From: Candidatus Doudnabacteria bacterium RIFCSPHIGHO2_01_FULL_46_14
GTDB taxonomy: Bacteria; Patescibacteriota; Doudnabacteria; UBA920; 2-01-FULL-46-14
DNA length: 64,000 nucleotides
Assembly (NCBI GenBank): GCA_001779925.1
Contig: MFEK01000014.1
Location: forward strand, 1,011 to 65,010
Direction of reading: 5' to 3'
Shown: positions 1 through 64,000 of the stretch, piece by piece
How positions within the stretch are numbered: position 1 is the stretch's first letter
How the letters are laid out: the number at the start of each line of letters is the position of its first letter
Notes under the pieces: generated by a model
What the model saw: only the letters and a program-made list of their open reading frames with translations
Database searches by the model: none
Told to the model about the DNA's origin: nothing
Made by a program: the position numbers and the translations under genes

Positions 1-14
1 ACATTGGAGCATAA

Positions 15-3000
15 ATGCATAAACCTAATAGATCTTTTTCACAAAAGGTCTTTGCTGCGGGTTTAGCAGTTACCACTGCTCTCTGGGCCTTTGGCGGCCT
101 GCTCACTGTAGCAGGAGCCGTTGAAGCGCACCCAGCAGGTACTCTCGTTCTCTCTGGAACGACTGTTTGGCATGTATCCGATGATGGAACCATGCGCCAT
201 GGAATTGATTCCCTGGCCAAATTCCTTAGCCATCGCTACAGTTTTGCCAACGTTGTCCCAGCCAATTCTGCTGACCTGGCTTTGCCAGACGGCGGACTTT
301 TGGGATGGGGTTCAGGCGTCCTGTTTAATGATGGTGGTACTGTCTATCAAGTTTCCGGCGGAACGAAGCATGGCTTCACTTCTGCCGCGGCCTTCACAGG
401 CTCTGGCTTCAGTTTTGGCAGCGTTGTTAACGCAAGCCTTGCTGGAGTTACAGCGGGATCAAACATTAGCGACGCATCCATGGCCCACATGGAAGGAACA
501 TTTGTTGTTTCCAGTGGGACCGTTTGGAGAGTTTCGGCCACTGGCCGACAAGGCGTCCCGCAACCGGGAGTCTTGTACTCCTGGGGCGCTGGTTTTGGCG
601 ATGTAGTGGCTGCTAACAGCGCTGACCTTGCTCTGGCAAACGAAGGAAACGCTTCCTTCCGCACCGGAACTTTGGTCAACGATTCCGGCACGCTCTTTGC
701 CGTAACCGCGACCACGAAGCGCGGATTTCCATCAGCTTCCTGCTACACTGGCTTTGGATTCAATTTTTCCACGCCGGTCGCAGGTTCAACTGCCGGTTTG
801 ACCGCCGGAGCTAATTACTGCGCTGACGCAGGCACTCCGACCCCTCCGGGTCCAACACCTCCGCCAGTATCAGCGGGAACAGTATCCGTATCACTCGCGT
901 CTGACACTCCGGCTGCCGGGACCATTGTTGAAAATGCGGCCCGGGTTGGCTTCACCAAAGTCAATTTCACAGCAGGAGCCTCTGACGTGATCATCGATTC
1001 CATGGTTGTGGAGCGCACTGGTATTTCCCAGGACTCCAACTTTACCGACATCATTCTTTTGGATGTCTCTGGCGGTGTTTCAGTCGGAGTTGCTTCCCAA
1101 ATCGGGAATGAAAAGACTCTTGGCTCAACCCACCAGGTAACCTTTGCTGATGACATTACAGTCAAAGCGGGGACAACCAAATCCATCATGCTTGCCGCCA
1201 ACATGTCCGGCACCTTGCAAGCTGGTGAAACCGCTGCCCTGCGATTGGTCAGTGCGACGCCTTCCGGCACAGCAACCGTTTCCGGAAGCTTGCCGATTAC
1301 AGGCAGCACCATGACCATGAATGGCACTCTTGCCATTGGAGCGGTTACTATCGCAGCTGGTTCTCAGAACCCAGCAGCCACGACTCAGCAGGTCGGTATC
1401 AATGATTACATTGTTTCCGGCGTCCGAGTCTCGGCTAACTCTGTGGAAGATATCGAAGTCCAGCAAATGCGCTTCTACCAAAACGGCACTGCTGCTGACG
1501 GCGATGTCAAAGACCTTGAGCTTATGGTTGATGGCGCAGTAATCGCCACGGTCAGCAAACCGACGAGCAAAGAAGCCACCTTCAAACTGGCTACCCCGAT
1601 CGTCATCAAGAAAGGCGAAAACAAAGAGTTCAATGTCCGCCTTGATATAGTCGACGGGTCTTCTCGAACAATCAGTTTTGATTTCGATAAGAAAACGGAT
1701 GTGGTAGCAATAGGCAAGACCTATGCTTATTACATGACTCCGACTTATCCGAACGCGACCTCTCCGTTCTTCAACGCTCCGAACACCACGATTGATTCAG
1801 GCGCTTTGACCTTCTCGAAGGGCGTAGTTGCTTCCCTCAATCTGGCCGAAGGAGTAAACAGTCAGGTTATCGGTGCTTTCAAAACCACTGTCCAAGGCGA
1901 GCCGGTCCAGGTGACCAGACTCGTTTTGAACCTGACCGTTACCGGAACAGGAAATGGCGCTGACCTCACCAACATTGTGGTCAAGGATTCTGCAGGAAAG
2001 GTAGTTGCCGGGCCGATTGACGGCGCGGACAATACCGGCCCTGACGCGGCCACCACAACCGATACGATAATTTTCCCAACGGGAACTAACACGTACACGG
2101 TGGTAGCGAACATGAACACGGATTTTGCCGGCAATGACACTGTCCAGGTCGGTGTTGATGATCCAGACAGCAAAGTCACTGCAAAAGGCACGGTAACTAA
2201 CCAAACCATCACCGCCAACCCAACCTCGACTGTCACTCTCGACACTCTGACGGTAAAGACCGGCTCGATCCTGGTTTCTACCTCCACGACACCGGCTGCG
2301 CAAAACGTACTTGTGGGACAAACCCAGTTTACGTTTGCCAACTTTGTCTTGGATGCCACTTCTTCCGGCGAGGATGTCCGGGTAACCGCTCTGGCGACCG
2401 TCCATAGGGCAGTCAACAGCGACCCGACCAACATCGCGAACCTTACTCTGTATGATGGCACGACAGCGCTTTCACCGATTATTCAGCCAAGCGGCACTGT
2501 CTCTCCTGCAACCTCGACCTTCTCCTTTACGAATCCGATCGTGATTACCAAGGGTAGTTCCAAAACCCTCACGCTCAAGGGAGACATTGTTTCCGGGGAT
2601 GCAGACTCTGATACCCACGCTTTTGGCTGTGAAGGCACAGGCTGTGTGACCGCCACTGGTGCGTCCACCAGCACGGCCATCACTCCGACCGTAACCAGTA
2701 GCACTGGACAAACAATGTCCATCGTCGCTTCCGGTACGTTCACAGTAGGCGCCTCGGGAACTAGCCCGACACAAGGCGCGAACATCACAGGCAATTCCAG
2801 CAAGGTTACTGTGGGCGAATTGCTCTTCACCGCCACTAATGAAGATATTGATTTGACTGAACTGCATCTCGGCGCTACTGCCGTCAACGGCGGCGCGCTT
2901 AACGATGAGTTCAGCATGGTCTATCTGTTCGCGGGTTCAACCCAGGTTGCTTCCGCGTCTCCGACCACGACTAACGTCATTACCTTCCAGAGCCTTGAAG

Positions 3001-3833
3001 GCAAATTCCGCATCTACAAGAACCCGGCTTCCGGACAAAACCTGCTCACCATCAAGGTTGATACTGCCGCTATAACCAACCAGGGCGGCGATGGCAACAC
3101 AGGTGATTCCGGGGACGGCGTAAGCCTAACGGTCGCTGCCGATGCGTATGCCGGTAAAGGCATTGCGTCCGGATCGACAATCTCTGCCGCCAACAAATCA
3201 GGCACCTTCGACGGTCAGCAATATACGGTCTACAAGACCCAGCCGACCTTTGCCAGGGTTCCTCTGTCAACCACTTTGGCTGACGGTGATTTGGGCGTGT
3301 TCGCCTTCTCATTGACCGCTGACGCAAAGGGTGATGTCGGCTTCTACAAGGCCGCCTTTGAGATTTCCACAACGGGTGTGAGCATAACCGACTTCAAACT
3401 CTATGAAGAGTACGGCACATCCAATCAGCAGGATCTCACCACCAACGCGGCGCGCCAATCATCGGGCGAGCTGGCTGCCGGAAGAGACTATATATCCATT
3501 CTCTTGGATACAGGCACTGATGGCGTAGGCCAGGGCGGAGAATTCCGCTTCGTCGGCGCCGGTGTTACTAAGACCTTCCAACTGCGCGGAACAGTGGCTA
3601 ATGCCAGTGCCGGCGACAGTATGAATGTGGTTCTTAGAAACGCCACAGGCGTTGGTACTCACCCAGGCGATGCTGAAACCGTCGCTGATGAGGAAACAGG
3701 CCATTTTGTCTGGTCAGACTTGCACTACGGAAACTCAACACCAACTGCGACCTACACGGCCGAGTGGTTCAATGGGTACCGCGTGCCAGGATTGTCCGCG
3801 ACTTCTACACAGCAATCGCTGTCAAAGTCCTAA
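15..3833 (+). CDS. Giant secreted Thr/Gly/Ser-rich cell-surface (S-layer/adhesin-like) protein, 1272 aa
   Basis: N-terminal signal peptide (MHKPNRSFSQKVFAAGLAVTTALWAFGGLLTVAGAVEA). Three tandem ~80-aa repeats near the N-terminus (GT.V.SGTVW.VS..G...G....LYSWG.GFG.VV.ANSADLAL), then a Pro-rich linker TPTPPGPTPPP. The remainder is a long low-complexity T/G/S/V-rich beta-type region. Single uninterrupted ORF; antisense ORFs in the track are spurious. Confidence 0.75.
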   Translation: MHKPNRSFSQKVFAAGLAVTTALWAFGGLLTVAGAVEAHPAGTLVLSGTTVWHVSDDGTMRHGIDSLAKFLSHRYSFANVVPANSADLALPDGGLLGWGSGVLFNDGGTVYQVSGGTKHGFTSAAAFTGSGFSFGSVVNASLAGVTAGSNISDASMAHMEGTFVVSSGTVWRVSATGRQGVPQPGVLYSWGAGFGDVVAANSADLALANEGNASFRTGTLVNDSGTLFAVTATTKRGFPSASCYTGFGFNFSTPVAGSTAGLTAGANYCADAGTPTPPGPTPPPVSAGTVSVSLASDTPAAGTIVENAARVGFTKVNFTAGASDVIIDSMVVERTGISQDSNFTDIILLDVSGGVSVGVASQIGNEKTLGSTHQVTFADDITVKAGTTKSIMLAANMSGTLQAGETAALRLVSATPSGTATVSGSLPITGSTMTMNGTLAIGAVTIAAGSQNPAATTQQVGINDYIVSGVRVSANSVEDIEVQQMRFYQNGTAADGDVKDLELMVDGAVIATVSKPTSKEATFKLATPIVIKKGENKEFNVRLDIVDGSSRTISFDFDKKTDVVAIGKTYAYYMTPTYPNATSPFFNAPNTTIDSGALTFSKGVVASLNLAEGVNSQVIGAFKTTVQGEPVQVTRLVLNLTVTGTGNGADLTNIVVKDSAGKVVAGPIDGADNTGPDAATTTDTIIFPTGTNTYTVVANMNTDFAGNDTVQVGVDDPDSKVTAKGTVTNQTITANPTSTVTLDTLTVKTGSILVSTSTTPAAQNVLVGQTQFTFANFVLDATSSGEDVRVTALATVHRAVNSDPTNIANLTLYDGTTALSPIIQPSGTVSPATSTFSFTNPIVITKGSSKTLTLKGDIVSGDADSDTHAFGCEGTGCVTATGASTSTAITPTVTSSTGQTMSIVASGTFTVGASGTSPTQGANITGNSSKVTVGELLFTATNEDIDLTELHLGATAVNGGALNDEFSMVYLFAGSTQVASASPTTTNVITFQSLEGKFRIYKNPASGQNLLTIKVDTAAITNQGGDGNTGDSGDGVSLTVAADAYAGKGIASGSTISAANKSGTFDGQQYTVYKTQPTFARVPLSTTLADGDLGVFAFSLTADAKGDVGFYKAAFEISTTGVSITDFKLYEEYGTSNQQDLTTNAARQSSGELAAGRDYISILLDTGTDGVGQGGEFRFVGAGVTKTFQLRGTVANASAGDSMNVVLRNATGVGTHPGDAETVADEETGHFVWSDLHYGNSTPTATYTAEWFNGYRVPGLSATSTQQSLSKS

Positions 3834-3872
3834 GACTCTCTTGATCTAGTCTCTCTTGAGACAGAAAGCAAT

Positions 3873-3910
3873 CCCCCCTCTTCTTGAAAGAAGAGGGGGG
3901 TTGTTTTTTT
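3873..3910 (+). terminator. Rho-independent terminator after the surface-protein gene
   Basis: Perfect GC hairpin CCCCCCTCTTCTT-gaaag-AAGAGGGGGG (3873-3900) followed by TTGTTTTTTT. Confidence 0.8.
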
Positions 3911-3940
3911 GTAAAAATTTTGTTAGATTATTTATTATAC

Positions 3941-4639
3941 ATGCGCAAATACATAAAGATAGTAATAATCATGCTAATAGCGGCTGGCGCTGTGTTTGCT
4001 TTCACCAGACTGAATAAACCTCAGAATGATGAGCCGGATATAGAGGCCATGAAAGACAGCATTGCCGCGGACCCGGCTGTCCGTGCTGACCATCTGAACG
4101 CCGAACAGATTGAACAACGGCTGGCGCAGTTCCGTACGGCCAGGGATCAGGTGGTGGCAGCCAATTTTGACTCTTTGCAAGGAATTAACGAGATCGCGCT
4201 TCTCAAACAGCAATTAGGCGATTTTGAGGGCGCGAGAATCGCCTGGGAATACGCGAACATCATCCGTCCGAAAAACTCTTTGTCGTTTTCCAACCTCGCG
4301 GCTCTTTATCATTTTGATCTGAAACAGTATGACAAGGCTGAGAAAAATTATCTCATCTCCATTGCCAATGATCCGGACGACATCCCGACTATCCGCAATT
4401 TTTTTGAGCTATATTATAATGCAATCAAGGATAATGCAAAAACGGAAGCCTTGCTTTTGAGATCAATACAGAACAACCCTGATCGCAGTGATTTGTATGC
4501 TCTGGCCGGCGGTTTTTATCGGGATACTGGCAACATTGGCAGAGCGCTTGAATATTTTAAAAAGAGTTTGGAAATCAGTCCAAACAATGAAGCTGTGAAA
4601 AATGAAATCATCCGGCTGGAAGCCCAAAATAAGCAGTAA
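3941..4639 (+). CDS. TPR-repeat protein with N-terminal membrane anchor
   Basis: ATG at 3941 (MRKYIKIVIIMLIAAGAVFAF = TM helix); the track's TTG start at 3884 lies inside the terminator hairpin. TPR-like periodicity (ALLKQQLGDFEGARIAWEYANI..., LYALAGGFYRDTGNIGRALEYFKKSLEI). Confidence 0.6.
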   Translation: MRKYIKIVIIMLIAAGAVFAFTRLNKPQNDEPDIEAMKDSIAADPAVRADHLNAEQIEQRLAQFRTARDQVVAANFDSLQGINEIALLKQQLGDFEGARIAWEYANIIRPKNSLSFSNLAALYHFDLKQYDKAEKNYLISIANDPDDIPTIRNFFELYYNAIKDNAKTEALLLRSIQNNPDRSDLYALAGGFYRDTGNIGRALEYFKKSLEISPNNEAVKNEIIRLEAQNKQ

Positions 4640-4641
4640 AA

Positions 4642-6078
4642 TCAGTTTGGTTTCAGATAAACCAGCCTTAGGACATTCCCAGAGTAATCGGTTCGAATAT
4701 TTTCCAGAATCGATTCTGGCAGGTTCAGTTTTTTGAATGCTTGCTGCTCGATGACGACATATGACCCCGCCGGAATGTTCTGTCCATTTTTGATGAGTTC
4801 AAAACTCCGTTTGTTGCTGTAAAAGCTGATCGTATCCCAATAGTCGTATTCAAAAGCGTAGATTTTTTCCACATCGGTTTTCGTTGCCAAAAAGCGGCCA
4901 ACACCTCTTTCATCTTCAGAAATAGACTGGTTCACAGCCAGCTGTTTTTGTTTATTAAATCCGACATAGAGGGCGTTGGTAAATCCCGCAGTGAGCAGAA
5001 GGAATATTACAAAATAATATTTAGTGATATGAACCGCCTTGGCGCGGGCTAAAGAATCTGTAGCTAGAAGGCCGAGAAACAGAGCCATGAAGGGAATTGC
5101 TGGGATGGTATAGTAGAAGAGCTTTGTTCCTGCAGCAGCAAAAACCGTAAAGATAAATACCGCACTGCAGCCGAGCGCAAGGGCTTCTTTTTTTCGGCCA
5201 TTTGTTTTTAGCAGAGCAGTAGGTAAAGCAAGCAAACCGAGGCCAAAAAGAGCAAACCAGGGAAATTCGAAAAGAAAAGAAAATTTGAAATAGTTCCAGT
5301 TGGAAACTGCTTGTCCTCCGCCGATGACATTTTCACCAAATCGGCCAAGTACATGGTGTATAAAATATTCCTGCCAAAAAGCGCTGCCAAATTTTACAGT
5401 TTCGTATAAATGCCACGGCAAAATGATCGCGAGTCCCGCAAACCCTCCGAGCCAGAAATATTTGTTCTTTAGCCAGGAAAAATTTTTGAAAATGATTGAC
5501 CAGATCAGAATAGCCGGAAAAGCATAAAATCCAATAATGCTTTTAAACATTATGCCGACAGCAACACCGATACCTATTCCGATCAGCCACTTTGGATTTT
5601 TTAAGCCGCAAAGAAATGAGTAAAAAGAAAACATAATTGCCACAGTAACCGGAACATCGAGGCGCACCTGCCGTCCGGCAACGATCAGCGCGCCCATAGT
5701 TAAAAACATCAGACCGGTAACCAGGCTCATGAATTTATCTTTTGTTATTTCCCAGGCTAGCAGCATGATCAAAATAATTCCGGCGATGGAGAACAGGCTC
5801 GAAGGCAGGCGCAGAGAGAATTCGTCGAGTCCAAACATTTTTGATGAAATCATAGCCAGCCAGAAATACAGCGGCGGCTTTTCAAACCAGGGATTTCCGA
5901 GATGTTTAAGGGTTAATGGATCGGTGCCGGAGACGGTTTCCCTCACAACTTTTGCATAAATCGCTTCGTCATAGTCCTGCAGCGCGGGCTTGCCGAGTCC
6001 TGTAAGAAAAATTATCGAAGCCAAAATTCCAACACCTAAAAAAGCCAAAAGATAGCGTTTTTCCGGACTAATTGGCAT
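4642..6078 (-). CDS. GT-C fold membrane glycosyltransferase, PMT/ArnT (GT39/GT83-like) family
   Basis: About 11 predicted TM helices. N-terminal loop motif YDEAIYA (the DE motif of the PMT/ArnT family). C-terminal soluble domain. Confidence 0.6.
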   Translation of the reverse strand: MPISPEKRYLLAFLGVGILASIIFLTGLGKPALQDYDEAIYAKVVRETVSGTDPLTLKHLGNPWFEKPPLYFWLAMISSKMFGLDEFSLRLPSSLFSIAGIILIMLLAWEITKDKFMSLVTGLMFLTMGALIVAGRQVRLDVPVTVAIMFSFYSFLCGLKNPKWLIGIGIGVAVGIMFKSIIGFYAFPAILIWSIIFKNFSWLKNKYFWLGGFAGLAIILPWHLYETVKFGSAFWQEYFIHHVLGRFGENVIGGGQAVSNWNYFKFSFLFEFPWFALFGLGLLALPTALLKTNGRKKEALALGCSAVFIFTVFAAAGTKLFYYTIPAIPFMALFLGLLATDSLARAKAVHITKYYFVIFLLLTAGFTNALYVGFNKQKQLAVNQSISEDERGVGRFLATKTDVEKIYAFEYDYWDTISFYSNKRSFELIKNGQNIPAGSYVVIEQQAFKKLNLPESILENIRTDYSGNVLRLVYLKPN

Positions 6079-7159
6079 GGTAAATCAGTTCTTGATAAAC
6101 ATTTTCTGTTTTTTCAATCATCCTTGCGAGCGTGAACTGCAAGGACTTTTGTTTGGCGTTTTCCCCAAGACGCCGGGCGAGAATAGGGTCGCTTAAAATT
6201 TTGATAACAGCCTCAGCGAGAGCTTGAGGATTTTTTGGCGGCACCAGGATTCCAACCGCAGTTTCCTCCCCCCCTGTGGGGGAGGTTAGGTGGGGGGTAA
6301 GCATCTCAGGAACCCCTCCCACATTCGTAGAAACAATCGGTAATCCCGCTCGCATAGCTTCGAGAATCGTGTAAGGAAAACCCTCTTTGATCGAGGAGCA
6401 GGCATAAATATCAAACGTGGGAAGCAGTTGTGCCGCATCTGATACGCCGCTCACGATTTTTAGCTGCGCATTTGGAAAGTCAGCTTCGACAATTTTAAAT
6501 GCGGCCCGCAGGGTTTTGAGATCTTTGGTCGGATAGTCATGGGCAATCGTGCCGATGGTGATTTTTCCCTCCCCAGGCGTGGGGAGGGTGGTCGTTAGGC
6601 CGGGAGAGGTCGCAATCCCATTATGAATCGTGACGAGCTTTTCCTGCTTGGACAATTTGTCGGCTATAGCTGATTTTCTGTCAAATTCAGAGACAGTAAT
6701 AATTTTATTTCGAAATATTGAAGCTAATTTTTCCGCCCAGAAATAAATTTGTCTCACTAGAAAAGAGTTCGGTTCTAAAAATGCAAAGCCGTGAGCTGTG
6801 AACAAGACTGGTTTTCCAGCCAGCCAGCCTGCAAAACTGCCGATCACTCCGGCTTTGCTCGAGTTGAGATGCACAATATCTGGATCAAGCTCCCTGATCA
6901 GTTTTTTTAATTCCCAAATCGCGAGAAAATCCTTTAATGGGTGAATATTTCTGACGAGATTTCGGACTTTGAAAACCCGATATCCCTGATTCCCCAAAAT
7001 TTTCGACAAAGTTTCCGCATCATTGCCAATGGCTGCGAGGATTTCGTATCGATTCTTGTCCAAATTTGTAGCCAGATCAAAAACATAGCGCTGAGCGCCG
7101 CCCATCTCGCCTTGGGTGATTATTATGAGAATTTTTATCTTTTTGCCATTTTGACTCAT
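6068..7159 (-). CDS. Glycosyltransferase family 4 (GT-B)
   Basis: GT4 C-terminal signature E..GFPYTILEAMRAGLPIVSTNVGGVPEML. Contains two in-frame GC-rich palindromic inserts. Overlaps the downstream GT-C gene by 11 bp. Confidence 0.8.
   Translation of the reverse strand: MSQNGKKIKILIIITQGEMGGAQRYVFDLATNLDKNRYEILAAIGNDAETLSKILGNQGYRVFKVRNLVRNIHPLKDFLAIWELKKLIRELDPDIVHLNSSKAGVIGSFAGWLAGKPVLFTAHGFAFLEPNSFLVRQIYFWAEKLASIFRNKIITVSEFDRKSAIADKLSKQEKLVTIHNGIATSPGLTTTLPTPGEGKITIGTIAHDYPTKDLKTLRAAFKIVEADFPNAQLKIVSGVSDAAQLLPTFDIYACSSIKEGFPYTILEAMRAGLPIVSTNVGGVPEMLTPHLTSPTGGEETAVGILVPPKNPQALAEAVIKILSDPILARRLGENAKQKSLQFTLARMIEKTENVYQELIYHAN
6263..6300. repeat. In-frame GC-rich palindromic element copy within GT4 gene 6068..7159
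   Basis: CCTCCCCCCTGTGGGGGAGGTTAGGTGGGGGG. Its reverse complement matches copy 10741-10770 (CCCCCACCTAACCTCTCCCCTCAAGGGGGAG). Encodes TPHLTSPTGGEE in the gene frame. Confidence 0.7.
6565..6590. repeat. Second in-frame GC palindrome within GT4 gene 6068..7159 (linker region)
   Basis: CCCTCCCCAGGCGTGGGGAGGG. Encodes LPTPGEGK on the minus strand. Confidence 0.6.
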
Positions 7160-7282
7160 GAGCTCAATTATCGTACAATAAATAGTAACTCCATTAGAAA
7201 TCTCTACTGAAATAATAAACTATATTACGTCTTTATGACAGCGCAGATTTCCAAATGGGGTTGAATAATAATCCAAGAAACC

Positions 7283-8113
7283 ATGCATGACAAGCATAAA
7301 ATCGGCATCGTGGGCGGTGGTGTGGTCGGCGGGGCAGTAAAGAACTTTTTCACGGAAGCCAAAGTCTACGATAAATATAAGAACCTTGATTCAATTGAAG
7401 AAGTAGCTTCCGCGCGCTTCATTTTTATCTGCGTGCCAACGCCCTTTGAAAATGGCCTGGATTTATCAATGGTGGACGACGCGGTAGCGAACGTTGTGTC
7501 TCACCTCGCGGACCCGGAAAATCAGCTTGTTGCTATCAAATCAACCGCCTGGCCGGGAACCACGCAAAGCTACCAAGATAAATATCCTGAGGCCAATTTT
7601 GCTTTTAATCCCGAGTTTCTTCGCGATAAAACTGCGAACGAAGATTTTATAAACAATGACCGGCAGATTGTGGGGTATACGAGCAAAACCAAAGACAGCC
7701 CCCTCGTGAAAGAGCTTTTGGAGATTCTACCGCGCGCGCCTTATGAAAAGATCATGCCCGCTGTAGACGCGGAAATGATTAAATATGCCGGCAATACTTT
7801 TTTGGCGCTTCAGGTGATTTTTGCCAATCAGGTTTTTGACATTTGTGAAGCTTCGGGGATCAGCTATGAGCAGGTGAAAGAAGCGGTGAAGGCGGACAAA
7901 CGAATTGGTAAAACGCACTGGGAGGTTTTTCATACAGAATCAAGCCTAGCCGCAAACATCAGTGATGCGTATCGCGGCTATGGAGGGAAATGTTTCCCCA
8001 AGGATATCAATTCGCTTATCCATGAAGGCCAAAAGATTGGAGTGGATGTGTCGCTCTTTGAGGTGGGCCGCGAGGTTAACCTCAAGCTAAATGGAGGCAA
8101 ATATGACAAATAA
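7283..8113 (+). CDS. UDP-glucose/GDP-mannose dehydrogenase-family protein, short form lacking the C-terminal UDP-binding domain
   Basis: GIVGGGVVG NAD fold; IKSTAWPGTT; FNPEFLRDKTANEDFINNDRQIVG; catalytic-Cys motif GYGGKCFPKD. Ends about 25 aa after that motif. Confidence 0.7.
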   Translation: MHDKHKIGIVGGGVVGGAVKNFFTEAKVYDKYKNLDSIEEVASARFIFICVPTPFENGLDLSMVDDAVANVVSHLADPENQLVAIKSTAWPGTTQSYQDKYPEANFAFNPEFLRDKTANEDFINNDRQIVGYTSKTKDSPLVKELLEILPRAPYEKIMPAVDAEMIKYAGNTFLALQVIFANQVFDICEASGISYEQVKEAVKADKRIGKTHWEVFHTESSLAANISDAYRGYGGKCFPKDINSLIHEGQKIGVDVSLFEVGREVNLKLNGGKYDK

Positions 8114-8909
8114 GCCTTCTTTCAAAATCGCCATTGTCGGCGGGGGAGCGGTCGGCAAGGCCATTTCGGCGTATTACGGGCGGGTAAAAATCTACGATAA
8201 ATATCATCCGGTGGATTCGCTTGATGAGGTCTGCGATGCTGATTATATCTTCGTGGCTGTGCCTACGCCATTCGATGATGCCAAAGGCCAGCCGGATTTA
8301 ACAGAAATGGATGATGTTCTGACAGTACTTGCCAAAAATATGAAACGGCCGGCCGAACAGGTGGTAATCATCAAATCAACAGTGTTTCCCGGAACAACCC
8401 ATGGTTATCAGGAGAAATTTCCCAGTCTAAATCTGATTTTCAATCCCGAGTTTTTAACGGAAAAGACAGCGGTTGAAGATTTCGCCAGGCCTGACAAACA
8501 GCTCGTGGGTTTCACATCCAAATCCGTCGAGTTTGCAGAAAAGGCGATGAGCATCCTGCCGCGGGCGCCTTACGAAAAGATCATGCATGCCAGGGCTGCA
8601 GAAATGACTAAATATGTTATCAATACCTACTATGCTTTTAAGGTTATATTCGGTAATTCTATTTATGATCTATGCCAGAAAACCGGCGCTGATTACGATC
8701 AGGTGCGAGAGGGTTTGGTGCGCGATAAGCGAATCATTGATTCTCATTTTGACGTTTTGCACGGCGGATATCGCGGTTACGGCGGCAAATGCCTGCCAAA
8801 AGATGTGAAGACCCTTGCCTGGTTTGGCAGCAAAAACGGCAAGCCCGTAAAATTTATCGAAACTATTATTAAACTGAACGAAAAACTGGCATGGCAAAAG
8901 CACTTGTAA
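8103..8909 (+). CDS. Second tandem UDP-glucose-dehydrogenase-family paralog, also a short form
   Basis: FKIAIVGGGAVG, IKSTVFPGTT, FNPEFLTEKTAVEDFARPDKQLVG, GYGGKCLPKD. ATG at 8103 gives a small overlap with the previous gene. Confidence 0.7.
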   Translation: MTNKPSFKIAIVGGGAVGKAISAYYGRVKIYDKYHPVDSLDEVCDADYIFVAVPTPFDDAKGQPDLTEMDDVLTVLAKNMKRPAEQVVIIKSTVFPGTTHGYQEKFPSLNLIFNPEFLTEKTAVEDFARPDKQLVGFTSKSVEFAEKAMSILPRAPYEKIMHARAAEMTKYVINTYYAFKVIFGNSIYDLCQKTGADYDQVREGLVRDKRIIDSHFDVLHGGYRGYGGKCLPKDVKTLAWFGSKNGKPVKFIETIIKLNEKLAWQKHL

Positions 8910-9805
8910 CCGGCGGCGCGGGGTTCATCGGCTCGCATATCGCGGATCGACTGATCAATGATGGTCATGAAGTAATCATTCTTGATAATTTTTCGACTGG
9001 CAAAAGAGAGAACGTAAATCCGAAAGCCAAACTCGTGGAATGTGATATTGCTGACTATGAGGTGATAGAGCCACATTTTGAAGGAGTAGAAGTAGTGTTT
9101 CATACGGCAGCGTTAGCGCGCATTACACCATCGGTGAAAGACCCCCTTCCTTCGCACGCCGCAAATGCCACAGGCACTCTGAATGTTTTGTGGGCGTCAA
9201 AAAATGCTGCCGTAAAAAAAGTTGTTTACTCCTCAACCTCTTCTATTTACGGCGACCAGGAGATTGAAGACTATCCACTCAGTGAAACTCTGGAGCCGCG
9301 ACCGGGCAGTGCTTATTCAGCGCAGAAATATATGGGTGAGTTGTATTGTAAATTATTTAATAAATTTTACAAGCTTGATACAGCAATCCTGCGGTACTTT
9401 AATGTTTATGGTCCACGCCAGCTCACAGAGGGCGCTTATGCAACAGTTATTGGTATATTTATCAAGCATCGCGAACAAGGGAAACCAATGACTATCGTGG
9501 CTGATGCAGGAGAAAGGCGCAGAGACTATACTCATATTTCAGATGTGGTGGAGGCCAACATTTTTGCATGGCATGCCCAGATTCCCAGAGGTGAATTGTT
9601 TAATATCGGCTGCGGTAAAAATTATAGTGTTAATGAAGTAGCTGCTATGATCGGCGGTCCCACGGAAAAAATTGATGCGCGTCCTTGGGAGTATCAAATT
9701 ACCTTAGCCGACAATTCTAAGGCAAAAGAATTACTCGGTTGGGAGCCGAAAATAAGTTTTGAAGAGGGGATTGCGGAATTAAAAAAAATACACAACCTGG
9801 AATGA
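8891..9805 (+). CDS. NAD-dependent nucleotide-sugar epimerase/dehydratase (extended SDR; UDP-GlcA decarboxylase / 4-epimerase-like)
   Basis: VTGGAGFIGSHIADRL Rossmann motif, catalytic YSAQKYMGE (YxxxK), about 304 aa. Confidence 0.8.
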   Translation: MAKALVTGGAGFIGSHIADRLINDGHEVIILDNFSTGKRENVNPKAKLVECDIADYEVIEPHFEGVEVVFHTAALARITPSVKDPLPSHAANATGTLNVLWASKNAAVKKVVYSSTSSIYGDQEIEDYPLSETLEPRPGSAYSAQKYMGELYCKLFNKFYKLDTAILRYFNVYGPRQLTEGAYATVIGIFIKHREQGKPMTIVADAGERRRDYTHISDVVEANIFAWHAQIPRGELFNIGCGKNYSVNEVAAMIGGPTEKIDARPWEYQITLADNSKAKELLGWEPKISFEEGIAELKKIHNLE

Positions 9806-9806
9806 C

Positions 9807-11015
9807 ATGGATAAGCCGCGCATTTTAATTTTCAGCATTGCATATGAGCCGCTGGTGGGCGGAGCAGAGCTGGCGATCAGGTACATTACTGATCGCATTT
9901 TTGATTATGAGTTTGATTTGATCACCGTGCGTTTCGACCGCGCGCATCCGAAACAAGAAAAAATCGGCAATGTCAATGTTTACCGGGTCGGTTTTGGCTC
10001 CAGACTGGGAAGGCTATTGTATCCGGCTTTCGCCCTTCGCCTCGCAAAAAAACTTCACAGCAAACAGAATTACCAAATCACCTGGGCAATAATGGCTGCA
10101 TACGCTTCTGCGGCAGCGCTCATGTTCCAAAGGCGTTTCCCGACTGTAAAATTTTTATTAACTCTTCAGGAAGGGGATACCATCGAACACATCCACAGTC
10201 GGGTAAAAGGATTTAAAAAGGTTTGGCAACAATCATTCAAAAAAGCTGACTATATACAGGTAATCAGTAAATTTTTGGCCCAATGGGCAGTCAAAGAAGG
10301 CGCGACTTGTCCGGTAGAGGTGGTGCCGAATGGGGTCGACTTAGAAAAATTCAAAATTCAAAACTCAAATGTCAAAATTGCAAATCAAAATTCAAAATTT
10401 ACTATCATCACAGCTTCGCGGTTAGTGCATAAGAATGGAATAGATATTTTGATTCATGCTGTTTCTAAACTTCAGACTTCAAACTTCCAACTTCAAATCC
10501 TCGGCGCTGGGCCAGAAGAAGCAAGATTGAAAAAACTAGCCGCAGATTTGAAAATCGCAGATCGCATTGAGTTCCTCGGCAACATTTCTCAGGAAGAGCT
10601 GCCTAAATATTTGTCGGAGTCGGACATTTTTGTGAGACCCTCACGCTCGGAAGGCTTAGGCACGGCTTTTTTGGAAGCTATGGCTGCAGGTTTGCCGATT
10701 ATTGGAACTCCTGTCGGCGGCATACCTGATTTCCTCCACCCCCACCTAACCTCTCCCCTCAAGGGGGAGAAAAATGCAGAGAAGTCCGGTATTATTCCCC
10801 TCCCTCGAGGGGAGGGTGAACCAAATGGATTATTTTGTAAAGCTGATGACCCCGCTGATCTAGCTGAGAAAATCAAAATACTGATGCAAGATTCCGACTT
10901 GAGAAAGAAATTAGGACAAAATGGGAAAAGACTAGTAGAAGAGCAATATTCCTGGGATATAGTGGACGGGAAGATGAAGGGGATTTTTAGTAAAATTTTA
11001 TATTTTAAATTGTAA
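9807..11015 (+). CDS. Glycosyltransferase family 4 with a 30-aa in-frame repeat-element insert
   Basis: GT4 motif EGLGTAFLEAMAAGLPIIGTPVGGIPDFL followed by the insert HPHLTSPLKGEKNAEKSGIIPLPRGEGEPN, then GLFCKADDP.LAEKI. Low-complexity linker KFKIQNSNVKIANQNSKF. Confidence 0.8.
   Translation: MDKPRILIFSIAYEPLVGGAELAIRYITDRIFDYEFDLITVRFDRAHPKQEKIGNVNVYRVGFGSRLGRLLYPAFALRLAKKLHSKQNYQITWAIMAAYASAAALMFQRRFPTVKFLLTLQEGDTIEHIHSRVKGFKKVWQQSFKKADYIQVISKFLAQWAVKEGATCPVEVVPNGVDLEKFKIQNSNVKIANQNSKFTIITASRLVHKNGIDILIHAVSKLQTSNFQLQILGAGPEEARLKKLAADLKIADRIEFLGNISQEELPKYLSESDIFVRPSRSEGLGTAFLEAMAAGLPIIGTPVGGIPDFLHPHLTSPLKGEKNAEKSGIIPLPRGEGEPNGLFCKADDPADLAEKIKILMQDSDLRKKLGQNGKRLVEEQYSWDIVDGKMKGIFSKILYFKL
10347..10400. 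repeat. A-rich CAAAAT-type low-complexity repeat inside GT4 linker (arm 1 of an inverted pair)
   Basis: AAAATTCAAAATTCAAAACTCAAATGTCAAAATTGCAAATCAAAATTCAAAATTT. Confidence 0.5.
10733..10822. repeat. In-frame GC-rich palindromic element (about 90 bp) within GT4 gene 9807..11015
   Basis: CCTCCACCCCCACCTAACCTCTCCCCTCAAGGGGGAG...CCCCTCCCTCGAGGGGAGGG. Two hairpins. Encodes HPHLTSPLKGEKNAEKSGIIPLPRGEGEP. Confidence 0.75.
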
Positions 11016-11048
11016 TTTTGCATTTTGATTTTTCAATTTTGAATTTCC
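11013..11048. repeat. Inverted copy (about 85% identical) of the 10347-10400 repeat, intergenic
   Basis: TAATTTTGCATTTTGATTTTTCAATTTTGAATTTCC is the reverse complement of AAATTCAAAATTGAAAAATCAAAATGCAAAATT. Confidence 0.5.
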
Positions 11049-11049
11049 T

Positions 11050-12723
11050 ATGACCAAGCTTCAAAAACAATTACTCGCCGGCATTTTATTGCTTGCAGCT
11101 GTGCTGATTTTTTTCCGGCTCACGCGGCACGACCCACTCGGCGATGACGCGCATTATTCTTTCCGCGCAATAGGTTATTTTGATTATCTTGGTTCCAAAG
11201 AGCAGACCACGCCCGTGCAGTGGTTCGGACACCGGCCAGCCTGGTCGTATCTGTCATTCCACGATCATCCGCCCCTGGTGTTTTTGATCCAGCATATTTT
11301 TTTTAGTATTTTCGGGGTGTCGTTGTTTGTGTCTCGTTTGCCGTCGGCCCTGGCCGCCCTGGGCTCGGTATTGGTCATATTTTTTATAGCCAAGCGCCTG
11401 GCTGGCCCCAAAGCCGGGCTGGCCGCCGCCCTGGCTTTGGCTGTAAACAATTATTTTATCTGGACCGGGCGAATCGCTCTTCTCGAAAGCGTCTTTATTT
11501 TTTTCCTGCTCCTGTCTTTTCTATATTTGCTGAAAACGTTTGAGGATTCGAAATATTTTATTCACACCGGTCTTTTTTTCGGCCTGAGCTTGCTTTCCAA
11601 ATATACCGTGCTGTTTATCCTGCCTGCGGTGCTTTTGTTTCTGGTCTGGAAGCACCGATGGATTTTTAAAAATAAAAGATTCTGGCAGGGAATGATGGTA
11701 TTTTTGGTTTTGTGCCTTCCCGTGGTGATTTATAATCTCATGATGTTCAAAACTCGGGGCCATTTCGACGTGCAGTTTGCGGATTTATTCGGGCAGGTTC
11801 ATAATGACTGGCCGAAACTCGCAATGCGAATCAGCAAACCTGATCCGAATTTTTTGGGCGTTTTGACCACGATAGCCGATGGTTTTTCTTGGCCTTATTT
11901 TGCGGCGTTTATTTTGAGCATTTTTTTCAGCCTGCATCTGGCCAGACGCGCTGCCGCAGTCTACCTTTTTGTTTTCGCGGCAGTGTCCTTGTTTTTCTTT
12001 TTTGCCTTTGCCGGCGGAGCTGTCCGGTGGATGGGAGTGCTGGCGCCTTTTGCGGCCCTGCTCGTTGGTTTGGCAGCTGCGGCGTTTGCAGAGCGTAAAA
12101 AATATCTTGCCGCCGCCGTAGCTATTCCGTTTGCCGTCTTTTCAATTTTTTATACATGGAACACCAATCATCTGAAGCGCCCGGTCGCAGGCCCGAATTG
12201 GTATGCCGGATTTCGTTTGGAAAATTACGGGTACAATCAGCTCGACAAGGAAATCTCAAAACTGCTCACTGGCAAAAAACCAACGCCGAAAATTAAATAC
12301 GCGACGACCCAATGGTGGTACCGCGATCTTGATGAAAAAGCAATCGAGTTCCCTATCATTAATCAAGGGGCAGGAGTTTTCGGCTCAGCGATTATCGTTG
12401 ATTCCGAGCACATCTGGTTTCCTATGTATTGGGCCAAAGAAAAATGGAAATTCTATCACCGATTTTCCATTAAAACCTCAAACGAGTTTTTGCAGGTTGT
12501 TGATGCTAAGGGCGGACTCGAGATTATCAATTTTGTGCAGTTTGATAAAATTTACTATTTTAAATCCGGCCCGCGGATCAGGGAGACCGCTGATTTGAAA
12601 TATGAGGGATCTGATCCGCTTTTTGAAGCGATTCTAAAAAAAGGGATCTTACCCAAAATCATTTATGACGACCAGGGCAATGAAGCGTTTTATATGTATG
12701 AAACAAGCGAGCTGGCCATATGA
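11050..12723 (+). CDS. GT-C fold membrane glycosyltransferase (PMT/ArnT-like), second paralog
   Basis: Polytopic membrane protein, N-terminal loop DDAHYSF (DE motif). Ends with TGA that is the first base triplet of junction element J1. Confidence 0.55.
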   Translation: MTKLQKQLLAGILLLAAVLIFFRLTRHDPLGDDAHYSFRAIGYFDYLGSKEQTTPVQWFGHRPAWSYLSFHDHPPLVFLIQHIFFSIFGVSLFVSRLPSALAALGSVLVIFFIAKRLAGPKAGLAAALALAVNNYFIWTGRIALLESVFIFFLLLSFLYLLKTFEDSKYFIHTGLFFGLSLLSKYTVLFILPAVLLFLVWKHRWIFKNKRFWQGMMVFLVLCLPVVIYNLMMFKTRGHFDVQFADLFGQVHNDWPKLAMRISKPDPNFLGVLTTIADGFSWPYFAAFILSIFFSLHLARRAAAVYLFVFAAVSLFFFFAFAGGAVRWMGVLAPFAALLVGLAAAAFAERKKYLAAAVAIPFAVFSIFYTWNTNHLKRPVAGPNWYAGFRLENYGYNQLDKEISKLLTGKKPTPKIKYATTQWWYRDLDEKAIEFPIINQGAGVFGSAIIVDSEHIWFPMYWAKEKWKFYHRFSIKTSNEFLQVVDAKGGLEIINFVQFDKIYYFKSGPRIRETADLKYEGSDPLFEAILKKGILPKIIYDDQGNEAFYMYETSELAI

Positions 12724-12806
12724 ACCGCGTTAGAAATTTTATTCAGCATATACTCAAAAATTTATGATTACATCAGCTATTAACCAAAAGGATTTCTAAC
12801 GGGGTG
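12721..12806 (+). repeat. MITE-like gene-junction element J1 (TIR ACCGCGTTAGAAAT / ATTTCTAACGGGGT)
   Basis: Left end TGAACCGCGTTAGAAAT supplies the stop of 11050..12723. Right end AAGGATTTCTAACGGGGTGAAAA supplies the SD and GTG start of 12804..13913. Confidence 0.8.
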
Positions 12807-13913
12807 AAAATTTTAATTTGTACCGGGATTTTTCCTCCTGACGTGGGCGGTCCGGCAACCTATTCGAAAATTCTTGCAGAAGAACTGGTTAAACATGGCC
12901 ACGCGGTTAAGGTAATTACTTATGCTGGTCGTATTTATCCCCCTTCCCTTGAGAGAAGGGGGACTCTGGGAGAGGCGGATTTTGAATTGATCCGAATTCA
13001 ACGCAGCCGATTCAAACCTCTGCATTATTTCAGATTTTACCGTACCGTTCTGAAACACGGCCGAGACGTTGATGTGATTTACGCTCAAGGTCCGGTTTCA
13101 GAAGGATATCCGGCTTGTCTGGCGGCTAAGAAATTAAATAAACCACTCGCAGTAAAGATAACAGGAGATTACTCCTGGGAGCAGGCGATGGGCCGGGGTT
13201 TAACCGACGAGCTGATTGATGCGTTTCAGAACCTCTCTTTCTACCCTCCAAGAATCCAACGAATGCGCAGAATCCAGAAACTAGTTTGCGATTATGCAAA
13301 TATAATAATCACGCCCTCAGAATATTTAAAAAAGGTTGTTAGCGGTTGGGGGGTAGATCCGGGGAAAATTAGAGTTATTTATAATTCGGTAGAGATGCCA
13401 GAATCAATAATTACGAATCAAGAATCAAGACAAAAGCTAGGAATCCCCAAAGACAAATTTCTAATAGTCTCTTCTGGACGCAATGTACCGTGGAAAGGAT
13501 TTGAATTATTGAAGGAAGTTATGGCAGAATTACAGAAAGATCATCCTGAGATGATGCTGAAAATCCTGCATGATGCGCCGCGCGGGCTGCTCCATGAATA
13601 TATCCGGGCGGCAGATCTGTATGTGCTAAACACCGGCTATGAGGGGTTATCCAATACTCTCGTGGAAGTTCTGCGCCATAGGATACCTGTAATCACCACC
13701 AACGTCGGCGGCAACCCGGAGATAATCAGGGATGGCGAAAATGGGCTACTCGTGGAATACAATAATATAGAGCAGTTGAAAGACGCAATTTTGAGATTGT
13801 ACTCTGACAAAGAATTACGTAATAAATTACGTAATTCTTCCGGCCTGGAAAAATTCGATCTCGCGCAGATGATCAGTAAAACCGAGGAGGTTCTCAAACA
13901 ATGCGCGTCCTAA
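12804..13913 (+). CDS. Glycosyltransferase family 4 (GTG start from junction element)
   Basis: GT4 C-terminal domain (EGLSNTLVEVLRHRIPVITTNVGGNPEII.DGENGLLV). N-terminal-domain loop carries an in-frame GC palindromic insert (IYPPSLERRGTLGEADFE). Confidence 0.8.
   Translation: MKILICTGIFPPDVGGPATYSKILAEELVKHGHAVKVITYAGRIYPPSLERRGTLGEADFELIRIQRSRFKPLHYFRFYRTVLKHGRDVDVIYAQGPVSEGYPACLAAKKLNKPLAVKITGDYSWEQAMGRGLTDELIDAFQNLSFYPPRIQRMRRIQKLVCDYANIIITPSEYLKKVVSGWGVDPGKIRVIYNSVEMPESIITNQESRQKLGIPKDKFLIVSSGRNVPWKGFELLKEVMAELQKDHPEMMLKILHDAPRGLLHEYIRAADLYVLNTGYEGLSNTLVEVLRHRIPVITTNVGGNPEIIRDGENGLLVEYNNIEQLKDAILRLYSDKELRNKLRNSSGLEKFDLAQMISKTEEVLKQCAS
12949..12987. repeat. In-frame GC palindromic element within GT4 gene 12804..13913
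   Basis: CCCCCTTCCCTTGAGAGAAGGGGGACTCTGGGAGAGG. Encodes PPSLERRGTLGEA. Confidence 0.6.
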
Positions 13914-14989
13914 TGATCAGCCTGGACAGGGGACTTTTGGGGGCGGCCGGGTCAGGGGATGTGGCCGAGCGCCATAAAAAATATGCGAGTCTGGCAGGCG
14001 CGCTGGATATTATTGTGTTTGCGTCTCCCAAATATTCACAGCTCACGCTGGCGCCGAATCTGCGGGTATTTCCTACGCGGTCCAGCAAATTCGCGCATTT
14101 TCACCGCGCCGCGGAACTCACAAAAAAATTATTGAAAGAGAATCAGTATGACCTTTTGGTAACCCAGGAATTCACCGCGCCGGCCGGGCTGAAGATCAAA
14201 AAATTTCTTGACATTCCCTGGATCATCAATATTCACAGCATGTTTTTTTCCACGCAGTGGCTGGGGTTTAATCTTATCTATTGGTATTTGTTTTTTCTCA
14301 TGAAAAAATCCATAAGATCCGCGGACGGCTTTCGGGTTACCAATGATGCGATCAGAAAAAAGCTGACTGATTGGGGGATTGCCAAGCCGATTTTGGTGCA
14401 ACCGACGCCAGTGAATATAGAAAAGTTTAAAATAGAAAGCGGAAAGTTCAAAGTTGAAAATCAAAATCCAATAGTGCTGTATGTCGGCAGATTGGAACCT
14501 GAAAAGAATGTTTCACTTTTGATACGGGCATTCAAAAAGCTCAAGGATGAAGCCCAATTGCAGATTGTCGGCAAAGGATCGCAGGAAAAAGAATTGAGAA
14601 GATTGGCCGCCGACGATTTGCGCGTGGAATTTTTCGGAGCGAAATCCTCGGATGAATTGCCGGAGATTTACCGCAGTGCAGACATTTTTGTTCTGCCTTC
14701 AAACTCAGAGAGTTTCGGCAAAGTGCTCATAGAAGCTGGCGCGGCAGGATGCGCCCTGGTTGCGACTGAAACTGCCGGCGCCAAAAGTATTTTGGAAAAT
14801 GATGAGGCGGGGATATTGGTACCGGTTGGGGATACTGCCGCTTTGACCCGCGTTCTGCAAAACCTCGTCGGTAAAAAATTTGAACGAGAGTATTGGGGGC
14901 AAAGAGCTAGGGAAATCTCAAAAAAATACAATGCGGAGACTGCAACCCAGCGGATCATTGATCTGTGGAAGGAGGTCGCGGCAAAATGA
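13901..14989 (+). CDS. Glycosyltransferase family 4
   Basis: ESFGKVLIEAGAAGCALVATETAGAKSIL.NDEAGILVP. 13-bp overlap with the upstream gene. Confidence 0.8.
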   Translation: MRVLMISLDRGLLGAAGSGDVAERHKKYASLAGALDIIVFASPKYSQLTLAPNLRVFPTRSSKFAHFHRAAELTKKLLKENQYDLLVTQEFTAPAGLKIKKFLDIPWIINIHSMFFSTQWLGFNLIYWYLFFLMKKSIRSADGFRVTNDAIRKKLTDWGIAKPILVQPTPVNIEKFKIESGKFKVENQNPIVLYVGRLEPEKNVSLLIRAFKKLKDEAQLQIVGKGSQEKELRRLAADDLRVEFFGAKSSDELPEIYRSADIFVLPSNSESFGKVLIEAGAAGCALVATETAGAKSILENDEAGILVPVGDTAALTRVLQNLVGKKFEREYWGQRAREISKKYNAETATQRIIDLWKEVAAK

Positions 14990-15570
14990 CATCTTGGGAA
15001 AAATTCTTTGACGAAAAAATCCGGGAGATAGCCAAGGAAAATTATATTGTGGACGTGGGCAGCGGCCTCAAATTCGGTAAGCACATGAAGCAATACGAAA
15101 CGTTATTTGCCGGAAAAAAGTTTTTGACGTTTGATAAGGAAGGCACTTATCGACCCGATATTGTCGGCGACATTCACGCGATCCCGCTTCCGGACGCTTC
15201 GGTAGACGCCGTGCTCTGCAACGCGGTTTTAGAGCATGTGGAAGAGCCGGGGAAAGCCGTCGCCGAGATACACAGAATCTTAAAGCCGGGCGGCAAGGCT
15301 TTTTTCTATGTCCCGTTTTTGTATCCTTATCATGCGGAAAAACGGATTTACAAGGATTTTTACAGATTCAGCAAAGATGGGGTAGAATACCTCCTGCGCA
15401 ATTTTTCTAAGCTGGAATATGTTCCGGTGCGCGGTTTTGCGGAAATGTGGCTGTATTTCCTGCCGTTTCGTCTTAACCGGCTTTTGAGCCCGGTCGGCCG
15501 CATCCTTGATTCGCTCCTAAAAAGAGGCGGCAACCAGACCTCAGGTTTTAATATTTTCGTTATCAAATGA
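14986..15570 (+). CDS. Class I SAM-dependent methyltransferase (Methyltransf_11-like)
   Basis: VDVGSG...; DAVLCNAVLEHVEEPGKAVAEIHRILKPGGKAFF. ATGA stop/start overlap with the upstream gene. Confidence 0.7.
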   Translation: MTSWEKFFDEKIREIAKENYIVDVGSGLKFGKHMKQYETLFAGKKFLTFDKEGTYRPDIVGDIHAIPLPDASVDAVLCNAVLEHVEEPGKAVAEIHRILKPGGKAFFYVPFLYPYHAEKRIYKDFYRFSKDGVEYLLRNFSKLEYVPVRGFAEMWLYFLPFRLNRLLSPVGRILDSLLKRGGNQTSGFNIFVIK

Positions 15571-16634
15571 AACTCCTTTTTATTACCAGAAAAGTCGACA
15601 TTAACGATCCCATGCAAGGATTTATCTTTTCATGGCTCAATAAATTTGCGTCAAAGCTCGAAAAGTTGTATGTAATTTGCCTGGAAACCGGCGCGGGCAA
15701 CGAGCTTTTGCTGGAAAAAAATATTGAGGTATATTCCATGGGCAAAGAGAAGGGCAAAAACCGTTTGCGGGAATTTTTCAATTATCTCATGTGGCTCAAA
15801 AAAACCGTGCCCCAGTCTGATGGGATCTTTGTGCACATGCATCCTGTGTATGCGATTATTGCTTGGCCGTTTGCGAAACTTTATCGCAAAAAATTAACTC
15901 TTTGGTACACGCACAAAGCCGTGGATCTGAAACTGCGCGTTGCGCATCTGCTCGTTGACATTGTATTTACCGCTTCCAAGGAAAGTTTTCGCATCAAGTC
16001 AAATAAAGTGAAAGAGATCGGTCATGGAATAGATGTTGAGCGATTATCACCTAACTCTCTATTTACAATGAAAAAGAATGGCCATAGGCTTGTATCATTT
16101 GGAAGGATTGCTCCTGTAAAGAAACTCGAAGTCTTGATTGAAGCGATGAATATTCTGATCAACAAAAGAAAATTGGACGTGACTTTGGACATTTTCGGCA
16201 ATGCAGCATTGCCTGCGGATGAAAAGTATAGACAATCGCTAAAGAATAAAATCGTTCAGTATGGATTCGGGAAAAAGGTTGAATTGCTGGACGCAATGCC
16301 ACACACACATCTTATGCAGGTTTTATCATCGTCCTATGATATAGTAATTAATCTTTCGGAAACCGGCAGCATTGATAAAGCGGTAGTTGAGGCCGCTTCT
16401 TGCGGTACGATTGTCATCACCACAAATGAGGCCTTTAAAAACCAACTGCCAAAAATTTCAGATAAGCTGTTTCTCGAGAGAAACGATCCCGAAAAGCTAG
16501 CCAGCAGGATTGCCGAGCTCGTTGCGCTCCCGCAAGACGAGAAAGACCGTTTAGGTGAAGCATTGCGCAATTGGGTTGCTACATCGCACAATTTAGAAAA
16601 TTTGGTTGAGAAAGTAATCGCTGCTTACAAATGA
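15567..16634 (+). CDS. Glycosyltransferase, GT4-like C-terminal domain
   Basis: LVSFGRIAPVKK...ETGSIDKAVVEAASCGTIVITTNEAFK. Terminal TGA is part of junction element J2. Confidence 0.65.
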   Translation: MKLLFITRKVDINDPMQGFIFSWLNKFASKLEKLYVICLETGAGNELLLEKNIEVYSMGKEKGKNRLREFFNYLMWLKKTVPQSDGIFVHMHPVYAIIAWPFAKLYRKKLTLWYTHKAVDLKLRVAHLLVDIVFTASKESFRIKSNKVKEIGHGIDVERLSPNSLFTMKKNGHRLVSFGRIAPVKKLEVLIEAMNILINKRKLDVTLDIFGNAALPADEKYRQSLKNKIVQYGFGKKVELLDAMPHTHLMQVLSSSYDIVINLSETGSIDKAVVEAASCGTIVITTNEAFKNQLPKISDKLFLERNDPEKLASRIAELVALPQDEKDRLGEALRNWVATSHNLENLVEKVIAAYK

Positions 16635-16717
16635 ATCCCGTTAGAAATCTATTTTTCCACAATAATTGCAAATTTTTATGAACTCTGCTATTAACTATAA
16701 GGATTTCTAACTGGGTG
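16632..16717 (+). repeat. MITE-like gene-junction element J2
   Basis: TGAATCCCGTTAGAAAT ... AAGGATTTCTAACTGGGTGAAAA. The interior shares AAATTTTTATGA..CTATTAAC..AAGG with J1. Confidence 0.8.
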
Positions 16718-17878
16718 AAAATTTTATTTGTGGCTTACAAATTCGGCACAGAAAAAGAAATCGGGGAGCATCTCGGTACCTACCATTATTTTATTGAAAC
16801 CCTGCGGCGCATGGTTGCCCTGGGGCATGAGGTTTCTGTTGCTGCGCCGTGGTTGTCTTTTAGGCGACGCGGCAGCGAGGATGTTGATGGGGTAAAAGTT
16901 TTGCGTTACTATCCACCTCTGTTTAACAGGCCGAAATCCCTGCTCGTAAACTGGATATTGCGTTCTTGGTATATTATGGCGACCAGCAGACGAATCCTCG
17001 ACCTTGATCGTAAACAACAGTGGGACGCGATTTGCGTGTGGCAGGCGCGCGAGACCGGCTTTGCCGTGGCGAAAATTGCTTCAAAGCTGCGCGCCCCTTT
17101 TATTTTCCGCCAGATCACGGCCTGGCAATGGCATTTTGAACGGATGAAGCGAGACCGGAAATTTCAGGAAAAATTCGCCAAAGCCATTTATGCTTCTGCC
17201 AAACAAATTATTTTTGTAAGCCGCGCTGCCGCTGATGCGGAACGAGCCTTGGGCTTGCCGGAGGAAAAAATCCGTATTATGGCCGTGGCCATTGAAACCG
17301 ACCTATTCAAGCCTGGAAATCAAAGCAAAAACGGCAATACCATTTTATTTGTCGGCCGAATCAATTTTGCGGAAAAAGGCATTGGCTATTTGCTGGATGC
17401 CATGCCAGAAGTACTGCGCCGACTGCCGGCAGCAAAGCTGGTGATTGTCGGCGGTGGTGGAGAGTCGCAGCGTTTGCTTGCTCAAATAAAAACCCTTGGT
17501 ATTGAAAATTCCGTGCGGGTTGTCGGGGAAAAGCCATTCAACGAGCTTCCTCAGTATTTGAACGCCTCTGATGTGATGGTTGTACCCTCCATATGGCTGG
17601 AGGCTTTCGGCCAGGTTACGATCATCGCCATGGCTTGCGGTGTGCCTGTGGTGACCTCTGACATTGGCGGAAGCGTCGAGATAAACTTGGACGGGCAAAC
17701 AGGCTTTGTGGTTCCCCGGGCTGATTCACACGCGCTTGCCGAGGCGATCCTCAAGATTTTGCGCGATCCGCAGCTTGCCAAAACGCTCGGGCAGAATGCC
17801 CGCAAACGGGTCGAGGAACATTACAGTTACGAGGTTCTGGTTAATAAATTTTTGAAACTGATTGGCGAACTCAAGTGA
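16715..17878 (+). CDS. Glycosyltransferase family 4 (GTG start; no palindromic insert)
   Basis: EAFGQVTIIAMACGVPVVTSDIGGSVEINLDGQTGFVVP. Canonical GT4 loop, useful for comparison with the insert-bearing paralogs. Confidence 0.8.
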   Translation: MKILFVAYKFGTEKEIGEHLGTYHYFIETLRRMVALGHEVSVAAPWLSFRRRGSEDVDGVKVLRYYPPLFNRPKSLLVNWILRSWYIMATSRRILDLDRKQQWDAICVWQARETGFAVAKIASKLRAPFIFRQITAWQWHFERMKRDRKFQEKFAKAIYASAKQIIFVSRAAADAERALGLPEEKIRIMAVAIETDLFKPGNQSKNGNTILFVGRINFAEKGIGYLLDAMPEVLRRLPAAKLVIVGGGGESQRLLAQIKTLGIENSVRVVGEKPFNELPQYLNASDVMVVPSIWLEAFGQVTIIAMACGVPVVTSDIGGSVEINLDGQTGFVVPRADSHALAEAILKILRDPQLAKTLGQNARKRVEEHYSYEVLVNKFLKLIGELK

Positions 17879-17975
17879 ATCCCGTTAGAAATCAGAAGCA
17901 GAAAATTAGAGGTAAATTATGATTAATTATGAAATGGATTCAGAAGAAAAAAAGACCCGAATTTCTAACGGGGTG
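17876..17975 (+). repeat. MITE-like gene-junction element J3
   Basis: TGAATCCCGTTAGAAAT ... CCGAATTTCTAACGGGGTGAATAAA. Confidence 0.8.
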
Positions 17976-18689
17976 AATAAAGCAGTTTTTATTACAGGAT
18001 GTTCAAGCGGCATCGGCGAACAAACCGCATACCAATTCGCGCGCCGCGGCTGGAAACTTGCTGTAAGTTATCATAGTAACCAGGATCAAGGAGAACGAGT
18101 CGTGCGCGAATGCCTGCGTCTCGGAGCTGCTGACGTACTGCTGGTTAAGCTGGAGCTGGTTTCTGATTCCAGCATTGACGATGCGGTGCGGCTGGTTGCG
18201 CGCAAATACGGGAAAATCGATACTTTGATAAATAATGCCGGGACCATAAGGCATAACCTTTTGGCAGATAAATCTTTCCAGGAAATCAGCGAGGAGCTCG
18301 CGGTAAATCTCGATGGCCCTATCAAATTGACTAAAACCTGCCTGCCCTATATCAAGGAGGGAATTATCAATGTCGGCAGCACTCTCGGTTTGACGGGAAA
18401 AAAGACATTATCAGTCTACAGCGCCAGCAAATTCGGTCTCCGCGGATTTACCAAAGCTTTAGCAAAAGAACTGCCGAATTTGCGAATCATTATGATAAAT
18501 CCGAGCCTTACCGCCACCAAGATGGGAAATGCCGGGGGACTGCCGCCCGTAAAGGTCGCCGAGATTATTTACAAAGCCGCAGTCAGCGAGATCGCGGTCC
18601 GTTCGGGAGATGATCTCAATGTGTTTGATTATCTGCGCCACCCAGTGATTCGTTTTTTAAAATACTTTTATAGAAAGATCCGGATATGA
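17973..18689 (+). CDS. SDR-family short-chain dehydrogenase/reductase
   Basis: GTG start inside the element right TIR gives MNKAVFITGCSSGIGEQTAY, the canonical SDR N-terminus. The track's ATG 17919 start would translate the element interior. YSASKFG active-site motif. Confidence 0.75.
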   Translation: MNKAVFITGCSSGIGEQTAYQFARRGWKLAVSYHSNQDQGERVVRECLRLGAADVLLVKLELVSDSSIDDAVRLVARKYGKIDTLINNAGTIRHNLLADKSFQEISEELAVNLDGPIKLTKTCLPYIKEGIINVGSTLGLTGKKTLSVYSASKFGLRGFTKALAKELPNLRIIMINPSLTATKMGNAGGLPPVKVAEIIYKAAVSEIAVRSGDDLNVFDYLRHPVIRFLKYFYRKIRI

Positions 18690-19702
18690 CGATTTGTTTT
18701 TTCGGCAATTACATTCCAGATTATCCGCGCATAGTAGTATTGAAAAAAGGATTTGCGGCCAATGGAGTGAAGGTTCTCGAATGCCACACCCGCAAAACCG
18801 GTGTTGCGAAATATATTGACCTCTGGCAGCAGCATCGTAAATTCAAAAATGATTATGATGTCCTGCTCGTCACCATGGGCGCTTATACTCTTGTGCCTTT
18901 CGCGCGCAGGCTGACCAAAAAAAAGCTCATCTTTGACGCGTTTGTGTCTCTGCAAATAACAGCCGATGATCGGGGTAAAGGCAGATTTATGGCAGATTTC
19001 TGGGATGCTTATGCCTGCCGGATCGCTGACCAGGTACTACTCGACACTAATGCGCAGATTGAATATTTTGTGGCGAGGTACAATCTGCCCCGCGTGAAAT
19101 TTACCCGCGTCCCTGCCTCCGCCGACCCAGATATCTTTTTCCCTACAAGCTACCAGCTACCCCCTACCCGCTCTTTTGTTGTCCACTGGCACGGCCACAT
19201 CGTCCCTTTTCACGGATTGGAAGCTGTGATTGAAGCCGCAAATAAATTAAAAGATCACAAAGATATCGAGTTTCGGATTACCACCAGGTTCAACAGTAAA
19301 TATCAAGCGATAAAAAAGCGCATACAAGAATTGAAATTAGAAAACGTCAATTTTTTCCCGGAAACATCTTACGCGGGATTGGCCAAAGCAATTAATGAAT
19401 CAGATGTTGTTCTGGGTGTGTTTGGCACCAAAAAAAAAGCCGAGGTGGTCATCCCTAACAAGATTTATGAAGCAGTGGCCTGCAAAAAACCAGTCATCAC
19501 CCGCGATTCGAAAGCGGTTAGAGAAGTGTTCGATGAAAACTCCATGAAACTGATTCGTCCTAACAACCCCGACGAATTAGCTACCGCGATTTTGGAATTG
19601 AAACAAAATGAAGCCAAACGAAACAGCCTTGCTGAAAACGCTAATGAAATTTATACAGCAAACTTGCTGCCTGGAGCGATAACCAAGCCTTTGCTAGAAT
19701 GA
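18686..19702 (+). CDS. Putative glycosyltransferase (GT-B-like), family uncertain
   Basis: 338 aa. C-terminal NKIYEAVACKKPVITRDSKAVREVF resembles a GT-B nucleotide-sugar binding region. No confident family match from sequence alone. Confidence 0.35.
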   Translation: MTICFFGNYIPDYPRIVVLKKGFAANGVKVLECHTRKTGVAKYIDLWQQHRKFKNDYDVLLVTMGAYTLVPFARRLTKKKLIFDAFVSLQITADDRGKGRFMADFWDAYACRIADQVLLDTNAQIEYFVARYNLPRVKFTRVPASADPDIFFPTSYQLPPTRSFVVHWHGHIVPFHGLEAVIEAANKLKDHKDIEFRITTRFNSKYQAIKKRIQELKLENVNFFPETSYAGLAKAINESDVVLGVFGTKKKAEVVIPNKIYEAVACKKPVITRDSKAVREVFDENSMKLIRPNNPDELATAILELKQNEAKRNSLAENANEIYTANLLPGAITKPLLE

Positions 19703-19735
19703 TTACGTAATTAATTACGTAATCAGTTACGTAAC
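19703..19735. promoter_or_regulatory. Three tandem TTACGTAA palindromic half-site repeats (candidate operator)
   Basis: TTACGTAA at 19703-19710, 19715-19722 and 19727-19734, immediately upstream of a small AbrB/MazE-like ORF. Confidence 0.4.
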
Positions 19736-19745
19736 TGGAGATAAG

Positions 19746-19922
19746 ATGGCAAGTAGAAAATTAGCCGACAAAAATGTAAGGAAACTCAGCCGCATGAGAG
19801 GTAAGTCTCTTGGTCTTACTCTTCCGATTGAGTTAGTCAACGGAATGGGATGGAAGGAAAAGCAGAAGGTGGTTGTGAAAAAACAGGGCAGGCATTTGAT
19901 CATCAAGGACTGGAAAGCGTAA
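19746..19922 (+). CDS. Small AbrB/MazE/SpoVT-like DNA-binding protein (58 aa), not in the ORF track
   Basis: MASRKLADKNVRKLSRMRGKSLGLTLPIELVNGMGWKEKQKVVVKKQGRHLIIKDWKA. Swapped-hairpin-like pattern (K.G.SL.LT.P.E......G.....V.V...G..L.I). Confidence 0.4.
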   Translation: MASRKLADKNVRKLSRMRGKSLGLTLPIELVNGMGWKEKQKVVVKKQGRHLIIKDWKA

Positions 19923-20096
19923 TGAAACAAAATTGCTCAAACCGTTTGCTGCCAATAAACTTGATTTTATGAACAACCTTAGAAAAAAACTTCAGTATAA
20001 ATCAAAACGAGAGCCAATTACATAAGGACGAAACCTCATGAACCTGCTCTCATCGTGAGCATGATATATTAGCAAAATTTTTATAGATTGTCAAGC

Positions 20097-21284
20097 ATGA
20101 AAATTTTTTACATTGCCAACGCCAGGATACCGACCGAAAAGGCGCACGGGATTCAGATAATGAAAATGTGCGAGGCTTTCGCGCGTCTGGGGCACGACGT
20201 AAAGCTGATAATTCCGAGTCGCGTTTCCCATATTGAGGAAGAGGCATTCGCGTACTATGGTATGACGAAAACTTTTGAGATTGTTTATTTGCCGTCGCTC
20301 GACCTCATCCGCTGGAGCGGATGGATTCCGAAAATATTTGCTTATTTGCAGAATTGGTCGTTTAGTAATTCCGTCCAGAAATTTTTGGATGACAATCAGG
20401 CAGATTTGCTTTACACCCGTGATGAGCTGACCGCCCTGTCATTGCCTAGAAACCTGGAAATTATTTTGGAAGTGCATAATGTTTCGAGGATTTTGCGAAA
20501 TAATACAGAGCGATTAAATAAACTGCAAAAAATAATTTCCATCACTGCGGGCCTGAAAAATGAACTGATGCGGCTGGGGTATGAGGCAAATAAGATTCAA
20601 GTCTTACCGGATGGGGTGGATTTGAAAAATTTCACCCTCCCCCAACCCCTCCCTGCCTCGCCGGCAGGCGGGCCCTCAAGGAAGGGGAATTCCTCCCCCT
20701 TGAGGGGGGAGGATAAAGGAGGGAGTGGTAAAAGAACTATAATGTATACAGGCAATTTTTTTGCCTGGAAAGGAGTCTACGTTTTAGCCGAGGCCACAAG
20801 ACTCTTACCAGAATATCAATTTGTATTTGTCGGCGGCTCGCCAGACGAACAGGAAAAATTTCAAGATTATATAAAAAGACAGTCATATAACGATCGTGAT
20901 ATAGCTGTCAAGAATATTAAGTTAACTGGACACGTACCGCATAATCAAATTCCTGAATATTTATCGCATGCAGATGTGCTGGTTCTGCCCAACTCGGGCA
21001 AAACCCCGATTTCAAGATATTACACCTCGCCTATGAAAATGTTTGAATATATGGCGGTTGGAAAGCCAATAGTGGCCTCGGACATGCCGTCGATTCGGGA
21101 AATCCTTAATGAATCTAATTCGATTCTTGTGAAACCAGACGATCCGCAGGCGCTGGCTCAGGGAATAAAAAAAGCGATCGAAGATTCTGAATTGGCAAAA
21201 AGAATCGCCGCACAAGCCTCGACAGACGCAAAAAAATACACCTGGCAAAACCGGGCAAAAGCCGTCATTGATTTAATGTCATAA
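20097..21284 (+). CDS. Glycosyltransferase family 4 with in-frame GC palindromic insert in the interdomain linker
   Basis: ATG at 20097 (MKIFYIANARIP). Insert encodes TLPQPLPASPAGGPSRKGNSSPLRGEDKGGSGK. C-terminal GT4 motif SPMKMFEYMAVGKPIVASDMPSIREIL. Confidence 0.8.
   Translation: MKIFYIANARIPTEKAHGIQIMKMCEAFARLGHDVKLIIPSRVSHIEEEAFAYYGMTKTFEIVYLPSLDLIRWSGWIPKIFAYLQNWSFSNSVQKFLDDNQADLLYTRDELTALSLPRNLEIILEVHNVSRILRNNTERLNKLQKIISITAGLKNELMRLGYEANKIQVLPDGVDLKNFTLPQPLPASPAGGPSRKGNSSPLRGEDKGGSGKRTIMYTGNFFAWKGVYVLAEATRLLPEYQFVFVGGSPDEQEKFQDYIKRQSYNDRDIAVKNIKLTGHVPHNQIPEYLSHADVLVLPNSGKTPISRYYTSPMKMFEYMAVGKPIVASDMPSIREILNESNSILVKPDDPQALAQGIKKAIEDSELAKRIAAQASTDAKKYTWQNRAKAVIDLMS
20631..20730. repeat. 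In-frame GC-rich palindromic element (about 100 bp) within GT4 gene 20097..21284
   Basis: TTCACCCTCCCCCAACCCCTCCC...CCTCCCCCTTGAGGGGGGAGG. Begins with the same TTTCACCCTCCCC as the intergenic copy at 26828. Confidence 0.75.
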
Positions 21285-21309
21285 AATTGGTAGAATAAAA
21301 GCCGAATTC

Positions 21310-22410
21310 ATGCATCAATACGGCATTGATATAAATACGCTGGAGAAATTCATTACCAAGCCCCAGGCAGAAGAAAAGGACTGGGGACGGTTTTGTGTGG
21401 CTGTGGATTTGCCGGAGTACCGCCTCGAGCAGTATGAGATTTCTGCCGGTAAATCTTGCGAGCTGCAGACTGCACGCGGGCATGAGGTCACGATTTTTGT
21501 GGAGAGCGGAGTAGTGCGCGTGGACGACATAGAACTTACAGCACAGGAACTGGTGTCCAGTGAAGGCAGGCTTGTTATCATGGCCAAGGAAGACTCGATT
21601 GTCTACGCGTTTCATGGGCCGGCAGAGTATGGCAGCGTGTATCATCAGAAATCTAAGACTTCTGATTTTCGTGACAAATATTGGGGCTCGATCGAAACTA
21701 TTGTGAGTCGCGATTACGCGGCCAAGAGGCTAGTCGTAAGAAAAGAGCGGCACGCGAGTTTTGAGTACCACTGCCGCAAATTGGAAAGTTATTTTATTCA
21801 TTCGGGTAAACTACTTCTCCGTAATAGAGCGGGTCGCGGCGAGGATCGGTATTTTGAACTCGAAAAAGGGACTGCGACGATCACGCCGCCGGGACTCATG
21901 CACCAGCGGGGGGGATTGGAGGACACTGTTATCATTGAAATCTCCACGCGCGACGAGGACGGTGATTCGTATCTTGTGGAGGACGGCGCAAAACTACCCA
22001 TGCCCCGCCTCCGCCAAGGCTACGGCGGGCTGGATCGAGGTTCAGAGGAATATAAGGGCCGCAGGATTTGTTTTGATATTGATGGAGTCCTGCGCACTCA
22101 GACAGACGGCGATTATGAGAATGCCCAGCCAATCAAAGAGGCGATTGATTTCATAAACAAACTTTATAACGAAGGCTTTTGGATCACCCTTTATACCTCG
22201 AGCTTTATGGGACGTGCCAAAAATGATCAAAAAGCCGCGTACGAGGCAGGATTTGCATTTAATAAAAAACAGCTGGCTGGTTGGGGCGTAAAATACCACG
22301 AGCTGTTTATGGGCAAGCCGCCGACAGATTTGTTAATCGATGATCGGGCGTTATTTTACAATCAAGATTGGGCAGTGATTGAAAAGGAAATTCGGAGCAA
22401 GCTTCAATAA
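21310..22410 (+). CDS. Bicupin - HAD-like phosphatase fusion protein
   Basis: Two cupin-type beta-barrel segments (…GHEVTIFVESGVVRVDD…; …SYFIHSGKLLL…GTATITPPGLMHQRGG…). C-terminal HAD-type domain with CFDIDGVL (DxDG) and GKPPTDLLIDDRA. Confidence 0.5.
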   Translation: MHQYGIDINTLEKFITKPQAEEKDWGRFCVAVDLPEYRLEQYEISAGKSCELQTARGHEVTIFVESGVVRVDDIELTAQELVSSEGRLVIMAKEDSIVYAFHGPAEYGSVYHQKSKTSDFRDKYWGSIETIVSRDYAAKRLVVRKERHASFEYHCRKLESYFIHSGKLLLRNRAGRGEDRYFELEKGTATITPPGLMHQRGGLEDTVIIEISTRDEDGDSYLVEDGAKLPMPRLRQGYGGLDRGSEEYKGRRICFDIDGVLRTQTDGDYENAQPIKEAIDFINKLYNEGFWITLYTSSFMGRAKNDQKAAYEAGFAFNKKQLAGWGVKYHELFMGKPPTDLLIDDRALFYNQDWAVIEKEIRSKLQ

Positions 22411-22411
22411 C

Positions 22412-23110
22412 ATGAATTTAGAAGAAGCCAATATTTTAAAAATTCTAGTCTGCGAGCAAAACCGGCGGCTCCCGGAAACCGGTCTCGTTATTTTGACTGA
22501 AGGCAATGTTTCGCAGATTTCCTCTAATCGCAGTTTCATTGTCATCAAACCTTCCGGCGTGGAATATCATGATCTGGCCCCGGAGAAAATGGTAGTGGTG
22601 GATATGTCTGGGAAGGTTGTTGAGGGGGATTTGCGTCCATCTGTTGACACCTTTACTCATCTGGAAATTTACAAAAAATACTCGCATATCGGGGGCATTA
22701 CCCATACCCACTCCTCGTTTGCCACAGTGTTCGCGCAGATGCACAAACCAGTGCCGGCTTATGGCACTACTCACGCTGATGCTTTTGGCCAGGAGATTCC
22801 GGTGACGCGTCCGCTTTCCGATGACGAAATCACCGGCAATCTGGAGATCAACACCGGTCGGGTCATTTGCGAGGTTCTCGATCAGCGTCACGCGCGATGC
22901 GTGCTGGTGGCGAGCCACGGTCCGTTCGTGTTCGGCAAAGACGCTAAAGAGTCAGTTGACTGCGCGGCCATGGCCGAACAGGTGGCTATGATGGCCATCC
23001 TCGGGCAGTATCGCAGCCCGATTCAAGAAGCGCTTCTCAAAAAACATTTCGAGCGCAAGCACGGCAAGGATAAATATTACGGGCAACAGTTGGACCATGA
23101 CAAAATATAA
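22412..23110 (+). CDS. Class II aldolase/adducin family protein (L-ribulose-5-phosphate 4-epimerase-like)
   Basis: ATG at 22412. VIKPSGVEYHDL....VVVDMSGKVVEG; SVDTFTHLEIYKKYSHIGGITHTHSSFAT zinc-ligand histidine pattern. Confidence 0.7.
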   Translation: MNLEEANILKILVCEQNRRLPETGLVILTEGNVSQISSNRSFIVIKPSGVEYHDLAPEKMVVVDMSGKVVEGDLRPSVDTFTHLEIYKKYSHIGGITHTHSSFATVFAQMHKPVPAYGTTHADAFGQEIPVTRPLSDDEITGNLEINTGRVICEVLDQRHARCVLVASHGPFVFGKDAKESVDCAAMAEQVAMMAILGQYRSPIQEALLKKHFERKHGKDKYYGQQLDHDKI

Positions 23111-23762
23111 AGGCATAATTTTCGATTTCAATGGCGTTTTACTCTGGGACATCCCGCTTCATGAAAAAGGATGGGATCGGTTTGCACGCAGGCATCGCGG
23201 CGCTGGCTTATCTGAGCATGATTGGGATCATTTGAACGCAAAGAGCACTTGGGACACTATAGAGTATTTGCTGGGAAAAAAATTAACCAGGGAAGAGCTT
23301 GATCATTATGAGGCGGAAAAAGAGCTAGGGTATCAGGAAGAGCTTGGCGCTGACCCTGTTTTGTCTGCGGGAGCGGTTAGCCTTCTTGATAATCTGAAAT
23401 CGCGAAATATTCCCATGGCGGTCGCCACCTCTTCGAGCAAAATTAATATAGATTTTTTCTTGCGCACGTTTGGCCTGGAGAAATGGTTTCCTCTGGATCG
23501 CATAGTATATTTTGACGGGACTTTTCCGGCAAAACCTCACCCGGAGATGTATTTGCGCGCGGCAAAGACCATTGGGCTCAATGCGGGAGATTGCGTTGTG
23601 GTGGAAGATGCGATTCAGGGGATTATCTCCGCCAAAGCCGCCGGCGCAGGAATGATAATTGGCCTTGAATCTACCAAAGATTCGAAAGCCCTGCTGGCCG
23701 CGGGTGCGGATCAGAGTATTAAAACGCTCGAAGAGATCAAGCCGGAAGAATTATTCGTATGA
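23097..23762 (+). CDS. HAD-superfamily hydrolase (beta-phosphoglucomutase-like subfamily IA)
   Basis: GIIFDFNGVL (DxD-like motif I), ATSS (motif II), VVVEDAIQGIISAKAAG (motif IV). Confidence 0.75.
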   Translation: MTKYKGIIFDFNGVLLWDIPLHEKGWDRFARRHRGAGLSEHDWDHLNAKSTWDTIEYLLGKKLTREELDHYEAEKELGYQEELGADPVLSAGAVSLLDNLKSRNIPMAVATSSSKINIDFFLRTFGLEKWFPLDRIVYFDGTFPAKPHPEMYLRAAKTIGLNAGDCVVVEDAIQGIISAKAAGAGMIIGLESTKDSKALLAAGADQSIKTLEEIKPEELFV

Positions 23763-24100
23763 ATTGGACGATTCTAATTTTGATCGGTAGCCAGCTGCTT
23801 TTCACCGCCAGCGACACTCTCGCTAGAAGTTATATGAAAGATCATGGGTTTCATTTGGCTACTTTCTTCGCGCCATGGTTTTTATTTTATCTTTTGCTCA
23901 GGATGCCTGCAGTTCTCGGGCAGCTATATATATTTTCCTCAATCGAACTCGGAAAAACCATGGCTTTGTTTGCGGTAGTGACAATAATATTATCAAATTT
24001 AATCGGTCTTTTGCTTCTTAAAGAAGTCCTTTCAGTTTCCGCTTATGTTGGAATAGCGCTCGCAATTACAGCGTTTATTGTGCTATATTTTAGTAAATAA
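23759..24100 (+). CDS. Small 4-TM membrane protein (SMR/EamA-like; ArnE/ArnF-type flippase candidate)
   Basis: 113 aa, four hydrophobic helices. Context with GT-C and ArnC-like genes. Confidence 0.4.
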   Translation: MNWTILILIGSQLLFTASDTLARSYMKDHGFHLATFFAPWFLFYLLLRMPAVLGQLYIFSSIELGKTMALFAVVTIILSNLIGLLLLKEVLSVSAYVGIALAITAFIVLYFSK

Positions 24101-24101
24101 T

Positions 24102-24842
24102 ATGAAATTATTTCTTGATTCAGCTAATTTGCAAGATATTGAGGAAGCCCTGCAGGGCGGGTTTATTCGCGGCGTCACTACCAATCCTTCACTTTTGGCC
24201 AAAGAGCCAAAGGGTAGTTATGTTGGCCATGCTCAAAAGATTATTGAGCTAATACAGAAACACGGGGAGAATTTATCTCTGAGCGTTGAGGTTTTTACAA
24301 ACGACCAAAAAGAAATGATTTCTCAGGCCAAAGATTTTGTGAAGCAATTAAATTACAAGCAATTAGCCATAAAAATCCCGGTCAGCTACAAAGGCCAGTC
24401 CAACCTGAATGTTATGCGAGAGCTGACCTCTGAAGGGATAATTGTTAATTGCACAGCCGCGATGACCCCGCTGCAGCTTATGATGGCCGCTGCAAGCGGA
24501 GCAAAATACGTGAGCTTGTTTTACAATCGCCTCAGGGACGCAGAAAATGAAGAAACCTACAAAGCAGAAAGAGAAGCGCTCATCAAAAATAAAGTTGTTG
24601 AGGAGGCAGACTATGACCCCAACAAAGTTTTACACGAGACTGTGCCGCTCTTGATGGATTATCCGGATTCGGAAATCATTGTCGGCAGTATCAGGACAGT
24701 GCTCGATGTCAAAGAATCCGCGCTCGCTGGCGGTCACATTGTTACTGCGTCATTGAAGATCCTCAAAGACGCACTAATGCATTTCAAAACCGATGACAGC
24801 GTGGATAAATTCCTCAAAGATTTTGAATCGTGGATTAAATAA
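24102..24842 (+). CDS. Transaldolase / fructose-6-phosphate aldolase family (short form)
   Basis: MKLFLDSANLQDIEEALQGGFIRGVTTNPSLLAKE, the canonical N-terminus of short transaldolases. ATG at 24102. Confidence 0.8.
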   Translation: MKLFLDSANLQDIEEALQGGFIRGVTTNPSLLAKEPKGSYVGHAQKIIELIQKHGENLSLSVEVFTNDQKEMISQAKDFVKQLNYKQLAIKIPVSYKGQSNLNVMRELTSEGIIVNCTAAMTPLQLMMAAASGAKYVSLFYNRLRDAENEETYKAEREALIKNKVVEEADYDPNKVLHETVPLLMDYPDSEIIVGSIRTVLDVKESALAGGHIVTASLKILKDALMHFKTDDSVDKFLKDFESWIK

Positions 24843-24844
24843 CT

Positions 24845-25741
24845 ATGGTAAACTCTAACGAAAAAATCGTAGTTTTGGGCGCGGATCACAATGGTGTGGC
24901 TCTGAAAGCTGAGGTGAAAAAGCTCCTCGCAGGCCAGGGTTATACTTGCGTGGATATCGGTCCCTTTACGGATGAACAAAAGGTTGATTATGTTGATTAC
25001 GCCAAGACTCTCGGGCAGATCATGCAGAATGGGGAAGCGCGCTGGGGGGTTCTAGTGTGCGGCACAGGTGTCGGGATGGATATTGTAGCCAACCGTTTTT
25101 CGAATGTTCGGGCTTCGCTGGCGCACAGCGTGGATGTGGCCCATAAAACGCGTGAGCACAATGATGCCAATGTGCTCTGCCTCGGTTCCTGGGTGAACAG
25201 CACTGAAGACAATCTGGAAATCGTTCGCGCGTGGTTTGGCGGGGCGTTTGGCGAAGGCCGGCATGTGAAGCGCGTGGAAAAGACGAAAGACCATGACAAA
25301 AGCAAGATTGTGTTTACAAATGGTGTTTTCGATATTCTTCATAAAGGGCATATTGATCTTTTGAAATGGGCAAAATCTTTGGGTGGCAAACTGGTGGTAG
25401 GTATTAACTCGGACCGGGCCACGCGCGAGCTCAAAGGTCCAGAGAGGCCGATTCATAATGAGAATGACCGCAAGGCAATCCTTGAGAGTCTGGGAATGGT
25501 TGATGAGGTTGTGATTTTTGATGATACAAAAACTGAGGGTATTATTGCGCAGGTTCAGCCAGATATCCTCGTGAAAGGCGCGGAATGGACCGCAGATGAG
25601 GTTAGAAAGCGCGATAATATTCCTGATAACATCGAGGTTAAAGTTTTTCAGCTGTCGCTCAACCCGGATTTTTGCATGGAAAAATATTCAACCACGAGCG
25701 TGGTGGAAAAGCTGAAGGGCGATAAACACGATCATGCCTAA
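24845..25741 (+). CDS. Fusion: RpiB/LacA/LacB-type sugar-phosphate isomerase + HldE-domain-II-like heptose-1-phosphate adenylyltransferase
   Basis: N-terminus: KIVVLGADHNGVALK...GVLVCGTGVGMDIVANR (RpiB fold). C-terminus: KIVFTNGVFDILHKGHIDLL...GINSDRATRELKGPERP...VDEVVIFDDTKTEGII...PDILVKG, matching E. coli HldE domain II motif by motif. Confidence 0.75.
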   Translation: MVNSNEKIVVLGADHNGVALKAEVKKLLAGQGYTCVDIGPFTDEQKVDYVDYAKTLGQIMQNGEARWGVLVCGTGVGMDIVANRFSNVRASLAHSVDVAHKTREHNDANVLCLGSWVNSTEDNLEIVRAWFGGAFGEGRHVKRVEKTKDHDKSKIVFTNGVFDILHKGHIDLLKWAKSLGGKLVVGINSDRATRELKGPERPIHNENDRKAILESLGMVDEVVIFDDTKTEGIIAQVQPDILVKGAEWTADEVRKRDNIPDNIEVKVFQLSLNPDFCMEKYSTTSVVEKLKGDKHDHA

Positions 25742-26585
25742 GGTTATTGTTGTCGGTGACCTCATTTTAGACATCTATCACTATGGCCATCCCCTCAAAG
25801 ATTCAGTTGAGGGGCTTCTTGCTATTGGTGAGGATAAAACTGAAGCATCTTTTGGCGGCGCAGGGCTATTGGTCCGCAATATTGTCCAGCTCGGCGGGCG
25901 GGTTGATTTCGTTACTGTTATTGGAAATGATGAGTTTGGCGACCTCGCGCAGAAATTTATCCGTCAAAACTTAAAGAAAACATTTTTTGTCGAAAATGGC
26001 CGCAAGACTACGGTCAAAGAGAGGTTTGTGGTGAATGGCAAAAAGGTTTTGAAATGGAATCATTTGGATAATCGGCCGCTCAATCCCGCAATTCAGAACA
26101 GAATTTTGCTTTACCTGGCAAAAAATATTAGAGGTTACGATAAACTTATCATTTCTGACTATCGCCATGGCCTCATTTCGCAGAGCTTTGCCCGCGCTCT
26201 GGTTGCACTCGGCAAAAAATTTAAAAAGCCGGTTTATGTTGATTCGCAGATCGCTCAAAGCAAAGGCAACCATGCCTGGTATAAAGGTGCTGATTTAATG
26301 TGTTTGAATGAATTGGAAGCAAAAAGCATCAAGGATGAGATCGACATTCCCAACATAATTTTGAAGCTAGGATCAAAAGGCTCGCTCGCAGTCATTGAAG
26401 GAAAGAAAATCCGCACACCGGCATTTAAGGTAAAGGTTGTAGACACTACTGGCGCTGGTGATGCGTTTTTTGCAGCGCTTGTGATCTCGAATTTTCCGCC
26501 AACTACCTCTGACTTGAAACGCGCCAACAAATGGGCAGCTTTGACCACAACAAAAATGGGCACCGAGCTTCCAAAAACCAGATAA
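25734..26585 (+). CDS. PfkB-family carbohydrate kinase, HldE-domain-I-like (heptose 7-phosphate kinase candidate)
   Basis: VIVVGDLILDIYHYG (compare HldE VMVVGDVMLDRYWYG). GGAGLLVRNIVQLGG. C-terminal VDTTGAGDAFFAAL anion-hole motif. Confidence 0.75.
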   Translation: MPKVIVVGDLILDIYHYGHPLKDSVEGLLAIGEDKTEASFGGAGLLVRNIVQLGGRVDFVTVIGNDEFGDLAQKFIRQNLKKTFFVENGRKTTVKERFVVNGKKVLKWNHLDNRPLNPAIQNRILLYLAKNIRGYDKLIISDYRHGLISQSFARALVALGKKFKKPVYVDSQIAQSKGNHAWYKGADLMCLNELEAKSIKDEIDIPNIILKLGSKGSLAVIEGKKIRTPAFKVKVVDTTGAGDAFFAALVISNFPPTTSDLKRANKWAALTTTKMGTELPKTR

Positions 26586-26633
26586 GAATCTGATATAATT
26601 GACAATCAAAACATTCAGGATTAGGATAATCAT

Positions 26634-26807
26634 ATGTCAGAAGACAAGCTGAGCAAAATTTTAGAAGTCGTTATCCACCTAAAAGATAAGATAGATAACG
26701 ATATGGTGACGAAAGACGAATTCGCAGAATTCAGGAGCGAGAACACTGCTCATATTGACGGTTTTATTAAGCTACATCAAACACTGGATACGTTGCGGGC
26801 GGGTTAG
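26634..26807 (+). CDS. Hypothetical small protein (57 aa), not in the ORF track
   Basis: ATG preceded by AGGA. MSEDKLSKILEVVIHLKDKIDNDMVTKDEFAEFRSENTAHIDGFIKLHQTLDTLRAG. No recognisable family. Confidence 0.25.
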   Translation: MSEDKLSKILEVVIHLKDKIDNDMVTKDEFAEFRSENTAHIDGFIKLHQTLDTLRAG

Positions 26808-26870
26808 GTAGGGGTGGTGAAAAGTTTCACCCTCCCCTTACCCCTCCCCTCAAGGGAGGGGAATAATGAG
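26803..26870. repeat. Full-length intergenic copy of the GC-rich poly-C/poly-G palindromic element
   Basis: GGGTTAGGTAGGGGTGGTGAAAAGTTTCACCCTCCCCTTACCCCTCCCCTCAAGGGAGGGGAATAATGAGG. Nested palindromes GGTGAAA/TTTCACC and CCCCTCCC/GGGAGGGG. The track ORF 26814..27005 is merely its translation. Confidence 0.75.
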
Positions 26871-27009
26871 GATTGCAAAAGGAGACCGTACAGATACAAT
26901 CAAAGCCTGCAATCTTATTTGGGGATGATAGGTCACAGCGATGGTTACGATCTCAGCATAGTCTTAAAGAATAACTTTTTCATACCTCGCGAGAAACGGA
27001 AATAACAAG

Positions 27010-27024
27010 TATAATGTCGGTATG
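27010..27024 (+). promoter_or_regulatory. Candidate leaderless promoter: TATAAT -10 box 6 nt upstream of the ATG
   Basis: gTATAATgtcggtATG. No SD and no room for a leader, so the transcript would start at or next to the start codon of the GT9 gene. Confidence 0.4.
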
Positions 27025-28026
27025 AAAATTCTTGTTGCTCAGCCCGGGAAAATCGGGGATTTGGTTTGTACTACGCCGCTTTTCCGCACACTTGCGGAAA
27101 ATTTCAAAGCGCCGGTGGATATTATTGCCGGGCCGTTTGCTCTGGATTTGCTCAAAGGCAATGATAGTGTTAGGGAAGTCTATTCGAGGAAGGTAGAGCC
27201 GGATATCCTGCGAAAAGAAAACTACACTCACATTCTCGTGCTCATGCCGAGTGTGGAGATTTGGGGACTCGCTAGAAAAGCGAGCATTTCGAATATCTGG
27301 AGCACGATTCATCCGAAAATGACCCGCCGTGAGCGGCTGTTTTCGTTTTTTTATCTGACTCGGAAATTTCCCTACAACTTCTCCTCTGCCCAGCAGCATT
27401 ATCTGCAGATGGGGCAGGCTCTGGGAGCCGCGAATCTGATTCAGAAGCGAGAGATTCGTTACGGCTCAGAGGACGAACAAAAGATAGCCGAGTTTTTGCG
27501 TGAGCAAAATCTGCAGGATAAAAAACTCGTTGGCATTTCCGTGACTGCAGGCAAGGATTTCAAAGAGTGGGGGAATCAAAATTACAAACAGCTCGTGGAT
27601 AAACTTAACAGCGAAAATTTTACGGTTATTGCTGTGGGCACCAAGGAAGAACGGCCAAAATTGGAGACGCTACAAAATTCACTTGCCCGCCAGGATATGT
27701 TTTTGAATGTAGCAGGGGATTTTAAACTCTCTGAATTTGCCGCGCTCGCCGTGAACTTTAGAGCCTTTATTGCCGCAGACACTGGGCCCCTGTATATTGC
27801 CGATGCGCTCGGCATCCCAGTTGTGGATCTCATGGGTCCCTGCTATTCTGGCGGACAAAAGCCTCTTGGCGAAAATGCCGTGCTAATCGGCGAATGCCTT
27901 AAACCAGAACACCCGAAATGCCGGATGATGGATAGCCCGAATTATTTAAAAGAAGAATTCCAGCGTTGCATGGCGGAAATCAGGTTTGAGGAAGTTTGGC
28001 AGGGTTTCCAAAGCTTAAAGCTATGA
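27022..28026 (+). CDS. Glycosyltransferase family 9 (heptosyltransferase-like)
   Basis: MKILVAQPGKIGDLVCTTPLFRTLAENFK.APVDII, the GT9 N-terminal signature (compare WaaC/WaaF: ..SSMGDV..T.PAL..L...P). Confidence 0.7.
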   Translation: MKILVAQPGKIGDLVCTTPLFRTLAENFKAPVDIIAGPFALDLLKGNDSVREVYSRKVEPDILRKENYTHILVLMPSVEIWGLARKASISNIWSTIHPKMTRRERLFSFFYLTRKFPYNFSSAQQHYLQMGQALGAANLIQKREIRYGSEDEQKIAEFLREQNLQDKKLVGISVTAGKDFKEWGNQNYKQLVDKLNSENFTVIAVGTKEERPKLETLQNSLARQDMFLNVAGDFKLSEFAALAVNFRAFIAADTGPLYIADALGIPVVDLMGPCYSGGQKPLGENAVLIGECLKPEHPKCRMMDSPNYLKEEFQRCMAEIRFEEVWQGFQSLKL

Positions 28027-29450
28027 TTACAGACGCAAAATCCATTCCTGCCGGAACGCAGATTAACACAGACATCTGCATTATCGGTTCTGGCGCGGCC
28101 GGTATTCCGCTTGCTTTGGAGTTTGAAAATTCGCGCACCCGCGCCTGCATTTTGGAGAGCGGGGGGTTTGAAGATGTTGTAGATTACAGTGATGTTTATC
28201 ATTTTATTTCCAGAGGCTTGCCAGTATCTTTGGATTCGAGGACACAAGGATTTGGCGGAACCACGCGCGCCTGGGCCGGCATTTGGAAGCCTCATGACGA
28301 GATAGATTTTCGGCTCCGTCCCTGGGTTAAATATTCGGGCTGGTCTGTCGCATTTCAGGAGTTGAGCGGCTATTATGACCGGGCCGCCCAATCAGTAGGC
28401 GCTTTTCCTTTGGAATTTTTTAATCCTCCGCTCGATGCCAAAACGTTAGAGGACAGCACTCTCAACACGACTCTGGTGCGTCTCATGAAACCTGAGGATT
28501 TGGATTTTGGCCGCAAATTTAAAAGCCGTTTTGAGAACGCAGACAATCTCCATGTTTATCTGCGCGCTGTGGTTACCAGTTTTGAAAGCAACCCCGGGCA
28601 CACCGAGGTACAAAGAGTCAGGATCGCGGCTCCGGGCAAAAAAGAATTTACGCTCACTGCAAAAATTTTCGTTTTGGCCGCTGGAGGAATCGAAAATGCC
28701 CGACTGCTTTTACTCTCCAATCTCGGCAACGAGCACGACCAGGTTGGACGTTATTATATGGACCACCCCAAAGGCAAGGTTGGCAGCGTTGCCCTCAATC
28801 ATGATATAAATATTGATTTAAATCAGTATTTTGGCGCGGAGGATTCAGCCGGCAAAGTTTTCGCCGGGTTGCGGCTTTCGGACAGATTGCAGGAGCAGAG
28901 GCAAGCACTCAATAGCTATGTACAGCTAAGCCCAGTTTACGAGCAGGAAGGTTTCATGGGAAAAACAGCTAGGAAAATTTTTGGCTTAAAGCGAAAAATG
29001 AAAAAAATCGAACTCAGAAATTTCATGGAACAGGAGCCCAATCCAGACAGCCGCATCACTCTCGGCGAGAAGTGCGACTCTCTTGGCTGTCCGCGCGCGG
29101 TGATTGATTGGCAGATTTCGGAAAAAGATAAAATTACCATGAAAACTCTGCATGAGGTTCTGCGCGATAAACTAGCAGGACTTGGGATTGGCAAGCTCGA
29201 AAGTCCTCTTCTCGAAAAAAATTTGCAAGATTGGCCCATCAAAACCGATGCCTCGCATCATATGGGAACAACGCGCATGGGCACAGATCCGCGGACATCA
29301 GTGGTTGATCCGAACTGCAAGATTCACAGTGTGGCAAATTTGTATGTTGCGGGCAGCAGCGTATTTCCTACCGGCGGGTATGCAAACCCAACAGCTACGA
29401 GCATTGCCCTGGCCTTGCGCTTGGCAGACCATTTGAAGAATCGAATATAG
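28023..29450 (+). CDS. GMC-family FAD-dependent oxidoreductase
   Basis: N-terminal GSGAAGIPLA FAD-binding fold. C-terminal HHMGTTRMG....VVD...KIHSVANLYVAGSSVFPTGGYANPTATSIALALR, the GMC C-terminal signature. Confidence 0.8.
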   Translation: MITDAKSIPAGTQINTDICIIGSGAAGIPLALEFENSRTRACILESGGFEDVVDYSDVYHFISRGLPVSLDSRTQGFGGTTRAWAGIWKPHDEIDFRLRPWVKYSGWSVAFQELSGYYDRAAQSVGAFPLEFFNPPLDAKTLEDSTLNTTLVRLMKPEDLDFGRKFKSRFENADNLHVYLRAVVTSFESNPGHTEVQRVRIAAPGKKEFTLTAKIFVLAAGGIENARLLLLSNLGNEHDQVGRYYMDHPKGKVGSVALNHDINIDLNQYFGAEDSAGKVFAGLRLSDRLQEQRQALNSYVQLSPVYEQEGFMGKTARKIFGLKRKMKKIELRNFMEQEPNPDSRITLGEKCDSLGCPRAVIDWQISEKDKITMKTLHEVLRDKLAGLGIGKLESPLLEKNLQDWPIKTDASHHMGTTRMGTDPRTSVVDPNCKIHSVANLYVAGSSVFPTGGYANPTATSIALALRLADHLKNRI

Positions 29451-29466
29451 AATTAGAATATTGATT

Positions 29467-30321
29467 ATGGAACGGAAAAAGAGAGTTTTGGTTATTGGGG
29501 CGGGTAAACGAGCGCAGGGAGCGATCATTCCAGCTCTTCTTGGCTTGTCTGCCGAGTATGAGATCGTGGCGGTTTACGCACGGAAAAAAAGGGAAATTAG
29601 GGTAATGGGGGAGCGGTTTACAATAATAGATAGTTTAGAGCAGGTGGATTTTTCTTCGCTTGATCTCATTATTGCGGCTGTCACCCTGGCAAGCGTGCCG
29701 GATGTTCTGCGGAAACTTACCAAATATGACGTGAGACATATCCGTATCATGCTCGATACCCCAGTGGTCAGGCCAAGGGATATTTTTAGTTTGCGAATGC
29801 TCAAGAATTTCCGGCACGCATCCGTAAGCGAGGATTCTATTGTCCTCGCGCCCTTTCTTGAAGCCAAAAGAGCAGGGGAAATTAGGGAAATGCGGTTTAT
29901 CCATAGCGGCTATCGTTACCACGCCCTCGCAGCTATGAAAATGATGACGGGAAACAATTACGTAAAAAGAGTGATCAATAAATACGCGAATGGCAAAATC
30001 GCGGAGCGGCATTTTTTGTTTCCGGGCGGCGCGCGTGGGGTCATCATTGAGCCCCGTGACTACAGCATTGGGAAACTGGAAATTGCAGGTTCAGCAGGCT
30101 TTTTCAATTATGAGTTTGCCGGTAAATCGATGGCGGATTTAAAAAATAAAAGCCTCGCGAAACTCATTGCTGACGAAGGCCTTGTTTATTCTGCGGCAGA
30201 CGGCGTTTATGATATGCTGGCCATCAGCTGCAGCGAAAAGCTTGGGAAGTTTTTTGATTTTCCAACGCGCCAATACTCGTTGTTATTATCGCTGATAAGA
30301 TTTATAATAGGTCATGGCTGA
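29467..30321 (+). CDS. Hypothetical protein with Gfo/Idh/MocA-like N-terminal Rossmann segment
   Basis: RVLVIGAGKRAQGAIIPAL...EIVAVYARKK. The rest is unassigned. Confidence 0.35.
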   Translation: MERKKRVLVIGAGKRAQGAIIPALLGLSAEYEIVAVYARKKREIRVMGERFTIIDSLEQVDFSSLDLIIAAVTLASVPDVLRKLTKYDVRHIRIMLDTPVVRPRDIFSLRMLKNFRHASVSEDSIVLAPFLEAKRAGEIREMRFIHSGYRYHALAAMKMMTGNNYVKRVINKYANGKIAERHFLFPGGARGVIIEPRDYSIGKLEIAGSAGFFNYEFAGKSMADLKNKSLAKLIADEGLVYSAADGVYDMLAISCSEKLGKFFDFPTRQYSLLLSLIRFIIGHG

Positions 30322-31258
30322 AAAAGTTTTTATCACCGGCGCCAGCGGATTTATAGGAGCAAATTTAATGCGGCGTTTATTGGCTGATGGCTTTGAGGTT
30401 ACTGCCGCTATCCGGCCGGGATCAAAAAATTTTTGGCGACTCGAGGACGTAACCGATCAAATCCGGATTCTACGGCTGGACCTGACGGACCAAAAAGATA
30501 CCGCAGAAAAGCTCGGACAAATAGGGCCAAATTACATTTTTCATCTCGCCGCCTACGGTGCTTACCCGGGGCAAATTGACAGCGAGCAAATGTGGAGAAC
30601 GAATTTATTTGCCGCGATAAATTTGATTGAGGCAGCCAAGGTTGTTGGCTTCCAAAAGATGATCATTGCCGGCAGCTCCTCGGAATATGGCAAGAAATCC
30701 GAGGCTATGAAAGAAAGCGACAGACTCGAACCCAGCACTATTTATGGGGTGAGCAAAGCCGCCTCCACTCTGTATTGTCAATATAGAGCCCGAGAGGAAA
30801 AATTACCGCTCGCGATTTTACGGCCGTTTTCTGTCTACGGACCGTGGGAAGAGCCAGGAAGGCTGGCGCCCCGATTGATTGGCCGGGCTTTGAAAAATGA
30901 GCCGCTGGAACTGGTGGGCAGTAAAACCGTGCGCGATTTTATATACATAGATGACGTGGTCGAGGCTTGCTTAAAAAGCATGAATGAAGATAAGATTAAC
31001 GGGCAGATTATGAATATTTGTTCGGGGATGCAGACTGAAATAGGAGAAATGGCTGAGCAGGTGGTCAGTATCACCGGCAGTAAATCGCGGGTCCAGCGCG
31101 GCAGTTATGAAGCGCGAAGCTTTGACACTGACATTTGGGTTGGTAATCCTGAAAAAACTAAAAAACTTCTCGGTTGGCAAGCCAGGGTCGCGCTCAAGGA
31201 AGGGATTCGCCAGACTGTTGAATGGTACAAATCCCATAAGCATTATTATGAACATTGA
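30314..31258 (+). CDS. NAD-dependent epimerase/dehydratase (extended SDR; NDP-sugar 4,6-dehydratase/epimerase candidate)
   Basis: KVFITGASGFIGANLMRRLLADG. YGVSKAAST (YxxxK). Confidence 0.75.
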   Translation: MAEKVFITGASGFIGANLMRRLLADGFEVTAAIRPGSKNFWRLEDVTDQIRILRLDLTDQKDTAEKLGQIGPNYIFHLAAYGAYPGQIDSEQMWRTNLFAAINLIEAAKVVGFQKMIIAGSSSEYGKKSEAMKESDRLEPSTIYGVSKAASTLYCQYRAREEKLPLAILRPFSVYGPWEEPGRLAPRLIGRALKNEPLELVGSKTVRDFIYIDDVVEACLKSMNEDKINGQIMNICSGMQTEIGEMAEQVVSITGSKSRVQRGSYEARSFDTDIWVGNPEKTKKLLGWQARVALKEGIRQTVEWYKSHKHYYEH

Positions 31259-32045
31259 TTATCGTCAATTGGAGCAGCACGCGCAAAACATCCGTCGTAA
31301 CGTCATTAAGATGGCTGTCCGCGCCAAATCCGCGCATCTGGGAGGAGTACTGTCCATAGTAGAAATTTTGACGGTGCTGTATTTTCAGATTTTGAAGATT
31401 GATCCGCAGGCCGCGCACGACCCTGACCGCGACCGTTTGATTTTCAGCAAGGGACACGCCGGACTGGCTTTGTACGCCGCTCTGGTAGAGAGAGGTTTCG
31501 CCGCTGAAGAGATTCTAGAAACTTTCTATAAAGACGATACAATGCTTACCGCTCATCCGACAAAGGACTGCATGCCGGGCGTGGAAACTACGACCGGTTC
31601 TCTCGGTCACGGTTTGCCTCTGGGAACAGGGCTTGCCTGGGCCGCTAAACACGACAACCAGCCGTTTCGAACGTTTGTCCTCATGAGCGACGGGGAGTGC
31701 GACGGAGGCTCGACCTGGGAAAGCATTTTGTTTGCCGGCCATCACCAGATGGATAACCTTATCGCCGTGGTTGATTACAACAAAATCCAGGGCTTCGGCA
31801 GAACAGCGGAAGTTTTGAATCTCGAACCATTCGTAAAAAAATGGGAGTCTTTCAACTGGGCAGTACAAGAAGTTGATGGTCACGACTTGGCCAAGCTTCA
31901 GGAAGTTCTTTCACAAGTTCCTTTCCAAACAGGAAAGCCCAGCGTGGTAATCGCCCATACTATAAAAGGTAAAGGCACAAGCCTTGAGGACACCCTGGAT
32001 TCTCATTATAAAATTCCGCCGGAATATGCGACCGACCTTCATTAA
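31248..32045 (+). CDS. Transketolase, N-terminal (ThDP pyrophosphate-binding) subunit of a split transketolase
   Basis: HLGGVLSIVEIL...DPDRDRLIFSKGHAGLALYAALVERGF; GSLGHGLPLGTGLAWAAK; MSDGECDGGSTWES. Confidence 0.8.
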   Translation: MNIDYRQLEQHAQNIRRNVIKMAVRAKSAHLGGVLSIVEILTVLYFQILKIDPQAAHDPDRDRLIFSKGHAGLALYAALVERGFAAEEILETFYKDDTMLTAHPTKDCMPGVETTTGSLGHGLPLGTGLAWAAKHDNQPFRTFVLMSDGECDGGSTWESILFAGHHQMDNLIAVVDYNKIQGFGRTAEVLNLEPFVKKWESFNWAVQEVDGHDLAKLQEVLSQVPFQTGKPSVVIAHTIKGKGTSLEDTLDSHYKIPPEYATDLH

Positions 32046-32955
32046 AACTTTGGTAGAACTGGCGCAAAAAGATGAACGAATCTTTTTACTGACCGGGGAT
32101 CTGGGCTACGCGGCGCTGGAGCCATTCCGGGAAAAATTTCCGAAACGATTTATCAACATGGGAGTTGCCGAACAAAATATGGCTGGTTTTGCGGCTGGCC
32201 TGGCCATGTCCGGCAAACTGCCGGTGGTTTACTCTATTGCCACTTTTGTGACGCTCAAGACGCTTGAGCAAGTCCGCAATGATATTTGTTATCAAAATCT
32301 AAATGTTAAAATCGTCGGGGTCGGGTCAGGCCTGACTTATTCTCAGTACGGGGCGACCCATCATTCACAGGAGGACATCGGCCTCATGCGCCTTTTACCC
32401 AATATGAAAGTAATCTGTCCCGGTGATCCCGTAGAGGTAGAGGCCGCAACGAGAGCGATGATGGCTGATCCGCAGCCCTGTTATCTGCGGATCGGATCGC
32501 GGGGCGAACCAGTACTGCATGAACCACCAATTGATTTTCAAATCGGCAAGGGGATCACGCTCCGGCCGGGAAAAGACATCGCGCTTGTGGCTACCGGCAA
32601 TATGCTAGAAAATACGATGAAAGCCGCAGAGCTGTTGCGCGGCAGCGGTTTATCGCCGCAAGTTGTAAGTATGCATACGGTCAAGCCGCTCGATGCGAAT
32701 TTATTGAAAGAGCTGTTCATAAATTTTCAGCAAGTATTCACGATCGAGGAACACAGTCAAATAGGCGGCTTTGGAAGCGCGGTCGCGGAACTGGCGGCTG
32801 AGCTTCATGACGGGCGGGCTAGTTTGCATCGAATCGCGCTGCCTGATCAGTTTCAGAAACTCGGTGCTTGGCTCGCGAGACTGCGTCAGGAAAACGGTTT
32901 GAGTCCGGAAGGGATTGCCGAAACCGTAAGAAAAATATATAATCAGACCTCATGA
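32025..32955 (+). CDS. Transketolase, C-terminal (pyrimidine-binding) subunit
   Basis: RFINMGVAEQNMAGFAAGLAMSGKLPVVYSIATF. Transketolase C-terminal-domain pattern. 21-bp overlap with the N-terminal subunit gene. Confidence 0.8.
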
Positions 32956-33920
32956 TTACAGATAAAAAAATCTCCGCGGTAATTGCCTGCTATATGGATG
33001 GCCAGTCCATTCCGGTTATGTATCAGCGTTTGACCGCAGTATTTCGTCAGGTAACGCCTTATTATGAAATAATTTTCGTTAACGACGGCAGTCTTGATGA
33101 TTCGGAAGAGATTTTAACCGCGCTCGCAAGTAAAGATAAGCGCGTAGTCGCGGTGAATCACGCCCGCAATTTCAGTTCCCAAAACGCTTTTCTTTCCGGA
33201 ATGCATGTTGCTACCGGTGATGCAGTGGTATTGCTCGATGGTGATTTACAGGATCCGCCGGAGATGATCCCGGATTTTGTCCGCAAATGGCTGGAAGGGT
33301 ATGATGTTGTTTACGGCGTCAGATCCAAACGGGAAGCGAGTTTGTTTCTGCGCGCGAGCTATAAACTCTTTTATCGGATTTTTCAAAAGCTGTCATATGT
33401 GCCGGTGCCGCTTGACGCAGGCGATTTTTCCTTACTCGACCGGAAAATCGTGAATGTTTTGGACGCGATGCCGGAGCGGGATATCTTTTTACGCGGATTG
33501 CGCGCCTGGGTCGGGTTTAAGCAAGTGGGGGTTTCTTATGTCCGGCCGGAGCGGATGTTTGGCCGCAGCAACAATAATCTGATAAAGAATTTTCGCTGGG
33601 CCAGAAAAGGGATTTTTTCATTTTCTTATGCTCCCCTGGAATGGGTTTCTTATGTTGCCGGGATAGTCACGGTTTTAGCAGCCCTCACTATCGTCGTTTA
33701 CGTAGCGCTCTTTTTTATTTACGGAGCTCCACAAGGATTTATCACCACCTTGGTCATCACTTTGTTTTTGGGCACCATACAACTGCTGGCATTGTCCGTG
33801 ATCGGCGAGTATGTGGCTAAGATCTTTGAAGAGGTCAAATCTCGTCCTAAATATATTGTGAAGAGCATATTTAATGATCCAAGAAATAAACCTCGCGATC
33901 CGGGTTTGCCAGAATCGTGA
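32952..33920 (+). CDS. GT2 polyprenyl-phosphate glycosyltransferase (ArnC/GtrB/DPM1-like) with C-terminal TM helices
   Basis: ISAVIACYMDGQSI; EIIFVNDGSLDDS; VLLDGDLQDPPEMIPDFV; two C-terminal TM helices. Confidence 0.8.
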   Translation: MITDKKISAVIACYMDGQSIPVMYQRLTAVFRQVTPYYEIIFVNDGSLDDSEEILTALASKDKRVVAVNHARNFSSQNAFLSGMHVATGDAVVLLDGDLQDPPEMIPDFVRKWLEGYDVVYGVRSKREASLFLRASYKLFYRIFQKLSYVPVPLDAGDFSLLDRKIVNVLDAMPERDIFLRGLRAWVGFKQVGVSYVRPERMFGRSNNNLIKNFRWARKGIFSFSYAPLEWVSYVAGIVTVLAALTIVVYVALFFIYGAPQGFITTLVITLFLGTIQLLALSVIGEYVAKIFEEVKSRPKYIVKSIFNDPRNKPRDPGLPES

Positions 33921-33948
33921 TATTATTGTATAATTTGAAGACTTAAAT

Positions 33949-35229
33949 ATGGATAACCAAGAGTTTAGACCCGGCATTGATCGGGTATTATATACTAAAG
34001 CGGTTTACGGGGAAGAAGAAATTGCCGCGGTTGCCAAGGCCCTTCGCGAGGGATGGCTTGGCAATGGGAAGTACACGGAAGAATTTGAGCAAAAGACCGC
34101 TGAGCTATATGGGAAGAAATACGGGCTGTTCGTCAACTCCGGCACTTCGGCCAACATGCTGGCCATGGAGATCGCCAAACTCCCCAAGGGCAGTGAAGTC
34201 ATTACCCAGGCCTGTACGTTTCCGGCAACTCTGTCTCCCATTGTTCAGCAGGGGTTCATCCCGGTGTTCGTTGATTCCAAGATCGGTTCCTATAACATTG
34301 ATTTAGATCAAATCGAGCCGGCAATTTCTGAAAATACGAAAGCCGTTTTTATTTCGCATGCCCTGGGTAACGTCAATCACATGCGCCGTTTGCGGGAGAT
34401 TTGCGATAAATATAAATTGCTGTTTATAGAGGATGCCTGCGACACGATCGGCTGTAAATTTGCTGGCCGGCCTACCGGCGAATATTCGGACATTACTACT
34501 GCGAGTTTCTATGCCGCGCACAATATCACCGCGGGCGGCGGCGGCGGCATGGTTATGGCGAGCGACCCGAAACTCATTTTAGAGGCGAGAATGCTTAACG
34601 ACTGGGGGAGAGCCATGCCTACCTCCGCGGACGAAAATCTGGGAGAGCGTTTTGCCGGCAAGCTGGCCGATACTGATTTTGACGCGAAATTTACTTTTAT
34701 CAAGCAAACCTACAATTTCAAAGCAGTGGAGATGCAAGCGGCATTCGGGCTGGAACAGCTGAAAAAATTGCCGCAGTTTAACGCCAGACGCGCCAGGAAT
34801 TTCCGGCGCCTTTATGATTTTTTTGATCAGCACCGAGAACATTTTTTGCTGCCGGAAATTTTGCCGCAAGCCGAAGTTTATCTGATTGCTTTTCCGGTGA
34901 CAATCAAACCGGAGTCTCCCATAAATCGCAAAGAGCTGATGCTGTTTCTCGAAGAAAACAAAATTCAAACCCGTCCTCTGTTTGCCGGCAATATCCTGCG
35001 GCATCCGGCATTCAAAAACATTACCAAGCGCGTTCACGGCCAAATGGTCAACTCTGACCTGGTTATGAAATATAGCTTCCTGATCGGGTGTCATCATGGC
35101 ATGACTGATAGCATGCTTGACTATATGCTGGGCATTTTCGAAAAGTTTTTGAAAATGATGGAAACCAGGAAAACGCAAAAGATTTTTGAACAAGTCGAGT
35201 TAATTGATTTAAGAGACGACATTCCGTGA
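33949..35229 (+). CDS. DegT/DnrJ/EryC1/StrS-family PLP-dependent sugar aminotransferase/dehydratase
   Basis: ALREGWLGNGKYTEEFEQKTAELYGKKYGLFVNSGTSANMLAM; FISHALGNV; GCHHGMTDSMLDYM. Confidence 0.8.
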   Translation: MDNQEFRPGIDRVLYTKAVYGEEEIAAVAKALREGWLGNGKYTEEFEQKTAELYGKKYGLFVNSGTSANMLAMEIAKLPKGSEVITQACTFPATLSPIVQQGFIPVFVDSKIGSYNIDLDQIEPAISENTKAVFISHALGNVNHMRRLREICDKYKLLFIEDACDTIGCKFAGRPTGEYSDITTASFYAAHNITAGGGGGMVMASDPKLILEARMLNDWGRAMPTSADENLGERFAGKLADTDFDAKFTFIKQTYNFKAVEMQAAFGLEQLKKLPQFNARRARNFRRLYDFFDQHREHFLLPEILPQAEVYLIAFPVTIKPESPINRKELMLFLEENKIQTRPLFAGNILRHPAFKNITKRVHGQMVNSDLVMKYSFLIGCHHGMTDSMLDYMLGIFEKFLKMMETRKTQKIFEQVELIDLRDDIP

Positions 35230-37046
35230 AGCTTTCCGATTATTTAGTTCAGTACCTTGTAGATTTGAATGTCAAGCACGTTTTTTTAGTTATTGGGGGA
35301 GCATGCGCGATTCTTGTTGACGCGATCGGTAAAAACAAGAATCTAAAATACGTTTGCACGCAGCACGAACAAAGCGCGGCCATGGCTGTGGATGCATATT
35401 CGCGCATGACGCAGAACTTCGGCGTGGCAGTCGTAACGTCCGGACCGGGAGCGACCAATCTCATTACCGGCATTTGCTGCGCTTATTTTGATTCGATCCC
35501 GTGTTTGTTTATTGGCGGCCAGGTGAACATTTGGGAAACAAAAGGGGACAAAAAGATCCGCCAGCTTGGTTTTCAGGAAACCGATATCATTGATATGGTT
35601 AAACCAATCACCAAATTTGCGGTTCTGGTCAAGGCGCCGGAAAAGATAAAATATTATTTGGAAAAGGCCGTGTATCTGGCTAAATCCGGCCGGCCGGGTC
35701 CTGTGTGGCTCGACATCCCCATGAATGTCCAGCAGGCTGAAATCGATCCCGACACTCTCGTGGGTTTTGATCCGTCTGAGCTTGGAGAAAAACCGGCAGA
35801 TGTGGCTCAGGAAACTATCTTTAAAATCTTAGCAGAGCTTAAAAAGGCCAAGCGGCCGGTGGTTATCGCCGGATCGGGGATCAAGCTTGGCAAAGCGCAA
35901 ATAGATTTTCTTGAATTTATTAAAAAATTCCGCGCTCCGGTTATTTCCACTTGGAGCGGCGTAGATATTTTACCCTATGATCACGAACTCTATATAGGGC
36001 AATTTGGAGTGTACGGAAATCGCGCGGCGAATTTCACCGTTCAAAACGCAGATCTTGTTCTCAGTCTCGGGTCGCGTCTTGATACCAGGCAGACAGGGGG
36101 GCAGCCAAAAACCTTTGCAAGAGCGGCCAAAAAGATTGTCGTGGATATTGACCGGGGCGAGCTGGAAAAAGACTGGGTAGTGGCGGACCTTCCCGTGTGC
36201 GCGAACGTTAAAGACGTGCTCACAAAACTCAATGATAGTCAGAATGAGACTTTGGAATTTCCAGATTGGCTTGTCAAAGCCAAAGAATGGAAGCAGCGCT
36301 ATCCGGCGGTTCTTCCCGAATTCTACGATCAGAAAGGCTCGGTCAATTCCTATGTTTTTGCCAAAACCTTATCAGAAAAACTCCAGCCGGGCGCGGTGGT
36401 GGTTGCGGACCAGGGGGGCAATCTGACCTGGACAATACAGGCTTTTCAGGTAAAAAACGGACAGCAGCTTTTTTCCGCGTTTGGCAACTCGCCCATGGGT
36501 TACGCTTTGCCCGCGGCCATTGGCGCGGCATTCGCGCGTCCGGGAGAGGCGATTATCTGCATTGACGGCGATTGCGGATTTCAGATGAACATTCAGGAAC
36601 TGCAGACAGTCAAATATTACAATCTGCCGATCAAAATATTTATTTTGAACAATCATTCATACGGCATTATCAAGCAGTTCCAGGAGATTTATTTTGAAGG
36701 ACGCTACACTGCAACTACGCCGGAGACTGGCTACAGCGTGCCGGATTTCATAAAGATCTCCGAGGCTTACGGCATTCCTACGATGACAATCTCTAATCAT
36801 CAGGAACTTTTGGGAAAACTTGACCAAATCCTGGAAGCTGAGGGACCGATTCTCTGCGACGTAATTCTTGACGAGAACCAGAAGCTTATTCCCAAGCTGG
36901 TCTCTGTAAGAAACACTGAAGGCCGCTACATCAGCAGGCCCATAGAAGATTTGTCTCCGCCCTTGTCGCGCGAAGAGCTCAAGGCCAACATGATCGTGAA
37001 AATGCTTGATGAAGAGAAAAGTGAAAAACCCACGGAGATAAACTAA
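35226..37046 (+). CDS. Thiamine-diphosphate enzyme, acetolactate-synthase-large-subunit-like (YerE-like branched-sugar synthase candidate)
   Basis: HEQSAAMAVDAYSRMTQNFGVAVVTSGPGATNLITGICCAYFDSIPCLFIGGQV (ThDP N-terminal domain). Central FAD-like domain. C-terminal GDCGFQMN...NN ThDP-binding motif. Confidence 0.75.
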   Translation: MKLSDYLVQYLVDLNVKHVFLVIGGACAILVDAIGKNKNLKYVCTQHEQSAAMAVDAYSRMTQNFGVAVVTSGPGATNLITGICCAYFDSIPCLFIGGQVNIWETKGDKKIRQLGFQETDIIDMVKPITKFAVLVKAPEKIKYYLEKAVYLAKSGRPGPVWLDIPMNVQQAEIDPDTLVGFDPSELGEKPADVAQETIFKILAELKKAKRPVVIAGSGIKLGKAQIDFLEFIKKFRAPVISTWSGVDILPYDHELYIGQFGVYGNRAANFTVQNADLVLSLGSRLDTRQTGGQPKTFARAAKKIVVDIDRGELEKDWVVADLPVCANVKDVLTKLNDSQNETLEFPDWLVKAKEWKQRYPAVLPEFYDQKGSVNSYVFAKTLSEKLQPGAVVVADQGGNLTWTIQAFQVKNGQQLFSAFGNSPMGYALPAAIGAAFARPGEAIICIDGDCGFQMNIQELQTVKYYNLPIKIFILNNHSYGIIKQFQEIYFEGRYTATTPETGYSVPDFIKISEAYGIPTMTISNHQELLGKLDQILEAEGPILCDVILDENQKLIPKLVSVRNTEGRYISRPIEDLSPPLSREELKANMIVKMLDEEKSEKPTEIN

Positions 37047-37050
37047 CATA

Positions 37051-37998
37051 ATGACCAATAAAAAAATTTCAGTAATAGTGATTTGTTATAATGACGGCGG
37101 CAGCGTGCAGGAAATGTACCGGCGCGTTACTGAAAGCATGCGTCAGATTACTGACAACTACGAGATCGTTTACGTCAATGACGCGAGTCCCGACAATGCT
37201 TATGAGCGCCTTAAGGTGCTTGCAGAAAAAGATAAGCGGCTCGTGGTTATAACGCATACCCGCAATTTCGGCGGTCAAAACGCTTATACCTCGGGACTCG
37301 AGTATTGCACGGGCGATGCGGCCATAACGCTTGACGGCGATATTCAGGACCCGCCGGAAATGTTTCCGAAGCTTGTAGAGAAATGGCTCGCTGGCTACGA
37401 AATCGTTTATGGCGACCGCGTGGAAAGAGAGGGGAGCATCATCCGTAGAATTTTTTATAAAATATTTTACAAAGTCTTCAGTGCCATGTCCGCAGTAAAA
37501 ATGCCGCTCAATGCCAGCGATTTTGCGCTCCTGGACCGTAAAGTGATCGATGCGCTAAAAAATATGCCCGAATCCGGCCGGTTTATCCGCGGTATGCGCG
37601 CCTGGACCGGGTTTAAAAGCATCGGCATTCCTTATAAGCGCTTGGCGCGGTTTTCCGGCCGCACCAACCTGACTTTTTTGGGCAACGTGCGCTGGGCCAG
37701 GCTCGCGATTTTTTCTTTTTCCGACCGCCCTTTGGAATGGATCTCGTATTTGGCGATGATCATGACATTTTTGGCCGCGTTAGGAATCGTTTTTTATATT
37801 ATATTTGCGATTTTCAATCCCGCCCCGTCCGGCTTTTTGACTATTCTCGTTTCCGTATTGTTTTTGGGAGCCATCCAGCTTTTATCCCTGAGCGCCATCG
37901 GCGAATACATTGCCCGAATTTTTGAAGAGGTCAAGAACCGCCCGAAATATATCCGCAGGGAGATACTAAATGATTACAAAGGAGAAATAAAAAAATGA
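37051..37998 (+). CDS. GT2 polyprenyl-phosphate glycosyltransferase (ArnC/GtrB-like), paralog of 32952..33920
   Basis: ISVIVICYNDGGSV; EIVYVNDASPDNA; ITLDGDIQDPPEMFPKLV; two C-terminal TM helices. Confidence 0.8.
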   Translation: MTNKKISVIVICYNDGGSVQEMYRRVTESMRQITDNYEIVYVNDASPDNAYERLKVLAEKDKRLVVITHTRNFGGQNAYTSGLEYCTGDAAITLDGDIQDPPEMFPKLVEKWLAGYEIVYGDRVEREGSIIRRIFYKIFYKVFSAMSAVKMPLNASDFALLDRKVIDALKNMPESGRFIRGMRAWTGFKSIGIPYKRLARFSGRTNLTFLGNVRWARLAIFSFSDRPLEWISYLAMIMTFLAALGIVFYIIFAIFNPAPSGFLTILVSVLFLGAIQLLSLSAIGEYIARIFEEVKNRPKYIRREILNDYKGEIKK

Positions 37999-39155
37999 AG
38001 CTCTCAAAGGCCGCGGAAAAACTCAAAGGCAGTCCCATGTTTCAGTTTTTGGCCAAAGCCCAAGAGCTGGAGCGACAGGGCCGGAAAATTTATCATTTTG
38101 AAATCGGCGATCCGGATTTTGATACGCCCGAGCATGTGAACCGCGCCGGCATAGAAGCCATAGAAAAAGGGGAGACGCACTATGTCAATTCCCTGGGCAT
38201 CCGCGAGCTGCGGGAGGCGATTTGCGAGGAAACCGAAAAAACTTTGGGCTTCAAACCCGACCTTGACCAGGTGGTGATCGCGCCGGCGATTTCTTTTATC
38301 TATTTTGTAACGCGCTGCGTGGCCGATCCCGGCGATGAGGTCATTGTGCCGGATCCGGGATTTTCTTCGTATTATTCCGCCTTCGACTTCATTGGCGTGA
38401 AATGGGTCAGCGTACCCCTGCGCGAGGAGAATGAGTTTCGTATGAATTCCAAGGATATTGAGGAGCGCATCACTCCAAAAACGAAACTCATCATTATTAA
38501 TTCGCCGCAAAATCCGACCGGCGCTGTCATGACGCGCGAAGAACTCGAAGAGGTTGGCAGGATCGCGGAGAAGCACGGCATTTATCTCTTAACAGACGAG
38601 ACCTACGGCAAGATGACTTATGAATATCCGCACTATTCGCCAGCCACACTTGATAAATGCCGCAAGCAGACCATTATTTTAAATAGTTTTTCTAAAACTT
38701 ACGCCATGACTGGCTGGCGCCTCGGTTGGGCCGTAGCGCCCAAAGAGTTGGTTATTAAGCTGGGACTCATGATCCAGACAATTATCTCTGCAGTGCCGCC
38801 GTTTATTCAGAAAGCCGGCATAGCCGCGCTCCGGGGGGACCAGTCGTTTATTACGAAAAGTTTAAAAGAATACCAAAGCCGCCGCGATGTCATGGTCAGG
38901 ATATTAAATGAAATGCCTGGCGTAAAATGCTTTAGCCCCAAAGGCGCATTTTACGTTTTTCCGAATATTACTGGCACTGGCATGACTAGCGAAGAGTTTA
39001 CCAATTTTGCCCTGGAAAAAGCCGGTGTAGTTTTGCTTCCCGGGACGACTTTCGGCCAGTACGGGGAAGGTTATGTGCGTCTTGTCTACGCCAATTCGCT
39101 CGCGAACATTGAAGAAGGGCTGACCAAGCTGAAACAGGCTCTATTGCAGAAATAG
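37995..39155 (+). CDS. Class I/II pyridoxal-phosphate-dependent aminotransferase (aspartate-aminotransferase-like)
   Basis: NSPQNPTGAVMTREEL; SFSKTYAMTGWRLGWAVAP (PLP-lysine region). Confidence 0.8.
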   Translation: MKLSKAAEKLKGSPMFQFLAKAQELERQGRKIYHFEIGDPDFDTPEHVNRAGIEAIEKGETHYVNSLGIRELREAICEETEKTLGFKPDLDQVVIAPAISFIYFVTRCVADPGDEVIVPDPGFSSYYSAFDFIGVKWVSVPLREENEFRMNSKDIEERITPKTKLIIINSPQNPTGAVMTREELEEVGRIAEKHGIYLLTDETYGKMTYEYPHYSPATLDKCRKQTIILNSFSKTYAMTGWRLGWAVAPKELVIKLGLMIQTIISAVPPFIQKAGIAALRGDQSFITKSLKEYQSRRDVMVRILNEMPGVKCFSPKGAFYVFPNITGTGMTSEEFTNFALEKAGVVLLPGTTFGQYGEGYVRLVYANSLANIEEGLTKLKQALLQK

Positions 39156-39200
39156 CACGTCTGAGTTAAACTGACTGGAAATCTAGAAGAGGAGGTTTTT

Positions 39201-39836
39201 ATGAAGTGGATTGTTGTGGTCGGGGCTTTAAGCAGTTTTGGGCAACCGATTTGCAAGAGGTTGTTTGATGCTGGATTTGGCATTTATGGAGTAGGCGTGC
39301 ATCTGAAAAAAGATGTGATTTATGATCCTGCAGTGTTCTCGTTCGACAGGGTTGACATCACCAATAGGGATGATACTGCCGAATTTTTCCGCGGGATCAG
39401 GAAAAAAGAGGTAGCGGGGCTCGTCAATGCTGCGCGGTTTGTACCATCGGTGTCAGATCCAGTTCGGCTAAATCTCGAAGTATCTGTAAGAATGTGGGAG
39501 ACCAATGTTCAGGGACTCGCTTATTTAGTCGACGAATTCATGTCTTCCGCAACGCGAAACCATTGGCCGCCTCCATTGACTGTGGTCGATATCGCTGATT
39601 GCGAACAAAGAGTTGGAGTGCATCCGCTTTTTTCGGCCGCAATGAGCGCAAGACGCAGGATGGGTTTTGAGTTGGCGGCCTTATATCAGAATCTGCGGAT
39701 TAAAACCATTATCCGTAAGGCCGAGGACACGCCGGAGCAGATCGCCGAAGCCGTGGAACTTCTGATGTTCGGGCAGTGCAAAGATTTCATCGGCGAATAC
39801 ACGCCAACACCAGATTCGGACTTTGCAACGAGATAG
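39201..39836 (+). CDS. Divergent SDR-like Rossmann protein
   Basis: VVVGALSSFGQPICKRLFDAGFGIYGV glycine-rich N-terminus. Canonical SD GAGGAGG upstream. Catalytic motifs are degenerate. Confidence 0.4.
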   Translation: MKWIVVVGALSSFGQPICKRLFDAGFGIYGVGVHLKKDVIYDPAVFSFDRVDITNRDDTAEFFRGIRKKEVAGLVNAARFVPSVSDPVRLNLEVSVRMWETNVQGLAYLVDEFMSSATRNHWPPPLTVVDIADCEQRVGVHPLFSAAMSARRRMGFELAALYQNLRIKTIIRKAEDTPEQIAEAVELLMFGQCKDFIGEYTPTPDSDFATR

Positions 39837-39909
39837 ACCATCAACGAGCCGGCAGAAGACCTTATTAGGACTTGCTGCCGGTTCAACATTTTTGCCATAA
39901 TAGCTTATT

Positions 39910-39996
39910 ATGAACCCCGTTAGAAATCTTAACTTCTTACGGCGGCGACAAATTAAATGATAAGCAAATAATTAAAATAGGATTTCTAACGGGGTG
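39910..39996 (+). repeat. MITE-like gene-junction element J4
   Basis: TATGAACCCCGTTAGAAAT ... ATAGGATTTCTAACGGGGTGAAAA. Here the element's TGA does not terminate an annotated gene. Confidence 0.8.
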
Positions 39997-40746
39997 AAAA
40001 TTTTTATAACTGGAGTATCTTCGGGAATAGGGCAGGAAACAGCCAGGCTTTTGATTTCCGCGGGGCATGAAGTTTGGGGCATAGCCAGAAGAAAGGATTT
40101 ACTGGATAAATTGGCGGATGAGCTGAATTCGCCGTATTTTTTTTATTCCCAGTGCGATGTGGCAATCGAGGAAGATGTAAATAACACTATTCAGCTTATG
40201 GCGGAGAAAAATTTTATGCCTGATGTTGCGGTGCTCAATAGCGCGATTTTTCCAAAAGATCTGAAGGACGGGTTTGATTTCAGTGCTTTTCGAAAGACCT
40301 TTGCCGTGAATTGCTTTGGCGCTTTAATCTGGGTAGAAAAGTTTTTGCCAAAATTTTTAGAAAGAGGCTCAGGAAAATTTTTGGCCATAGCTTCTACCTC
40401 TGCCTTCCGGCCTGATCCGGCAAGCGTTTCTCTGCCTGCCTCAAAAGCGGCTCTGTCCATGGCGTTTCGGAGCATGGGGCTACGTCATAATCAGTCTGGC
40501 GTGAAATTTACCATAGTGTATTTTGGGCCGGTGGCGACTGACATAGTTCCCGAGTTTCGCGATACAAAAGGCCTCGGCAAACTGTTTGTTATGAATCCGC
40601 AGACCGCCGCGCAGAAATTAGTAAAAGCGATTTTTGGTAATAGCGCTATTTATTATTTTCCGTTCTGGCTGACTCTGATTTTCCGCTTGACCTTGTTTTT
40701 GCCAGATCGCCTGTTTTCGGCATTGAGCAAGAAAATAAAGAGATAA
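39994..40746 (+). CDS. SDR-family oxidoreductase (GTG start from junction element)
   Basis: MKIFITGVSSGIGQETARLL; catalytic ...ASKAALSMAF. Confidence 0.75.
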   Translation: MKIFITGVSSGIGQETARLLISAGHEVWGIARRKDLLDKLADELNSPYFFYSQCDVAIEEDVNNTIQLMAEKNFMPDVAVLNSAIFPKDLKDGFDFSAFRKTFAVNCFGALIWVEKFLPKFLERGSGKFLAIASTSAFRPDPASVSLPASKAALSMAFRSMGLRHNQSGVKFTIVYFGPVATDIVPEFRDTKGLGKLFVMNPQTAAQKLVKAIFGNSAIYYFPFWLTLIFRLTLFLPDRLFSALSKKIKR

Positions 40747-40750
40747 AAAA

Positions 40751-40789
40751 GAAACCGGCGGAACATCACATCGGATGCCCACCGGTTAG
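40751..40789. terminator. Weak bidirectional terminator-like hairpin between convergent genes
   Basis: AACCGGCGG-n16-CCACCGGTT followed by AGTTTTGG. Imperfect stem. Confidence 0.3.
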
Positions 40790-40796
40790 TTTTGGT

Positions 40797-41354
40797 CTAA
40801 AGGGATTCATTTAAATTTCGATCATTGAACTCGAGGTTATACCAGACCAAAATCGCTTCGAGGAAGCCATAGTGATGCCGGAGCAGATCATAAGGAAGTG
40901 TGTAGACTGAATGCCACCAGAAACTCGGCGGCGGCTCATCTACAAGTTCGCATGCCAGTACTATGCCGTTTTCCGGTCCTCGTTCTGTCATGTTAAATAT
41001 CGAGGCGACAGGTTCTGCCCGATAGCGCAGCCGGGCGCCCCCCAATTCCCGTTTAACTCGCCGGACAGCATCTTCGTAACTATGGTCAGTTGCGCGGAGC
41101 ATACTTCCTGGTGATGCTGACCTGCCCCGCCATTCTGGAATGTCCGTCTCGGGACGCTTGTGCAATAACACCTCGCTTTTTAGTCCTCCTGAAGGACCAG
41201 CTCTGAGAAATACTGTCTCAATCGCGGTTAGCGCAACATGCGGCGCGATTGCATTGTAGAACTGCCGCGACCACGGTTGCTTGATTTTACCGAGCAGTTC
41301 CACGAGCTGGTTTTCCTGTTCCAAAGTTAATCCAGCAGTCACTTCGACCGCCAT
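40797..41354 (-). CDS. Hypothetical protein, possibly NUDIX-like
   Basis: 185 aa. SPGSMLRATDHSYEDAVRRVKRELG loosely resembles a Nudix box. Visibly GC-richer than neighbours. Confidence 0.3.
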   Translation of the reverse strand: MAVEVTAGLTLEQENQLVELLGKIKQPWSRQFYNAIAPHVALTAIETVFLRAGPSGGLKSEVLLHKRPETDIPEWRGRSASPGSMLRATDHSYEDAVRRVKRELGGARLRYRAEPVASIFNMTERGPENGIVLACELVDEPPPSFWWHSVYTLPYDLLRHHYGFLEAILVWYNLEFNDRNLNESL

Positions 41355-41382
41355 GGTTCCCTCCTAGTTGAAAAGTTGTCGG

Positions 41383-42159
41383 TTAAAACAGTGCGTTCTG
41401 GATGGCCAGACCGCCGTCAACGCGAATTTCGGCTCCGTTGATATAGCTGGCCTGGTCCGAAGCGAGAAACGCGCAGACGTCGGCAATATCTTTGGGAGCC
41501 CCAAGCCTACGAAGCGGGATTTTTCCCGAGAATTCCTTGATCTTGCTTTTTGAAAGGCCGCGGGTTATCCCAGTTGGGTAGATGGCCCCAGGGGCAACAG
41601 CGTTAGCCCGAAGCCCTGTTGGACCAAGCTCTAATGCCAGATTTCGCATGATCCCGACCATTCCGTGTTTGGATGCGTCATAGGCCGCTCCATTGGGAAA
41701 GGCCAGTGCGGTATGCACCGAGGTGATAAAGATCACTGATGCCGGTTTTTTGCCCCGACGCGCTTTCACAAAGCGGTCTGTAATGCGCATTGTCCCTCGG
41801 AGGTTAACGTCCATGATCGCGTTGAATGTCGTTAATGACAGGTCAATCCTTTTTTTCTCCCATGAGAACGGTTCATCGATTCCAGCGTTGTTTACGAGAA
41901 TGTCAAGCTTGCTCCAGGGGATTTGCTCAAAGTTTTGTGGTTTGAATTCCGGGTGAACGATGTTCACCTCGAGAGTTACGAGGTTTCTGGATTTCGTCTC
42001 GCGCGACAATGACTGCAAACCATCCAGATCTTTATCCAGAGCGATAACCCTGGCTCCTTCCCCGAGAAATTTTTTGACGATAGCACGGCCAATGCCGCTT
42101 GCTCCGCCGGTCACCAAAGCGGATTTTCCTTTGAGATTCATGATACCTCCATTGTACAT
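41383..42159 (-). CDS. SDR-family oxidoreductase (3-oxoacyl-ACP-reductase-like)
   Basis: LKGKSALVTGGASGIGRAI; NNAG; YDASKHGMVG catalytic YxxxK. Confidence 0.8.
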   Translation of the reverse strand: MYNGGIMNLKGKSALVTGGASGIGRAIVKKFLGEGARVIALDKDLDGLQSLSRETKSRNLVTLEVNIVHPEFKPQNFEQIPWSKLDILVNNAGIDEPFSWEKKRIDLSLTTFNAIMDVNLRGTMRITDRFVKARRGKKPASVIFITSVHTALAFPNGAAYDASKHGMVGIMRNLALELGPTGLRANAVAPGAIYPTGITRGLSKSKIKEFSGKIPLRRLGAPKDIADVCAFLASDQASYINGAEIRVDGGLAIQNALF

Positions 42160-42227
42160 TGAAAGATTAGATATTATAAGCCTTAAAACCGATCATTGTC
42201 AATGCTTGTCATGCTATAATTAAAGCA

Positions 42228-42400
42228 TGAACCCCGTTAGAAATTCTGGGTGATTGTGACGGGGTCGCATGATTAACCCCGTTAGATATATCTGTAATAA
42301 GTCCTCTAATACTGATTAATAATATGATAATAAGACAGAAATTAACGATAATATTCCATATATATCTAAGCGGGGTTAACCATTTATTTCTAACGGGGTG
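42228..42400 (+). repeat. Composite junction element J5: outer MITE-like element carrying a nested variant copy
   Basis: Outer TIRs ACCCCGTTAGAAAT (42231-42244) and ATTTCTAACGGGGTG (42386-42400). Inner element TIRs TTAACCCCGTTAGATATAT (42270-42288) and ATATATCTAAGCGGGGTTAAC (42361-42381). Confidence 0.75.
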
Positions 42401-43198
42401 AAAATTACTATCCTTGGAGCAGGCACTGACGCCTCAAATTTGCCAGGAATCGAGAACCGATTTCCGCCGGGATATTTTGTGGAGCTAGGGACAGAAAATA
42501 TTTTATTTGAATGTTCCGAGGGCGTAAGATTCAGGCTGGAACAGATGGGGCAAGATTATACTGCTATCAAGCATCTTGCCATTTCTCATTCCCATCCCGA
42601 CCACTATGTTTTGGTCCCGTTTTATCAGTCCATTCATAATAATCTTAACTGGAGCGGCCGCTATGATGAGCCGCACTTGCTGAATATCTATGCGCCGAAA
42701 AATATAACCAGAGAGTTTTGGGATATGTGGCGCATGCATCACCCCAATTTTCCAGAGGGTCTAAAAACTCCGAAATTGAATTTTATAACCATGCCAAGCG
42801 AGTGTAGGGTCGGCGATGCGAAATTATCCGGTTTTTCAGTTTACCATGGCAAAGGCCTCGTGCCTGCTGTCGCTTATAGATTGGAGGCTGGCGGTAAAGT
42901 TTTTGCGTATTCCGGGGACAGTGGAATTTGTGATGGTGTTATCGAGGCGGCGAGAAATGCTGATGTGTTTATCTGTGAAACCTCGGCAGGGATTGATGAT
43001 GAAAAAAGCGGCACTGTCTATGGCCATCTCAATCCGCGGCAAGCAGGGGAGGTAGCCAAGAGCGCGGGAGCCAAGCAAATTGTCTTTGTACATTACACTG
43101 GTCTTGATTCAGACGAAGCTATGATTGAAGACTGTAAAGTTTCGGGCTTCACTGGCAAGGTTGTTGTCGGCAAAGATTTTCAAGTTTTTGAAATATAG
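42398..43198 (+). CDS. MBL-fold metallo-hydrolase
   Basis: HLAISHSHPDHY (HxHxDH zinc motif). GTG start from junction element (MKITILGAG). Confidence 0.7.
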   Translation: MKITILGAGTDASNLPGIENRFPPGYFVELGTENILFECSEGVRFRLEQMGQDYTAIKHLAISHSHPDHYVLVPFYQSIHNNLNWSGRYDEPHLLNIYAPKNITREFWDMWRMHHPNFPEGLKTPKLNFITMPSECRVGDAKLSGFSVYHGKGLVPAVAYRLEAGGKVFAYSGDSGICDGVIEAARNADVFICETSAGIDDEKSGTVYGHLNPRQAGEVAKSAGAKQIVFVHYTGLDSDEAMIEDCKVSGFTGKVVVGKDFQVFEI

Positions 43199-43237
43199 AA
43201 TCACGCGATAACTCCTCGCAGGTTGTTTAAATGTACG

Positions 43238-43267
43238 CTATGTTAGCGTACTAGTACGCTAACATAG
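43238..43267. repeat. 30-bp perfect palindrome
   Basis: CTATGTTAGCGTAC-TA-GTACGCTAACATAG, with an internal nested palindrome GTACGCTA-TGT-TAGCGTAC. Confidence 0.7.
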
Positions 43268-43304
43268 TCTATAGAATTAGCTTCGATCGGAAATCGGGAG
43301 TTTT

Positions 43305-43332
43305 CAACGGCTCAACCGCCGTTGAGCCGTTG
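43305..43332. repeat. 28-bp palindrome (12-bp arms)
   Basis: CAACGGCTCAAC-CGCC-GTTGAGCCGTTG. No U-tract follows. Confidence 0.7.
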
Positions 43333-43427
43333 GCCAGTCAGACTGCCCCATTGACATATAGAGTAATTTTGCAGTAAATTTAGCTGTCTATAACGGACAG
43401 CAATTTTCGTTTCTGTAGGAGGAAACA

Positions 43428-44060
43428 ATGGGGAGATATGCTCTTGTCTGGGTTCCGAACGGATTCGACCCGAATGGCAAAGGATTGCACACAGATGTGT
43501 TCGGGCGTGCGGGCCTCGAGCTTGCTAGTGTCCGCTACAGAGAATTGAAATCCCAAGGCCGCGAAGTCATCTGGGTGTTTCAAAAATCAGAACTACATTT
43601 TGTCGGTTCTGAGAGGCGGCTCTGGGAGACGGCATGGGACGAATCGCTTCAGGCAGGCATTGAACGAAGCGACATTCGTCTTGCTGAATCGGAAAAGCTC
43701 AACGGCGTAGGCCAAGTCAACGCGCTTACTGATGGCGTAGCGATTGCTGCGTTTTTCAAAAACAATCCCGTGTATTTCATTGAGATTTTCAACTGTCCTG
43801 CCGAGGTTAGTGGATATTTTGTGAAGACTTACAAAGCCAGCGGAAGGTTCATCGCAGGATACTGCGACTACCGTTTTACAATCGTGCCTACTACGACGGT
43901 GCGAGTAAACAAGAAATGGTTGAGAATTTATCAGTTGCTTGAGGTCGTCACAACCATCGCAGCCCTGACCAAACCAACGTATCTTCTGTGGTATTGGTTT
44001 CGCTGCTGGAAAGATAGAGGTCGCAGTCAAGGATTTGTGCGAACACTTGAGGAGGTCTAA
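43428..44060 (+). CDS. Hypothetical protein (210 aa), no recognisable family
   Basis: Strong SD TAGGAGGaaacaATG. Visibly higher G+C than flanking genes. Possible C-terminal hydrophobic segment (IAALTKPTYLLWYWF). Confidence 0.5.
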   Translation: MGRYALVWVPNGFDPNGKGLHTDVFGRAGLELASVRYRELKSQGREVIWVFQKSELHFVGSERRLWETAWDESLQAGIERSDIRLAESEKLNGVGQVNALTDGVAIAAFFKNNPVYFIEIFNCPAEVSGYFVKTYKASGRFIAGYCDYRFTIVPTTTVRVNKKWLRIYQLLEVVTTIAALTKPTYLLWYWFRCWKDRGRSQGFVRTLEEV

Positions 44061-44698
44061 TGAACGAAAAACTTCTGATTGATTTCATTCAGGGGCTAAA
44101 TCTGGACGAGCTGCAAAAAGAAGTCCGCGCGGCATTTCTGATTAAGGCCTGTGATTATCTCGGCGATTTGCAGTATGCGTCAGCCGAAGAATTTCCCGGC
44201 GTGTTTCGCGCTCGGTGCAAGGTTGGATTGGGGTTGAATGGCGCAACTGAGGCAGTCACTGTTTATCGGGAGGGTAGTATTTTTTACGCCCAGTTCGTTC
44301 AACGGCCAAAAGACGATCCAGAATTTCCTGGAGAGCCGTGGCACACTCCTGGTAAAGGCGTGGCCAAAGGAGTGACCACTGCCCAAAGACTGCGGCAGAT
44401 CGCGCTTCCGGATGAATCAGGACTTGTGGCAAGCGAGCCGGAATTCGCCGGCGCAGTGGAGTACATCGGACCCGAGCGCGGAGCTGGAAAGAAACTCCCG
44501 GGTCACTGGATTTCCCTGATCTGGGTCAGGCGCTTGGCTCATCGGCCTGCGGATGGAACGTATCCAGGAGAATTCCACCCAGTCGGCGCGCCTCCGAAGC
44601 CGTGCATCTGGAGCCATAGAATGGCCATATTGCCAGTGGCTGCGAATTACCTGGAGACAGGACGGCCGATATACAAATTCGTGCGGCACGAGGTGTGA
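44060..44698 (+). CDS. Hypothetical protein (212 aa), no recognisable family
   Basis: Translationally coupled to the upstream gene (GAGGAGGtctaATGA overlap). Gly/Pro-rich C-terminal half. Confidence 0.5.
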   Translation: MNEKLLIDFIQGLNLDELQKEVRAAFLIKACDYLGDLQYASAEEFPGVFRARCKVGLGLNGATEAVTVYREGSIFYAQFVQRPKDDPEFPGEPWHTPGKGVAKGVTTAQRLRQIALPDESGLVASEPEFAGAVEYIGPERGAGKKLPGHWISLIWVRRLAHRPADGTYPGEFHPVGAPPKPCIWSHRMAILPVAANYLETGRPIYKFVRHEV

Positions 44699-44793
44699 TC
44701 GCATGGGCGGCAGTGATTTAGGATTGAGGGATGATCCGAATCACTGCTGCTTTTTGTTTGGCTTGAAAAACACGGATTTTTTTTATATACTAC

Positions 44794-45870
44794 ATGCTGG
44801 AACTACAAGGATTATTAACCCAAAAAAATATTAAGGTTTTAGTTACCGGCAATAGAGGATATATAGGTTCCGTGTTTACGGAACTGCTTTTGCAAAAAGG
44901 CCATGAAGTTATCGGATACGATGCGGGATTTTATGACGCGAACGCGCTGGCGGACCTGCCTAAACCAAACCGGCAAATCACCAAAGATATTCGCGACGCT
45001 TCTGCCGAAGATTTCGCCAACATAGAGGCCGTGGTCCATTTGGCGGCACTTTCCAATGATCCACTCGGGGACCTGGCACCTAACCTTACAGAGGAAATAA
45101 ACTTTACAGCCACGGTTCAGTTGGCCAAGCTTGCTTCCGTCGCGGGTATAAAACGATTCATCTACAGCTCGACTACGAGCATCTATGGAATAGCCAATAC
45201 GCAAACCGAGCTTGATGAAGATAGTGAAAAAAAACCGATAACCGTTTATGCCAAGGCTAAATGGGGCGCGGAGCAGGCGCTCCAAAAAATGGGTACAGAG
45301 AGTTTTACCGTGGTGTGTTTGAGGCCGTCCACGGTTTTCGGAGCCAGTCCCAGCATGCGTTGTGATATTGTGCTTAACAATCTGGTGGGTTGGGCTTACA
45401 CTACGGGTAGCATCGAAATCAAAAGCGATGGCACGCCTTGGCGGCCAATGGTGCACGTCCGAGACCTATCCCAGGCTTTTATTGCCGCGCTTGAAGCTCC
45501 TCAAGGATTAGTCGCGGGCGAGGCGTTCAATGTCGGAAGACCAGACGGCAATTTTACTGTTCGGCAGCTGGCAGAGGCGGCCGCGCGCGCGGTACCCGGA
45601 AGCAAACTGTATTTTGCCCAACATCAGGCTTTGGATTCGCGGACGTATCGCCTGAATTTTAAAAAAATCTTGACGGTATTGAAAGATTATTACCAGCCGC
45701 AGTGGGATATTGACCGTGGAGCCCGGGAGCTTGTGGATTTTTTTAAAAAAGTTAATTTTACCGAAGAACAATTTCACGGTCGCGTCTGCAACCGGCTCGC
45801 CCACATTAAATTTCTTATGGAAAACGGCCAGCTCGACGAAAATTTATATCATACAAATGAAGCTTCATAA
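44794..45870 (+). CDS. NAD-dependent NDP-sugar epimerase/dehydratase (extended SDR)
   Basis: KVLVTGNRGYIGSVFTELLLQKGHEVIGYD; YAKAKWGAE (YxxxK). Confidence 0.75.
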   Translation: MLELQGLLTQKNIKVLVTGNRGYIGSVFTELLLQKGHEVIGYDAGFYDANALADLPKPNRQITKDIRDASAEDFANIEAVVHLAALSNDPLGDLAPNLTEEINFTATVQLAKLASVAGIKRFIYSSTTSIYGIANTQTELDEDSEKKPITVYAKAKWGAEQALQKMGTESFTVVCLRPSTVFGASPSMRCDIVLNNLVGWAYTTGSIEIKSDGTPWRPMVHVRDLSQAFIAALEAPQGLVAGEAFNVGRPDGNFTVRQLAEAAARAVPGSKLYFAQHQALDSRTYRLNFKKILTVLKDYYQPQWDIDRGARELVDFFKKVNFTEEQFHGRVCNRLAHIKFLMENGQLDENLYHTNEAS

Positions 45871-46381
45871 AACCAATCTTGAGGGGGTTTATGTCGTCGA
45901 GCTTGAGCCCAAGGAAGACGAGCGCGGATCTTTTACCAGGATCTTTTGTCAAAACGAACTCTCTGGACAGGGGATTTCATTCAACATTGCCCAGTCAAAC
46001 CTGTCTATCAATAAACACAAGGGCATTTTGCGCGGCCTGCATTTTCAAAAACCGCCAAAAGCCGAAGACCGGATCGTGCAGTGTTTGAAAGGCGCGATTT
46101 ATGATGTGGCTCTCGACCTGCGGCCAGATTCGCCGACATACGGAAAATCGTTTGCCGCAGAGCTTTCCGAGTCCAACCCGAAATCAATGTATATCCCGAA
46201 AGGCGTGGCGCACGGCTTTCAAACTCTTGCGGATGACAGCCGCGTTCTTTATTTTATGTCCGAATTTTATTCGCCAGAGCATTATTTCGGAGTTCGGTGG
46301 GATGATCCGGCCCTTGGCCTCGACTGGCCGATAAAAAATCCTATTCTTTCTTCCCAAGATCAAAACTGGCCATATATATGA
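45857..46381 (+). CDS. RmlC-like cupin: NDP-4-dehydro-6-deoxyhexose 3,5-epimerase family
   Basis: ATG at 45857 (MKLHKTNLEGVYVVE...DERGSFTRIF...GILRGLHFQKPP...QCLKGAIYDVALDLR..SPTYGK). The track start at 45710 overlaps the previous gene in another frame. Confidence 0.8.
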   Translation: MKLHKTNLEGVYVVELEPKEDERGSFTRIFCQNELSGQGISFNIAQSNLSINKHKGILRGLHFQKPPKAEDRIVQCLKGAIYDVALDLRPDSPTYGKSFAAELSESNPKSMYIPKGVAHGFQTLADDSRVLYFMSEFYSPEHYFGVRWDDPALGLDWPIKNPILSSQDQNWPYI

Positions 46382-46449
46382 ACCCCGTTAGAAATGTCTG
46401 TAAATTTCAGCGAGCGGTGCATAATTAATAATTAATTTCTAACGGGGTG
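46379..46449 (+). repeat. MITE-like gene-junction element J6 (shortest copy)
   Basis: TGAACCCCGTTAGAAAT-gtctgtaaatttcagcgagcggtgcataattaataatta-ATTTCTAACGGGGTGAAAA. Confidence 0.8.
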
Positions 46450-47325
46450 AAAAAAATATTACTCATCGGCGCCACAGGGCAGCTAGGCAGCGCTATTTTA
46501 TCAGACACTCCCTCTTTTGGACTTGAGGTTGTTTATTTTCCCAAAGCCGAGCTGGACGCGGCCAACAACATTCAAGTAGAAGAAAAAATAAAAGCGACCG
46601 GGCCTGACATTCTCATTAACACTTCAGCCTACCATCTACTGCCGGAATGCGAAGAACATCCTGAGAAAGCCATGGAGGTCAATGTCGCGGCAGTGTACCG
46701 GATGGCCAAGTTGTGCAAGCAGTACGGCGTCACCTTTGTTAATTACTCTACCGATTACGTGTTTGATGGAGAGAAGGGGAGCTTGAACGCGGAAATTGAC
46801 CCGGTTCATCCTTTGCAGATTTATGGCATTTCCAAGGCTGCCGGTGAATTCGCAGTCATGGACGCGCATAAAGAAGGCAGTTTCATTATCCGCACCAGCG
46901 GGCTTTACGGCGGCCGAACAGGCAGCCGCAGCAAAGGCGGAAATTTTGTCTTGAATATCATCAAAGAAGCGCAAGGGAAAGACACGCTCGAGGTGGCCAG
47001 CGAACAGATTGTCAACCCGACCTATGCCGGACATTTAGGCGCCGCCAGCTTGCGGCTGCTTTCGAGCGGAGCCGCGCCCGGAATTTACCATTTGGCGAAC
47101 GAAGGGTATTGCAGTTGGGCGGAATTTGCCACTGAAGCTTTTCGCTTGGCTGGAAAACGGACGCGCGTAATACCGGTTGACCGGGGAGGAAAAAATGGTA
47201 TAATAACGAGACCTAAGTTCTCAGCGCTGGAAAATATCAAGGCAAAAAAACTCGGAATAAAGCTTCCTTCTTGGCAAGAGGGACTCGTTTCCTATTTTAA
47301 TTTTTTAAATTCGCCGACCAAGTAG
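46447..47325 (+). CDS. RmlD-like NDP-4-dehydrorhamnose reductase family
   Basis: MKKILLIGATGQLGSAIL; YGISKAAGE (YxxxK). GTG start from junction element. Confidence 0.8.
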   Translation: MKKILLIGATGQLGSAILSDTPSFGLEVVYFPKAELDAANNIQVEEKIKATGPDILINTSAYHLLPECEEHPEKAMEVNVAAVYRMAKLCKQYGVTFVNYSTDYVFDGEKGSLNAEIDPVHPLQIYGISKAAGEFAVMDAHKEGSFIIRTSGLYGGRTGSRSKGGNFVLNIIKEAQGKDTLEVASEQIVNPTYAGHLGAASLRLLSSGAAPGIYHLANEGYCSWAEFATEAFRLAGKRTRVIPVDRGGKNGIITRPKFSALENIKAKKLGIKLPSWQEGLVSYFNFLNSPTK

Positions 47326-47331
47326 TCAGTA

Positions 47332-48549
47332 ATGAAAAAGCATAATAAAAATTCCATGCTCCGTGTGCCGTATGCGCTCTCCGTGCATGGCCGCGAAGAA
47401 TCTCAGGCTGTTAGCCGGGTTATCGATGAACACCGGACAGCTCTTGGCATAGAAACTCGGTCCTTTGAGAAAGACGTGGCCAGGCTTTTCGGAAAAAAAT
47501 ACGGCATCATGGTCAACTCCGGTTCTTCAGCGAACCTTTTGGCGTTCGAGCTTTTAAATCTGCCTCGCGGTTCAGAGGTGATTACTCCGATTCTTACTTT
47601 CAACACCACGGTCAGCCCGATACTCCAGAAAGGGCTGGTGCCTGTGTTTGTGGACGTCAAGCCGAAAACTTTTCTCGCTGATCTTGACCAGATCGAAAAG
47701 AAAATTACCAAAAAGACCAAGGTTCTGATGATTCCCTCACTGATCGGCAATGTTCCGGATCTGCCGAAGCTCCAGCGGCTCGCGCGCAAGCATAAGCTTT
47801 TTTTGATTGAAGATTCCTGCGACACGCTCGGTGCCACGTTTAAAGGAAAGCCGACAGGCAGGTTTTCTGATATATCGACAACCAGTTTTTATGGGTCGCA
47901 TGTCATAAACGCGGCGGGAGGCGGCGGGATGATTTGCGTAAATGATCCGCGATGGCGGGACCGTTTGCTCATGCTGCGTGGCTGGGGCCGAACCTCCGCG
48001 TTGTTTGCCGATTCGGAAAAATTTTCAGAGAGATTTAAAATGAAGCTTGTTGGCGTTCCTTATGACGGGAAATTTATTTTTTCCGAGGTCGGCTACAATT
48101 TTCTGCCGCTGGAGATCAGCGCGGCTTTCGGACGGGTGCAGCTCAGGAAACTGCCGAAATTTACCAAAATTCGCCAGGGAAATTTTGCCGGTTTGCTGAA
48201 ATATTTCCGCCGTTGGGAGAAATATTTTGAACTGCCGGTGCAGACTCCCGGGACTCGGACCAACTGGATCGCTTTTCCGCTCGTGATCCGGGCCGGCGCG
48301 CCTTTTTCCCGCATCGAGATTGTAAAATTTTTGGAAACGCGTAATATTCAAACCAGGCCGGTTTTTTCCGGGAACATTCTGCGCCAGCCAGCATATGTCA
48401 GGCTCGCGAAATCCAAGGGCCTCGCAAAATTTCCTGTTGCTGACAGGATCATGAGAAACGCGTTCGTGGTCGGTTGTCATCATGGGCTGACGGAGCGCCA
48501 TCTGCGGCGTCTCAAGCATGTATTTGACCAGTTTTTGAAAGCTTTATGA
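47332..48549 (+). CDS. DegT/DnrJ/EryC1/StrS-family PLP-dependent sugar aminotransferase (second copy)
   Basis: YGIMVNSGSSANLLAFE; LIEDSCDTLGATFKGKPTG; VGCHHGLTERHL. Stop TGA is part of J7. Confidence 0.8.
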   Translation: MKKHNKNSMLRVPYALSVHGREESQAVSRVIDEHRTALGIETRSFEKDVARLFGKKYGIMVNSGSSANLLAFELLNLPRGSEVITPILTFNTTVSPILQKGLVPVFVDVKPKTFLADLDQIEKKITKKTKVLMIPSLIGNVPDLPKLQRLARKHKLFLIEDSCDTLGATFKGKPTGRFSDISTTSFYGSHVINAAGGGGMICVNDPRWRDRLLMLRGWGRTSALFADSEKFSERFKMKLVGVPYDGKFIFSEVGYNFLPLEISAAFGRVQLRKLPKFTKIRQGNFAGLLKYFRRWEKYFELPVQTPGTRTNWIAFPLVIRAGAPFSRIEIVKFLETRNIQTRPVFSGNILRQPAYVRLAKSKGLAKFPVADRIMRNAFVVGCHHGLTERHLRRLKHVFDQFLKAL

Positions 48550-48633
48550 ACCCCGCGTTAGAAATTTCCGATTACAACGGTATAACTATAATTATGAAAA
48601 TAATATTAACTCAAAAGGATTTCTAACGGGGTG
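48547..48633 (+). repeat. MITE-like gene-junction element J7
   Basis: TGAACCCCGCGTTAGAAAT ... AAGGATTTCTAACGGGGTGAAAA. Confidence 0.8.
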
Positions 48634-49395
48634 AAAACTATCATACTTTGCGGCGGTAAAGGCACGCGCATGAAAGAGGAGACCGAGTTCAAACCGAAGC
48701 CGCTCGTGGAGATCGGCGGTCGGCCCATTCTCTGGCATATTATGAAAATTTACGCTCATTATGGTTTTCGGGAATTTATCTTGGCCTTGGGATATAAAGG
48801 CGAAATGATCATTGATTATTTCCTGAAGCATAAATATTTGCTGAATGATTTTACGCTTGACACTGGCACGGGCAGTGTGGAGTTTCATGACGAAAATCAT
48901 GACAATTTGAAAATCACTTTTGTGGATACGGGTGCCGAATCTTTGACCGGCGAGCGGATTATGCGCGTAAAGAAATATCTGGACGGCGATCAGTTTATGG
49001 TGACCTACGGCGACGGAGTGAGCGACATTGACATCAAAGCCCTGGTGGATTTTCACAATAAACAGAATAAAATCGGCACGATCTCCGGCGTGCAGCTCCA
49101 GACAAAATACGGATTAATTAATGTTGACGAAACCGGTTTGGTGAAAAATTTTCGCCAAAAACCCCTGCTTTCTGATTACGTCAGCGGGGGGTTTATGGTG
49201 TTTAACAAAAAAGCCTTGGACTATATTAATACGGGTTGGATTGAAAGCTCTTTGGAAAAGCTGGCCGATGAAGGCCAACTCGCCATGCATAAACACGATG
49301 GTTTTTGGAAAGCCGTTGATACCTACAATGAGCTGACGGAGCTCAATAAATTGTGGGAAGATGGCAGACCCTGGGCAGTGTGGGAGAAAAATTAG
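48631..49395 (+). CDS. rfbF: Glucose-1-phosphate cytidylyltransferase
   Basis: MKTIILCGGKGTRMKEETEFKPKPLVEIGGRPILWHIMKIYAHYGFREFILALGYKGEMI, canonical RfbF/DdhA N-terminus. GTG start from junction element. Confidence 0.85.
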   Translation: MKTIILCGGKGTRMKEETEFKPKPLVEIGGRPILWHIMKIYAHYGFREFILALGYKGEMIIDYFLKHKYLLNDFTLDTGTGSVEFHDENHDNLKITFVDTGAESLTGERIMRVKKYLDGDQFMVTYGDGVSDIDIKALVDFHNKQNKIGTISGVQLQTKYGLINVDETGLVKNFRQKPLLSDYVSGGFMVFNKKALDYINTGWIESSLEKLADEGQLAMHKHDGFWKAVDTYNELTELNKLWEDGRPWAVWEKN

Positions 49396-50114
49396 ACAGA
49401 TTTTTTTTTGAGCCAGCGAAACCAGGAACCAAAGATAAAAAACAAGAACAAAAAAGCCCATTTCACCAACTGGTACCAGTGGGCCGTGCCAGTAGATTCG
49501 CCGACGCGCGGGCGATAGGTCACCGGAATCTCCACAAACGGGATGCCTTCCCGGACCACCAGGAGCATCATCTCCAGAGTGAAAATAGCACCGCCTTCCC
49601 GCCATTGGGATTTGACGCGCTCTACCGCTTCGCGCCGCAGCAAGCGATAATTGCAGCCCACGTCTGACAAAGTAGTGGTGTTGAATAGGACCTCGATCAC
49701 TTTGGCTTCCAGCACATTTGCCCATTTTCTCCAGTAGCCCATAGCCGCCCCGGAAAGAATAGTGAAGCGGCTGGTTCTGGTGCCAAACACAACCGGCAAA
49801 TCTTTCCCGAAAACAAGCAGCTTTTCTAAATCACGCGCCGTGTAAGTGGCATCCGGTTCGCAGATAATGATATAGTCGCCTCGGGCGGCGAGCATTCCTG
49901 TTTGCGCAGAATATCCAAAGTGCTGTTTGGGACCGTGAATGATTCGCGCCTTGGTTTTTTTGACTTCTTCTTCAGTGCCTGGTTCGGCACTGTGATGAAC
50001 CACCAACACTTCGTCCACAAAACCGGTGGCAAAAAACTCTTCGATAACGCCGCGGATTGAATTTTTTTCTCGATAAGTCGGAAGAATAACAGAGACCATT
50101 TTTCCATGATACAT
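49392..50114 (-). CDS. GT2 glycosyltransferase (DPM1-like polyprenol-phosphate glycosyltransferase), no TM tail
   Basis: VSVILPTYREKNSI; DEVLVVHHSAEPGT; convergent with rfbF (4-bp overlap). Confidence 0.75.
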   Translation of the reverse strand: MYHGKMVSVILPTYREKNSIRGVIEEFFATGFVDEVLVVHHSAEPGTEEEVKKTKARIIHGPKQHFGYSAQTGMLAARGDYIIICEPDATYTARDLEKLLVFGKDLPVVFGTRTSRFTILSGAAMGYWRKWANVLEAKVIEVLFNTTTLSDVGCNYRLLRREAVERVKSQWREGGAIFTLEMMLLVVREGIPFVEIPVTYRPRVGESTGTAHWYQLVKWAFLFLFFIFGSWFRWLKKKSV

Positions 50115-50158
50115 ACCAGGCAGTATACAATATTTTTTATTTTTGCGATAATTAAGCC

Positions 50159-50632
50159 ATGTCTAAACATAAGCGGCTGGAAAATCTGGCGCGGGAATTG
50201 ACCGGCATCGCGCGGCCAAAGCAGGATGTCCCCCAGCTGATTTTTGACGCTCTTACGACCTTTATGCCAATGGTCGCCGTGGAGATAGTGGTTGTAAACA
50301 GGAGGGGCGAGATGCTTCTAATTTGGAGAGAGGATCGATATTGGCACGGCTGGCATTTTCCAGGAGGGTTGCTGCGGTTTGGCGAGAGTTTTGAAGAACG
50401 CCTGCAAAAGACAGCCCAGCACGAGCTTGGGGTAAAGATCAAAAGCCATAGATTTTTAATGCCGAAAAACTATGGTCGGCATGAGCGCGGCCATGATGTT
50501 TCTCTGATTTATGTGTGCGAGTTGGCCGGTCCTCCCAAACACGGCAAATTTTTCAAAACCATGCCGCGTGAAATCATCACGGTTCATAAATCTCTGTGGC
50601 AGGAGGTTCGAAAAAATATTTCTAAAAAATAG
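50159..50632 (+). CDS. NUDIX hydrolase
   Basis: GWHFPGGLLRFGESFEERLQKTAQHELGV fits the Nudix box G.{5}E.{7}REuxEExGu. Confidence 0.65.
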   Translation: MSKHKRLENLARELTGIARPKQDVPQLIFDALTTFMPMVAVEIVVVNRRGEMLLIWREDRYWHGWHFPGGLLRFGESFEERLQKTAQHELGVKIKSHRFLMPKNYGRHERGHDVSLIYVCELAGPPKHGKFFKTMPREIITVHKSLWQEVRKNISKK

Positions 50633-52693
50633 ATGAAATATTTATTCGAAAAACTTGCCAGCATTAACCGATACGGACTGGTAATCCCAGGCATTGCCCT
50701 GGCTACAGTTGTTTATTATCAGTTCGCTTATTTTGTTTTCATCTATACTAACGCTCAAGCACATCGGATCGTGCCTGATTTTTTTGATTTTACGCAAATG
50801 GTGTTCCTACCGGAGCCATACGAGACTATCGGCTATTTTTTGGGCTTTTTGATTATCCCATTTCTGGGATTGCTTACTGCCTCCTTGTTTAATTTTTTGG
50901 TAGATAAAAACTATATTAGGCGCGAATTTGTGCAAAAATGGCCGATTGCCCTAGTAGTTTGCGCTTTGGCTTTTCTGTCGTACAAAATCGCGCTGCACCT
51001 ATTGTGGTTTGATGTATGGCATGAAACCGAACCGCCCGGAGACTTGAAACTGCAATTAATGCTGCTTTCTAGCATGGGCATCGGCCTGCTTCTCTACTGG
51101 CGAAGTTTTGATATCTCCCGACTCTTCGCCTGGGCAGAGAAACTGCCATGGGGGAAAATCCGTCCGATTTTATTTTTGTTTCTCGCCTTGCTTCTACTCT
51201 CGCCGAATTTCCCTTTTGATTACCATCACTACACTGACCAGATTGCTCCGGCCAATGATTTGCTCCACAGTAAGCAGTTTCTGAACCGCGATGGAACCTA
51301 CAGCCATTATGGTTTGCTGAATACATATTTTTGGTATGCTTTATTTAGCTTTGTTCCGATTTCTTATCAGGCAGCGTCTTTGGCGGTAATGCTCGCGGCA
51401 GTTGCTTGGTTTTTTGCCTGGTATTTTATTTTTCGTAACTGGCTGAAATCTGAAGCCATTGCCGCGCTCGCGACTCTGGTTATGATTGTTTTTTTCACTG
51501 TGCCCAAACTCGAGTTTGATTCGATTTATGGAGCGCCTTCCGCTACGCCGTTCCATCAGTTAGGGTTTTTGGTGGTGGCTTTGCTGTGGCTTAGATTTGC
51601 ACTGCAAAGTCAGAGTATCCGCACCGTGAATCTGATTTTAATGAGTACTGCTGTTGCCGCATTTTGGTACGTGGATACAGGTTTGTATGTGGTGGCTAGT
51701 ACGCTCGGCGTGTTTGCGTTTTGGAATTTTTTTTCTGATGGGCCGCTTGCACGCAGGATAAAAGATTTTTTGTGGATAGCAGTCAAACTAGTTTTAATGA
51801 TTTGCGGCCTGGTTGCTGCCTATTCTGTGTGGCAATTTTTTCGGTTCGGCGCGTGGCCAGATTGGCCACTTTTGTATTTTCCAGCGCTCGTTTATCAGAG
51901 CGGCTACATGATGGTGCCGCTGCCAAGCTATGGGTTTTATTTAGTTTTTATTTTTATCTTTTTAGTTTCCTTGGGTTATTTGCTTTGGAAAGCCTACAGG
52001 GAAAGCGAAAAGCTGCCAGAACTTGTCTTTCCTTTATTTTTGACACTGTTTGGGGTTTTGCAAATGCTTTATTACATCACCCGTTCGCATACCACCAACC
52101 TTGCCCCGCGCGTCTCGTTTTTTTTGGTGGCCATTATTGCTTGGTGGTGGACACTTCTAAAAAATGATCGTGAAACAAAGCGCAATATTTATGTGGCTTT
52201 TTCCAGCGTCCTAGCTGGTATACTCATCTTTGTGGCCCTTGCTGGCGCCTACAAATTTCGGAACGCTTTTTCCAGCCGCAATTATAACATAGCCGGCAAT
52301 TATAGGTCAGAATTTGTGGGTCGTGCGGATGTTTATGGCGGTAACGCAGATATTCTCGAGGATATCGCGATTCTAAAGAGCGACTACAATTCGATTGAGC
52401 GGCCCGCGGTTTTCCACTGGTGGGATTCAAAAATATTTATAGATTTAGAGAAGACCAATCATCTGCCGATTTTTTTGTTTCAATCAATCCTCTTAAAATC
52501 AGAGGTAGACCCGATAGTGGCAAAGATTCGAGAGGATAAGCCGCAGTATGTATTTATTGCCCGTAAAGATGTGCCCGCTGTATACGGTTTTGAAGTGTTT
52601 TTTGATAAATTGGATTATTTTTATGATGGCATCAAGGATCTATATATTGTTGATCGGCAGTTGAAAACTATGAATGTTTTGAAATTAAAATAA
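50633..52693 (+). CDS. Large polytopic membrane protein with C-terminal soluble domain (putative polysaccharide polymerase / GT-C-like)
   Basis: 686 aa, more than 12 hydrophobic helices, hydrophilic tail of about 160 aa. No confident family. Confidence 0.4.
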   Translation: MKYLFEKLASINRYGLVIPGIALATVVYYQFAYFVFIYTNAQAHRIVPDFFDFTQMVFLPEPYETIGYFLGFLIIPFLGLLTASLFNFLVDKNYIRREFVQKWPIALVVCALAFLSYKIALHLLWFDVWHETEPPGDLKLQLMLLSSMGIGLLLYWRSFDISRLFAWAEKLPWGKIRPILFLFLALLLLSPNFPFDYHHYTDQIAPANDLLHSKQFLNRDGTYSHYGLLNTYFWYALFSFVPISYQAASLAVMLAAVAWFFAWYFIFRNWLKSEAIAALATLVMIVFFTVPKLEFDSIYGAPSATPFHQLGFLVVALLWLRFALQSQSIRTVNLILMSTAVAAFWYVDTGLYVVASTLGVFAFWNFFSDGPLARRIKDFLWIAVKLVLMICGLVAAYSVWQFFRFGAWPDWPLLYFPALVYQSGYMMVPLPSYGFYLVFIFIFLVSLGYLLWKAYRESEKLPELVFPLFLTLFGVLQMLYYITRSHTTNLAPRVSFFLVAIIAWWWTLLKNDRETKRNIYVAFSSVLAGILIFVALAGAYKFRNAFSSRNYNIAGNYRSEFVGRADVYGGNADILEDIAILKSDYNSIERPAVFHWWDSKIFIDLEKTNHLPIFLFQSILLKSEVDPIVAKIREDKPQYVFIARKDVPAVYGFEVFFDKLDYFYDGIKDLYIVDRQLKTMNVLKLK

Positions 52694-52699
52694 TCTGAT

Positions 52700-53449
52700 A
52701 TGGACCTCGATGTCTTTGAAAAAAATTATCAGCTGGAAAATCGGTACTGGTGGTATCTGGCGAGAAGCTACGTTTTTGATAAATTACTTTCCCGTTTTTT
52801 TCCGAACTCTACGGGAAAACAAATTATAGATATTGGCTGCGGTTCAGGCGGCGTCATTCCCATGCTTTCGAAACACGGCCAGGTTCTGGGGCTCGATATT
52901 GAGCCGCTCGCGCTGGAATTTTGCCGCAGTAAAGGATTTGAGAATGTGGCCTTGATGAAAGGATATTATGACACTGGTCTGCCGTCTGAATCGGCAGATC
53001 TGGTGGCTTTGTTCGATGTGTTGGAGCATTTTGAAGACGACGAACGTGCGCTTGCCGAAACCAATCGCATTCTCAAACCGGGCGGACATGCTTTGATCAG
53101 CGTACCGGCTTTCAAATTTTTATGGAGCGAGCTTGATGATGCTGCCCACCATTTCCGCAGATATACAAGACAGGATATGGAGCAAAAACTCGCACGCCAC
53201 GGCTTTGAGATAATCAAATCAAGCTACCTGTTCTTTTTTGTTTTCCCGTTGGTGTTCATCCACAAGCTTTTCGGCATGGGCAAAAAACGCGAGAATCCCA
53301 AGTTTCGCTATCAGGAGTTTCCTTCACTCCTCAACAAAGCTCTAGTCATTCCTTCCAAGCTCGAAGCATTTCTCCTCAATTTCCTCCGGTTCCCAATCGG
53401 TTCCACGCTTGTTGTCTTGGCGCGAAAAAAAGATTATAATTTACACTAA
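52700..53449 (+). CDS. Class I SAM-dependent methyltransferase
   Basis: IIDIGCGSGGVIPMLSKHGQVLGLDIEP (motif I); LKPGGHALISVP. Confidence 0.75.
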   Translation: MDLDVFEKNYQLENRYWWYLARSYVFDKLLSRFFPNSTGKQIIDIGCGSGGVIPMLSKHGQVLGLDIEPLALEFCRSKGFENVALMKGYYDTGLPSESADLVALFDVLEHFEDDERALAETNRILKPGGHALISVPAFKFLWSELDDAAHHFRRYTRQDMEQKLARHGFEIIKSSYLFFFVFPLVFIHKLFGMGKKRENPKFRYQEFPSLLNKALVIPSKLEAFLLNFLRFPIGSTLVVLARKKDYNLH

Positions 53450-53454
53450 CAACC

Positions 53455-53835
53455 ATGAAAATCACAAGAAACATAAAGCCCGAGGTAGTTGAGGACAGAG
53501 GAAACATTACGCGTATTCTGGATGTCGAGGAGCCTCTCCATAGCGTGCTTTATGTCACGTCCAAGGCTGGATCAACCCGGTCAAACCATTACCATAAAGA
53601 AGATACGCATTACTGCTACATTATTTCCGGAAAAGCCCAGTGGCATGAACGAGCGGTCGATGGCGGGCAAATAGAAAAAGAAATTTTGAACGCCGGCGAT
53701 ATGGTGGAAACTCCGCCGATGACCATTCATGCTGTAAAATTTTTGGAAGACACAGTTTTTCTCGCATTCTCGACACAGCCGCGCAACCAGGAGCACTATG
53801 AGGACGATACAGTACGCGTCAAATTGATCGAATAG
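53455..53835 (+). CDS. Cupin-domain protein (WxcM/FdtA-like sugar isomerase cupin candidate)
   Basis: 126 aa; RSNHYHKEDTHYCYIISGKAQWHERAVDG...GDMVETPPMTIHAVKF two-His cupin motifs. Confidence 0.55.
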   Translation: MKITRNIKPEVVEDRGNITRILDVEEPLHSVLYVTSKAGSTRSNHYHKEDTHYCYIISGKAQWHERAVDGGQIEKEILNAGDMVETPPMTIHAVKFLEDTVFLAFSTQPRNQEHYEDDTVRVKLIE

Positions 53836-53837
53836 CT

Positions 53838-54719
53838 ATGGGCACGCTTGGTTTCGGAGTAATTGGCACCGGCCGGTTTGGTCAACATTATACGAGGCTC
53901 CTTCGGGAAATCCAGGGAGTCTTTTTACTTGCAACTGCCAGCCAACATGAGAATAATTCGGAGGCTTTACTTGAAAATCCAGATATAGACTGCGTAGTGA
54001 TCGCCAGTCCCGCGGCTACGCATTTTGAGTACATCAAGAAAGCATTAAAAAACGGTAAACATGTGCTCGTGGAAAAACCTATGGTGACAAGCGCTGCCGA
54101 GGCCGAGGAAATAAAAATTCTAATAGCAAAAAGCGGCAAGATATTCATGGTCGCGCATCAATATTTATATAACGATTACATTCGAGCACTTAAAGCGCGA
54201 ATCGAAAGCGGCGATCTGGGGGAAGGGGCAAATATTAACGCAGAGCATTTGTATCCCGGGCCGATTCGGCAGGACGTGGGAGTGTTTTGGGATGCGGCCC
54301 CGCATGAAATGGCGATAATTGATTATCTTTTTGGACCAAGCAGGGTAATCTACGCTCAAGGCATTGCCAGAAAAGTTTCCGGCGCGCCAGTGGATGATTA
54401 TGTTTCTGTGGATGTGCAGTTTGAAAACAAAGTGTTTGCCTCCCTCCTTTATAATAGCGCCAGCCTGCAAAAAACCCATCGGATTGTTTTGACAGCATCC
54501 AAAGGGACGGCAATTTATGATGACATGGCCGATGATAAGCTAAAATTCAATCTGGGCAAAGAGCCGGTAATTGAAAAGATCAGTGCACGGGAGCCGTTGC
54601 GCAGTGAGCTTGAGCATTTTACTTCATGCGTTCGTAACAATACACTGCCGCTGACGGATATTGACCACGGCTTGCGGGTCATAAAGAATCTGGAAATGGT
54701 TTACGAACACCTCAATTGA
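53838..54719 (+). CDS. Gfo/Idh/MocA-family NAD(P)-dependent oxidoreductase
   Basis: LGFGVIGTGRFGQHYTRLL; DCVVIASPAATHFEYIKKALKNGKHVLVEKP, the family's conserved EKP motif. Confidence 0.8.
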   Translation: MGTLGFGVIGTGRFGQHYTRLLREIQGVFLLATASQHENNSEALLENPDIDCVVIASPAATHFEYIKKALKNGKHVLVEKPMVTSAAEAEEIKILIAKSGKIFMVAHQYLYNDYIRALKARIESGDLGEGANINAEHLYPGPIRQDVGVFWDAAPHEMAIIDYLFGPSRVIYAQGIARKVSGAPVDDYVSVDVQFENKVFASLLYNSASLQKTHRIVLTASKGTAIYDDMADDKLKFNLGKEPVIEKISAREPLRSELEHFTSCVRNNTLPLTDIDHGLRVIKNLEMVYEHLN

Positions 54720-54741
54720 GGTTAACGTTTTAGTTATCCAC

Positions 54742-54770
54742 TTGACAATAGGTGAACGAGCGTTCATCAT
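54742..54770 (+). promoter_or_regulatory. Promoter with Cheo-type LexA/DinR (SOS) box
   Basis: -35 TTGACA (54742-54747). Palindrome TGAACGAGCGTTCA (54753-54766) fits GAAC-N4-GTTC. ATG of the helicase gene at 54777. Confidence 0.5.
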
Positions 54771-54776
54771 TTATTT

Positions 54777-56441
54777 ATGACGCAAGTGCAAGCTCTGGCG
54801 ATTTTAAAAACCGGAGCGAATGTTTTTTTGACTGGGGAACCAGGGGCCGGTAAAACTCACATTGTCAATGAATATGTCGCGTATCTGCGCAGACGGGGGA
54901 TAACGCCAGCCATCACTGCCTCAACCGGCATTGCCGCCACACACATAAGCGGTATGACCATCCATTCCTGGAGCGGCATTGGCATCAAAACCCACCTTGA
55001 TAAATACGACCTTGACCGTATTGCCTCAACCGAGCGAGTGGTGAGACGCATTGAAAACACATCTGTTCTGATCATTGACGAGATTTCTATGTTATCTTCC
55101 GGGACGTTGTCTATGGTGGATGCGATTTGTCGCGATGTGCGGCGCTCTCCAGATCAAGCGTTCGGCGGCCTGCAAACTATTTTCGTTGGCGATTTTTTCC
55201 AACTGCCTCCAGTTTCAGAAAACTCGGATCACGGCTTCGCTTACGAGTCTCCTGCCTGGAGCGCTGCCGATCCCACGGTTTGTTATTTGACTGAACAGTT
55301 CCGTCAGGATGACGAGGATTTTTTGACTCTGCTCAAAGCCATTCGCGCCAATACTTTCAACAGCGATCACGAGCGGTATATGCTGTCACGAAAAAAACAG
55401 GTGAGCGAAGTCTCTGAATCCATCCCGCGATTTTTCCCGCACAATGCCCAGGTTGACCGGGTGAATGAGGATAGGCTCAGCAAGCTTGCTGGAGACCCAA
55501 AAATATTTGCCATGTCTACGAAAGGCGCTGCAGCACTCGTGGAATCACTCAAGAAAGGCTGTTTGTCGCCAGAGAATTTACAGCTCAAGGTTGGCGCGGC
55601 CGTGATGTTTACGAAAAATGTGCAGAAACAAGGTTTTGTGAATGGCACGCTGGGCACTATCAAAGATTTCAACACCACTACAGGTCTGCCGATCGTGAAG
55701 ATGAGAAGCGGCCGAACCGTCACAGTGGAACCAGCGGAATGGTCATTGCAAGAAAACGGCCGCGTGCGGGCGAGTATCACACAGCTTCCGCTGCGCCTGG
55801 CATGGGCCATCACTGTGCATAAAAGCCAGGGCATGAGTCTTGATGAAGCGGCCATGGATCTCTCAAACGTGTTTGAATACGGCCAAGGCTATGTAGCGCT
55901 GTCGCGCGTCCGCCGCCTCTCGGGCCTGCATATTTTCGGCTGGAACGCGCGCACCTTTCAGGTGCATCCGGAGATTTTGGCAAGCGACAACCAGTTCCGC
56001 AGCGCATCTGCTACGGCCGAAATAGCGTTAAATAGCATGCCTGCAGAAACACTTCAAAAAGCTCATGACGATTTTGCCGCGCGCTGCGGCGGGCATCCGG
56101 AATCTGCCGAAGATTCTCCCGGAGAAGAGCTCTCTGCGCTCGATACCTATGGCATTACCCTCGCATACTGGAACGAAAACAAGACTCTCGCTGAGATTGC
56201 CACTGTGCGCGAGCTCAAGGAGGAAACGATTTTGTCGCACATCGAAAAACTCGCGAACACAGGCAAGATTGCCAAAACCGACATCTCTCGCCTCCTTACC
56301 CCAGCGCTCGACCAGGCTCTGCCGGAAATCCACGCCGCGTTCCGCGAGCTTGGCCATGACAAACTCTCGCCCATCAACGCCCATTTTTCCGGCCGCTATC
56401 CCTACGACAGCCTGCGCATCGCGCGCATGCTTTTGAAATAA
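54777..56441 (+). CDS. PIF1/RecD-like superfamily-1 DNA helicase
   Basis: Walker A LTGEPGAGKTH; ASTGIAATHISGMTIHSWSGIG; Walker B LIIDEISML; QFRQ; KSQG; SRV motif. Typical PIF1-like layout. Confidence 0.7.
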   Translation: MTQVQALAILKTGANVFLTGEPGAGKTHIVNEYVAYLRRRGITPAITASTGIAATHISGMTIHSWSGIGIKTHLDKYDLDRIASTERVVRRIENTSVLIIDEISMLSSGTLSMVDAICRDVRRSPDQAFGGLQTIFVGDFFQLPPVSENSDHGFAYESPAWSAADPTVCYLTEQFRQDDEDFLTLLKAIRANTFNSDHERYMLSRKKQVSEVSESIPRFFPHNAQVDRVNEDRLSKLAGDPKIFAMSTKGAAALVESLKKGCLSPENLQLKVGAAVMFTKNVQKQGFVNGTLGTIKDFNTTTGLPIVKMRSGRTVTVEPAEWSLQENGRVRASITQLPLRLAWAITVHKSQGMSLDEAAMDLSNVFEYGQGYVALSRVRRLSGLHIFGWNARTFQVHPEILASDNQFRSASATAEIALNSMPAETLQKAHDDFAARCGGHPESAEDSPGEELSALDTYGITLAYWNENKTLAEIATVRELKEETILSHIEKLANTGKIAKTDISRLLTPALDQALPEIHAAFRELGHDKLSPINAHFSGRYPYDSLRIARMLLK

Positions 56442-56592
56442 ATAAGATTAGCTTGCCCGCCTCGTCATAGCTTTTTGACCGTCCGAAGCCTTGGCGGAGG
56501 TGGAAGGGGAGGGTGATAATAATATGGCCAATAGAAAATCCAGCGAACAAAATATTCGCCATGGAGAGGTTTTTGTTTATATGAAAAAGAAA

Positions 56593-56624
56593 AACAGCGC
56601 GATTGCTATGGCAATCGCGCTGTT
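56593..56624 (-). terminator. Hairpin terminator serving the minus-strand gene (possibly bidirectional)
   Basis: AACAGCGCGATTGC-tatg-GCAATCGCGCTGTT. On the minus strand it is followed by a T-rich run (TTTTTCTTTTTC). Confidence 0.5.
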
Positions 56625-56627
56625 TCG

Positions 56628-56984
56628 TTAGAGAATGTGGGTGATATTCTCGAGGAGGGCTTTCTCCAGTTTTTTCCTGGAAAAGAGGGGGAAATGTTCC
56701 GGGAGTTCGTCGTCGAGCGCTCTATTGATGGCGTCAGCGATTCGTTGATCCCGAGGTCCGGTGTTTTTCATTTTTCGTTCAATGTATCCGTGGATTTCAA
56801 TATGATCCCCGCGATACTCGTCGTTGCCCCGACCTTCATCGCAGGCATCAAGCAACCGTTTCCACTGCCCATCTTCTAGCTCGTCAGCTACGTCATCGAT
56901 CAAACCATGAAAGATAATGACGTGCATTCCTTCACGAAGCCTTCTATCTAAAATCATCATCACGGCGTCCACATTTCCGCTCAT
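56628..56984 (-). CDS. Hypothetical acidic protein (118 aa)
   Basis: Clean ORF convergent with the helicase. No recognisable motifs. Rich in D/E. Confidence 0.4.
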   Translation of the reverse strand: MSGNVDAVMMILDRRLREGMHVIIFHGLIDDVADELEDGQWKRLLDACDEGRGNDEYRGDHIEIHGYIERKMKNTGPRDQRIADAINRALDDELPEHFPLFSRKKLEKALLENITHIL

Positions 56985-57241
56985 CCTTATCCTCCTGTTT
57001 TGATTGCGTTAAAGGAGAAATACTAGCAGAAATTCGCCTTCCTGTCAACACTTCCTGCCAACGGCTATCATTGCCTTAACCGTGAGACTGACTGCGAGTA
57101 TAAAGGCTTGGAAGTTTATAATTTTGTATACGAGAGATACCCTGGCCCAATTAAAGTTAAATAATTACATATTTAATTAGGTAATTCCCGGGGCAGGGGT
57201 GTGATTCCTGACTCTCAATCAGAATCCCAGCTCAACCAACG

Positions 57242-57271
57242 CGTAGTACAATTCTACCGAATTGTACTACG
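57242..57271. promoter_or_regulatory. 30-bp palindromic operator candidate upstream of arsR-family gene
   Basis: CGTAGTACAATTC-TACC-GAATTGTACTACG. Confidence 0.55.
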
Positions 57272-57296
57272 TTTAGTTTTATGCTATGGTGGAGGT

Positions 57297-57569
57297 ATGA
57301 AACGCTGGACGCAAATTTTTAAAGCTTTGGCTAATATGAACCGGTTGAAGATCATAGCATTGCTGGCTGACCGAATGCCGCTTACTGTCACGGAGATTGC
57401 TGACGAGCTTGGCATTTCTTTTCGGGCAACGTCGCGGCATTTGTTGCTTCTCAGCAGCCTGGATATTCTCGTGAGCCAAGGCAAGGACGGACATGTTTAT
57501 TATGGTTACAATAGCAGCATGCCTGTGGACATTAAAAAGATTGTCGAGCTTTTCCTTCACAACCTTTAA
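57297..57569 (+). CDS. ArsR/SmtB-family HTH transcriptional regulator
   Basis: MKRWTQIFKALANMNRLKIIALLADRMPLTVTEIADELGISFRATSRHLLLL, the classic ArsR N-terminus and HTH. SD GGTGGAGG. Confidence 0.8.
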   Translation: MKRWTQIFKALANMNRLKIIALLADRMPLTVTEIADELGISFRATSRHLLLLSSLDILVSQGKDGHVYYGYNSSMPVDIKKIVELFLHNL

Positions 57570-57577
57570 TATATACG

Positions 57578-57607
57578 CGTTGTACAATTCGGTAGAATTG
57601 TACAACG
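57578..57607. promoter_or_regulatory. Second near-identical palindromic operator candidate downstream of arsR-family gene / upstream of GT2 operon
   Basis: CGTTGTACAATTC-GGTA-GAATTGTACAACG. Same arms as the 57242 site (one A/T difference) with the centre inverted. Confidence 0.55.
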
Positions 57608-57674
57608 TATTCCCGCGGGTGCGGGTTGCATATCGTGCTTGAAAAAGAGCTTTTTTGATGGTATAGTAAAAGTC

Positions 57675-58409
57675 ATGGAATTGACTGTCTTAATCCCAGC
57701 CTACAATGAAGCGGGCCGTTTACCTGCTACTTTAAAGAAAGTTTTTGGGCAGCTTCAGGGGAATTTTTCCATGGGCAGTTACGAAGTTTTGGTAGCCAAT
57801 GATGGAAGCCGTGACAATACTGCCGCAATTGTTTCTGAATTGGTCTCAGTTTATCCTGGACTGCGGCTGCTTGATTACAAAATAAACCGGGGTCGCGGGG
57901 AGGTATGCAAAGCTGCGGTTGGCGAGGCGCAAGGAAAATACATTTTGATTTCTGATGCGGACGGCAGTACTGATGTAAAATTTATCCGTTCGTTTTTTGA
58001 TTTTTTGGAAAGACATCTGGAGGTGGACATTCTCACTGGCAGCCGCGATATTGTGGACGCGAAAATCCTTACGCCCCAGCCGGTACTGCGCGTATTTTTT
58101 AACAAAGTTTTTTTACTCATGGCTAAGGCGTTGTTTGGCTGGCCAATGCACGACCGGGTCAATGGTTTTAAGATGTTCCGCCGTGATGCGGCCCTTGATA
58201 TTTATCCGCACCAGACAGAAAAGAGTTTTTTTGCCGAGGCGGAGCTCATTTTTATTGCTGACCAGCGCGGCTGGGAGGTAAAAGAGCTGCCTATCGAATG
58301 GACGGATGACCGTGATTCGCGCGTTAAACCTTTTCGCGAAGCCTGGCGCTCATTTTGGGGAATGTTTCGCATTGTCTGGCGGGGTAAAACCGGATTTTAT
58401 AATAAATAA
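57675..58409 (+). CDS. GT2 glycosyltransferase (DPM1/GtrB-like catalytic domain, no TM tail)
   Basis: LTVLIPAYNEAGRL; EVLVANDGSRDNT; ILISDADGST. Start could alternatively be ATG 57639. Confidence 0.75.
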   Translation: MELTVLIPAYNEAGRLPATLKKVFGQLQGNFSMGSYEVLVANDGSRDNTAAIVSELVSVYPGLRLLDYKINRGRGEVCKAAVGEAQGKYILISDADGSTDVKFIRSFFDFLERHLEVDILTGSRDIVDAKILTPQPVLRVFFNKVFLLMAKALFGWPMHDRVNGFKMFRRDAALDIYPHQTEKSFFAEAELIFIADQRGWEVKELPIEWTDDRDSRVKPFREAWRSFWGMFRIVWRGKTGFYNK

Positions 58410-60236
58410 ATGCAGTTATCAATAATCATCCCAGCTTATAACGAAGAAAACCGCCTGGCCCTGACCTTGGACCGGATTTTTGAATATTTGGCCGTGCATT
58501 ACCAGGGCGATTATGAGGTGATTATTGCGGATGATGGTTCCACAGACCGCACCGTGGAAATTGTTGCCGCTTATATGAAACGCCATCCGGAACTCAGGCT
58601 TTTAAAATTCGCCGCAAACCGAGGCCGGGGCGCCGCAGTCCGCAGCGCGGTTTCTGAGGCCAAAGGCGATTTTATCCTTGAGACTGATGCGGACGGCAGT
58701 ACAAATGAGCATGCGATCATTGCTTTTTTGAGCTATTTGGCCAAGCACCAGGACACCGATGTTTTGGTTGGTTCGCGCAATATTGAGGGCTCGCGTGTGC
58801 TTTCACCTCAGCCTGTATTGCGGGTGATGCTTGGCTACGCGTTTTTATTTTTGGCCAAGTTTTTGTACGGCTGGCCGCTCGTGGACCGGCAAAACCGCTT
58901 CAAGATGTTCCGACGTGAGGCGGCATTCGATATTTTTCGTTGCCAAAAAGACAATGGATTTTTGGCGGAAGCAGAAATCGTCTACATCGCAGAAAAACGC
59001 GGCTGGCAGGTAAAAGAATTGCCGATTTTGTGGACCGAATACAAAGGCTCGCACGTGCGGCCGTTTCGTGATTCGTGGCGTTCGCTGATCGGCATGTTTC
59101 AGATATTGCTGAGGAGCCATCGAGGCGAGTATTCTCAAAATATTTCTGTCTCGCAAAAGCCGAAAGCAGAAGCTGCGGCAAAAAACGAATTTGTCAGCGT
59201 GCTCATCACTGGCGGCTGCGGGTTTATCGGTTCCAATTTTGTCCGTTATTTTTATCACAATCATCCGCGCGCCAAGATCGTAAATCTTGATCTTTTAACC
59301 TATGCTGGAAATATCGCGAACCTGCGCGATCTTCAAGATTTGGAATCGCTTCTGCCGGAAGCGCGGCGCCGGTATTCTTTTGTGCAAGGCGATATTTGCG
59401 ATCCGCAGCTTTTGGAGGAGCTATTTGCCAAAAATCATTTTGATTTGGTGGTGCATTTTGCTGCCGAGTCGCATGTGGACCGTTCGATATTTAACATGGG
59501 TGATTTTGTGCGCACTAACATCGAGGGGACGCGGATTTTGGCGGAGACGGCACGCCGGCACGCCATCAAGCGGTTTGTTAATATTTCTACCGATGAGGTT
59601 TATGGCTCGATAAAGGATGGCTACGCATCCGAAGAGTGGACTCTCCGGCCTTCCAATCCTTACTCTGCATCTAAGGCCGGAGCAGATCTGCTCGTGCAGG
59701 CTTATATTCGCACTCATGACCTGCCGGCCATCATCATTCGCGGCTCAAACAATTACGGCCCGTTCCAATATCCGGAAAAGCTTATTCCCTTGGCGATCAC
59801 CAATCTTTTAGAGGGGAAAAAGATCCCGGTGCACGGCTATGGCATTCATGTACGCAGCTGGTTGCATGTCCTGGATTTTTGTCGGGCAATTGACGCGATA
59901 GCCAGCGGCAATCCCCAGCATCGAATCTATAATGTGGCTGGCGAGGAAAAAACCAACCATGACGTCTTAGAGCTCATTGCCAGATACCTAGGCAAGAGCC
60001 TTGCGGATCATAGGTTTCATGTTAATGACCGCCCGGGCGCGGATCATCGTTACGCCGTGGACGCAATTCGTTTGGAAAAAGAGTTTGGCAAATTGTCTAT
60101 GCACCAGCCGTTTGAGCAGCAAATCGGCAAGATCGTGCAGTGGTATATTGATAACGCTGATTGGTGGCGCGAGATTCGCCTCAAGGAAGGGTTCACTAGA
60201 GCTTATGAACGACAATCAAAAGGACAGTGGAGTTAG
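58410..60236 (+). CDS. Fusion protein: N-terminal GT2 glycosyltransferase + C-terminal dTDP-glucose 4,6-dehydratase (RmlB) domain
   Basis: N-terminus paralogous to 57675 (LSIIIPAYNEENRL; EVIIADDGSTDRT; ILETDADGST). C-terminus VLITGGCGFIGSNFV...LTYAGN...HFAAESHVDRS...ISTDEVYG...YSASKAGADLLV...NNYGP.QYPEKLIPL, strong motif-by-motif RmlB match. Confidence 0.8.
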   Translation: MQLSIIIPAYNEENRLALTLDRIFEYLAVHYQGDYEVIIADDGSTDRTVEIVAAYMKRHPELRLLKFAANRGRGAAVRSAVSEAKGDFILETDADGSTNEHAIIAFLSYLAKHQDTDVLVGSRNIEGSRVLSPQPVLRVMLGYAFLFLAKFLYGWPLVDRQNRFKMFRREAAFDIFRCQKDNGFLAEAEIVYIAEKRGWQVKELPILWTEYKGSHVRPFRDSWRSLIGMFQILLRSHRGEYSQNISVSQKPKAEAAAKNEFVSVLITGGCGFIGSNFVRYFYHNHPRAKIVNLDLLTYAGNIANLRDLQDLESLLPEARRRYSFVQGDICDPQLLEELFAKNHFDLVVHFAAESHVDRSIFNMGDFVRTNIEGTRILAETARRHAIKRFVNISTDEVYGSIKDGYASEEWTLRPSNPYSASKAGADLLVQAYIRTHDLPAIIIRGSNNYGPFQYPEKLIPLAITNLLEGKKIPVHGYGIHVRSWLHVLDFCRAIDAIASGNPQHRIYNVAGEEKTNHDVLELIARYLGKSLADHRFHVNDRPGADHRYAVDAIRLEKEFGKLSMHQPFEQQIGKIVQWYIDNADWWREIRLKEGFTRAYERQSKGQWS

Positions 60237-61458
60237 AACGGTCGGCAATTGCCGAATCTGCCGTTCCACTGCGCTTGCGGAATTTTTTAATTTAGGCGAG
60301 CAGCCGCTGGCTAATTCGTTTTTGAAAGCAGAGGATCTGGAAAAACAGGAGCCGTATTATCCGCTGCGCGTGCTGTTTTGCGAAAGCTGCAATCTGATTC
60401 AGCTCGGCGAGGTTGTAAACCCGGAGCTGATGTTTGGCGATTATGTATATTTTTCCTCGGGCATGCCGGCAAGCGCGCATTTCCGGACTTACGCGGAAAA
60501 TATTGTCAAAAGATTTGTGAGCCGTTCGGAGGATCTGTTTGTGGAGATTGGCAGCAACGACGGGCATTTTTTGTCAGTGGTCAAGGAGACGCACGCGAAT
60601 ATCCTGGGCATTGATCCGGCAAAAAATATTGCCGCAGTGGCCAACAAAAAAGGAATAAAGACTATTCCGGATTTTTTTGGAGCGCGCGTTGCCGCAGATA
60701 CGGCGGCGCAGTATGGACTGGCCAAGGTGATTTTGGGAAATAATGTGGTGGCGCATATTGACGATCACCATGATCTGGCTGCCGGAGTCGATAAGCTTTT
60801 GGCGCCGGACGGCGTATTTATTTTTGAGGCGCCGTACCTCGTGGACATGTTTGAGAATCTGACGTTTGATACGATTTATCATGAGCATCTGTCGTATCTG
60901 GCGGTGCGGCCGATGATCAAACTGCTCGATCAATACAATCTCGAAATTTTTGACGTCGAAATCCATCCCATCCAGGGCCAATCCATCCGGGTTTTTGCCG
61001 GCAGAAAAGGCGTTCGGCCCGTCCAGGGTTCGGTGACCGGCCTCATCAATAAAGAGTTGGCCATGAAATTGGATCAAATTGCCAGCTATTTCAAACTGGC
61101 TGAGAAGATAGAGAATTTAAAAAAAGAAGTGAAGGATTTGGTAAATGATTTAAAAGCGCGGGGGAAAAGGATTATCGGTTATGGCGCACCGGCAAAAGGC
61201 AACACGCTGTTGAATTATTATCGCATTGGCGCGGATATTTTGGATTACGCCACCGAGGAGCTTCCCTCAAAGATCGGTCTTTACACTCCGGGTACGCACA
61301 TTCCAGTCGTTCACGTTTCCGAGTTCAGGGACAATCCGCCTGATTACGCGTTTTTTCTGGCCTGGAATTACCGCGATGCCGTTTTTGAGAAAGAGATGGA
61401 TTTTCGGCGGAAAGGCGGAAAATTTATAATGCCTGTGGGAGAGGTTAGAATGTTATGA
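60206..61458 (+). CDS. NDP-sugar C-methyltransferase (TylC3/EvaC-like; Zn-ribbon + class I MTase + C-methyltransferase C-terminal domain)
   Basis: ATG at 60206. CRICRS...CESCN zinc-ribbon; VEIGSNDGHFL (motif I); C-terminal domain typical of sugar 3-C-methyltransferases. Confidence 0.7.
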
Positions 61459-63755
61459 GGCTGAAAGTCTTTTTAGTTTTTATTGTCGCCGTCGCTTTGC
61501 CGCTGCTGCCGCAGATTTCCGGCCGCTTCACTTTCGCTAACGGTGATGTTTTGAACCTGCATCTGCCAACTCTGCAATTTTACGCTGATTCTCTGAAAGC
61601 CGGGCAGAGTTTTTTTTGGAATCCTTATACTTTGGGAGGCTTCCCGTCGTTTGCCAGCACGGCTGGGGGACTACTGTCTCCTTTAAATCTGGCGCTATTC
61701 AGTTTTTTGCCGATGCTTAACGCTCATATTTTGGCGATTGTATTTAATTTGGCACTAGCCGGATTTTTTACCGCGATTTTTTTGAAGCGCTTGGGACTGT
61801 CTTTCTGGCCGCAAATTTTCGGGGGAATGATTTTTGTTTTCAGCCAGTGGTTCATAGTCAGCGATTTGGGAATTGTAAATAGCTTTCCGGTTTTACCGCT
61901 ACTCTTCATTGTTCTTTGGGAAGCGCAGAATAAAAAATTACCCGTGGTTTTGGGAGGATTACTGCTTGGCTTCATGTGGTTTGCCGCTCACTATAACTGG
62001 ATTTTTATGATTTTGGCGTCCGGTATGGCTTTTGCTCTCTACCTGGGGCCGAAGGTTGTTGGAAAATACTTGCTCATGAATTTGATCGGAGGAGTAATCG
62101 CCATCCCTCAGATTTATTCTGCTTTTATTTACAGCCAGTTATCGGCGCGCACCGCGGTGAGTTTTTTGGAAGCGCAGGGCGGAGGGCTGGCGGTATTTGA
62201 TCTGCCGAAATTGTTTTTGCCTTTTTTAAGATTTTCTTTTTTGAGTAACGCCGAGGCCCTGATTTATATCGGGCTGGTGCCGCTCTGTTTTTTAGCGCTG
62301 GGTTTCTTTGTGAAAAACAAAGCCGCGAATTTTTTTAAAATTCTGTTCGTGCTCAGTTTAATCCTATCAGTTAAATATTCCCCTTTATTTTGGATTTTGA
62401 ATAAACTGCCGGTGTTTGAAAATTTCCGCGGGCCTTCACGATGGATGTTTGTGGGATTTTTTGCCGCAAGCGTTTTGGCGGCTTATAGCCTAGAGGAATT
62501 GCCGAAGCTGGAAATAAAATCCTGGCTCGGAAGAATTTTTTATTGGGTCGGCGTCTCTGTTCTAACTCTCGCCCTGCTTATTTCTATGGTGATCGGGCTT
62601 TTTGGGCAAAGATTGCAAGCTTGGCTGATTGTTTTTTTTGACGTCAATTTTTATGCGAGGACGTCCCAAATTTTACCTGCCCAGCATTACCATCAGGTAG
62701 TGCGGAATATGTTCGAGGAGGTGAGGTCGGCTTTTGCCATGTCAAACTTGAAATTTTTGTTTTCTGCATTGTTTTTGTTTTTAGGGATATTGGTGATAAA
62801 GGCTGTCTTCAATAAAAAAGAGATTAAACCCAAATATTTGGTTTTGTTCTCGATAGCTAATTTCCTGCTCGTTTTCGGTTTTTATCACGCGAATTTACCT
62901 GTTAAAACATGGGCCCGCCAGCCCGAAACCGCGCAGATCCTGCAGTCCCGGCCAGGAAAGGCCGTTTCGTTTCTGCCCGGGATTTTTGAATGGCAAAAAC
63001 TCTCCGTGCCATATGGATATAATCCTGAGGAAACTTTCTATTTCCAATCGGAAATCCTGGCGCCCAATCTGAATGTTTTGTATCAAATTCCTTCCTTGGA
63101 TGGATACGAAAATTTGATGCCGAGAAGATCGGCGAGAATTCTATCGCTATTGGGAAGTGACCGGGCAACTACTGGGGAAAAACTGTCTGAATTTTCCATC
63201 CCGTCCGAAGAAAAATTAAATATCTTTTTACAAAAAAAAACACTTTTGGATAAACTGGGGATTAGGACAGTGATTTCAGCTTTGCCGTTCCCGGGGGACG
63301 AGTTTAGCAAGATTTCTGAACATACGGCGACAACGCACGCCATTCCCATATATGTCTATGAAAACTCCGATGCCCGTCCCGTTCTATACGCAGCAGAGAA
63401 AATTGTAAAAATTAGTCCGGATGAGACCGCGGCTTTTAGTTTGATTCAAACACTGGCTGCCGACACTGACCTTTTGGAATGCGATCCTTGCCCTGGTTTC
63501 AGCCCGAGTCCGGTTCAGGATTTGAAAGTTCTGGCAAAAACCAATGATTCAATTCAGTTCCAGGTTCAGTCACAGGGTGATGCTTTGATTGTGTTTGGAC
63601 AAACTAATCTTCCTGGATGGCAGGCCGCAGTTGATGGGGTGCGAACGGAAATTTTTACCGTCAATTCGCTTTATATGGGAGTGGTCGCGCCGGCCGGGCA
63701 GCACATTGTGGAGTTTAAATACCGTCTGCTACAGTTGTTAAAAAGGGGAAATTAG
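61455..63755 (+). CDS. Large polytopic membrane protein (YfhO-like / GT-C-like) with C-terminal soluble domain
   Basis: 766 aa. More than 12 TM helices in the first 500 aa. Hydrophilic C-terminal beta-rich domain. Confidence 0.4.
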   Translation: MRLKVFLVFIVAVALPLLPQISGRFTFANGDVLNLHLPTLQFYADSLKAGQSFFWNPYTLGGFPSFASTAGGLLSPLNLALFSFLPMLNAHILAIVFNLALAGFFTAIFLKRLGLSFWPQIFGGMIFVFSQWFIVSDLGIVNSFPVLPLLFIVLWEAQNKKLPVVLGGLLLGFMWFAAHYNWIFMILASGMAFALYLGPKVVGKYLLMNLIGGVIAIPQIYSAFIYSQLSARTAVSFLEAQGGGLAVFDLPKLFLPFLRFSFLSNAEALIYIGLVPLCFLALGFFVKNKAANFFKILFVLSLILSVKYSPLFWILNKLPVFENFRGPSRWMFVGFFAASVLAAYSLEELPKLEIKSWLGRIFYWVGVSVLTLALLISMVIGLFGQRLQAWLIVFFDVNFYARTSQILPAQHYHQVVRNMFEEVRSAFAMSNLKFLFSALFLFLGILVIKAVFNKKEIKPKYLVLFSIANFLLVFGFYHANLPVKTWARQPETAQILQSRPGKAVSFLPGIFEWQKLSVPYGYNPEETFYFQSEILAPNLNVLYQIPSLDGYENLMPRRSARILSLLGSDRATTGEKLSEFSIPSEEKLNIFLQKKTLLDKLGIRTVISALPFPGDEFSKISEHTATTHAIPIYVYENSDARPVLYAAEKIVKISPDETAAFSLIQTLAADTDLLECDPCPGFSPSPVQDLKVLAKTNDSIQFQVQSQGDALIVFGQTNLPGWQAAVDGVRTEIFTVNSLYMGVVAPAGQHIVEFKYRLLQLLKRGN

Positions 63756-63757
63756 TC

Positions 63758-64000
63758 ATGTTTTCACATAAAGCTCGGTTGGAGAAAGTTGCCAGCCATC
63801 CTTTTGCCAGGGATGTAGGGATTTTGCAAATTTCTGCGGTGTTCTCCAGAGCGATCGCGGTTTTGACCGCTTTTATTCTTGCGAGGATACTCGGGCCTGA
63901 ACAATATGGATTTTACGCGCTGGTGATCGCTCTGGCCGGCACAATCAATGTTTTTCAGGAGTTCGGGGTGGGCCAGGGTGCGGTCAATCTTCTGGCGCGG
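63758..64000 (+). CDS. Polysaccharide flippase-like (MOP/Wzx family), 5' partial at window edge
   Basis: Hydrophobic N-terminus; RILGPEQYGFYALVIALAGTINVFQEFGVGQGAVNLLAR resembles the Wzx/PST N-terminal region. Truncated by the window end. Confidence 0.45.
   Translation, partial: MFSHKARLEKVASHPFARDVGILQISAVFSRAIAVLTAFILARILGPEQYGFYALVIALAGTINVFQEFGVGQGAVNLLAR

Follow-up and report, generated by a model that had tools for sequence, protein, structure and literature searches.

The window analysed here, a 64-kb stretch of DNA, opens with the gene of a large Thr-rich secreted protein, followed by a TPR gene and by glycosyltransferase genes. What is this protein, and are the neighbouring glycan genes connected with it? 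The preliminary description saw a candidate heavily O-glycosylated surface protein beside its own glycosylation machinery. The surface half of that proposal gained support, as ORF 15-3833 very probably encodes an S-layer (surface-lattice) protein of an uncultured ultra-small Doudnabacterium. The parts of the gene are as follows.

15..3833, + strand: ORF of the large secreted protein, 1272 aa
15..128, + strand: signal peptide, residues 1-38, with a basic n-region, the hydrophobic core FAAGLAVTTALWAFGGLLTVAGA and likely cleavage after AVEA
129..833, + strand: four ~58-aa repeats, A-B-A-B, residues 39-273, a putative cell-wall anchor (unit alignment, AlphaFold)
834..866, + strand: Pro/Thr hinge TPTPPGPTPPP, residues 274-284 (pLDDT <50)
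867..3686, + strand: six tandem ~155-aa beta-sandwich (Ig-like) units, residues 285-1224 (AlphaFold, self profile alignment), starting at approximately 867, 1332, 1797, 2262, 2727 and 3192
3687..3833, + strand: conserved C-terminal tail FVWSDL...WFNGYRVPGL and stop codon, with an invariant Trp and a W-x-N-G motif

The 1272-aa protein is 100% identical to Ca. Doudnabacteria OGE78098.1 / A0A1F5NKF4. The signal peptide described earlier was recovered as a helix at residues 6-27 with low pLDDT in AlphaFold, and it is kept in full-length homologues. The mature protein is acidic (pI 4.62), with a mass of 125 kDa and few cysteines (4). The N-terminal repeats had been counted as three of about 80 aa; alignment and AlphaFold resolved them instead into four units (residues 39-98, 99-157, 158-215 and 216-273), each consisting of three strands, a helix and a strand, with pLDDT >90 across the repeats. 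The Pro-rich hinge was found as described and is the protein's sole linker of the classical O-glycosylation type. In relatives, poly-T, (TP)n or PPVIT linkers occupy the same position.

The composition (T 13.8, G 11.4, A 11.3, V 9.4 and S 9.4%) agreed with the earlier account of more than 900 residues dominated by T, G, S, V and A, but it does not by itself support the abundant O-glycosylation sites deduced from it. This part is neither low-complexity nor mucin-like. Structure prediction, which had been suggested as a check, gave six all-beta units with a mean pLDDT of 90.9, and self profile-profile alignment at shifts of 154, 308, 462 and 619 residues showed the units to be homologous (prob 97.5-100%). 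Only three S/T runs of four or more residues occur in the protein. Since the Thr-rich part consists of folded beta-sandwich units, Thr-richness alone is no evidence for O-glycosylation sites. In the body alignment W949, W967, N969 and G970 were invariant or nearly so. A Foldseek search of the body against PDB returned generic Ig/macroglobulin-domain arrays, with no solved S-layer protein among the 50 matches listed, and no sequence relatives of the protein were found in PDB.

The same structure predictions gave EccB1 repeat domains as the top PDB matches of the N-terminal repeats (3x3n, E=1.4e-5, prob 0.98), and EccB1 repeats are similar to the wall-binding PlyCB (PMC4769845). Other lineages carry 'GDLIK' repeats that are homologous to these (hhalign prob 88%, E=2.8e-6). 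In many relatives PF01471 PG_binding_1 stands in place of the repeats, and this exchange for a peptidoglycan-binding domain marks the N-terminus as a putative wall anchor to which the repeats would contribute wall binding.

The family is very large and confined to Patescibacteria. It comprised 2,935 clusters (50% identity) at E<=1e-30, and it was present in at least 397 GTDB species, all patescibacterial-type MAGs. The window protein as query gave 285 matches and a Kaiserbacteria member more than 1000 at E<=1e-50, all of them unnamed or annotated 'peptidoglycan-binding protein'. Six units and a length of ~1130-1300 aa were strictly conserved throughout. The S-layer reading is supported by the signal peptide, the swappable N-terminal module, the P/T linker, the six Ig-like units, the acidity, the few cysteines and the large Patescibacteria-only family; lattice formation itself is presumed.

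Haloferax volcanii csg, an archaeal protein with a C-terminal lipid anchor and both N- and O-glycosylation, is likewise acidic and Thr-rich, though it differs from the window protein, with its putative N-terminal wall-binding module. According to Johnston et al. (bioRxiv 10.1101/2024.05.28.596244), csg and a patescibacterial family described from lattice modelling each have six Ig-like assembly domains, arranged in a left-handed spiral that gives p6 hexagonal pyramids. In that model the C-terminal domain lies at the pyramid tip, and AlphaFold-multimer modelling of that family, not of the window protein, gave confident hexagonal spiral pyramids. Our family matches the preprint's "six Ig-like domain" S-layer protein and had on this match already been predicted. 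They agree in phylum (including Doudnabacteria), length class, signal peptide, six Ig-like units and many members across patescibacterial classes, with PG-binding-domain relatives that are secreted and top-expressed. The two families are equated by architecture, size, taxa and anchor domain, not by an accession or alignment link. The examples listed there are A0A1G2EN61 (Nealsonbacteria, 1131 aa), A0A1F5NRV7 (Doudnabacteria, 1264 aa), A0A0G1WWP5 (Kaiserbacteria, 1173 aa) and GMX59286.1 (1185 aa); A0A1F5NKF4 itself is not among them. Homologues were reported there to rank within the top five secreted proteins by expression in two species, and Kuroda 2024 found PG-binding domains on top-expressed secreted proteins. 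S-layers have been observed on CPR cells in the literature. The available part of the preprint makes no mention of an exchange between EccB-like and PG-binding anchors, of a conserved TPR partner or of glycan loci nearby.

On this reading the protein would be exported via Sec and tethered to the wall by its four EccB/PlyCB-like repeats. The short hinge would space the anchor from the lattice-forming part, and the lattice would be built by the six Ig-like units with the Trp-rich tail. Instead of a lattice subunit, the protein could be a multi-Ig adhesin or fibril, anchored in the wall, with which an epibiont attaches to its host. Most CPR bacteria are episymbionts, Kuroda et al. read PG-binding-domain proteins as possible host-attachment factors, and Foldseek placed Ig-like domains of PrgB, an adhesin (8beg), among its top matches. 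We nevertheless consider an adhesin improbable. Domain number and length stay constant in thousands of lineages whose hosts differ widely, whereas the repeat number of adhesins usually varies, and an N-terminal PG-binding or own-wall anchor suggests self-attachment. The modelled assemblies of the matching family (10.1101/2024.05.28.596244) also point to a lattice.

The genes that follow bear on the second question.

3873..3900, + strand: intrinsic terminator after the S-layer gene, 12-bp stem with 8 G-C pairs, then the T tail TTGTTTTTTT
3941..4639, + strand: small membrane-anchored TPR protein, 232 aa (Pfam TPR_2/TPR_8 and related), one N-terminal TM helix
4642..6078, - strand: ArnT-like GT-C glycosyltransferase, 478 aa (PF13231 73.8 bits, PF02366 50 bits)
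6068..7159, - strand: GT4 glycosyltransferase (Pfam Glycos_transf_1, Glyco_transf_4), sharing 11 nt with the GT-C gene, in one transcription unit with it
7283..12723, + strand: two truncated NDP-sugar dehydrogenases, an epimerase/dehydratase, a GT4 and a second PMT_2 GT-C; first part of a glycan island

The strong terminator and the TPR membrane protein were both confirmed. A near-consensus promoter was found ~330 nt upstream of the S-layer gene at locus L001 of the same genome, and in the loci of six relatives, retrieved by protein identity, roughly 490-650 nt lay between the S-layer gene and the called gene before it. The S-layer gene would be a monocistronic unit bounded by its terminator. 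According to the gene calls the TPR protein probably starts at ATG 3941, not at TTG 3884; its predicted topology is N-in with a single TM helix and the TPR domain outside.

Synteny was counted over 42 species-level loci, with TPR, PMT_2 and glycan genes scored within 9 kb downstream of the S-layer gene. A TPR gene was present downstream in 41 of 42 loci (33 within 1 kb) and in 7/7 loci fetched by protein identity. The earlier proposal to look for co-occurring GT-C genes gave the opposite picture, with a PMT_2 gene in only 3 of the 42; at the matching position this GT-C was also absent from the closest relative with a long contig (60% identity). Across loci the TPR protein is the conserved companion of the S-layer gene. 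By analogy with the TPR partner or domain of S-layer O-oligosaccharyltransferases, it may be an assembly or handover factor.

The convergent GT-C and GT4 genes lie on the strands described before, but the likeness of the former to protein mannosyltransferases was not upheld. Judged by its sequence, the GT-C is ArnT-like and not recognisable as a protein O-mannosyltransferase. It has ~8 TM helices (a crude hydropathy count), and ArnT 5ezm was its sole PDB match (E=3e-19), the DE..YA and FEKPP motifs lining up between the two. It shares with ArnT (GT83) and Pmt (GT39) the GT-C fold, a first outer loop bearing a DE motif, and the FEKPP motif, yet falls far under both equivalog cut-offs of NCBIfam (ArnT 94 bits against 567, Pmt 30.8 against 800), and the Pfam search reported no MIR or PMT_4TMC domain. 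Lipid A synthesis is not known from CPR bacteria, so the acceptor of ArnT is not expected here. The minus-strand GT4 recurs at the same position in relatives. The two genes are the first of a glycan island reaching ~63.7 kb, nearly all of the window, which holds three recognisable GT-C enzymes (one YfhO-like, at 61455-63755) and two GtrB/ArnC/PgfS-like GT2 enzymes, each with two C-terminal TM helices. The Und-P-sugar synthase-like GT2s and the YfhO-like GT-C recall streptococcal O-glycosylation by PgfS/GtrB and YfhO-type GT-C (PMC12041528).

Glycan genes were found downstream of the S-layer gene in 17 of the 42 loci and upstream in none. Wzy_C or PMT_2 followed a repeat-type anchor in 11/13 loci and a PG-binding anchor in 1/31 (Fisher p=1e-7, kinship ignored), and the lineages with repeat-type proteins tend to be related. 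The enrichment goes with the type of anchor and not with how rich the linker is in S, T and P. Some relatives have the order S-layer-TPR-Wzy_C, and in the relatives' loci L004, L005, L006 and L008, as well as in 8 of the 42 species-level loci, a small TPR lies beside or is fused to the Wzy_C enzyme. This resembles sgsE-wsaA(TPR)-wsaB(Wzy_C O-oligosaccharyltransferase) of Geobacillus stearothermophilus and WsfB of Paenibacillus alvei (PMC2943079), where a monocistronic S-layer gene likewise adjoins a glycan locus. The window differs in having a GT-C in that slot and no Wzy_C in its 64 kb; neither a WsaP-type initiating phosphoglycosyltransferase nor a flippase or Wzm/Wzt ABC exporter was found among its scanned ORFs. 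In the family, moreover, the TPR gene accompanies the S-layer gene even without Wzy_C nearby (33/42 loci).

We propose that the island and the repeat-type anchor are coupled in function. Our preferred but tentative reading is that the island may build or decorate a wall glycopolymer bound by the repeats. In Firmicutes, SLH domains bind pyruvylated SCWP (with csaB) and CWB2 domains bind PSII (Clostridioides difficile); anchoring-polymer genes are linked to the S-layer gene, and N- or C-terminal anchor modules are swapped between lineages. The present family shares the swapped modules and the preference of Wzy_C/GT-C for one anchor type, but its anchor has an EccB/PlyCB-like fold in place of SLH or CWB2, and no pyruvyl transferase was seen. 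We regard as likely the explanation as a whole, comprising an S-layer subunit with repeat tether and lattice body, its TPR partner and the coupling to a glycan island. The alternative, somewhat less likely, is that island enzymes O-glycosylate the hinge or the S-layer protein. Because the enrichment tracks the anchor, the locus is no less likely to serve an anchoring polymer than to glycosylate the protein.

A narrower model, built on the original proposal, has the GT-C and GT4 O-glycosylate the Thr/Ser-rich protein on the outer side of the membrane, with a polyprenol-phosphate sugar as donor, as in actinobacterial Pmt or streptococcal Pgf/GtrB-PgtC2. It draws on the downstream bias of glycan genes, the sgsE-like gene order of relatives, the P/T-rich hinge, the two GT2s predicted to make such donors, the three GT-C enzymes of the island, and the O-glycosylation of S/T-rich regions by monoderm GT-C enzymes (PMC12041528). 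We consider it unlikely and the role of these two enzymes not established. Against it stand the ArnT-like GT-C, far below the Pmt model, the rarity of PMT_2 near S-layer genes, the lack of Wzy_C in the window and of initiating and export functions among the scanned ORFs, and the location of most Thr within folded beta-sandwiches; PG-binding-type relatives, too, have longer and S/T/P-richer linkers yet no neighbouring Wzy_C/GT-C. More unlikely still is that the proximity is meaningless, an inherited gene order in a small genome. No glycan gene lay within 9 kb downstream in 25 of the 42 loci, and the association with anchor type may reflect shared ancestry of repeat-type lineages. The strong asymmetry between downstream and upstream argues otherwise. 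The content of the neighbouring locus (Wzy_C, PMT_2 or GT4 sets) also varies while its position beside the TPR gene is constant, a pattern that favours selection for keeping the genes linked over a frozen gene order.

Five features are central to the analysis. They agree with the preliminary description, whose coordinates and gene content were largely correct and whose strong terminator behind the large ORF was recovered:

15-3833, plus strand: ORF of the large protein, 1272 aa
3873-3900: terminator, 12-bp stem with a T tail
3941-4639, plus strand: TPR protein, 232 aa, ATG start
4642-6078, minus strand: GT-C, matching Pfam PMT_2 and PMT
6068-7159, minus strand: GT4, overlapping the GT-C gene by 11 nt

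The start of the TPR protein follows the gene callers on the same genome and replaces an earlier TTG start at 3884.

The large protein was identical to OGE78098.1 (UniProt A0A1F5NKF4), from a Candidatus Doudnabacteria MAG. It is rich in Thr, Gly and Ser, as had been reported (T 13.8, G 11.4, A 11.3, V 9.4 and S 9.4%), and the G+C content of its gene (53%, against about 45% in the rest of the window) is probably a consequence of the Thr/Gly/Ala-rich composition. Residues 1-38 form a predicted signal peptide with a basic n-region and a hydrophobic core (helix 6-27 in the model), which is also kept in the homologues. The mature protein is acidic (125 kDa, pI 4.62) and has four Cys. The N-terminal repeats, previously counted as three units of about 80 aa, were resolved by alignment of the units into an A-B-A-B set of four units of about 58 aa (residues 39-273), each predicted as three strands, a helix and a strand (pLDDT >90). 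They are followed by an 11-residue hinge that is disordered in the model (TPTPPGPTPPP, residues 274-284) and by an all-beta array (residues 285-1272, AlphaFold mean pLDDT 90.9). Aligning the family profile to itself with hhalign gave off-diagonal matches shifted by 154, 308, 462 and 619 residues (probability 97.5-100%), and the body thus consists of six homologous units of about 155 aa. It ends with a conserved tail of about 50 residues that contains invariant Trp residues. BLASTP of the protein against itself detected no internal repeats, and the profile self-alignment was needed to reveal them.

The Thr-rich region had been read as a stretch of unstructured O-glycosylation sites. A mucin-like, disordered and heavily glycosylated region was rejected, since the region is predicted to be confidently folded. 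The protein contains only three runs of four or more S/T residues and is therefore not mucin-like. Eight D-[ST]-[AILVMT] sites were found, but this motif belongs to O-glycosylation in Bacteroidota and has no interpretive value in Patescibacteria. Neither the whole protein nor its N-terminal repeats matched a significant family in Pfam or NCBIfam; a match to K1-lyase_N (E=0.02) was too weak and was taken as noise. A profile search of PDB sequences yielded no related chain. Foldseek matched the body to generic Ig-like and macroglobulin-domain arrays only (TM scores ≤0.22), and no solved S-layer protein was among the PDB matches listed.

Homologues of 1130-1300 aa were found throughout Patescibacteria. 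Searching with the window protein gave 285 matches, and with a Kaiserbacteria member more than 1000 at E≤1e-50; among 1.84 billion representatives, 2,935 clusters (50% identity) matched at E≤1e-30. At least 397 GTDB species representatives from many candidate phyla and classes carry a homologue, labelled Portnoy-, Yanofsky-, Giovannoni-, Kaiser-, Falkow-, Komeili-, Kerfeld-, Taylor-, Lipton-, Yonath- and Roizmanbacteria, among others. In the databases the homologues are named “hypothetical”, “peptidoglycan-binding protein” or “beta strand repeat-containing protein”.

The family has very probably already been identified as an S-layer family by Johnston et al. in a 2024 preprint (10.1101/2024.05.28.596244), in which lattices were modelled with AlphaFold-multimer and a putative patescibacterial S-layer protein was obtained by scanning a Nealsonbacteria genome. 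According to the preprint, this protein forms hexagonal spiral pyramids in the model, its homologues are among the five most expressed secreted proteins in two species, and the tabulated proteins span 1131-1274 aa, including A0A1F5NRV7 from Doudnabacteria (1264 aa). The window protein likewise has a signal peptide, a six-unit Ig-like body and homologues across patescibacterial classes. The two families share architecture, size, taxa and anchor, and it is highly probable that they are the same. None of A0A1F5NRV7, A0A1G2EN61, A0A0G1WWP5, A0A1F4NSF7 and GMX59286.1 was among the 30 proteins from three cluster look-ups. The multimer models of a p6 hexagonal lattice, as presented there, concern other family members, and high expression is known for homologues in two Paceibacteria, not for the window protein. 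In the expression study, these highly expressed homologues are described as having peptidoglycan-binding domains (PMC10936435), and electron microscopy shows S-layers on CPR cells. We conclude that the large protein very probably serves this Doudnabacterium as its S-layer subunit, in agreement with the surface role first suggested for it. As the outermost structure of CPR/Patescibacteria cells, the S-layer is their interface with hosts, phages and the environment. In a group with almost no cultures, knowing the S-layer gene, its wall anchor and its partner in Doudnabacteria provides targets for metaproteomics, for the interpretation of cryo-ET and for recombinant work.

Several genomes additionally carry partial-body paralogues of 275-592 aa beside the full-length gene. 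In the relatives' loci, they were located at L008 21164-22456, L010 691-2466, L011 13072-14583, L014 6888-8126 and 12505-14004, and L051 10455-11279. These may be minor lattice components, or kin of a three-domain S-layer protein to which the preprint refers.

While the body is conserved, the 130-300 residues ahead of it vary by lineage and are of two kinds, either repeats or a PF01471 PG_binding_1 domain (P0047, for instance, scores 38 bits with that model, whose cut-off is 23). The repeats are in turn of a Doudnabacteria type and a “GDLIK...VY...KR” type, which are homologous to each other (hhalign probability 88%, E=2.8e-6). Behind either kind of anchor comes a linker of the P/T, poly-T or PPVIT type. 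Among solved structures, the window's repeats best matched the EccB1 repeat domains (3x3n, E=1.4e-5, probability 0.98). In the study that solved this structure, the domains were judged to resemble the wall-binding PlyCB subunit, and it was suggested that they may bind peptidoglycan (PMC4769845). Foldseek searches of the N-terminus against viral models returned uncharacterised actinophage proteins only, and no wall-binding domains of phage lysins. The strongest argument for an anchoring role is that a bona fide peptidoglycan-binding domain takes the place of the repeats at the same position. We infer that the repeats tether the protein to the wall of the cell that makes it, and the EccB1-like structure predicted for them fits the wall-binding role about which the preliminary description had wondered. 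In Doudnabacteria-type proteins, two nearly invariant Cys lie inside the fourth repeat (C243, nt 741-743, and C269, nt 819-821); a disulfide between the two probably staples this last repeat.

To describe the gene neighbourhood, we examined seven loci chosen by protein identity and, from GTDB genomes, 80 species-level loci whose genes were annotated by means of HMMs derived from the window and the first loci. Only species loci with 9 kb or more of sequence downstream of the S-layer gene were counted, 42 in all. The small TPR protein was found downstream in 41 of these, at less than 1 kb in 33, and is therefore the conserved partner of the S-layer gene. In the window it has one N-terminal TM helix preceded by R-K-x-x-K, from which the TPR domain is predicted to face outward. 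Glycan genes were less regular: GT4 was present downstream in 14 loci, Wzy_C proteins in eight (700-815 aa, many of them TPR fusions and many encoded as tandem pairs) and PMT_2 GT-Cs in three, with at least one of the three classes in 17. None of 42 loci had these gene classes within 9 kb upstream. A GT-C, whose co-occurrence in relatives the earlier reading had proposed to check, was thus not conserved beside the S-layer gene, and a PMT_2 gene immediately behind the TPR gene is a peculiarity of the window's genome. At its position, a 60%-identical relative (163-kb contig) has a minus-strand GT4 only, and more distant relatives have Wzy_C genes. Synteny thus moves the focus away from the PMT-like enzyme, which is not conserved, to the near-universal TPR protein and to the anchor type, which tracks the glycan locus.

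The GT-C itself scored above the Pfam thresholds for PMT_2 and PMT, but both models also cover ArnT-like enzymes. It reached only 30.8 bits with the NCBIfam Pmt model NF058602 (cut-off 800), and 94 bits with the ArnT model NF009784, below the equivalog cut-off of 567. Its sole match among PDB sequences was ArnT (5ezm, E=3e-19), with which the DE..YA and FEKPP motifs align, and Pfam detected no MIR or PMT_4TMC module in it. Failing the Pmt score and having ArnT as its nearest solved relative, it could not be classed as a protein O-mannosyltransferase (Pmt, GT39). The GT-C belongs to the ArnT/PMT superfamily. Thus, of the glycosylation machinery proposed for this locus, the GT-C and GT4 genes stood, the PMT assignment did not, and a role in glycosylation is unproven.

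The neighbouring genes could act on the S-layer protein itself or on the wall to which it would be attached. Glycosylation has precedents. In streptococci, PgfS/GtrB and YfhO-type GT-Cs O-glycosylate disordered Ser/Thr-rich regions (PMC12041528). The window similarly encodes a polytopic YfhO-like GT-C (61455-63755, 766 aa) and GT2 synthases with two C-terminal TM helices each (32952-33920 and 37051-37998), which scored 222-243 bits with NCBIfam PgfS and 141-170 bits with ArnC, all below cut-off, and could supply sugar donors. Given this precedent and the YfhO-like gene, protein glycosylation is mechanistically possible in this organism. The slg cluster of Geobacillus stearothermophilus, near which the S-layer gene sgsE is located, encodes a TPR protein, WsaA, ahead of WsaB, an O-oligosaccharyltransferase of the Wzy_C type; in WsfB and PglL the TPRs are fused (PMC2943079). 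The order S-layer gene, TPR, Wzy_C (with TPR) and GT4 in CPR relatives resembles sgsE-wsaA-wsaB, and fused TPR-Wzy_C proteins occur in these relatives. The window shares the TPR gene (3941-4639), but a Wzy_C gene beside the S-layer gene is found only in relatives (the 8 of 42 loci). The only disordered Ser/Thr-rich region of the large protein is its 11-residue P/T hinge, and longer poly-T or TP linkers occur mostly in relatives that have no neighbouring GT-C genes. We consider it rather doubtful that the S-layer protein is glycosylated by an enzyme of the island, the sugar-metabolism genes filling most of the window. That the adjacent GT-C and GT4 do so specifically is more improbable still.

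Assigning an anchor type to each locus and comparing it with the downstream genes gave a different association. Wzy_C or PMT_2 followed repeat-type anchors in 11 of 13 loci, against 1 of 31 for the PG_binding_1 type (Fisher p=1e-7, ignoring kinship), and shared ancestry could produce part of this signal. The idea that S/T/P-rich linkers accompany neighbouring Wzy_C or GT-C genes was refuted, as PG-binding-type relatives had longer linkers with a higher share of these residues (median 19.5 aa, 60% S/T/P), compared with 14 aa and 34% for repeat-type anchors. Extracytoplasmic glycan transferases thus track the kind of anchor and not the amount of glycosylatable linker. This is expected if the locus builds or decorates a wall polymer bound by the repeats, as with SLH and CWB2, the Firmicutes anchors that bind wall polymers made by linked loci. 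By this analogy, the locus may make the anchoring polymer, a reading that we hold tentatively and at slightly less than even confidence.

Taken further, an anchoring polymer would be part of a general scheme, unlikely as a whole, in which one universal scaffold of six Ig units is attached in two interchangeable modes. PG_binding_1 would bind peptidoglycan directly, and EccB/PlyCB-like repeats would bind a dedicated wall glycopolymer. The genes for this polymer would lie beside the S-layer gene, with Wzy_C-TPR, ArnT-like GT-C and GT4 sets performing synthesis or ligation, and the small outward-facing TPR protein would be an obligatory assembly factor, a role that is not known from any S-layer system. 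If true, the EccB-type repeat would for the first time have a class of ligand assigned to it, and the envelope architecture of a nearly uncultured phylum would be defined. The near-universal TPR partner, the exchange of EccB-like and PG-binding anchors and the link between anchor type and glycan locus seem to be new.

Upstream of the S-layer gene, a near-consensus promoter (TTGACA-17-TATGAT, 11/12) was found at 921-949 of L001, the locus from the window's own genome, some 330 nt ahead of position 15 of the window. Its position implies a leader of about 330 nt, and S-layer genes typically have long leaders. The gap to the preceding called gene was roughly 490-650 nt in six relatives' loci (L003-L008). 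Of 58 species loci, 19 encode an ECF sigma factor and a DUF5667 protein directly upstream, and almost all of these have repeat-type anchors. The loci listed for this pair are L005, L006, L008-L014, L017-L021, L023, L024, L029, L036, L044, L058, L061, L065 and L077; L084, with the pair on the opposite strand, is an exception of the PG-binding type. PG-binding-type loci have an ECF sigma gene about 6 kb upstream instead, and in the window's genome the upstream gene encodes TonB_C (L001 359-742). Genes for bAvd, an accessory protein of diversity-generating retroelements, lie less than 10 kb from the S-layer gene in two relatives (L004 19156-19506 and L008 1528-1872); none was seen in the window.

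From 4.6 to about 63.7 kb, the window is devoted almost entirely to glycan metabolism. This island encodes eleven GT4/Glycos_transf_1 proteins, three GT2 (one epimerase-fused), two PMT_2 GT-Cs, the YfhO-like GT-C, a GT9 heptosyltransferase accompanied by a kinase, a cytidylyltransferase, a phosphatase, a transaldolase and a transketolase, and aminotransferases, short-chain dehydrogenases (SDRs) and methyltransferases. The second PMT_2 GT-C (11050-12723) had no PDB match. Together with a 686-aa protein that has about 10 TM helices and belongs to no family of Pfam or NCBIfam (50633-52693), the two PMT_2 and the YfhO-like proteins make four polytopic candidate extracytoplasmic transferases. A dedicated HMM and Pfam detected no Wzy_C in the 64-kb window. 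Neither an initiating phosphoglycosyltransferase, a flippase (Wzx) nor an ABC exporter (Wzm/Wzt) was found among the approximately 49 ORFs of 150 aa or more that were scanned with Pfam; smaller ORFs and a few further ones could hide a transferase or exporter.

Two tandem NDP-sugar dehydrogenase-like genes (7283-8113 and 8091-8909; 276 and 272 aa) encode the N-terminal and central domains without the C-terminal UDP-binding domain. Their best NCBIfam match was a nucleotide-sugar dehydrogenase subfamily, below cut-off, and the same gene or genes lie beside a minus-strand GT4 in the loci of distant relatives (L003-L006). Genes at 22379-33000 resemble a nucleotide-heptose(-like) route, although LPS is not expected in this bacterium: class II aldolase, HAD phosphatase, transaldolase, PfkB kinase, an RpiB-cytidylyltransferase fusion (24845-25741), GT9 heptosyltransferase (27022-28026), GMC oxidoreductase and a split transketolase. 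The 3′ end of a GT2-epimerase/dehydratase fusion (58410-60236, 608 aa) overlaps a sugar C-methyltransferase ORF (Methyltransf_13/14, 60001-61458) by about 235 nt, and the TTG start of the latter is probably wrong. A PIF1-like helicase with a C-terminal HTH_40 also lies inside the island (54777-56441), flanked by ORFs without families, and this region may be a small mobile insertion.

Follow-up and report, generated by a model that had tools for sequence, protein, structure and literature searches.

A GC-rich repeat of about 40 nt inserted in frame in GT4 glycosyltransferase genes of a Doudnabacteria genome, and its link to DUF559 nuclease genes elsewhere

In the 64,000-nt stretch of Doudnabacteria DNA analysed here (the window), we interpret the GC-rich palindromic sequences of the GT4 glycosyltransferase genes as non-autonomous copies of a dispersed repeat of about 40 nt, present as singles and as tail-to-tail doublets of 90–100 nt. 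We give this explanation, including an inferred mobilisation step by a DUF559 nuclease, a probability of roughly 0.8. The observation behind the original prediction is confirmed, and its reading of the sequences as in-frame insertions is supported. The repeat family and its link to DUF559 appear to be undescribed so far; in-frame palindromic repeats as such are already known as Rickettsia palindromic elements (RPEs) and intragenic REPs.

The consensus unit reads (T)CACCCTCCCC-TAA-CCCCTCCC-loop-GGGAGGGG(A): a C-rich box of 10 nt is followed by a TAA-like spacer and then by a C/G hairpin of 8 bp. In the window, a CACCCCCACC / CCTCTCCCC variant occurs beside the consensus type, with arms such as CCTCCCCC, CCCTCCCC, TCTCCCC and TCCTCCCCC. 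The literal CCCCTCCCC...GGGGAGGGG build first proposed for the copies is not borne out, the search for CCCCTCCCC-N(1-30)-GGGGAGGGG giving 0 matches; the arms are variants. The sequences first cited are present at or near their stated positions. A script searched for stems of at least 6 with a loop of 3–12, where an arm had to be all pyrimidine or all purine and each arm had to contain 5 or more G/C. It found 8–9 distinct perfect poly-C/poly-G hairpins, whereas 30 first-order Markov simulations gave a mean of 0.33 and a maximum of 2. All of the observed hairpins locate within 3.8–27 kb, and the same script found none at 27–64 kb.

A covariance model trained only on copies from other phyla (R1) recognised five full-length units and one half unit in the window (Table 1). 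Apart from the intergenic one, all family units are in frame, within three GT4 genes. Six copies had been presented as one family: four have R1 support, but 6567-6588 (E 0.17) and 12938-12963 (E 0.35–0.67) cannot be assigned because their match is confined to the hairpin. The copy cited at 12949-12987 is in fact the hairpin 12938-12963 with a G-box at 12968-12975, and since GT4 12804..13913 carries only this unassignable hairpin, the claim of copies in four GT4 genes holds for the other three. The hairpin at 3873-3900, not among the copies first cited, is an ordinary terminator-like hairpin with a T-run after it.

Table 1. Host genes, repeat copies, R1 matches and hairpins of the window (positions in nt)
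Feature	Position	Strand	Composition or basis	R1 bits	R1 E
GT4 glycosyltransferase	6068..7159	-	363 aa, intact; PF13439 and PF00534 flanking inserts		
GT4 glycosyltransferase	9807..11015	+	402 aa, intact; Pfam		
GT4 glycosyltransferase	12804..13913	+	369 aa, intact; Pfam		
GT4/GT1-family glycosyltransferase	20088..21284	+	398 aa, intact; Pfam		
Single full-length unit	6263-6301	-	box ACCCCCCACC, TAA, hairpin CCTCCCCC-ACAGG-GGGGGAGG	25.3	1e-6
Hairpin-only copy	6567-6588		CCCTCCCC-ACGCCT-GGGGAGGG on gene strand; perfect 8-bp hairpin; membership ambiguous		
Tail-to-tail doublet	10733-10822	+	left 10733-10772 forward; right half 10798-10816 + TGAA, reverse		
Full-length unit	10733-10772	+		37.6	1e-10
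Hairpin-only half unit	10798-10816			21.6	2e-5
Hairpin then G-box	12938-12975	+	TCCCCCTTC-CCTTGAGA-GAAGGGGGA then GGGAGAGG; 9-bp hairpin; membership ambiguous		
Tail-to-tail doublet	20629-20729	+	left 20629-20687 forward; right 20690-20729 reverse		
Full-length unit	20629-20672	+		27.3	3e-7
Full-length unit	20690-20729	-		30.1	4e-8
Intergenic head-to-head pair	26803-26863	+	reverse box-only remnant GGGTTAGGTAGGGGTGGTG 26803-26821 facing canonical forward unit 26824-26863		
Full-length unit	26824-26863	+	best copy of window	62.3	1e-18
Box-only remnant	56504-56519	-	TTATCACCCTCCCCT (minus strand); match at box positions only	14	0.006
Hairpins	3873-3900, 6265-6285, 6567-6588, 10752-10770, 10798-10816, 12938-12963, 20691-20713, 26841-26861		script		
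Weak hairpin	25791-25814		script		

The reading frame is kept in all four host ORFs, their inserts being flanked by GT4 Pfam domains, and the insert peptides quoted earlier are correct. In GT4 6068..7159, the unit 6263-6301 runs forward relative to the gene; the peptide that it encodes, TPHLTSPTGGEE, lies in the loop following GGVPE, where the L002 orthologue is shorter by about 10 residues and L004 has a diverged orthologous insert. The hairpin 6567-6588 (RNA fold −19.8 kcal/mol, z −2.5) encodes TLPTPGEG within the interdomain linker of the same gene, which is not longer than the linker of L002. At GT4 9807..11015, the peptide encoded by the doublet 10733-10822 (−38 kcal/mol, z −2.5), HPHLTSPLKGEKNAEKSGIIPLPRGEGEP, extends the loop following GGIPDFL to 29 residues, against a basal 4; the paralogue 16715..17878 reads NLDGQTGFVVP at the homologous site, as originally noted. 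Meanwhile, the sequence 12938-12975 encodes YPPSLERRGTLGE in an N-domain loop of GT4 12804..13913. At this site L002 is about 10 residues shorter, L001 has another hairpin and L004 another repeat type.

In GT4 20088..21284, whose paralogues have short linkers, the doublet 20629-20729 encodes FTLPQPLPASPAGGPSRKGNSSPLRGEDKGGSG within the interdomain linker. A nested 20-nt GC palindrome (20654-20673) interrupts the hairpin of the left unit, and the doublet folds into an outer box-box stem with two inner hairpins (−58.8 kcal/mol, z −3.0). The intergenic pair 26803-26863 (−36 kcal/mol, z −3.0) has the geometry of the DUF559-flanking repeats of other genomes, but no gene lies between its halves. A small ORF (26635..26808) stops at a TAG within the remnant.

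The AlphaFold model of GT4 9807..11015 (pLDDT 86.6, pTM 0.84) adopts the GT-B/GT4 fold, with TM of about 0.8 to sucrose-phosphate synthase and MshA and about 0.75 to BshA. Insert residues (about 310–339) have block-mean pLDDT values of 50–68 (blocks from 311, 321 and 331), whereas the flanking blocks reach 88 and 95. In this predicted structure, the GGxPE-loop insert is a low-confidence loop within a confident GT-B fold.

The insertion interpretation survived the comparison with orthologues that could have refuted it. After GGxPE, 87 of the 107 scorable orthologues of GT4 9807..11015 have the basal 4 residues, and only about 9 have Pro/Gly/Glu-rich inserts of such kind. No copy is present at any of the insertion sites in the syntenic Doudnabacteria locus of GCA_001777695.1 (L002/L003). 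In the codon alignment, the empty site reads FL-TEGE-TGLF, and the doublet boundaries are common to the window, L001, L130 and L131 while the doublet is absent in L002; this is therefore an old insertion kept in a subclade, not a recent polymorphism.

One unit gives three peptide readings in different genes (HPHLTSP.., SPSPNPS.. and TLPQPLP..). With a dispersed element read in different frames across genes, conservation lies in the DNA and not in the peptide. In some interdomain linkers the element substitutes for sequence and is not a simple addition, and neither a target-site duplication nor a defined insertion mechanism is visible in the insert/empty-site alignments. Orthologous inserts in four sequences all retain the hairpin despite differing arms; third-codon identity is 0.46–0.83 in the insert against 0.34–0.49 in the flanks, with the insert higher in 4 of 6 pairs. 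These features, known from sequence alone, hint at a nucleic-acid constraint or at re-conversion. Our findings support the idea that the GT4 segments are in-frame insertions and not ancestral protein.

In GT4 genes, which occupy 14% of the window, there are five insertion events; the remaining coding sequence, about 45 kb, has none (binomial p of about 3e-4, our own estimate). A tolerance filter alone may not fully explain this strong bias. That the inserts diversify surface-glycan enzymes is speculation.

The family is not confined to this lineage. Loci that match the degenerate 21-mer CACCCYCMCCYWACCYCTCCC in species-representative genomes number at least 119, against about 9 expected by our own estimate with equiprobable bases. 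Matches come from Dehalococcoidia, Planctomycetota, Nitrospirota, Desulfobacterota, Alphaproteobacteria, Acidobacteriota, Chlamydiota, Atribacterota, Saccharibacteria, Uhrbacteria, Doudnabacteria and others. The window-type variant occurs in at least 116 metagenome contigs with GC contents of 27–74%, and the family is known from about 20 phyla, with all three frames read. Other organisms carry in-frame copies in Pfam-confirmed UvrA, CarA, Maf, PmbA/TldD, UvrD-like and GT4 proteins, the CarA copy being interdomain, between CPSase and GATase. A further in-frame copy lies in a long ORF upstream of carA, which we read as CarB without a family search. Copies in Doudnabacteria are likewise not limited to GT4, as CarA and CarB of locus L077 also have them.

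Some copies flank DUF559, the gene of a small Vsr-like PD-(D/E)xK nuclease, as inverted repeats with the box inward and the hairpin outward. Among the matches listed, this gene directly adjoins the element at 5 of 119 loci for the 21-mer and 4 of 116 for the window variant. At four of the five pattern-selected loci, the gene has a reverse copy immediately upstream and a forward one immediately downstream, as it also has at all three independent loci chosen solely via DUF559 protein sequence. The C-terminus reads through into element-encoded ..HPPLTPPIKGGE, ..PLPSREG or ..SPSPNPSHQGRG in 86 of 109 scorable DUF559 homologues, drawn from the 120 nearest homologues of one Scalinduaceae protein and not from a random PF04480 sample. 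Solo copies far outnumber the flanking ones and are intergenic or occasionally in frame in conserved proteins.

The DUF559 HMM found no match in any of the six frames of the window, and Pfam scans of 38 window ORFs (30 larger ORFs beyond 27 kb included) gave no DUF559, RAYT or transposase. Intragenic doublets are tail-to-tail with the box outward, in contrast to the head-to-head DUF559-flanking pairs, and given this opposite orientation they did not arise from a DUF559 cassette by simple deletion.

We propose that copies entered the GT4 genes of a large glycan-synthesis cluster in a Doudnabacteria-like lineage, and that at least one did so before the window lineage parted from L001, L130 and L131. 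A surviving copy would preserve the reading frame by its net length, have C-rich/G-rich arms without a stop codon in the frame used, encode flexible Pro/Leu/Ser...Gly/Glu/Arg peptides, and sit at a tolerant site, such as an interdomain linker, the loop after GGxPE or an N-domain loop. We infer that GT4 loops would be hit owing to selection, not targeting. Copies may be mobilised in trans by a DUF559 nuclease whose gene, not established for this genome, would lie outside the window; it would nick or cut at the element, with copying through repair to follow. This mobilisation is an inference from the flanking, which is just as compatible with DUF559 genes homing into elements that were already there.

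It is possible, if doubtful, that the element spreads otherwise and that DUF559 is a selfish homing-type nuclease gene parasitising the centre of head-to-head pairs. The gene always locates between two inverted copies with boxes inward, as would be expected of a gene that had inserted into a palindromic target; gene-less head-to-head pairs occur (window 26803-26863 and L027, for example), and Vsr-fold homing endonucleases are known (I-Bth0305I, PMC3239194). However, equal flanking geometry counts as mobilisation evidence for REP/RAYT (PMC3733652), and no alternative mobiliser recurs near the copies, since all-against-all ORF clustering for the 119 loci listed returned only generally abundant families. 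Unlikely, but worth weighing, is that the hairpins are kept as RNA or DNA structures in the glycan operon, with a secondary role for repeat origin. They would then slow ribosomes at domain boundaries, act in mRNA stability or processing, or modulate expression as G-quadruplex, i-motif or triplex. The very stable folds (−38 to −59 kcal/mol, z −2.5 to −3.0), the hairpins and synonymous-site identity of the orthologous inserts, the frequent position exactly at domain linkers (GT4; CPSase/GATase of CarA) and the G-rich strand GGG-A-GGGG-TTA-GGGG-A-GGG speak for such a role. In addition, box and pyrimidine arm form a mirror repeat, and the variable base of the box covaries with the stem pair (83/1/5/36, Fisher 8.5e-25), although this association may reflect merely two or three subfamilies. 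Yet the majority of orthologues fare well without the insert, linkers and loops tolerate any insertion, and the element is also found in unrelated genes and between genes across the phyla; no family copy resembles an intrinsic terminator, and no expression or structure-probing data stand behind a structural role.

The poly-C/poly-G runs might also be contingency tracts that switch GT4 on and off by slippage (phase variation), as in surface-glycan genes of some pathogens. Homopolymer runs do exist within the GT genes; the longest, at 6268-6274, is C7 when read on the plus strand and G7 on the gene strand, and there are several further runs of 5–6. These are short for efficient slippage, however, and embedded in a conserved hairpin-plus-box unit that is also intergenic and in housekeeping genes of many phyla. 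All four GT4 genes are in frame and no length variants were seen, population data being outside our scope, and we regard switching as very improbable. Hardly credible at all is the idea that no insertion took place and that the segments are ordinary low-complexity linkers or loops, evolved in place or ancestral, or assembly artefacts. GT4 linkers differ in length and sequence in all lineages, and two cited copies match merely as generic hairpins; but five units fit R1 with E of 1e-6 to 1e-18, copies in non-homologous contexts have more than 40 nt in common (20629-20687 and 26824-26863), the empty site is the majority state, and the orthologous inserts are found in independent NCBI, ENA and Logan assemblies.

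Yeast mitochondrial GC clusters are GC-rich palindromic mobile clusters that occur in frame in var1 and show presence/absence polymorphisms. They are organellar, belong to a very AT-rich genome and have sequences unrelated to the present family, and we know of no DUF559 link for them.

RPEs (Ogata et al., 2000) are palindromic repeats in frame within protein genes, according to the summaries in PMC10969869 and PMC3733652; the former gives about 150 bp and ten families, reported from Rickettsia genomes. Both repeats are short palindromes, in frame in unrelated, apparently functional genes at fold-compatible positions, with intergenic copies too, and in both the added peptide is a by-product of a DNA element. 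In contrast to RPEs, the present family has a ~40-nt unit, 90–100-nt doublets, C-/G-tracts, three frames and a range of about 20 phyla at GC contents of 27–74%, and its inverted copies flank a nuclease gene; no comparable RPE gene is mentioned in PMC10969869 or PMC3733652. The parallel with RPEs, drawn earlier, holds for the in-frame behaviour only, and the repeat is not an RPE family member.

In-frame intragenic REPs have been reported, frequently as dimers that encode 20–30 residues, and DNA-repair genes (uvrA and uvrD, for instance) are frequent hosts (PMC3733652, Di Nocera et al., 2013). REPs and REPINs resemble the present family in their 20–40-nt hairpin units, singlets and inverted doublets, and in the inverted copies that bracket a small nuclease-type gene (RAYT) greatly exceeded by solo copies; our family is also found in UvrA and a UvrD-like protein. 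It differs from REPs by the lack of a GTAG or CGTC end tag, by a non-palindromic C-rich box beside the hairpin, and by conservation across phyla, whereas REP families are mostly species- or genus-specific. The flanked gene is the Vsr-like DUF559, whereas RAYT is a HUH Y1 transposase. MITEs such as Correia/NEMIS, ERIC and Nezha, among others (reviewed in PMC10969869), are likewise small, non-coding and of inverted symmetry, and they can give rise to in-frame fusions upon landing in genes. Here, unlike in MITEs, we saw no target-site duplication and no parent insertion sequence with a transposase, and the singlet falls below the 70–300 bp of MITEs (PMC3733652). For a Vsr-like nuclease as part of a mobile element, the I-Bth0305I family is a precedent (PMC3239194); its enzymes are encoded in introns or inteins of phage genes, whereas our DUF559 genes are free-standing, with hairpin repeats on both sides.

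Elsewhere in the window, the box-only remnant 56504-56519 is intergenic, past the helicase-like ORF 54777..56441.

The window has a GC content of 47%, and the closest homologues of its proteins belong to Candidatus Doudnabacteria (Patescibacteria/CPR group). Glycan-synthesis genes make up its bulk. The genes that host the inserts (6068..7159, 9807..11015, 12804..13913 and 20088..21284) are assigned to GT4/GT-B by both Pfam signature domains, PF13439 and PF00534 or PF13692. In Foldseek, the model of GT4 9807..11015 reached TM scores of ~0.8 with sucrose-phosphate synthase and MshA and ~0.75 with BshA, and its fold is GT-B. Meanwhile, we notice two tandem short paralogous ORFs of 272–276 aa (7283-8113 and 8091-8909). 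The same pair is present at L004 and L131, two syntenic loci from other genomes, where the counterparts carry UDP-glucose/GDP-mannose dehydrogenase domains (the window pair itself was not scanned), and a single copy is found in L002. L002/L003 is a Doudnabacteria genome free of the repeat copies described below; a few kb upstream of its syntenic glycan cluster (5628-5978) lies a gene for bAvd, an accessory protein of diversity-generating retroelements, which is missing in the corresponding part of the window.

The original prediction held that poly-C/poly-G palindromes are inserted in frame into four GT4 genes of the window. The cited repeats do exist, and the observation is real. A script for perfect hairpins with GC-rich homopyrimidine or homopurine arms found 8–9 distinct sites, all confined to 3.8–27 kb, against 0.33 expected from Markov simulations, so the hairpins are non-random. 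The longest homopolymer run in the inserts is 7 (6268-6274), to be set against the long coding tracts of variable length that define phase-variable contingency loci. The literal motif proposed for the family, CCCCTCCCC...GGGGAGGGG, has no match in the window, as the arms are variants, and we replaced it by the script and then by a covariance model. One pair of the positions given for the copies is offset: the hairpin placed at 12949-12987 is in truth at 12938-12963. The four host ORFs are all intact, GT4 domains flank the inserts on either side, the quoted peptides are correct, and the in-frame reading is borne out by intact ORFs that contain units recognised by the model.

Alignment of the window copies revealed that four of them share more than the hairpin: on its 5' side, a C-rich box is followed by a TAA-like spacer (CACCCyCmCC-yWA-CCyCTCCC-loop-GGGAGrGG). 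The consensus of the element is (T)CACCCTCCCC-TAA-CCCCTCCC-aTCAAg-GGAGGGG(A), with a subfamily CACCCTCACC/CCTCTCCC/GGGAGAGG, and in alignments of 94 and 45 copies the first bases are (T)CACCC and the last ones GGGG(A)A. The covariance model, R1, was trained on 45 foreign copies from the species scan described below, and the window was searched with filters off (see the table). One unit measures ~40 nt, with a hairpin of 8 bp. Based on the positions and strands of the R1 units, the inserts of GT4 9807..11015 (10733-10822) and GT4 20088..21284 (20629-20729) are both tail-to-tail doublets of 90–100 nt with their boxes outward. The predicted folding energies are -38 kcal/mol (z -2.5) for the former and -59 kcal/mol (z -3.0) for the latter, whose left unit contains a nested 20-nt GC palindrome. 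Rfam gave no family at gathering thresholds for the window and 12 related loci, only noise up to E 5.

Positions of repeat copies, glycosyltransferase genes and related loci. R1, covariance model of the element; L and P numbers, loci and GT4 orthologue proteins from other genomes or metagenomes.
Feature	Position or locus	Strand	R1 score
Full-length unit, intergenic	26824-26863	+	62 bits, E 1e-18
Full-length unit	10733-10772	+	38 bits, E 1e-10
Full-length unit	20690-20729	-	30 bits, E 4e-8
Full-length unit	20629-20672	+	27 bits, E 3e-7
Full-length unit	6263-6301	-	25 bits, E 1e-6
Hairpin half only	10798-10816	-	21.6 bits, E 2e-5
Box-only remnant TTATCACCCTCCCCT, intergenic, after 554-aa helicase-like ORF	56504-56519	-	14 bits, E 0.006
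Hairpin-only match, family membership not assignable	6567-6588	.	~9-10 bits, E 0.17
Hairpin-only match, family membership not assignable	12938-12963	.	~8-9 bits, E 0.35
Eight GT4/GT1-type glycosyltransferases	6-21 kb		
Two PMT-type membrane glycosyltransferases	window		
Five GT2 genes, one GT9, sugar epimerases, dehydratases, aminotransferases	>27 kb		
DUF559 genes bracketed by inverted copies, box inward, hairpin outward	L118:2484-2893; L054:4456-4873; L093:392-831; L125:2963-3396; L127:2957-3369; L128:2955-3375		
Syntrophobacterales loci with the longer repeat	L012, L044, L059, L061, L076, L078, L080, L086, L088, L095		
GT4 orthologues with other repeat peptides	P0003, P0016, P0017, P0023, P0026, P0029, P0045, P0071, P0073, P0103, P0108		
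GT4 loci with other repeat peptides	L001:11599-12672; L004:14198-15337		

The extra peptides could be ancestral protein sequence instead of insertions, and the orthologues of GT4 9807..11015, which are many (48–67% identity), bear on this question. The loop after GGxPE has 4 residues in 87 of the 107 that could be scored; it is longer in the other 20, about 9 of which carry Pro/Gly/Glu-rich inserts of the element kind. At the syntenic locus L002/L003 (GCA_001777695.1), neither a hairpin nor an R1 match occurs in 21 kb, and two of its GT4 proteins have a shorter GGxPE loop, while a third has a shorter N-domain loop. The insertion reading is supported by these comparisons. A codon alignment revealed one doublet with identical boundaries in the window and at the loci L001, L130 and L131, and the empty site FL-TEGE-TGLF at the same position of L002. 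The insertion is therefore older than the split of these four lineages. The hairpin is kept in all four inserts despite differing arm sequences, and the third-codon identity is 0.46–0.83 in the insert versus 0.34–0.49 in the flanks (small samples). Structural constraint, re-conversion by other copies of the element, or renewed insertion may account for this. In some linkers, the element substitutes for existing sequence without lengthening the protein.

The loop and linker placement was also confirmed. We ran AlphaFold with the orthologue alignment on P0001, a cluster representative that differs from the window protein by 2 residues, both outside the insert (pLDDT 86.6, pTM 0.84). In this GT-B model, the mean pLDDT is 62, 50 and 68 in the insert blocks that start at residues 311, 321 and 331, respectively, as opposed to 88 and 95 in the flanking blocks; the interdomain linker is also low (61–75). 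The same linker and loops of orthologous GT4 proteins hold other CPR repeat types, such as ..SAQGGSASGG.., ..DPSTSSGQA.. and ..EAKQSQ..IASS..PRND... These sites thus seem to serve several unrelated repeat families, which argues that they accept many kinds of insertion.

Outside the window, one genome per species was scanned with the degenerate 21-mer taken from the alignment above. At least 119 loci matched, compared with ~9 by chance (our own estimate, assuming equiprobable bases), and they span ~20 phyla, including cultured Sphingomonas and Smithella among the matches listed. The variant of the window type (CCCCCACCTAACCTCYCCCC) is present on at least 116 contigs from metagenomes, whose GC content spans 27–74%; none of the matches listed is embedded in a GT4 gene. 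Only 5 matches were found among 2.9 million viral contigs, so phages are not the main carriers of the element. In Syntrophobacterales, the element forms part of a longer repeat, AGGGGyTGGGGGAGGGGGTCGTAAGTACTTGAAAATTCAA-element-CTCACGTCCGGCTC..., which measures at least 130 nt and has many copies per genome. At the contig end of one such locus, L044, a copy just past the match at 7222-7242 runs into GGGGGGGGGGGGTGGGGGCCCCCCCC, apparently an artefact of sequencing or assembly.

The copies in the window are read as HPHLTSPLKGE and TPHLTSPTGGE in frame 1 and as FTLPQPLP in frame 3, where CAA takes the place of TAA, and frame 2 is used outside the window (SPSPNPS..GRG). The conserved entity is the DNA, not the peptide. 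In other organisms, in-frame copies lie in Pfam-confirmed UvrA, CarA (between its two domains), Maf, PmbA/TldD, a UvrD-like helicase-nuclease and a GT4 of Uhrbacteria, and thus the family is not limited to GT4 genes. Housekeeping genes are also hit in the Doudnabacteria lineage itself: in nzgw378 (locus L077), a full doublet occupies the CarA interdomain linker (3896-3984), and a reverse-orientation copy (1191-1225, DSPPSEEGLGVV) lies in frame in a long ORF preceding carA, an ORF that we take to be CarB without a family search. This ORF and the right halves of the window doublets are read through, so that our early assumption of stop codons in every reverse-orientation copy was wrong. Within the window, all five insertion events in coding DNA fall in GT4 genes, which are 14% of the sequence, and none in the other ~45 kb of coding DNA (binomial ~3e-4, our own estimate).

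DUF559 is among the commonest nucleases of unknown function in environmental genomes. When all 3216 ORFs from the 119 matched loci were clustered, one small family stood directly against the element, and Pfam identified it as DUF559 (PF04480), a Vsr-like PD-(D/E)xK nuclease. The same clustering showed no recurrent transposase near the element, only ABC ATPases, sensor/response regulators and similar genes besides DUF559. In 4 of the 5 element-adjacent DUF559 loci, the gene has a reverse copy immediately before it and a forward copy immediately after it, and three further independent loci, picked by DUF559 protein sequence alone, have the same arrangement. Of the 120 nearest homologues, 109 could be scored, and in 86 of them the C-terminus of DUF559 runs into an element-encoded peptide (e.g. 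..CLNHPPLTPPIKGGE); several homologues begin within the inverted copy. A DUF559 gene is adjacent in 4 of the at least 116 metagenome contigs with the window-type variant. The window has no DUF559 gene; its head-to-head pair at 26803-26863 is arranged like a DUF559 cassette without a gene inside. At this pair, a 57-aa ORF (MSEDKLSKILEVV..., 26635-26808) stops at a TAG within the reverse box remnant, GGGTTAGGT. Either truncation of the gene by the element or a stop codon provided by it is possible (homologues were not compared).

Our findings show that the inserts are in-frame members of a dispersed cross-phylum repeat family, located in loops and linkers and missing from most orthologues, and that this family brackets DUF559 genes elsewhere. 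By analogy with REP/RAYT, we infer that the DUF559 nuclease would act on the box-hairpin, through a nick or cut followed by repair-mediated copying, and would mobilise solo copies in trans. Purifying selection would then spare only frame-keeping, stop-free copies in tolerant loops. It cannot be excluded that DUF559 genes instead home into pre-existing elements, a reading under which the bracketing copies would have been there before the gene. The reading we put forward, with a probability of roughly 0.4 and thus tentatively, is that the window inserts are solo copies of an unrecognised pan-bacterial mobile system with DUF559 in a RAYT-like role, whose box-hairpin ends are conserved over 27–74% GC and which repeatedly seeds in-frame peptides in GT4 (in CPR), UvrA, CarA/CarB, Maf and TldD. 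These ends may form a triplex or a G-quadruplex, for which there are no structure data. In alignments A5 and A6, the box CCCTCMCC and the pyrimidine arm are mirror images of each other, and such a mirror sequence is what a parallel third strand would need to form C+.G-C and T.A-T triplets. A G-quadruplex motif is matched by the G-rich strand, GGG-A-GGGG-TTA-GGGG-A-GGG. The variable box position covaries with the stem pair (83/1/5/36, Fisher 8.5e-25), which may reflect just two or three subfamilies.

In-frame palindromic repeats are established for the Rickettsia RPEs (PMC10969869, PMC3733652), and in-frame REPs with GTAG or CGTC tags are known from genera such as Opitutus and Thauera, with uvrA, uvrD and recBCD as frequent hosts (PMC3733652, PMC10969869). 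The proposed likeness to RPEs stands for the behaviour, as the element is a repeated palindrome in frame within unrelated protein genes and is inserted where the fold tolerates it, in a surface loop or linker. It fails for size and taxon: an RPE is ~150 bp and reported from Rickettsia, whereas our short element has a CPR host and extends over many phyla. Like REPs and REPINs, the element is a short imperfect palindrome (20–40 nt) found as singlets and inverted doublets, but its 94- and 45-copy alignments lack the GTAG/CGTC end tag, and it flanks DUF559 instead of RAYT, the HUH tyrosine transposase flanked by REPs. No RAYT was found in the 38 window ORFs scanned with Pfam (the remaining ORFs were outside the scan). 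As regards MITEs, which are defined by terminal inverted repeats plus a target-site duplication, the doublets have inverted ends, and no duplication is visible at the compared filled and empty sites, where the orthologues are only 55–67% identical and the boundaries are blurred. By these defining tests the element falls outside RPE (size, taxon) and REP/RAYT (tag, HUH transposase), yet it behaves like both.

In the open-access literature, among the papers listed and judged partly from titles and abstracts, we found none linking DUF559 to flanking repeats; none was found there for substrings of the element sequence or for palindromic in-frame repeats in CPR bacteria. The cross-phylum element and its DUF559 association thus appear undescribed, and it is these that carry the main interest, the GT4 inserts alone being of moderate interest. 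They show that selfish DNA within protein genes, known from Rickettsia and a few REP-rich Proteobacteria, also reaches the streamlined CPR/Patescibacteria, and offer a route by which the many GT4 paralogues of CPR gain new surface loops. If DUF559 mobilises or homes into repeats, it would have a testable function, and a second REP/RAYT-like system would exist. The repeats also generate spurious Pro/Gly-rich ORF extensions, and recognising them would improve annotation. They probably break metagenome assemblies too, since many DUF559 homologues are on contigs of <2 kb.

Mimicry of the anti-Shine-Dalgarno (CACCTCCTTA vs TCACCCTCCCCTTA) and of telomere-like TTAGGG was dropped as mere resemblance. 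A terminator function of family copies was likewise rejected: in a scan of 3500-23000, no family copy was flagged as an intrinsic terminator (GC hairpin with a T-run), and only a non-member fits. This site, 3873-3900, comes right behind the 1272-aa surface-protein ORF (15..3833), and its 12-bp C/G stem is followed by TTGTTTTTTT. We regard it as an ordinary terminator-like site whose composition is similar to that of the element (R1 E 0.37). At 26824-26863, outside the range of the scan, the hairpin is followed by AATAATGAGG.

Follow-up and report, generated by a model that had tools for sequence, protein, structure and literature searches.

A two-domain subfamily of UDP-glucose dehydrogenase relatives typical of Patescibacteria, and its tandem gene pair in a Doudnabacteria genome

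Introduction

To our knowledge, all the UDP-glucose dehydrogenases (UGDH) solved so far, from bacteria to humans, are three-domain proteins in which the third domain grips the UDP. A family that keeps every catalytic residue without this third domain would demonstrate that such a domain can be dispensed with. The question is raised by two neighbouring genes of Candidatus Doudnabacteria bacterium RIFCSPHIGHO2_01_FULL_46_14, found in a stretch of 64,000 nucleotides of contig MFEK01000014.1 (hereafter the window). A first reading of the letters (the original prediction) had reported two tandem genes of the UDP-glucose dehydrogenase family, 276 and about 268 amino acids long, which end shortly after the catalytic cysteine, and had proposed either a genuine mini-dehydrogenase architecture or a new function. 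Are these genes the remains of ordinary enzymes or complete enzymes of a shorter design, and in the latter case, what would they oxidize?

Two intact, overlapping genes

The two open reading frames, called here A and B, are present as first described and both are assigned to the family by Pfam. The claimed FNPEFL and GYGGKC[FL]PKD motifs were located in each of them, the former at residues 108 (A) and 113 (B), the latter spanning residues 232-241 and 225-234, respectively. The two proteins share 46% identity. The features of the locus are the following:

4642..6078, minus strand: second PMT_2 / ArnT-like GT-C glycosyltransferase, upstream and on the opposite strand
6068..7159, minus strand: GT4 glycosyltransferase, divergent from A, in the conserved block
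7283..8113, plus strand: mini-UGDH paralog A, 276 aa, deposited as OGE78102.1, 'hypothetical protein'
7313..7330, plus strand: GxGxxG dinucleotide-binding motif of A, GGGVVG, residues 11-16
7991..7993, plus strand: catalytic Cys237 codon of A, in GYGGKCFPKD
8093..8097, plus strand: Shine-Dalgarno-like GGAGG within the end of A, 5 nt before the B ATG at 8103
8103..8909, plus strand: mini-UGDH paralog B, 268 aa, deposited as OGE78103.1
8790..8792, plus strand: catalytic Cys230 codon of B, in GYGGKCLPKD
8891..9805, plus strand: GalE/WbpP/TviC-like extended SDR, probable UDP-sugar 4-epimerase, 304 aa, overlapping the end of B by 19 nt
9807..11015, plus strand: GT4 glycosyltransferase following the SDR, kept there in A-clade loci
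11050..12723, plus strand: PMT_2 / ArnT-like GT-C membrane glycosyltransferase, final gene of the A-B-SDR-GT4-GT-C block

The longest reading frame for B (8091..8909, 272 aa) opens at an alternative ATG at 8091, but the ATG at 8103, which has the GGAGG five bases upstream, is the likely start. The location of this signal inside A suggests that the translation of the two genes is coupled. The window also encodes a PgfS/ArnC-like GT2.

The A and B genes are intact and are not pseudogenes. The stop of A (8111-8113) falls inside B and that of B (8907-8909) inside the following gene, whose start is at 8891, so that there is no room for frameshifted remnants. Six-frame searches of the whole window returned no C-terminal domain, whether the query was that domain of E. 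coli Ugd (best E 0.66), that of the full-length enzyme of another locus, L051 (0.62), or an HMM built from four C-domain sequences (0.74). The initial view that these are not frameshift fragments, and the frame inspection proposed along with it, thus came out in favour of complete genes.

Domain architecture

In A and B alike, Pfam recognizes the N-terminal NAD-binding domain (UDPG_MGDP_dh_N, PF03721; E 7e-18 for A and 2e-19 for B) and, over its full length, the central domain (UDPG_MGDP_dh, PF00984; E 3e-22 and 7e-23), and finds no match to the C-terminal domain (UDPG_MGDP_dh_C, PF03720) in either. The match to TIGR03026 ends at profile position 295 of 413 and its scores, 147.2 for A and 153.6 for B, do not reach the cut-off of 189.8, and every equivalog model likewise gives a score far under its own cut-off. 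The C-terminal domain announced as missing is indeed absent, but the lost part amounts to about 120 profile positions instead of some 100 residues, and the proteins end 35 (A) and 34 (B) residues past the PKD, not about 25. Likewise, the NAD-binding domain is kept as predicted, but with a deletion that had been overlooked: the PF03721 match starts only at profile position 69-73 and covers 69-181 of 187, and alignment to E. coli Ugd confirms that about 30-35 residues following the Rossmann strand β2 are missing in both proteins. In A, the conserved Y29-D30 pair stands at the end of β2, after the GxGxxG motif; GxGxVG is conserved as well. The reference made at the time to ManC-type dehydrogenases has to be dropped, ManC not being the name of a dehydrogenase.

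A large family of short enzymes

The short form is not peculiar to this genome. The best 120 matches are full-length proteins of 255-297 aa together with four fragments, all short and mostly from Patescibacteria, and relatives, counted as pattern-matched stretches, are encoded in at least 562 species-representative genomes, again mostly Patescibacteria/CPR. The best 150 cluster representatives (50% identity) each score above 222 bits, and their median length is 274 aa; against the family HMM, A and B score 420 and 375 bits, respectively. We defined the mini-UGDH clade by a length of about 255-295 aa, an end about 35 residues after the PKD, the deletion after β2 and an arginine at position -6 from the catalytic cysteine. 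A and B have all these characters and, in a tree with full-length outgroups, belong to the short family, which is monophyletic and in which their own clades are nested. Judged from these sequences, mini-UGDH is a large and conserved two-domain subfamily of predicted nucleotide-sugar 6-dehydrogenases, typical of Patescibacteria/CPR. The idea of a genuine mini-dehydrogenase architecture is thereby borne out, and the worry that short homologues might be absent elsewhere disappears.

Some members are longer, and we considered them as possible intermediates still carrying the C-terminal domain. They are not: their extensions are a GalU-like domain, an SDR, a GT2, an APS kinase, a Ddl, an intein (placed in one member exactly at the catalytic cysteine) or unannotated and low-complexity tails, and one entry, P0183, consists of ordinary full-length enzymes in tandem. 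The fusions with GalU-like uridylyltransferase, SDR or GT2 are all singletons or two-member clusters.

Catalytic residues, predicted fold and the UDP site

To map the residues of the family we used the catalytic set of human UGDH (PMC3184952). Among 98 sequences, T88, E111, K167, N171, C237 and K240 (numbering of A) are invariant, D241 and R207 are conserved in at least 90%, and the GxGxxG motif is invariant or nearly so in the short family. These positions map onto the human set, and both A and B conserve the catalytic and the glucose-binding residues. The human enzyme dimerizes through its central domain, its Arg260 binds glucose across the dimer and its residues 265-280 form a loop wrapping the UDP-glucose (PMC3184952); R207 of A aligns with Arg260, and the family has a loop corresponding to 265-280.

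The AlphaFold2 model of A is confident (pLDDT 93.8, pTM 0.90) and includes the long helix of the central domain (residues 160-191). In the PDB it is matched best by full-length UGDHs, with TM-scores of 0.78 (over the query) and 0.5 (over the target), and among the PDB matches we found no solved structure lacking the C-terminal domain.

In characterized enzymes the C-terminal domain binds the UDP ribose; in human UGDH this is done by Arg442, which adjoins residue 271 (PMC12493151). At position -6 from the cysteine, 280 of the 296 family members carry an arginine (Arg231 in A, with an equivalent in B), and 197 of the 296 have a lysine at -1, whereas six full-length enzymes present F, L or Y at -6 and Y, S or G at -1. 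This family-specific arginine, which belongs to the substrate-wrapping loop and is often joined by the lysine, may replace contacts lost with the C-terminal domain, such as those of human Arg442.

Comparison with known enzymes

The closest relatives by sequence and fold are the canonical Ugd/UGDH/TuaD/AglM enzymes (PF03721+PF00984+PF03720; TIGR03026; structures 4a7p, 3gg2, 3vtf, 1dli and 2q3e). Mini-UGDH shares with them the Rossmann domain with GxGxxG and the acidic residue after β2, the central dimerization domain with its long helix, the cysteine of GGxCxPKD, the Lys/Asn pair, the Glu of NPEFL, the Thr of KST and the trans Arg of DxRIG, and also the operon logic that joins the dehydrogenase to an epimerase or decarboxylase, as in Ugd-UXS, TviB-TviC and WbpO-WbpP. 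It differs by the absence of the UDP-binding C-terminal domain (about 120 residues) and of about 30-35 residues after β2, by the Arg at -6 and the Lys at -1, where canonical enzymes have hydrophobic or small residues, and by scores under the TIGR03026 cut-off.

Another two-domain form exists in phages, both in those of Campylobacter (for example CP220 gp019, of 256 aa, and gene 2-32 of IBB_35) and in the Microbacterium phage Fireman (262 aa). It shares with mini-UGDH the N-domain deletion and the end about 35 residues past the PKD, it has basic residues (K, K) at -6 and -1 in K-G-F-G-G-K-C, and the folds superpose with TM-scores of 0.73-0.78 over the full target length. It is nevertheless distant, with 25-27% identity and a score of 84 bits with the HMM of the CPR family; it has neither the VPTP motif nor the DxRI arginine, and lies beside a QueE-like gene instead of sugar-nucleotide SDRs. 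Its name of 'UDP-glucose dehydrogenase' rests on homology only (PMC3322345); our literature searches found no description of a UGDH lacking the C-terminal domain, the phage paper repeating the homology annotation. Finally, 6-phosphogluconate, 3-hydroxyisobutyrate and glycerol-3-phosphate dehydrogenases follow a similar plan of a Rossmann and an all-helical dimerizing domain, and such 6PGD-C-like enzymes appear as weak fold matches at ranks 5-7 of the viral library (TM-score 0.36-0.59), but they possess neither the catalytic-Cys thioester chemistry nor the UGDH motifs; this is a resemblance of layout, not membership.

Genomic context and proposed function

Around the short genes of 81 loci, an extended SDR lies within three genes at 45 and none at the other 36. 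The GalE-like type of the window, present at 31 loci, is the most frequent neighbour of the family. Probable UDP-GlcA-using types occur at 17 loci; UXS and ArnA-type decarboxylases are operon partners in 10 loci, ArnA/UXS-clade enzymes being found at +2 and one UXS (2b69, E 9e-116) sharing 22 nt with the short gene. At 7 loci the partner was labelled UDP-GlcA 4-epimerase-like by similarity to 5u4q, 6zl6 and 6kv9, a label on which the depositor names of 5u4q and 6zl6 are silent. A Pfam search with a 1272-aa neighbour gave no match. The SDR of the window itself resembles the UDP-Glc/GlcNAc 4-epimerases WbpP, WbgU and TviC; we rejected it as a UDP-glucuronate decarboxylase, since it carries STSS, not STSE, and its best matches are 4-epimerases.

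We consider it probable that A and B, two intact paralogs of the two-domain mini-UGDH that arose by duplication, are expressed and act as NAD+-dependent oxidizers of the C6 of a UDP-hexose. Each protein would most likely be a dimer held by the central domain, in which NAD+ and the conserved Cys/Lys/Asn/Asp/Glu/Thr set would oxidize the C6 twice to give a UDP-uronic acid. The substrate is most probably UDP-glucose, converted to UDP-glucuronate, as neighbours and fusions point to. Only the substrate-wrapping loop of the central domain would retain its UDP moiety, with the arginine six residues before the cysteine, often assisted by the lysine at -1, possibly taking over the lost contacts. From there the uronic acid would pass into a cell-surface glycan through the action of the GalE-like epimerase and of the GT4 and GT-C glycosyltransferases. 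Such a context speaks for ordinary conversion of a UDP-sugar into a UDP-uronic acid and does not indicate the new function once envisaged. Against this proposal stand the scores under the TIGR03026 cut-off, the binding of the UDP ribose by the C-terminal domain in characterized enzymes, the canonical dehydrogenase found next to a short one at locus L051, the small number of members in each fusion cluster, the label given at the 7 loci, and the SDR partner in the window, which is a putative epimerase and not a UDP-GlcA-specific enzyme.

Origin of the pair and alternative readings

The tree places A and B as adjacent clades within a monophyletic family whose members are all short, so the pair is the product of a single duplication, specific to the Doudnabacteria-like lineage, of a gene that was short beforehand. 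The tree rules out two independent truncations, and the original prediction of two independent short copies has to be corrected on this point. In all seven A-clade loci, down to 65% identity, B follows A with reading frames overlapping by 11-23 nt, and the whole A-B-SDR-GT4-GT-C block is kept. An insertion of 10 residues is conserved in the substrate-wrapping loop of the A clade; B does not have it, and its loop resembles that of single-copy members. Given this insertion, the two proteins probably have different substrate preferences or associate as a heterodimer, the two not being exclusive.

An obligate A/B heterodimer, associated through the central domains, in which the loop of A covers or completes the open substrate site of its partner so that the pair is the functional enzyme of this lineage, is a tentative possibility that we would not favour. 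The constant order and overlap of the genes, the GGAGG for B lying in A, the loop insertion and the active-site Arg that UGDH takes from the partner subunit, conserved in both proteins, would all fit. They must be set against the single-copy state of 73 of the 81 loci, which implies that homodimers suffice for the family, and two enzymes of a common pathway would be just as likely to be encoded in tandem with overlapping frames. Moreover, the paralogs show no complementary loss, and since both keep every catalytic residue, nothing requires a heterodimer.

We regard it as unlikely that the enzymes act on another substrate, either another NDP-hexose (UDP-GlcNAc, UDP-Gal, UDP-GalNAc or GDP-Man) or a non-nucleotide sugar (a sugar phosphate or a polyprenyl-phosphate sugar), in which case the domain that binds the UDP ribose would have been lost because UDP binding was no longer needed. 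The missing domain itself, the resemblance of the SDR to WbpP, WbgU and TviC, the different loops of A and B, and the GT-C enzymes and PgfS/ArnC-like GT2 of the window, which use polyprenyl-phosphate sugars, are compatible with this reading. So is locus L051, where a canonical full-length dehydrogenase lies directly upstream of a short one: the short form is then not simply the lineage's replacement for the canonical enzyme and may have a different substrate. Yet the nearest relatives are AglM, TuaD and Ugd (E 1e-20 to 1e-31, versus about 1e-10 for ManNAc/GlcNAc dehydrogenases), the glucose-contacting residues are conserved, trans Arg included, the partner SDRs are all nucleotide-sugar enzymes, with the UDP-GlcA-requiring UXS and ArnA-type decarboxylases among the operon partners, and a GalU-like fusion is known.

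The open cleft might also be completed by another protein. A dehydrogenase competent only within a larger assembly, either the A/B heterodimer with the loop of A as a lid or a complex in which the SDR holds the UDP and passes the sugar between sites, seems quite improbable; we know of no organism with such a composite or channelling nucleotide-sugar 'oxidase-epimerase' machine. That the short protein borrows a nucleotide-binding module in trans, from the adjacent SDR in a composite or channelling complex or from a C-terminal domain encoded elsewhere, is highly improbable. The SDR is directly adjacent at most loci, often with overlapping frames, and natural fusions of the short form with an SDR exist (P0129 and the 597-aa P0275), but adjacency and fusion of pathway enzymes are common without composite active sites. 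The partner, besides being missing within three genes at 36 of the 81 loci, varies in type (epimerase, decarboxylase) and place (+1, -1, +2). A search for a stand-alone C-terminal domain in the window and in 80 loci with ±10 kb flanks gave a single match, the full-length gene of L051, and a split enzyme with such a domain nearby is out within that range.

Lastly, the chance that A and B are decaying pseudogenes or truncations created by assembly or gene-calling errors is negligible: the missing domain and the scores under the curated cut-off would agree with it, but it is ruled out by the conservation data, namely an identical end point in hundreds of genomes and thousands of clusters, catalytic residues invariant across the family and identical proteins on up to 9 independent contigs, to which are added the confident fold prediction, the compact overlapping operons and the absence of remnants in other frames.

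Implications

The mini-UGDH family is abundant and strongly conserved, and stands in operons with UDP-glucuronate-consuming enzymes. If active, it would represent a minimal catalytic core for the four-electron oxidation. Should the short enzymes work only within a larger assembly, their counterparts of like architecture in Campylobacter phages would hint that the class is broader and has been overlooked. Curated models miss mini-UGDH, which scores under the family cut-off and is often named 'hypothetical', so that the reduced CPR/Patescibacteria may wrongly be recorded as lacking the pathways for UDP-glucuronate, UDP-xylose and uronic-acid surface glycans.

Integrity and domain composition of the two genes

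Both members of the adjacent gene pair, here called A and B, proved to be genuine open reading frames, as originally predicted, and their products are 46% identical:

7283..8113, + strand, ORF A, 276 aa
8091/8103..8909, + strand, ORF B, 272/268 aa

The start of B is most likely the ATG at 8103, with a GGAGG five bases upstream, within the 3' end of A. The exact proteins are recorded as OGE78102.1 and OGE78103.1 ("hypothetical protein", Candidatus Doudnabacteria MAG) and are present on up to 9 contigs. Pfam recognized in both the UDP-glucose/GDP-mannose dehydrogenase NAD-binding domain and a complete central domain, and no UDP-binding C-terminal domain (C-domain), in agreement with the truncation proposed in the original prediction. 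The two motifs it had named are also found in both proteins: FNPEFL at residue 108 in A and 113 in B, and GYGGKC[FL]PKD at 232-241 and 225-234, respectively. The stretch following PKD is longer than the 25 or so residues first estimated, with 35 residues in A and 34 in B, and a second deletion had been overlooked, of about 30-35 residues after the Rossmann strand beta2 of the full-length enzymes. A and B differ from the curated UDP-glucose dehydrogenase (UGDH) family, the NCBIfam subfamily model TIGR03026, on two counts: they have no C-domain, the alignment stopping at position 295 of 413, and their scores of 147 (A) and 154 (B) bits are under the cut-off of 189.8.

The stop codon of A is located inside B and that of B inside the next gene, which leaves no space for a C-domain remnant. 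Searching the six frames of the 64-kb window with the C-domains of E. coli Ugd and of a full-length CPR enzyme (from locus L051), as well as with a small C-domain HMM, gave no such remnant (no hit better than E = 0.6), and with full-length Ugd as the query A and B were the only matches. The overlapping genes and the lack of a remnant in any frame rule out that A and B are pseudogenes, and the earlier claim that neither is a frameshift fragment holds.

A conserved family of two-domain dehydrogenases

The short form is plentiful among relatives. Among 5.8 billion proteins, a word-indexed search identified 1333 relatives, the best 120 of which are all short (full-length members of 255-297 aa, plus four fragments) and carry source-given names of Doudnabacteria, Parcubacteria, Buchananbacteria and other Patescibacteria. 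When 1.84 billion 50%-identity representatives were searched exhaustively with a profile, 3301 clusters reached E <= 1e-30; the best 150 all exceed 222 bits, with a median length of 274 aa. Scanning one genome per species, we found at least 562 loci with a short-family relative, the majority in Patescibacteria. None of the longer family members has a C-domain, their extensions being other enzymes or an intein. The mini-dehydrogenase architecture suggested at the outset is thus that of a conserved, C-domain-free family, and that both are real we regard as nearly certain. A small number of contigs bear depositor labels of Chloroflexota, Dehalococcoidia or similar (all MAG taxon labels used here are the depositors' own); their short members (L029, L048, L053, L062) form a basal clade in the family tree, which hints that the short form extends beyond Patescibacteria or was exchanged between groups.

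The short proteins are of UGDH descent and are predicted to work in a UGDH-like manner. No description of a UGDH lacking the UDP-binding domain was found in the literature searched. The nearest proteins of the same architecture form an unstudied group from phages, annotated by homology only, to which about 15 related records of Campylobacter phages belong, as does a protein of Microbacterium phage Fireman (262 aa):

L082:1360-2130, Campylobacter phage CP220 gp019 (256 aa), UGDH-like
BFVD A0A7L8ZKG0 and A0A481VXA9, phage two-domain proteins, UGDH-like

In common with the CPR family, they lack the same stretch of the N-domain, end at the same point and have basic residues at -6 and -1 from the catalytic Cys (K-G-F-G-G-K-C at the active site), but are only about 26% identical to it and differ in gene context. 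In CP220, the gene of a QueE-like radical SAM protein lies two genes upstream of gp019.

Active site and substrate loop

Across 98 family members, the GxGxxG motif, the Asp after beta2, Thr88 (KST), Glu111 (NPEFL), Lys167, Asn171, Arg207 of the DxRI motif, Cys237, Lys240 and Asp241 are invariant or nearly so. Their equivalents in human UGDH constitute the catalytic set; in that enzyme Arg260 holds the glucose of the partner subunit's substrate across the dimer, residues 265-280, including Cys276 and Asp280, wrap UDP-glucose, and dimerization occurs via the central domains (PMC3184952). All these elements are retained in the short family, whereas the domain bearing Arg442 and Phe338, which bind the UDP ribose in human UGDH (the latter through its backbone; PMC12493151), is lost. 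The structure that AlphaFold2 predicts for A from the family alignment is confident (pLDDT 93.8, pTM 0.90) and matches full-length UGDHs best in the PDB, with TM-scores of about 0.78 (over the query) and about 0.5 (over the target). A solved structure of a two-domain form does not exist.

The family carries an Arg at -6 from the catalytic Cys in 280 of 296 sequences and a Lys at -1 in 197 of 296, where six full-length enzymes have F/L/Y and Y/S/G, respectively. Since residue 271 of human UGDH, a neighbor of the family Arg position, packs beside Arg442 (review of human variants, PMC12493151), it is plausible, judging from sequence position, that the new Arg stands in for the one lost with the C-domain. 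The same loop contains a conserved 10-residue insertion in A-clade proteins. One short-family member, P0239 (765 aa, encoded on an 8.3-kb NCBI contig), contains an intein, with a LAGLIDADG domain, exactly between GAGGY and CFPKD, so that the catalytic Cys is the +1 residue of the splice junction; inteins typically sit at such functionally critical residues.

One duplication and a conserved gene block

A neighbor-joining tree, distance-based and with no support values, unites the short proteins in a single clade that a long branch separates from the full-length outgroups; A and B fall into two neighboring sub-clades within this clade. This contradicts the idea of two independent short copies and indicates a single duplication of an already short gene. 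Gene maps of 81 loci (that of the window and 80 others), drawn by a simple longest-ORF rule, show a single copy in 73 and confine the tandem pair to the window's closest relatives. In the loci of three of the most divergent A-type proteins (65-68% identity to A), a B-type gene comes next, with an overlap of 11-23 nt, followed by a gene for a 302-304-aa short-chain dehydrogenase/reductase (SDR) and, where the contig reaches, by GT4 and PMT_2-type GT-C genes; the block is therefore kept in 7/7 A-clade loci. The loop insertion of A argues for a substrate preference different from that of B. That A and B form a heterodimer would fit their strict pairing with overlapping frames, yet we hold it to be rather unlikely; the two readings are not exclusive of each other.

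Genomic context and fusions

The context says nucleotide sugar, specifically UDP-glucuronate. An extended SDR is found at most three genes away in 45 of the 81 loci. It is of the window's type, a GalE/WbpP/TviC-like epimerase, in 31 loci, and of probable UDP-GlcA-using types in 17. UXS-like (UDP-glucuronate decarboxylase-like) SDRs occur in six loci, with the gene in L035 overlapping the short one by 22 nt and matching human UXS1 at E = 9e-116; an ArnA/UXS-clade enzyme is at +2 in four. Seven loci have an SDR of the L063 type, resembling 5u4q, 6zl6 and MoeE5, which we take to be UDP-GlcA 4-epimerases; this assignment is less secure. Further neighbors are GT4, GT2, Wzy_C, a Wzx-type flippase, DegT aminotransferase and methyltransferases. 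The short dehydrogenase is also fused to a GalU-like UTP-glucose-1-phosphate uridylyltransferase (P0194; TIGR01099, E = 5e-71, under the equivalog cut-off), an extended SDR (P0129/P0275; 597 aa in P0275), GT2 (P0123), APS kinase (P0121) and D-Ala-D-Ala ligase (P0252); as every one of these fusions is a singleton or forms a cluster of two, errors of assembly or gene calling may account for some of them.

The operon at L076:9923-15081 comprises the short dehydrogenase, GalE-like and ArnA/UXS-clade SDRs, a polysaccharide deacetylase and a FemAB-like protein, an order shared by L015, L034, L077 and L080, with a methyltransferase next in 4/5 loci; this order resembles an Ara4N-like or modified-pentose pathway. 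In the window, a 1272-aa ORF at 15..3833 (+), found with 3884..4639 (+), has no Pfam match; in about 12 loci its family is conserved at 2-4 genes upstream of the short gene, in most cases accompanied by a small TPR protein and frequently by Wzy_C (O-antigen ligase-like), and is a large uncharacterized component of the same surface-glycan locus. Two GT4 glycosyltransferases, 6068..7159 (-) and 9807..11015 (+), share an unusual insertion starting PHLTSP (PHLTSPTGGEE, PHLTSPLKGEK) directly after the conserved GG[IV]P[ED]xL segment. A GT2 at 37051..37998 (+), PgfS-like (E 4.5e-72) and similar to the undecaprenyl-phosphate Ara4FN transferase ArnC (E 4.4e-41), suggests, together with the PMT_2/ArnT-like GT-C genes 4642..6078 and 11050..12723, lipid-phosphate-linked sugars in surface modification.

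Proposed function

On the Magasanikbacteria contig L051, the gene of a canonical nucleotide-sugar dehydrogenase with three domains and 462 aa (8516-9904) lies directly upstream of the short one (9914-10738). Both forms thus share an operon and are not redundant there, which calls for some caution about the role of the short form. For A and B, we propose active NAD+-dependent UDP-hexose 6-dehydrogenases that would dimerize via the central domain, the sugar being held by the conserved pocket and the UDP by the wrapping loop and the new basic residues. We consider this functional statement, taken as a whole, fairly probable. The UDP-uronic acid produced by A and B would then pass to the downstream epimerase and glycosyltransferases.
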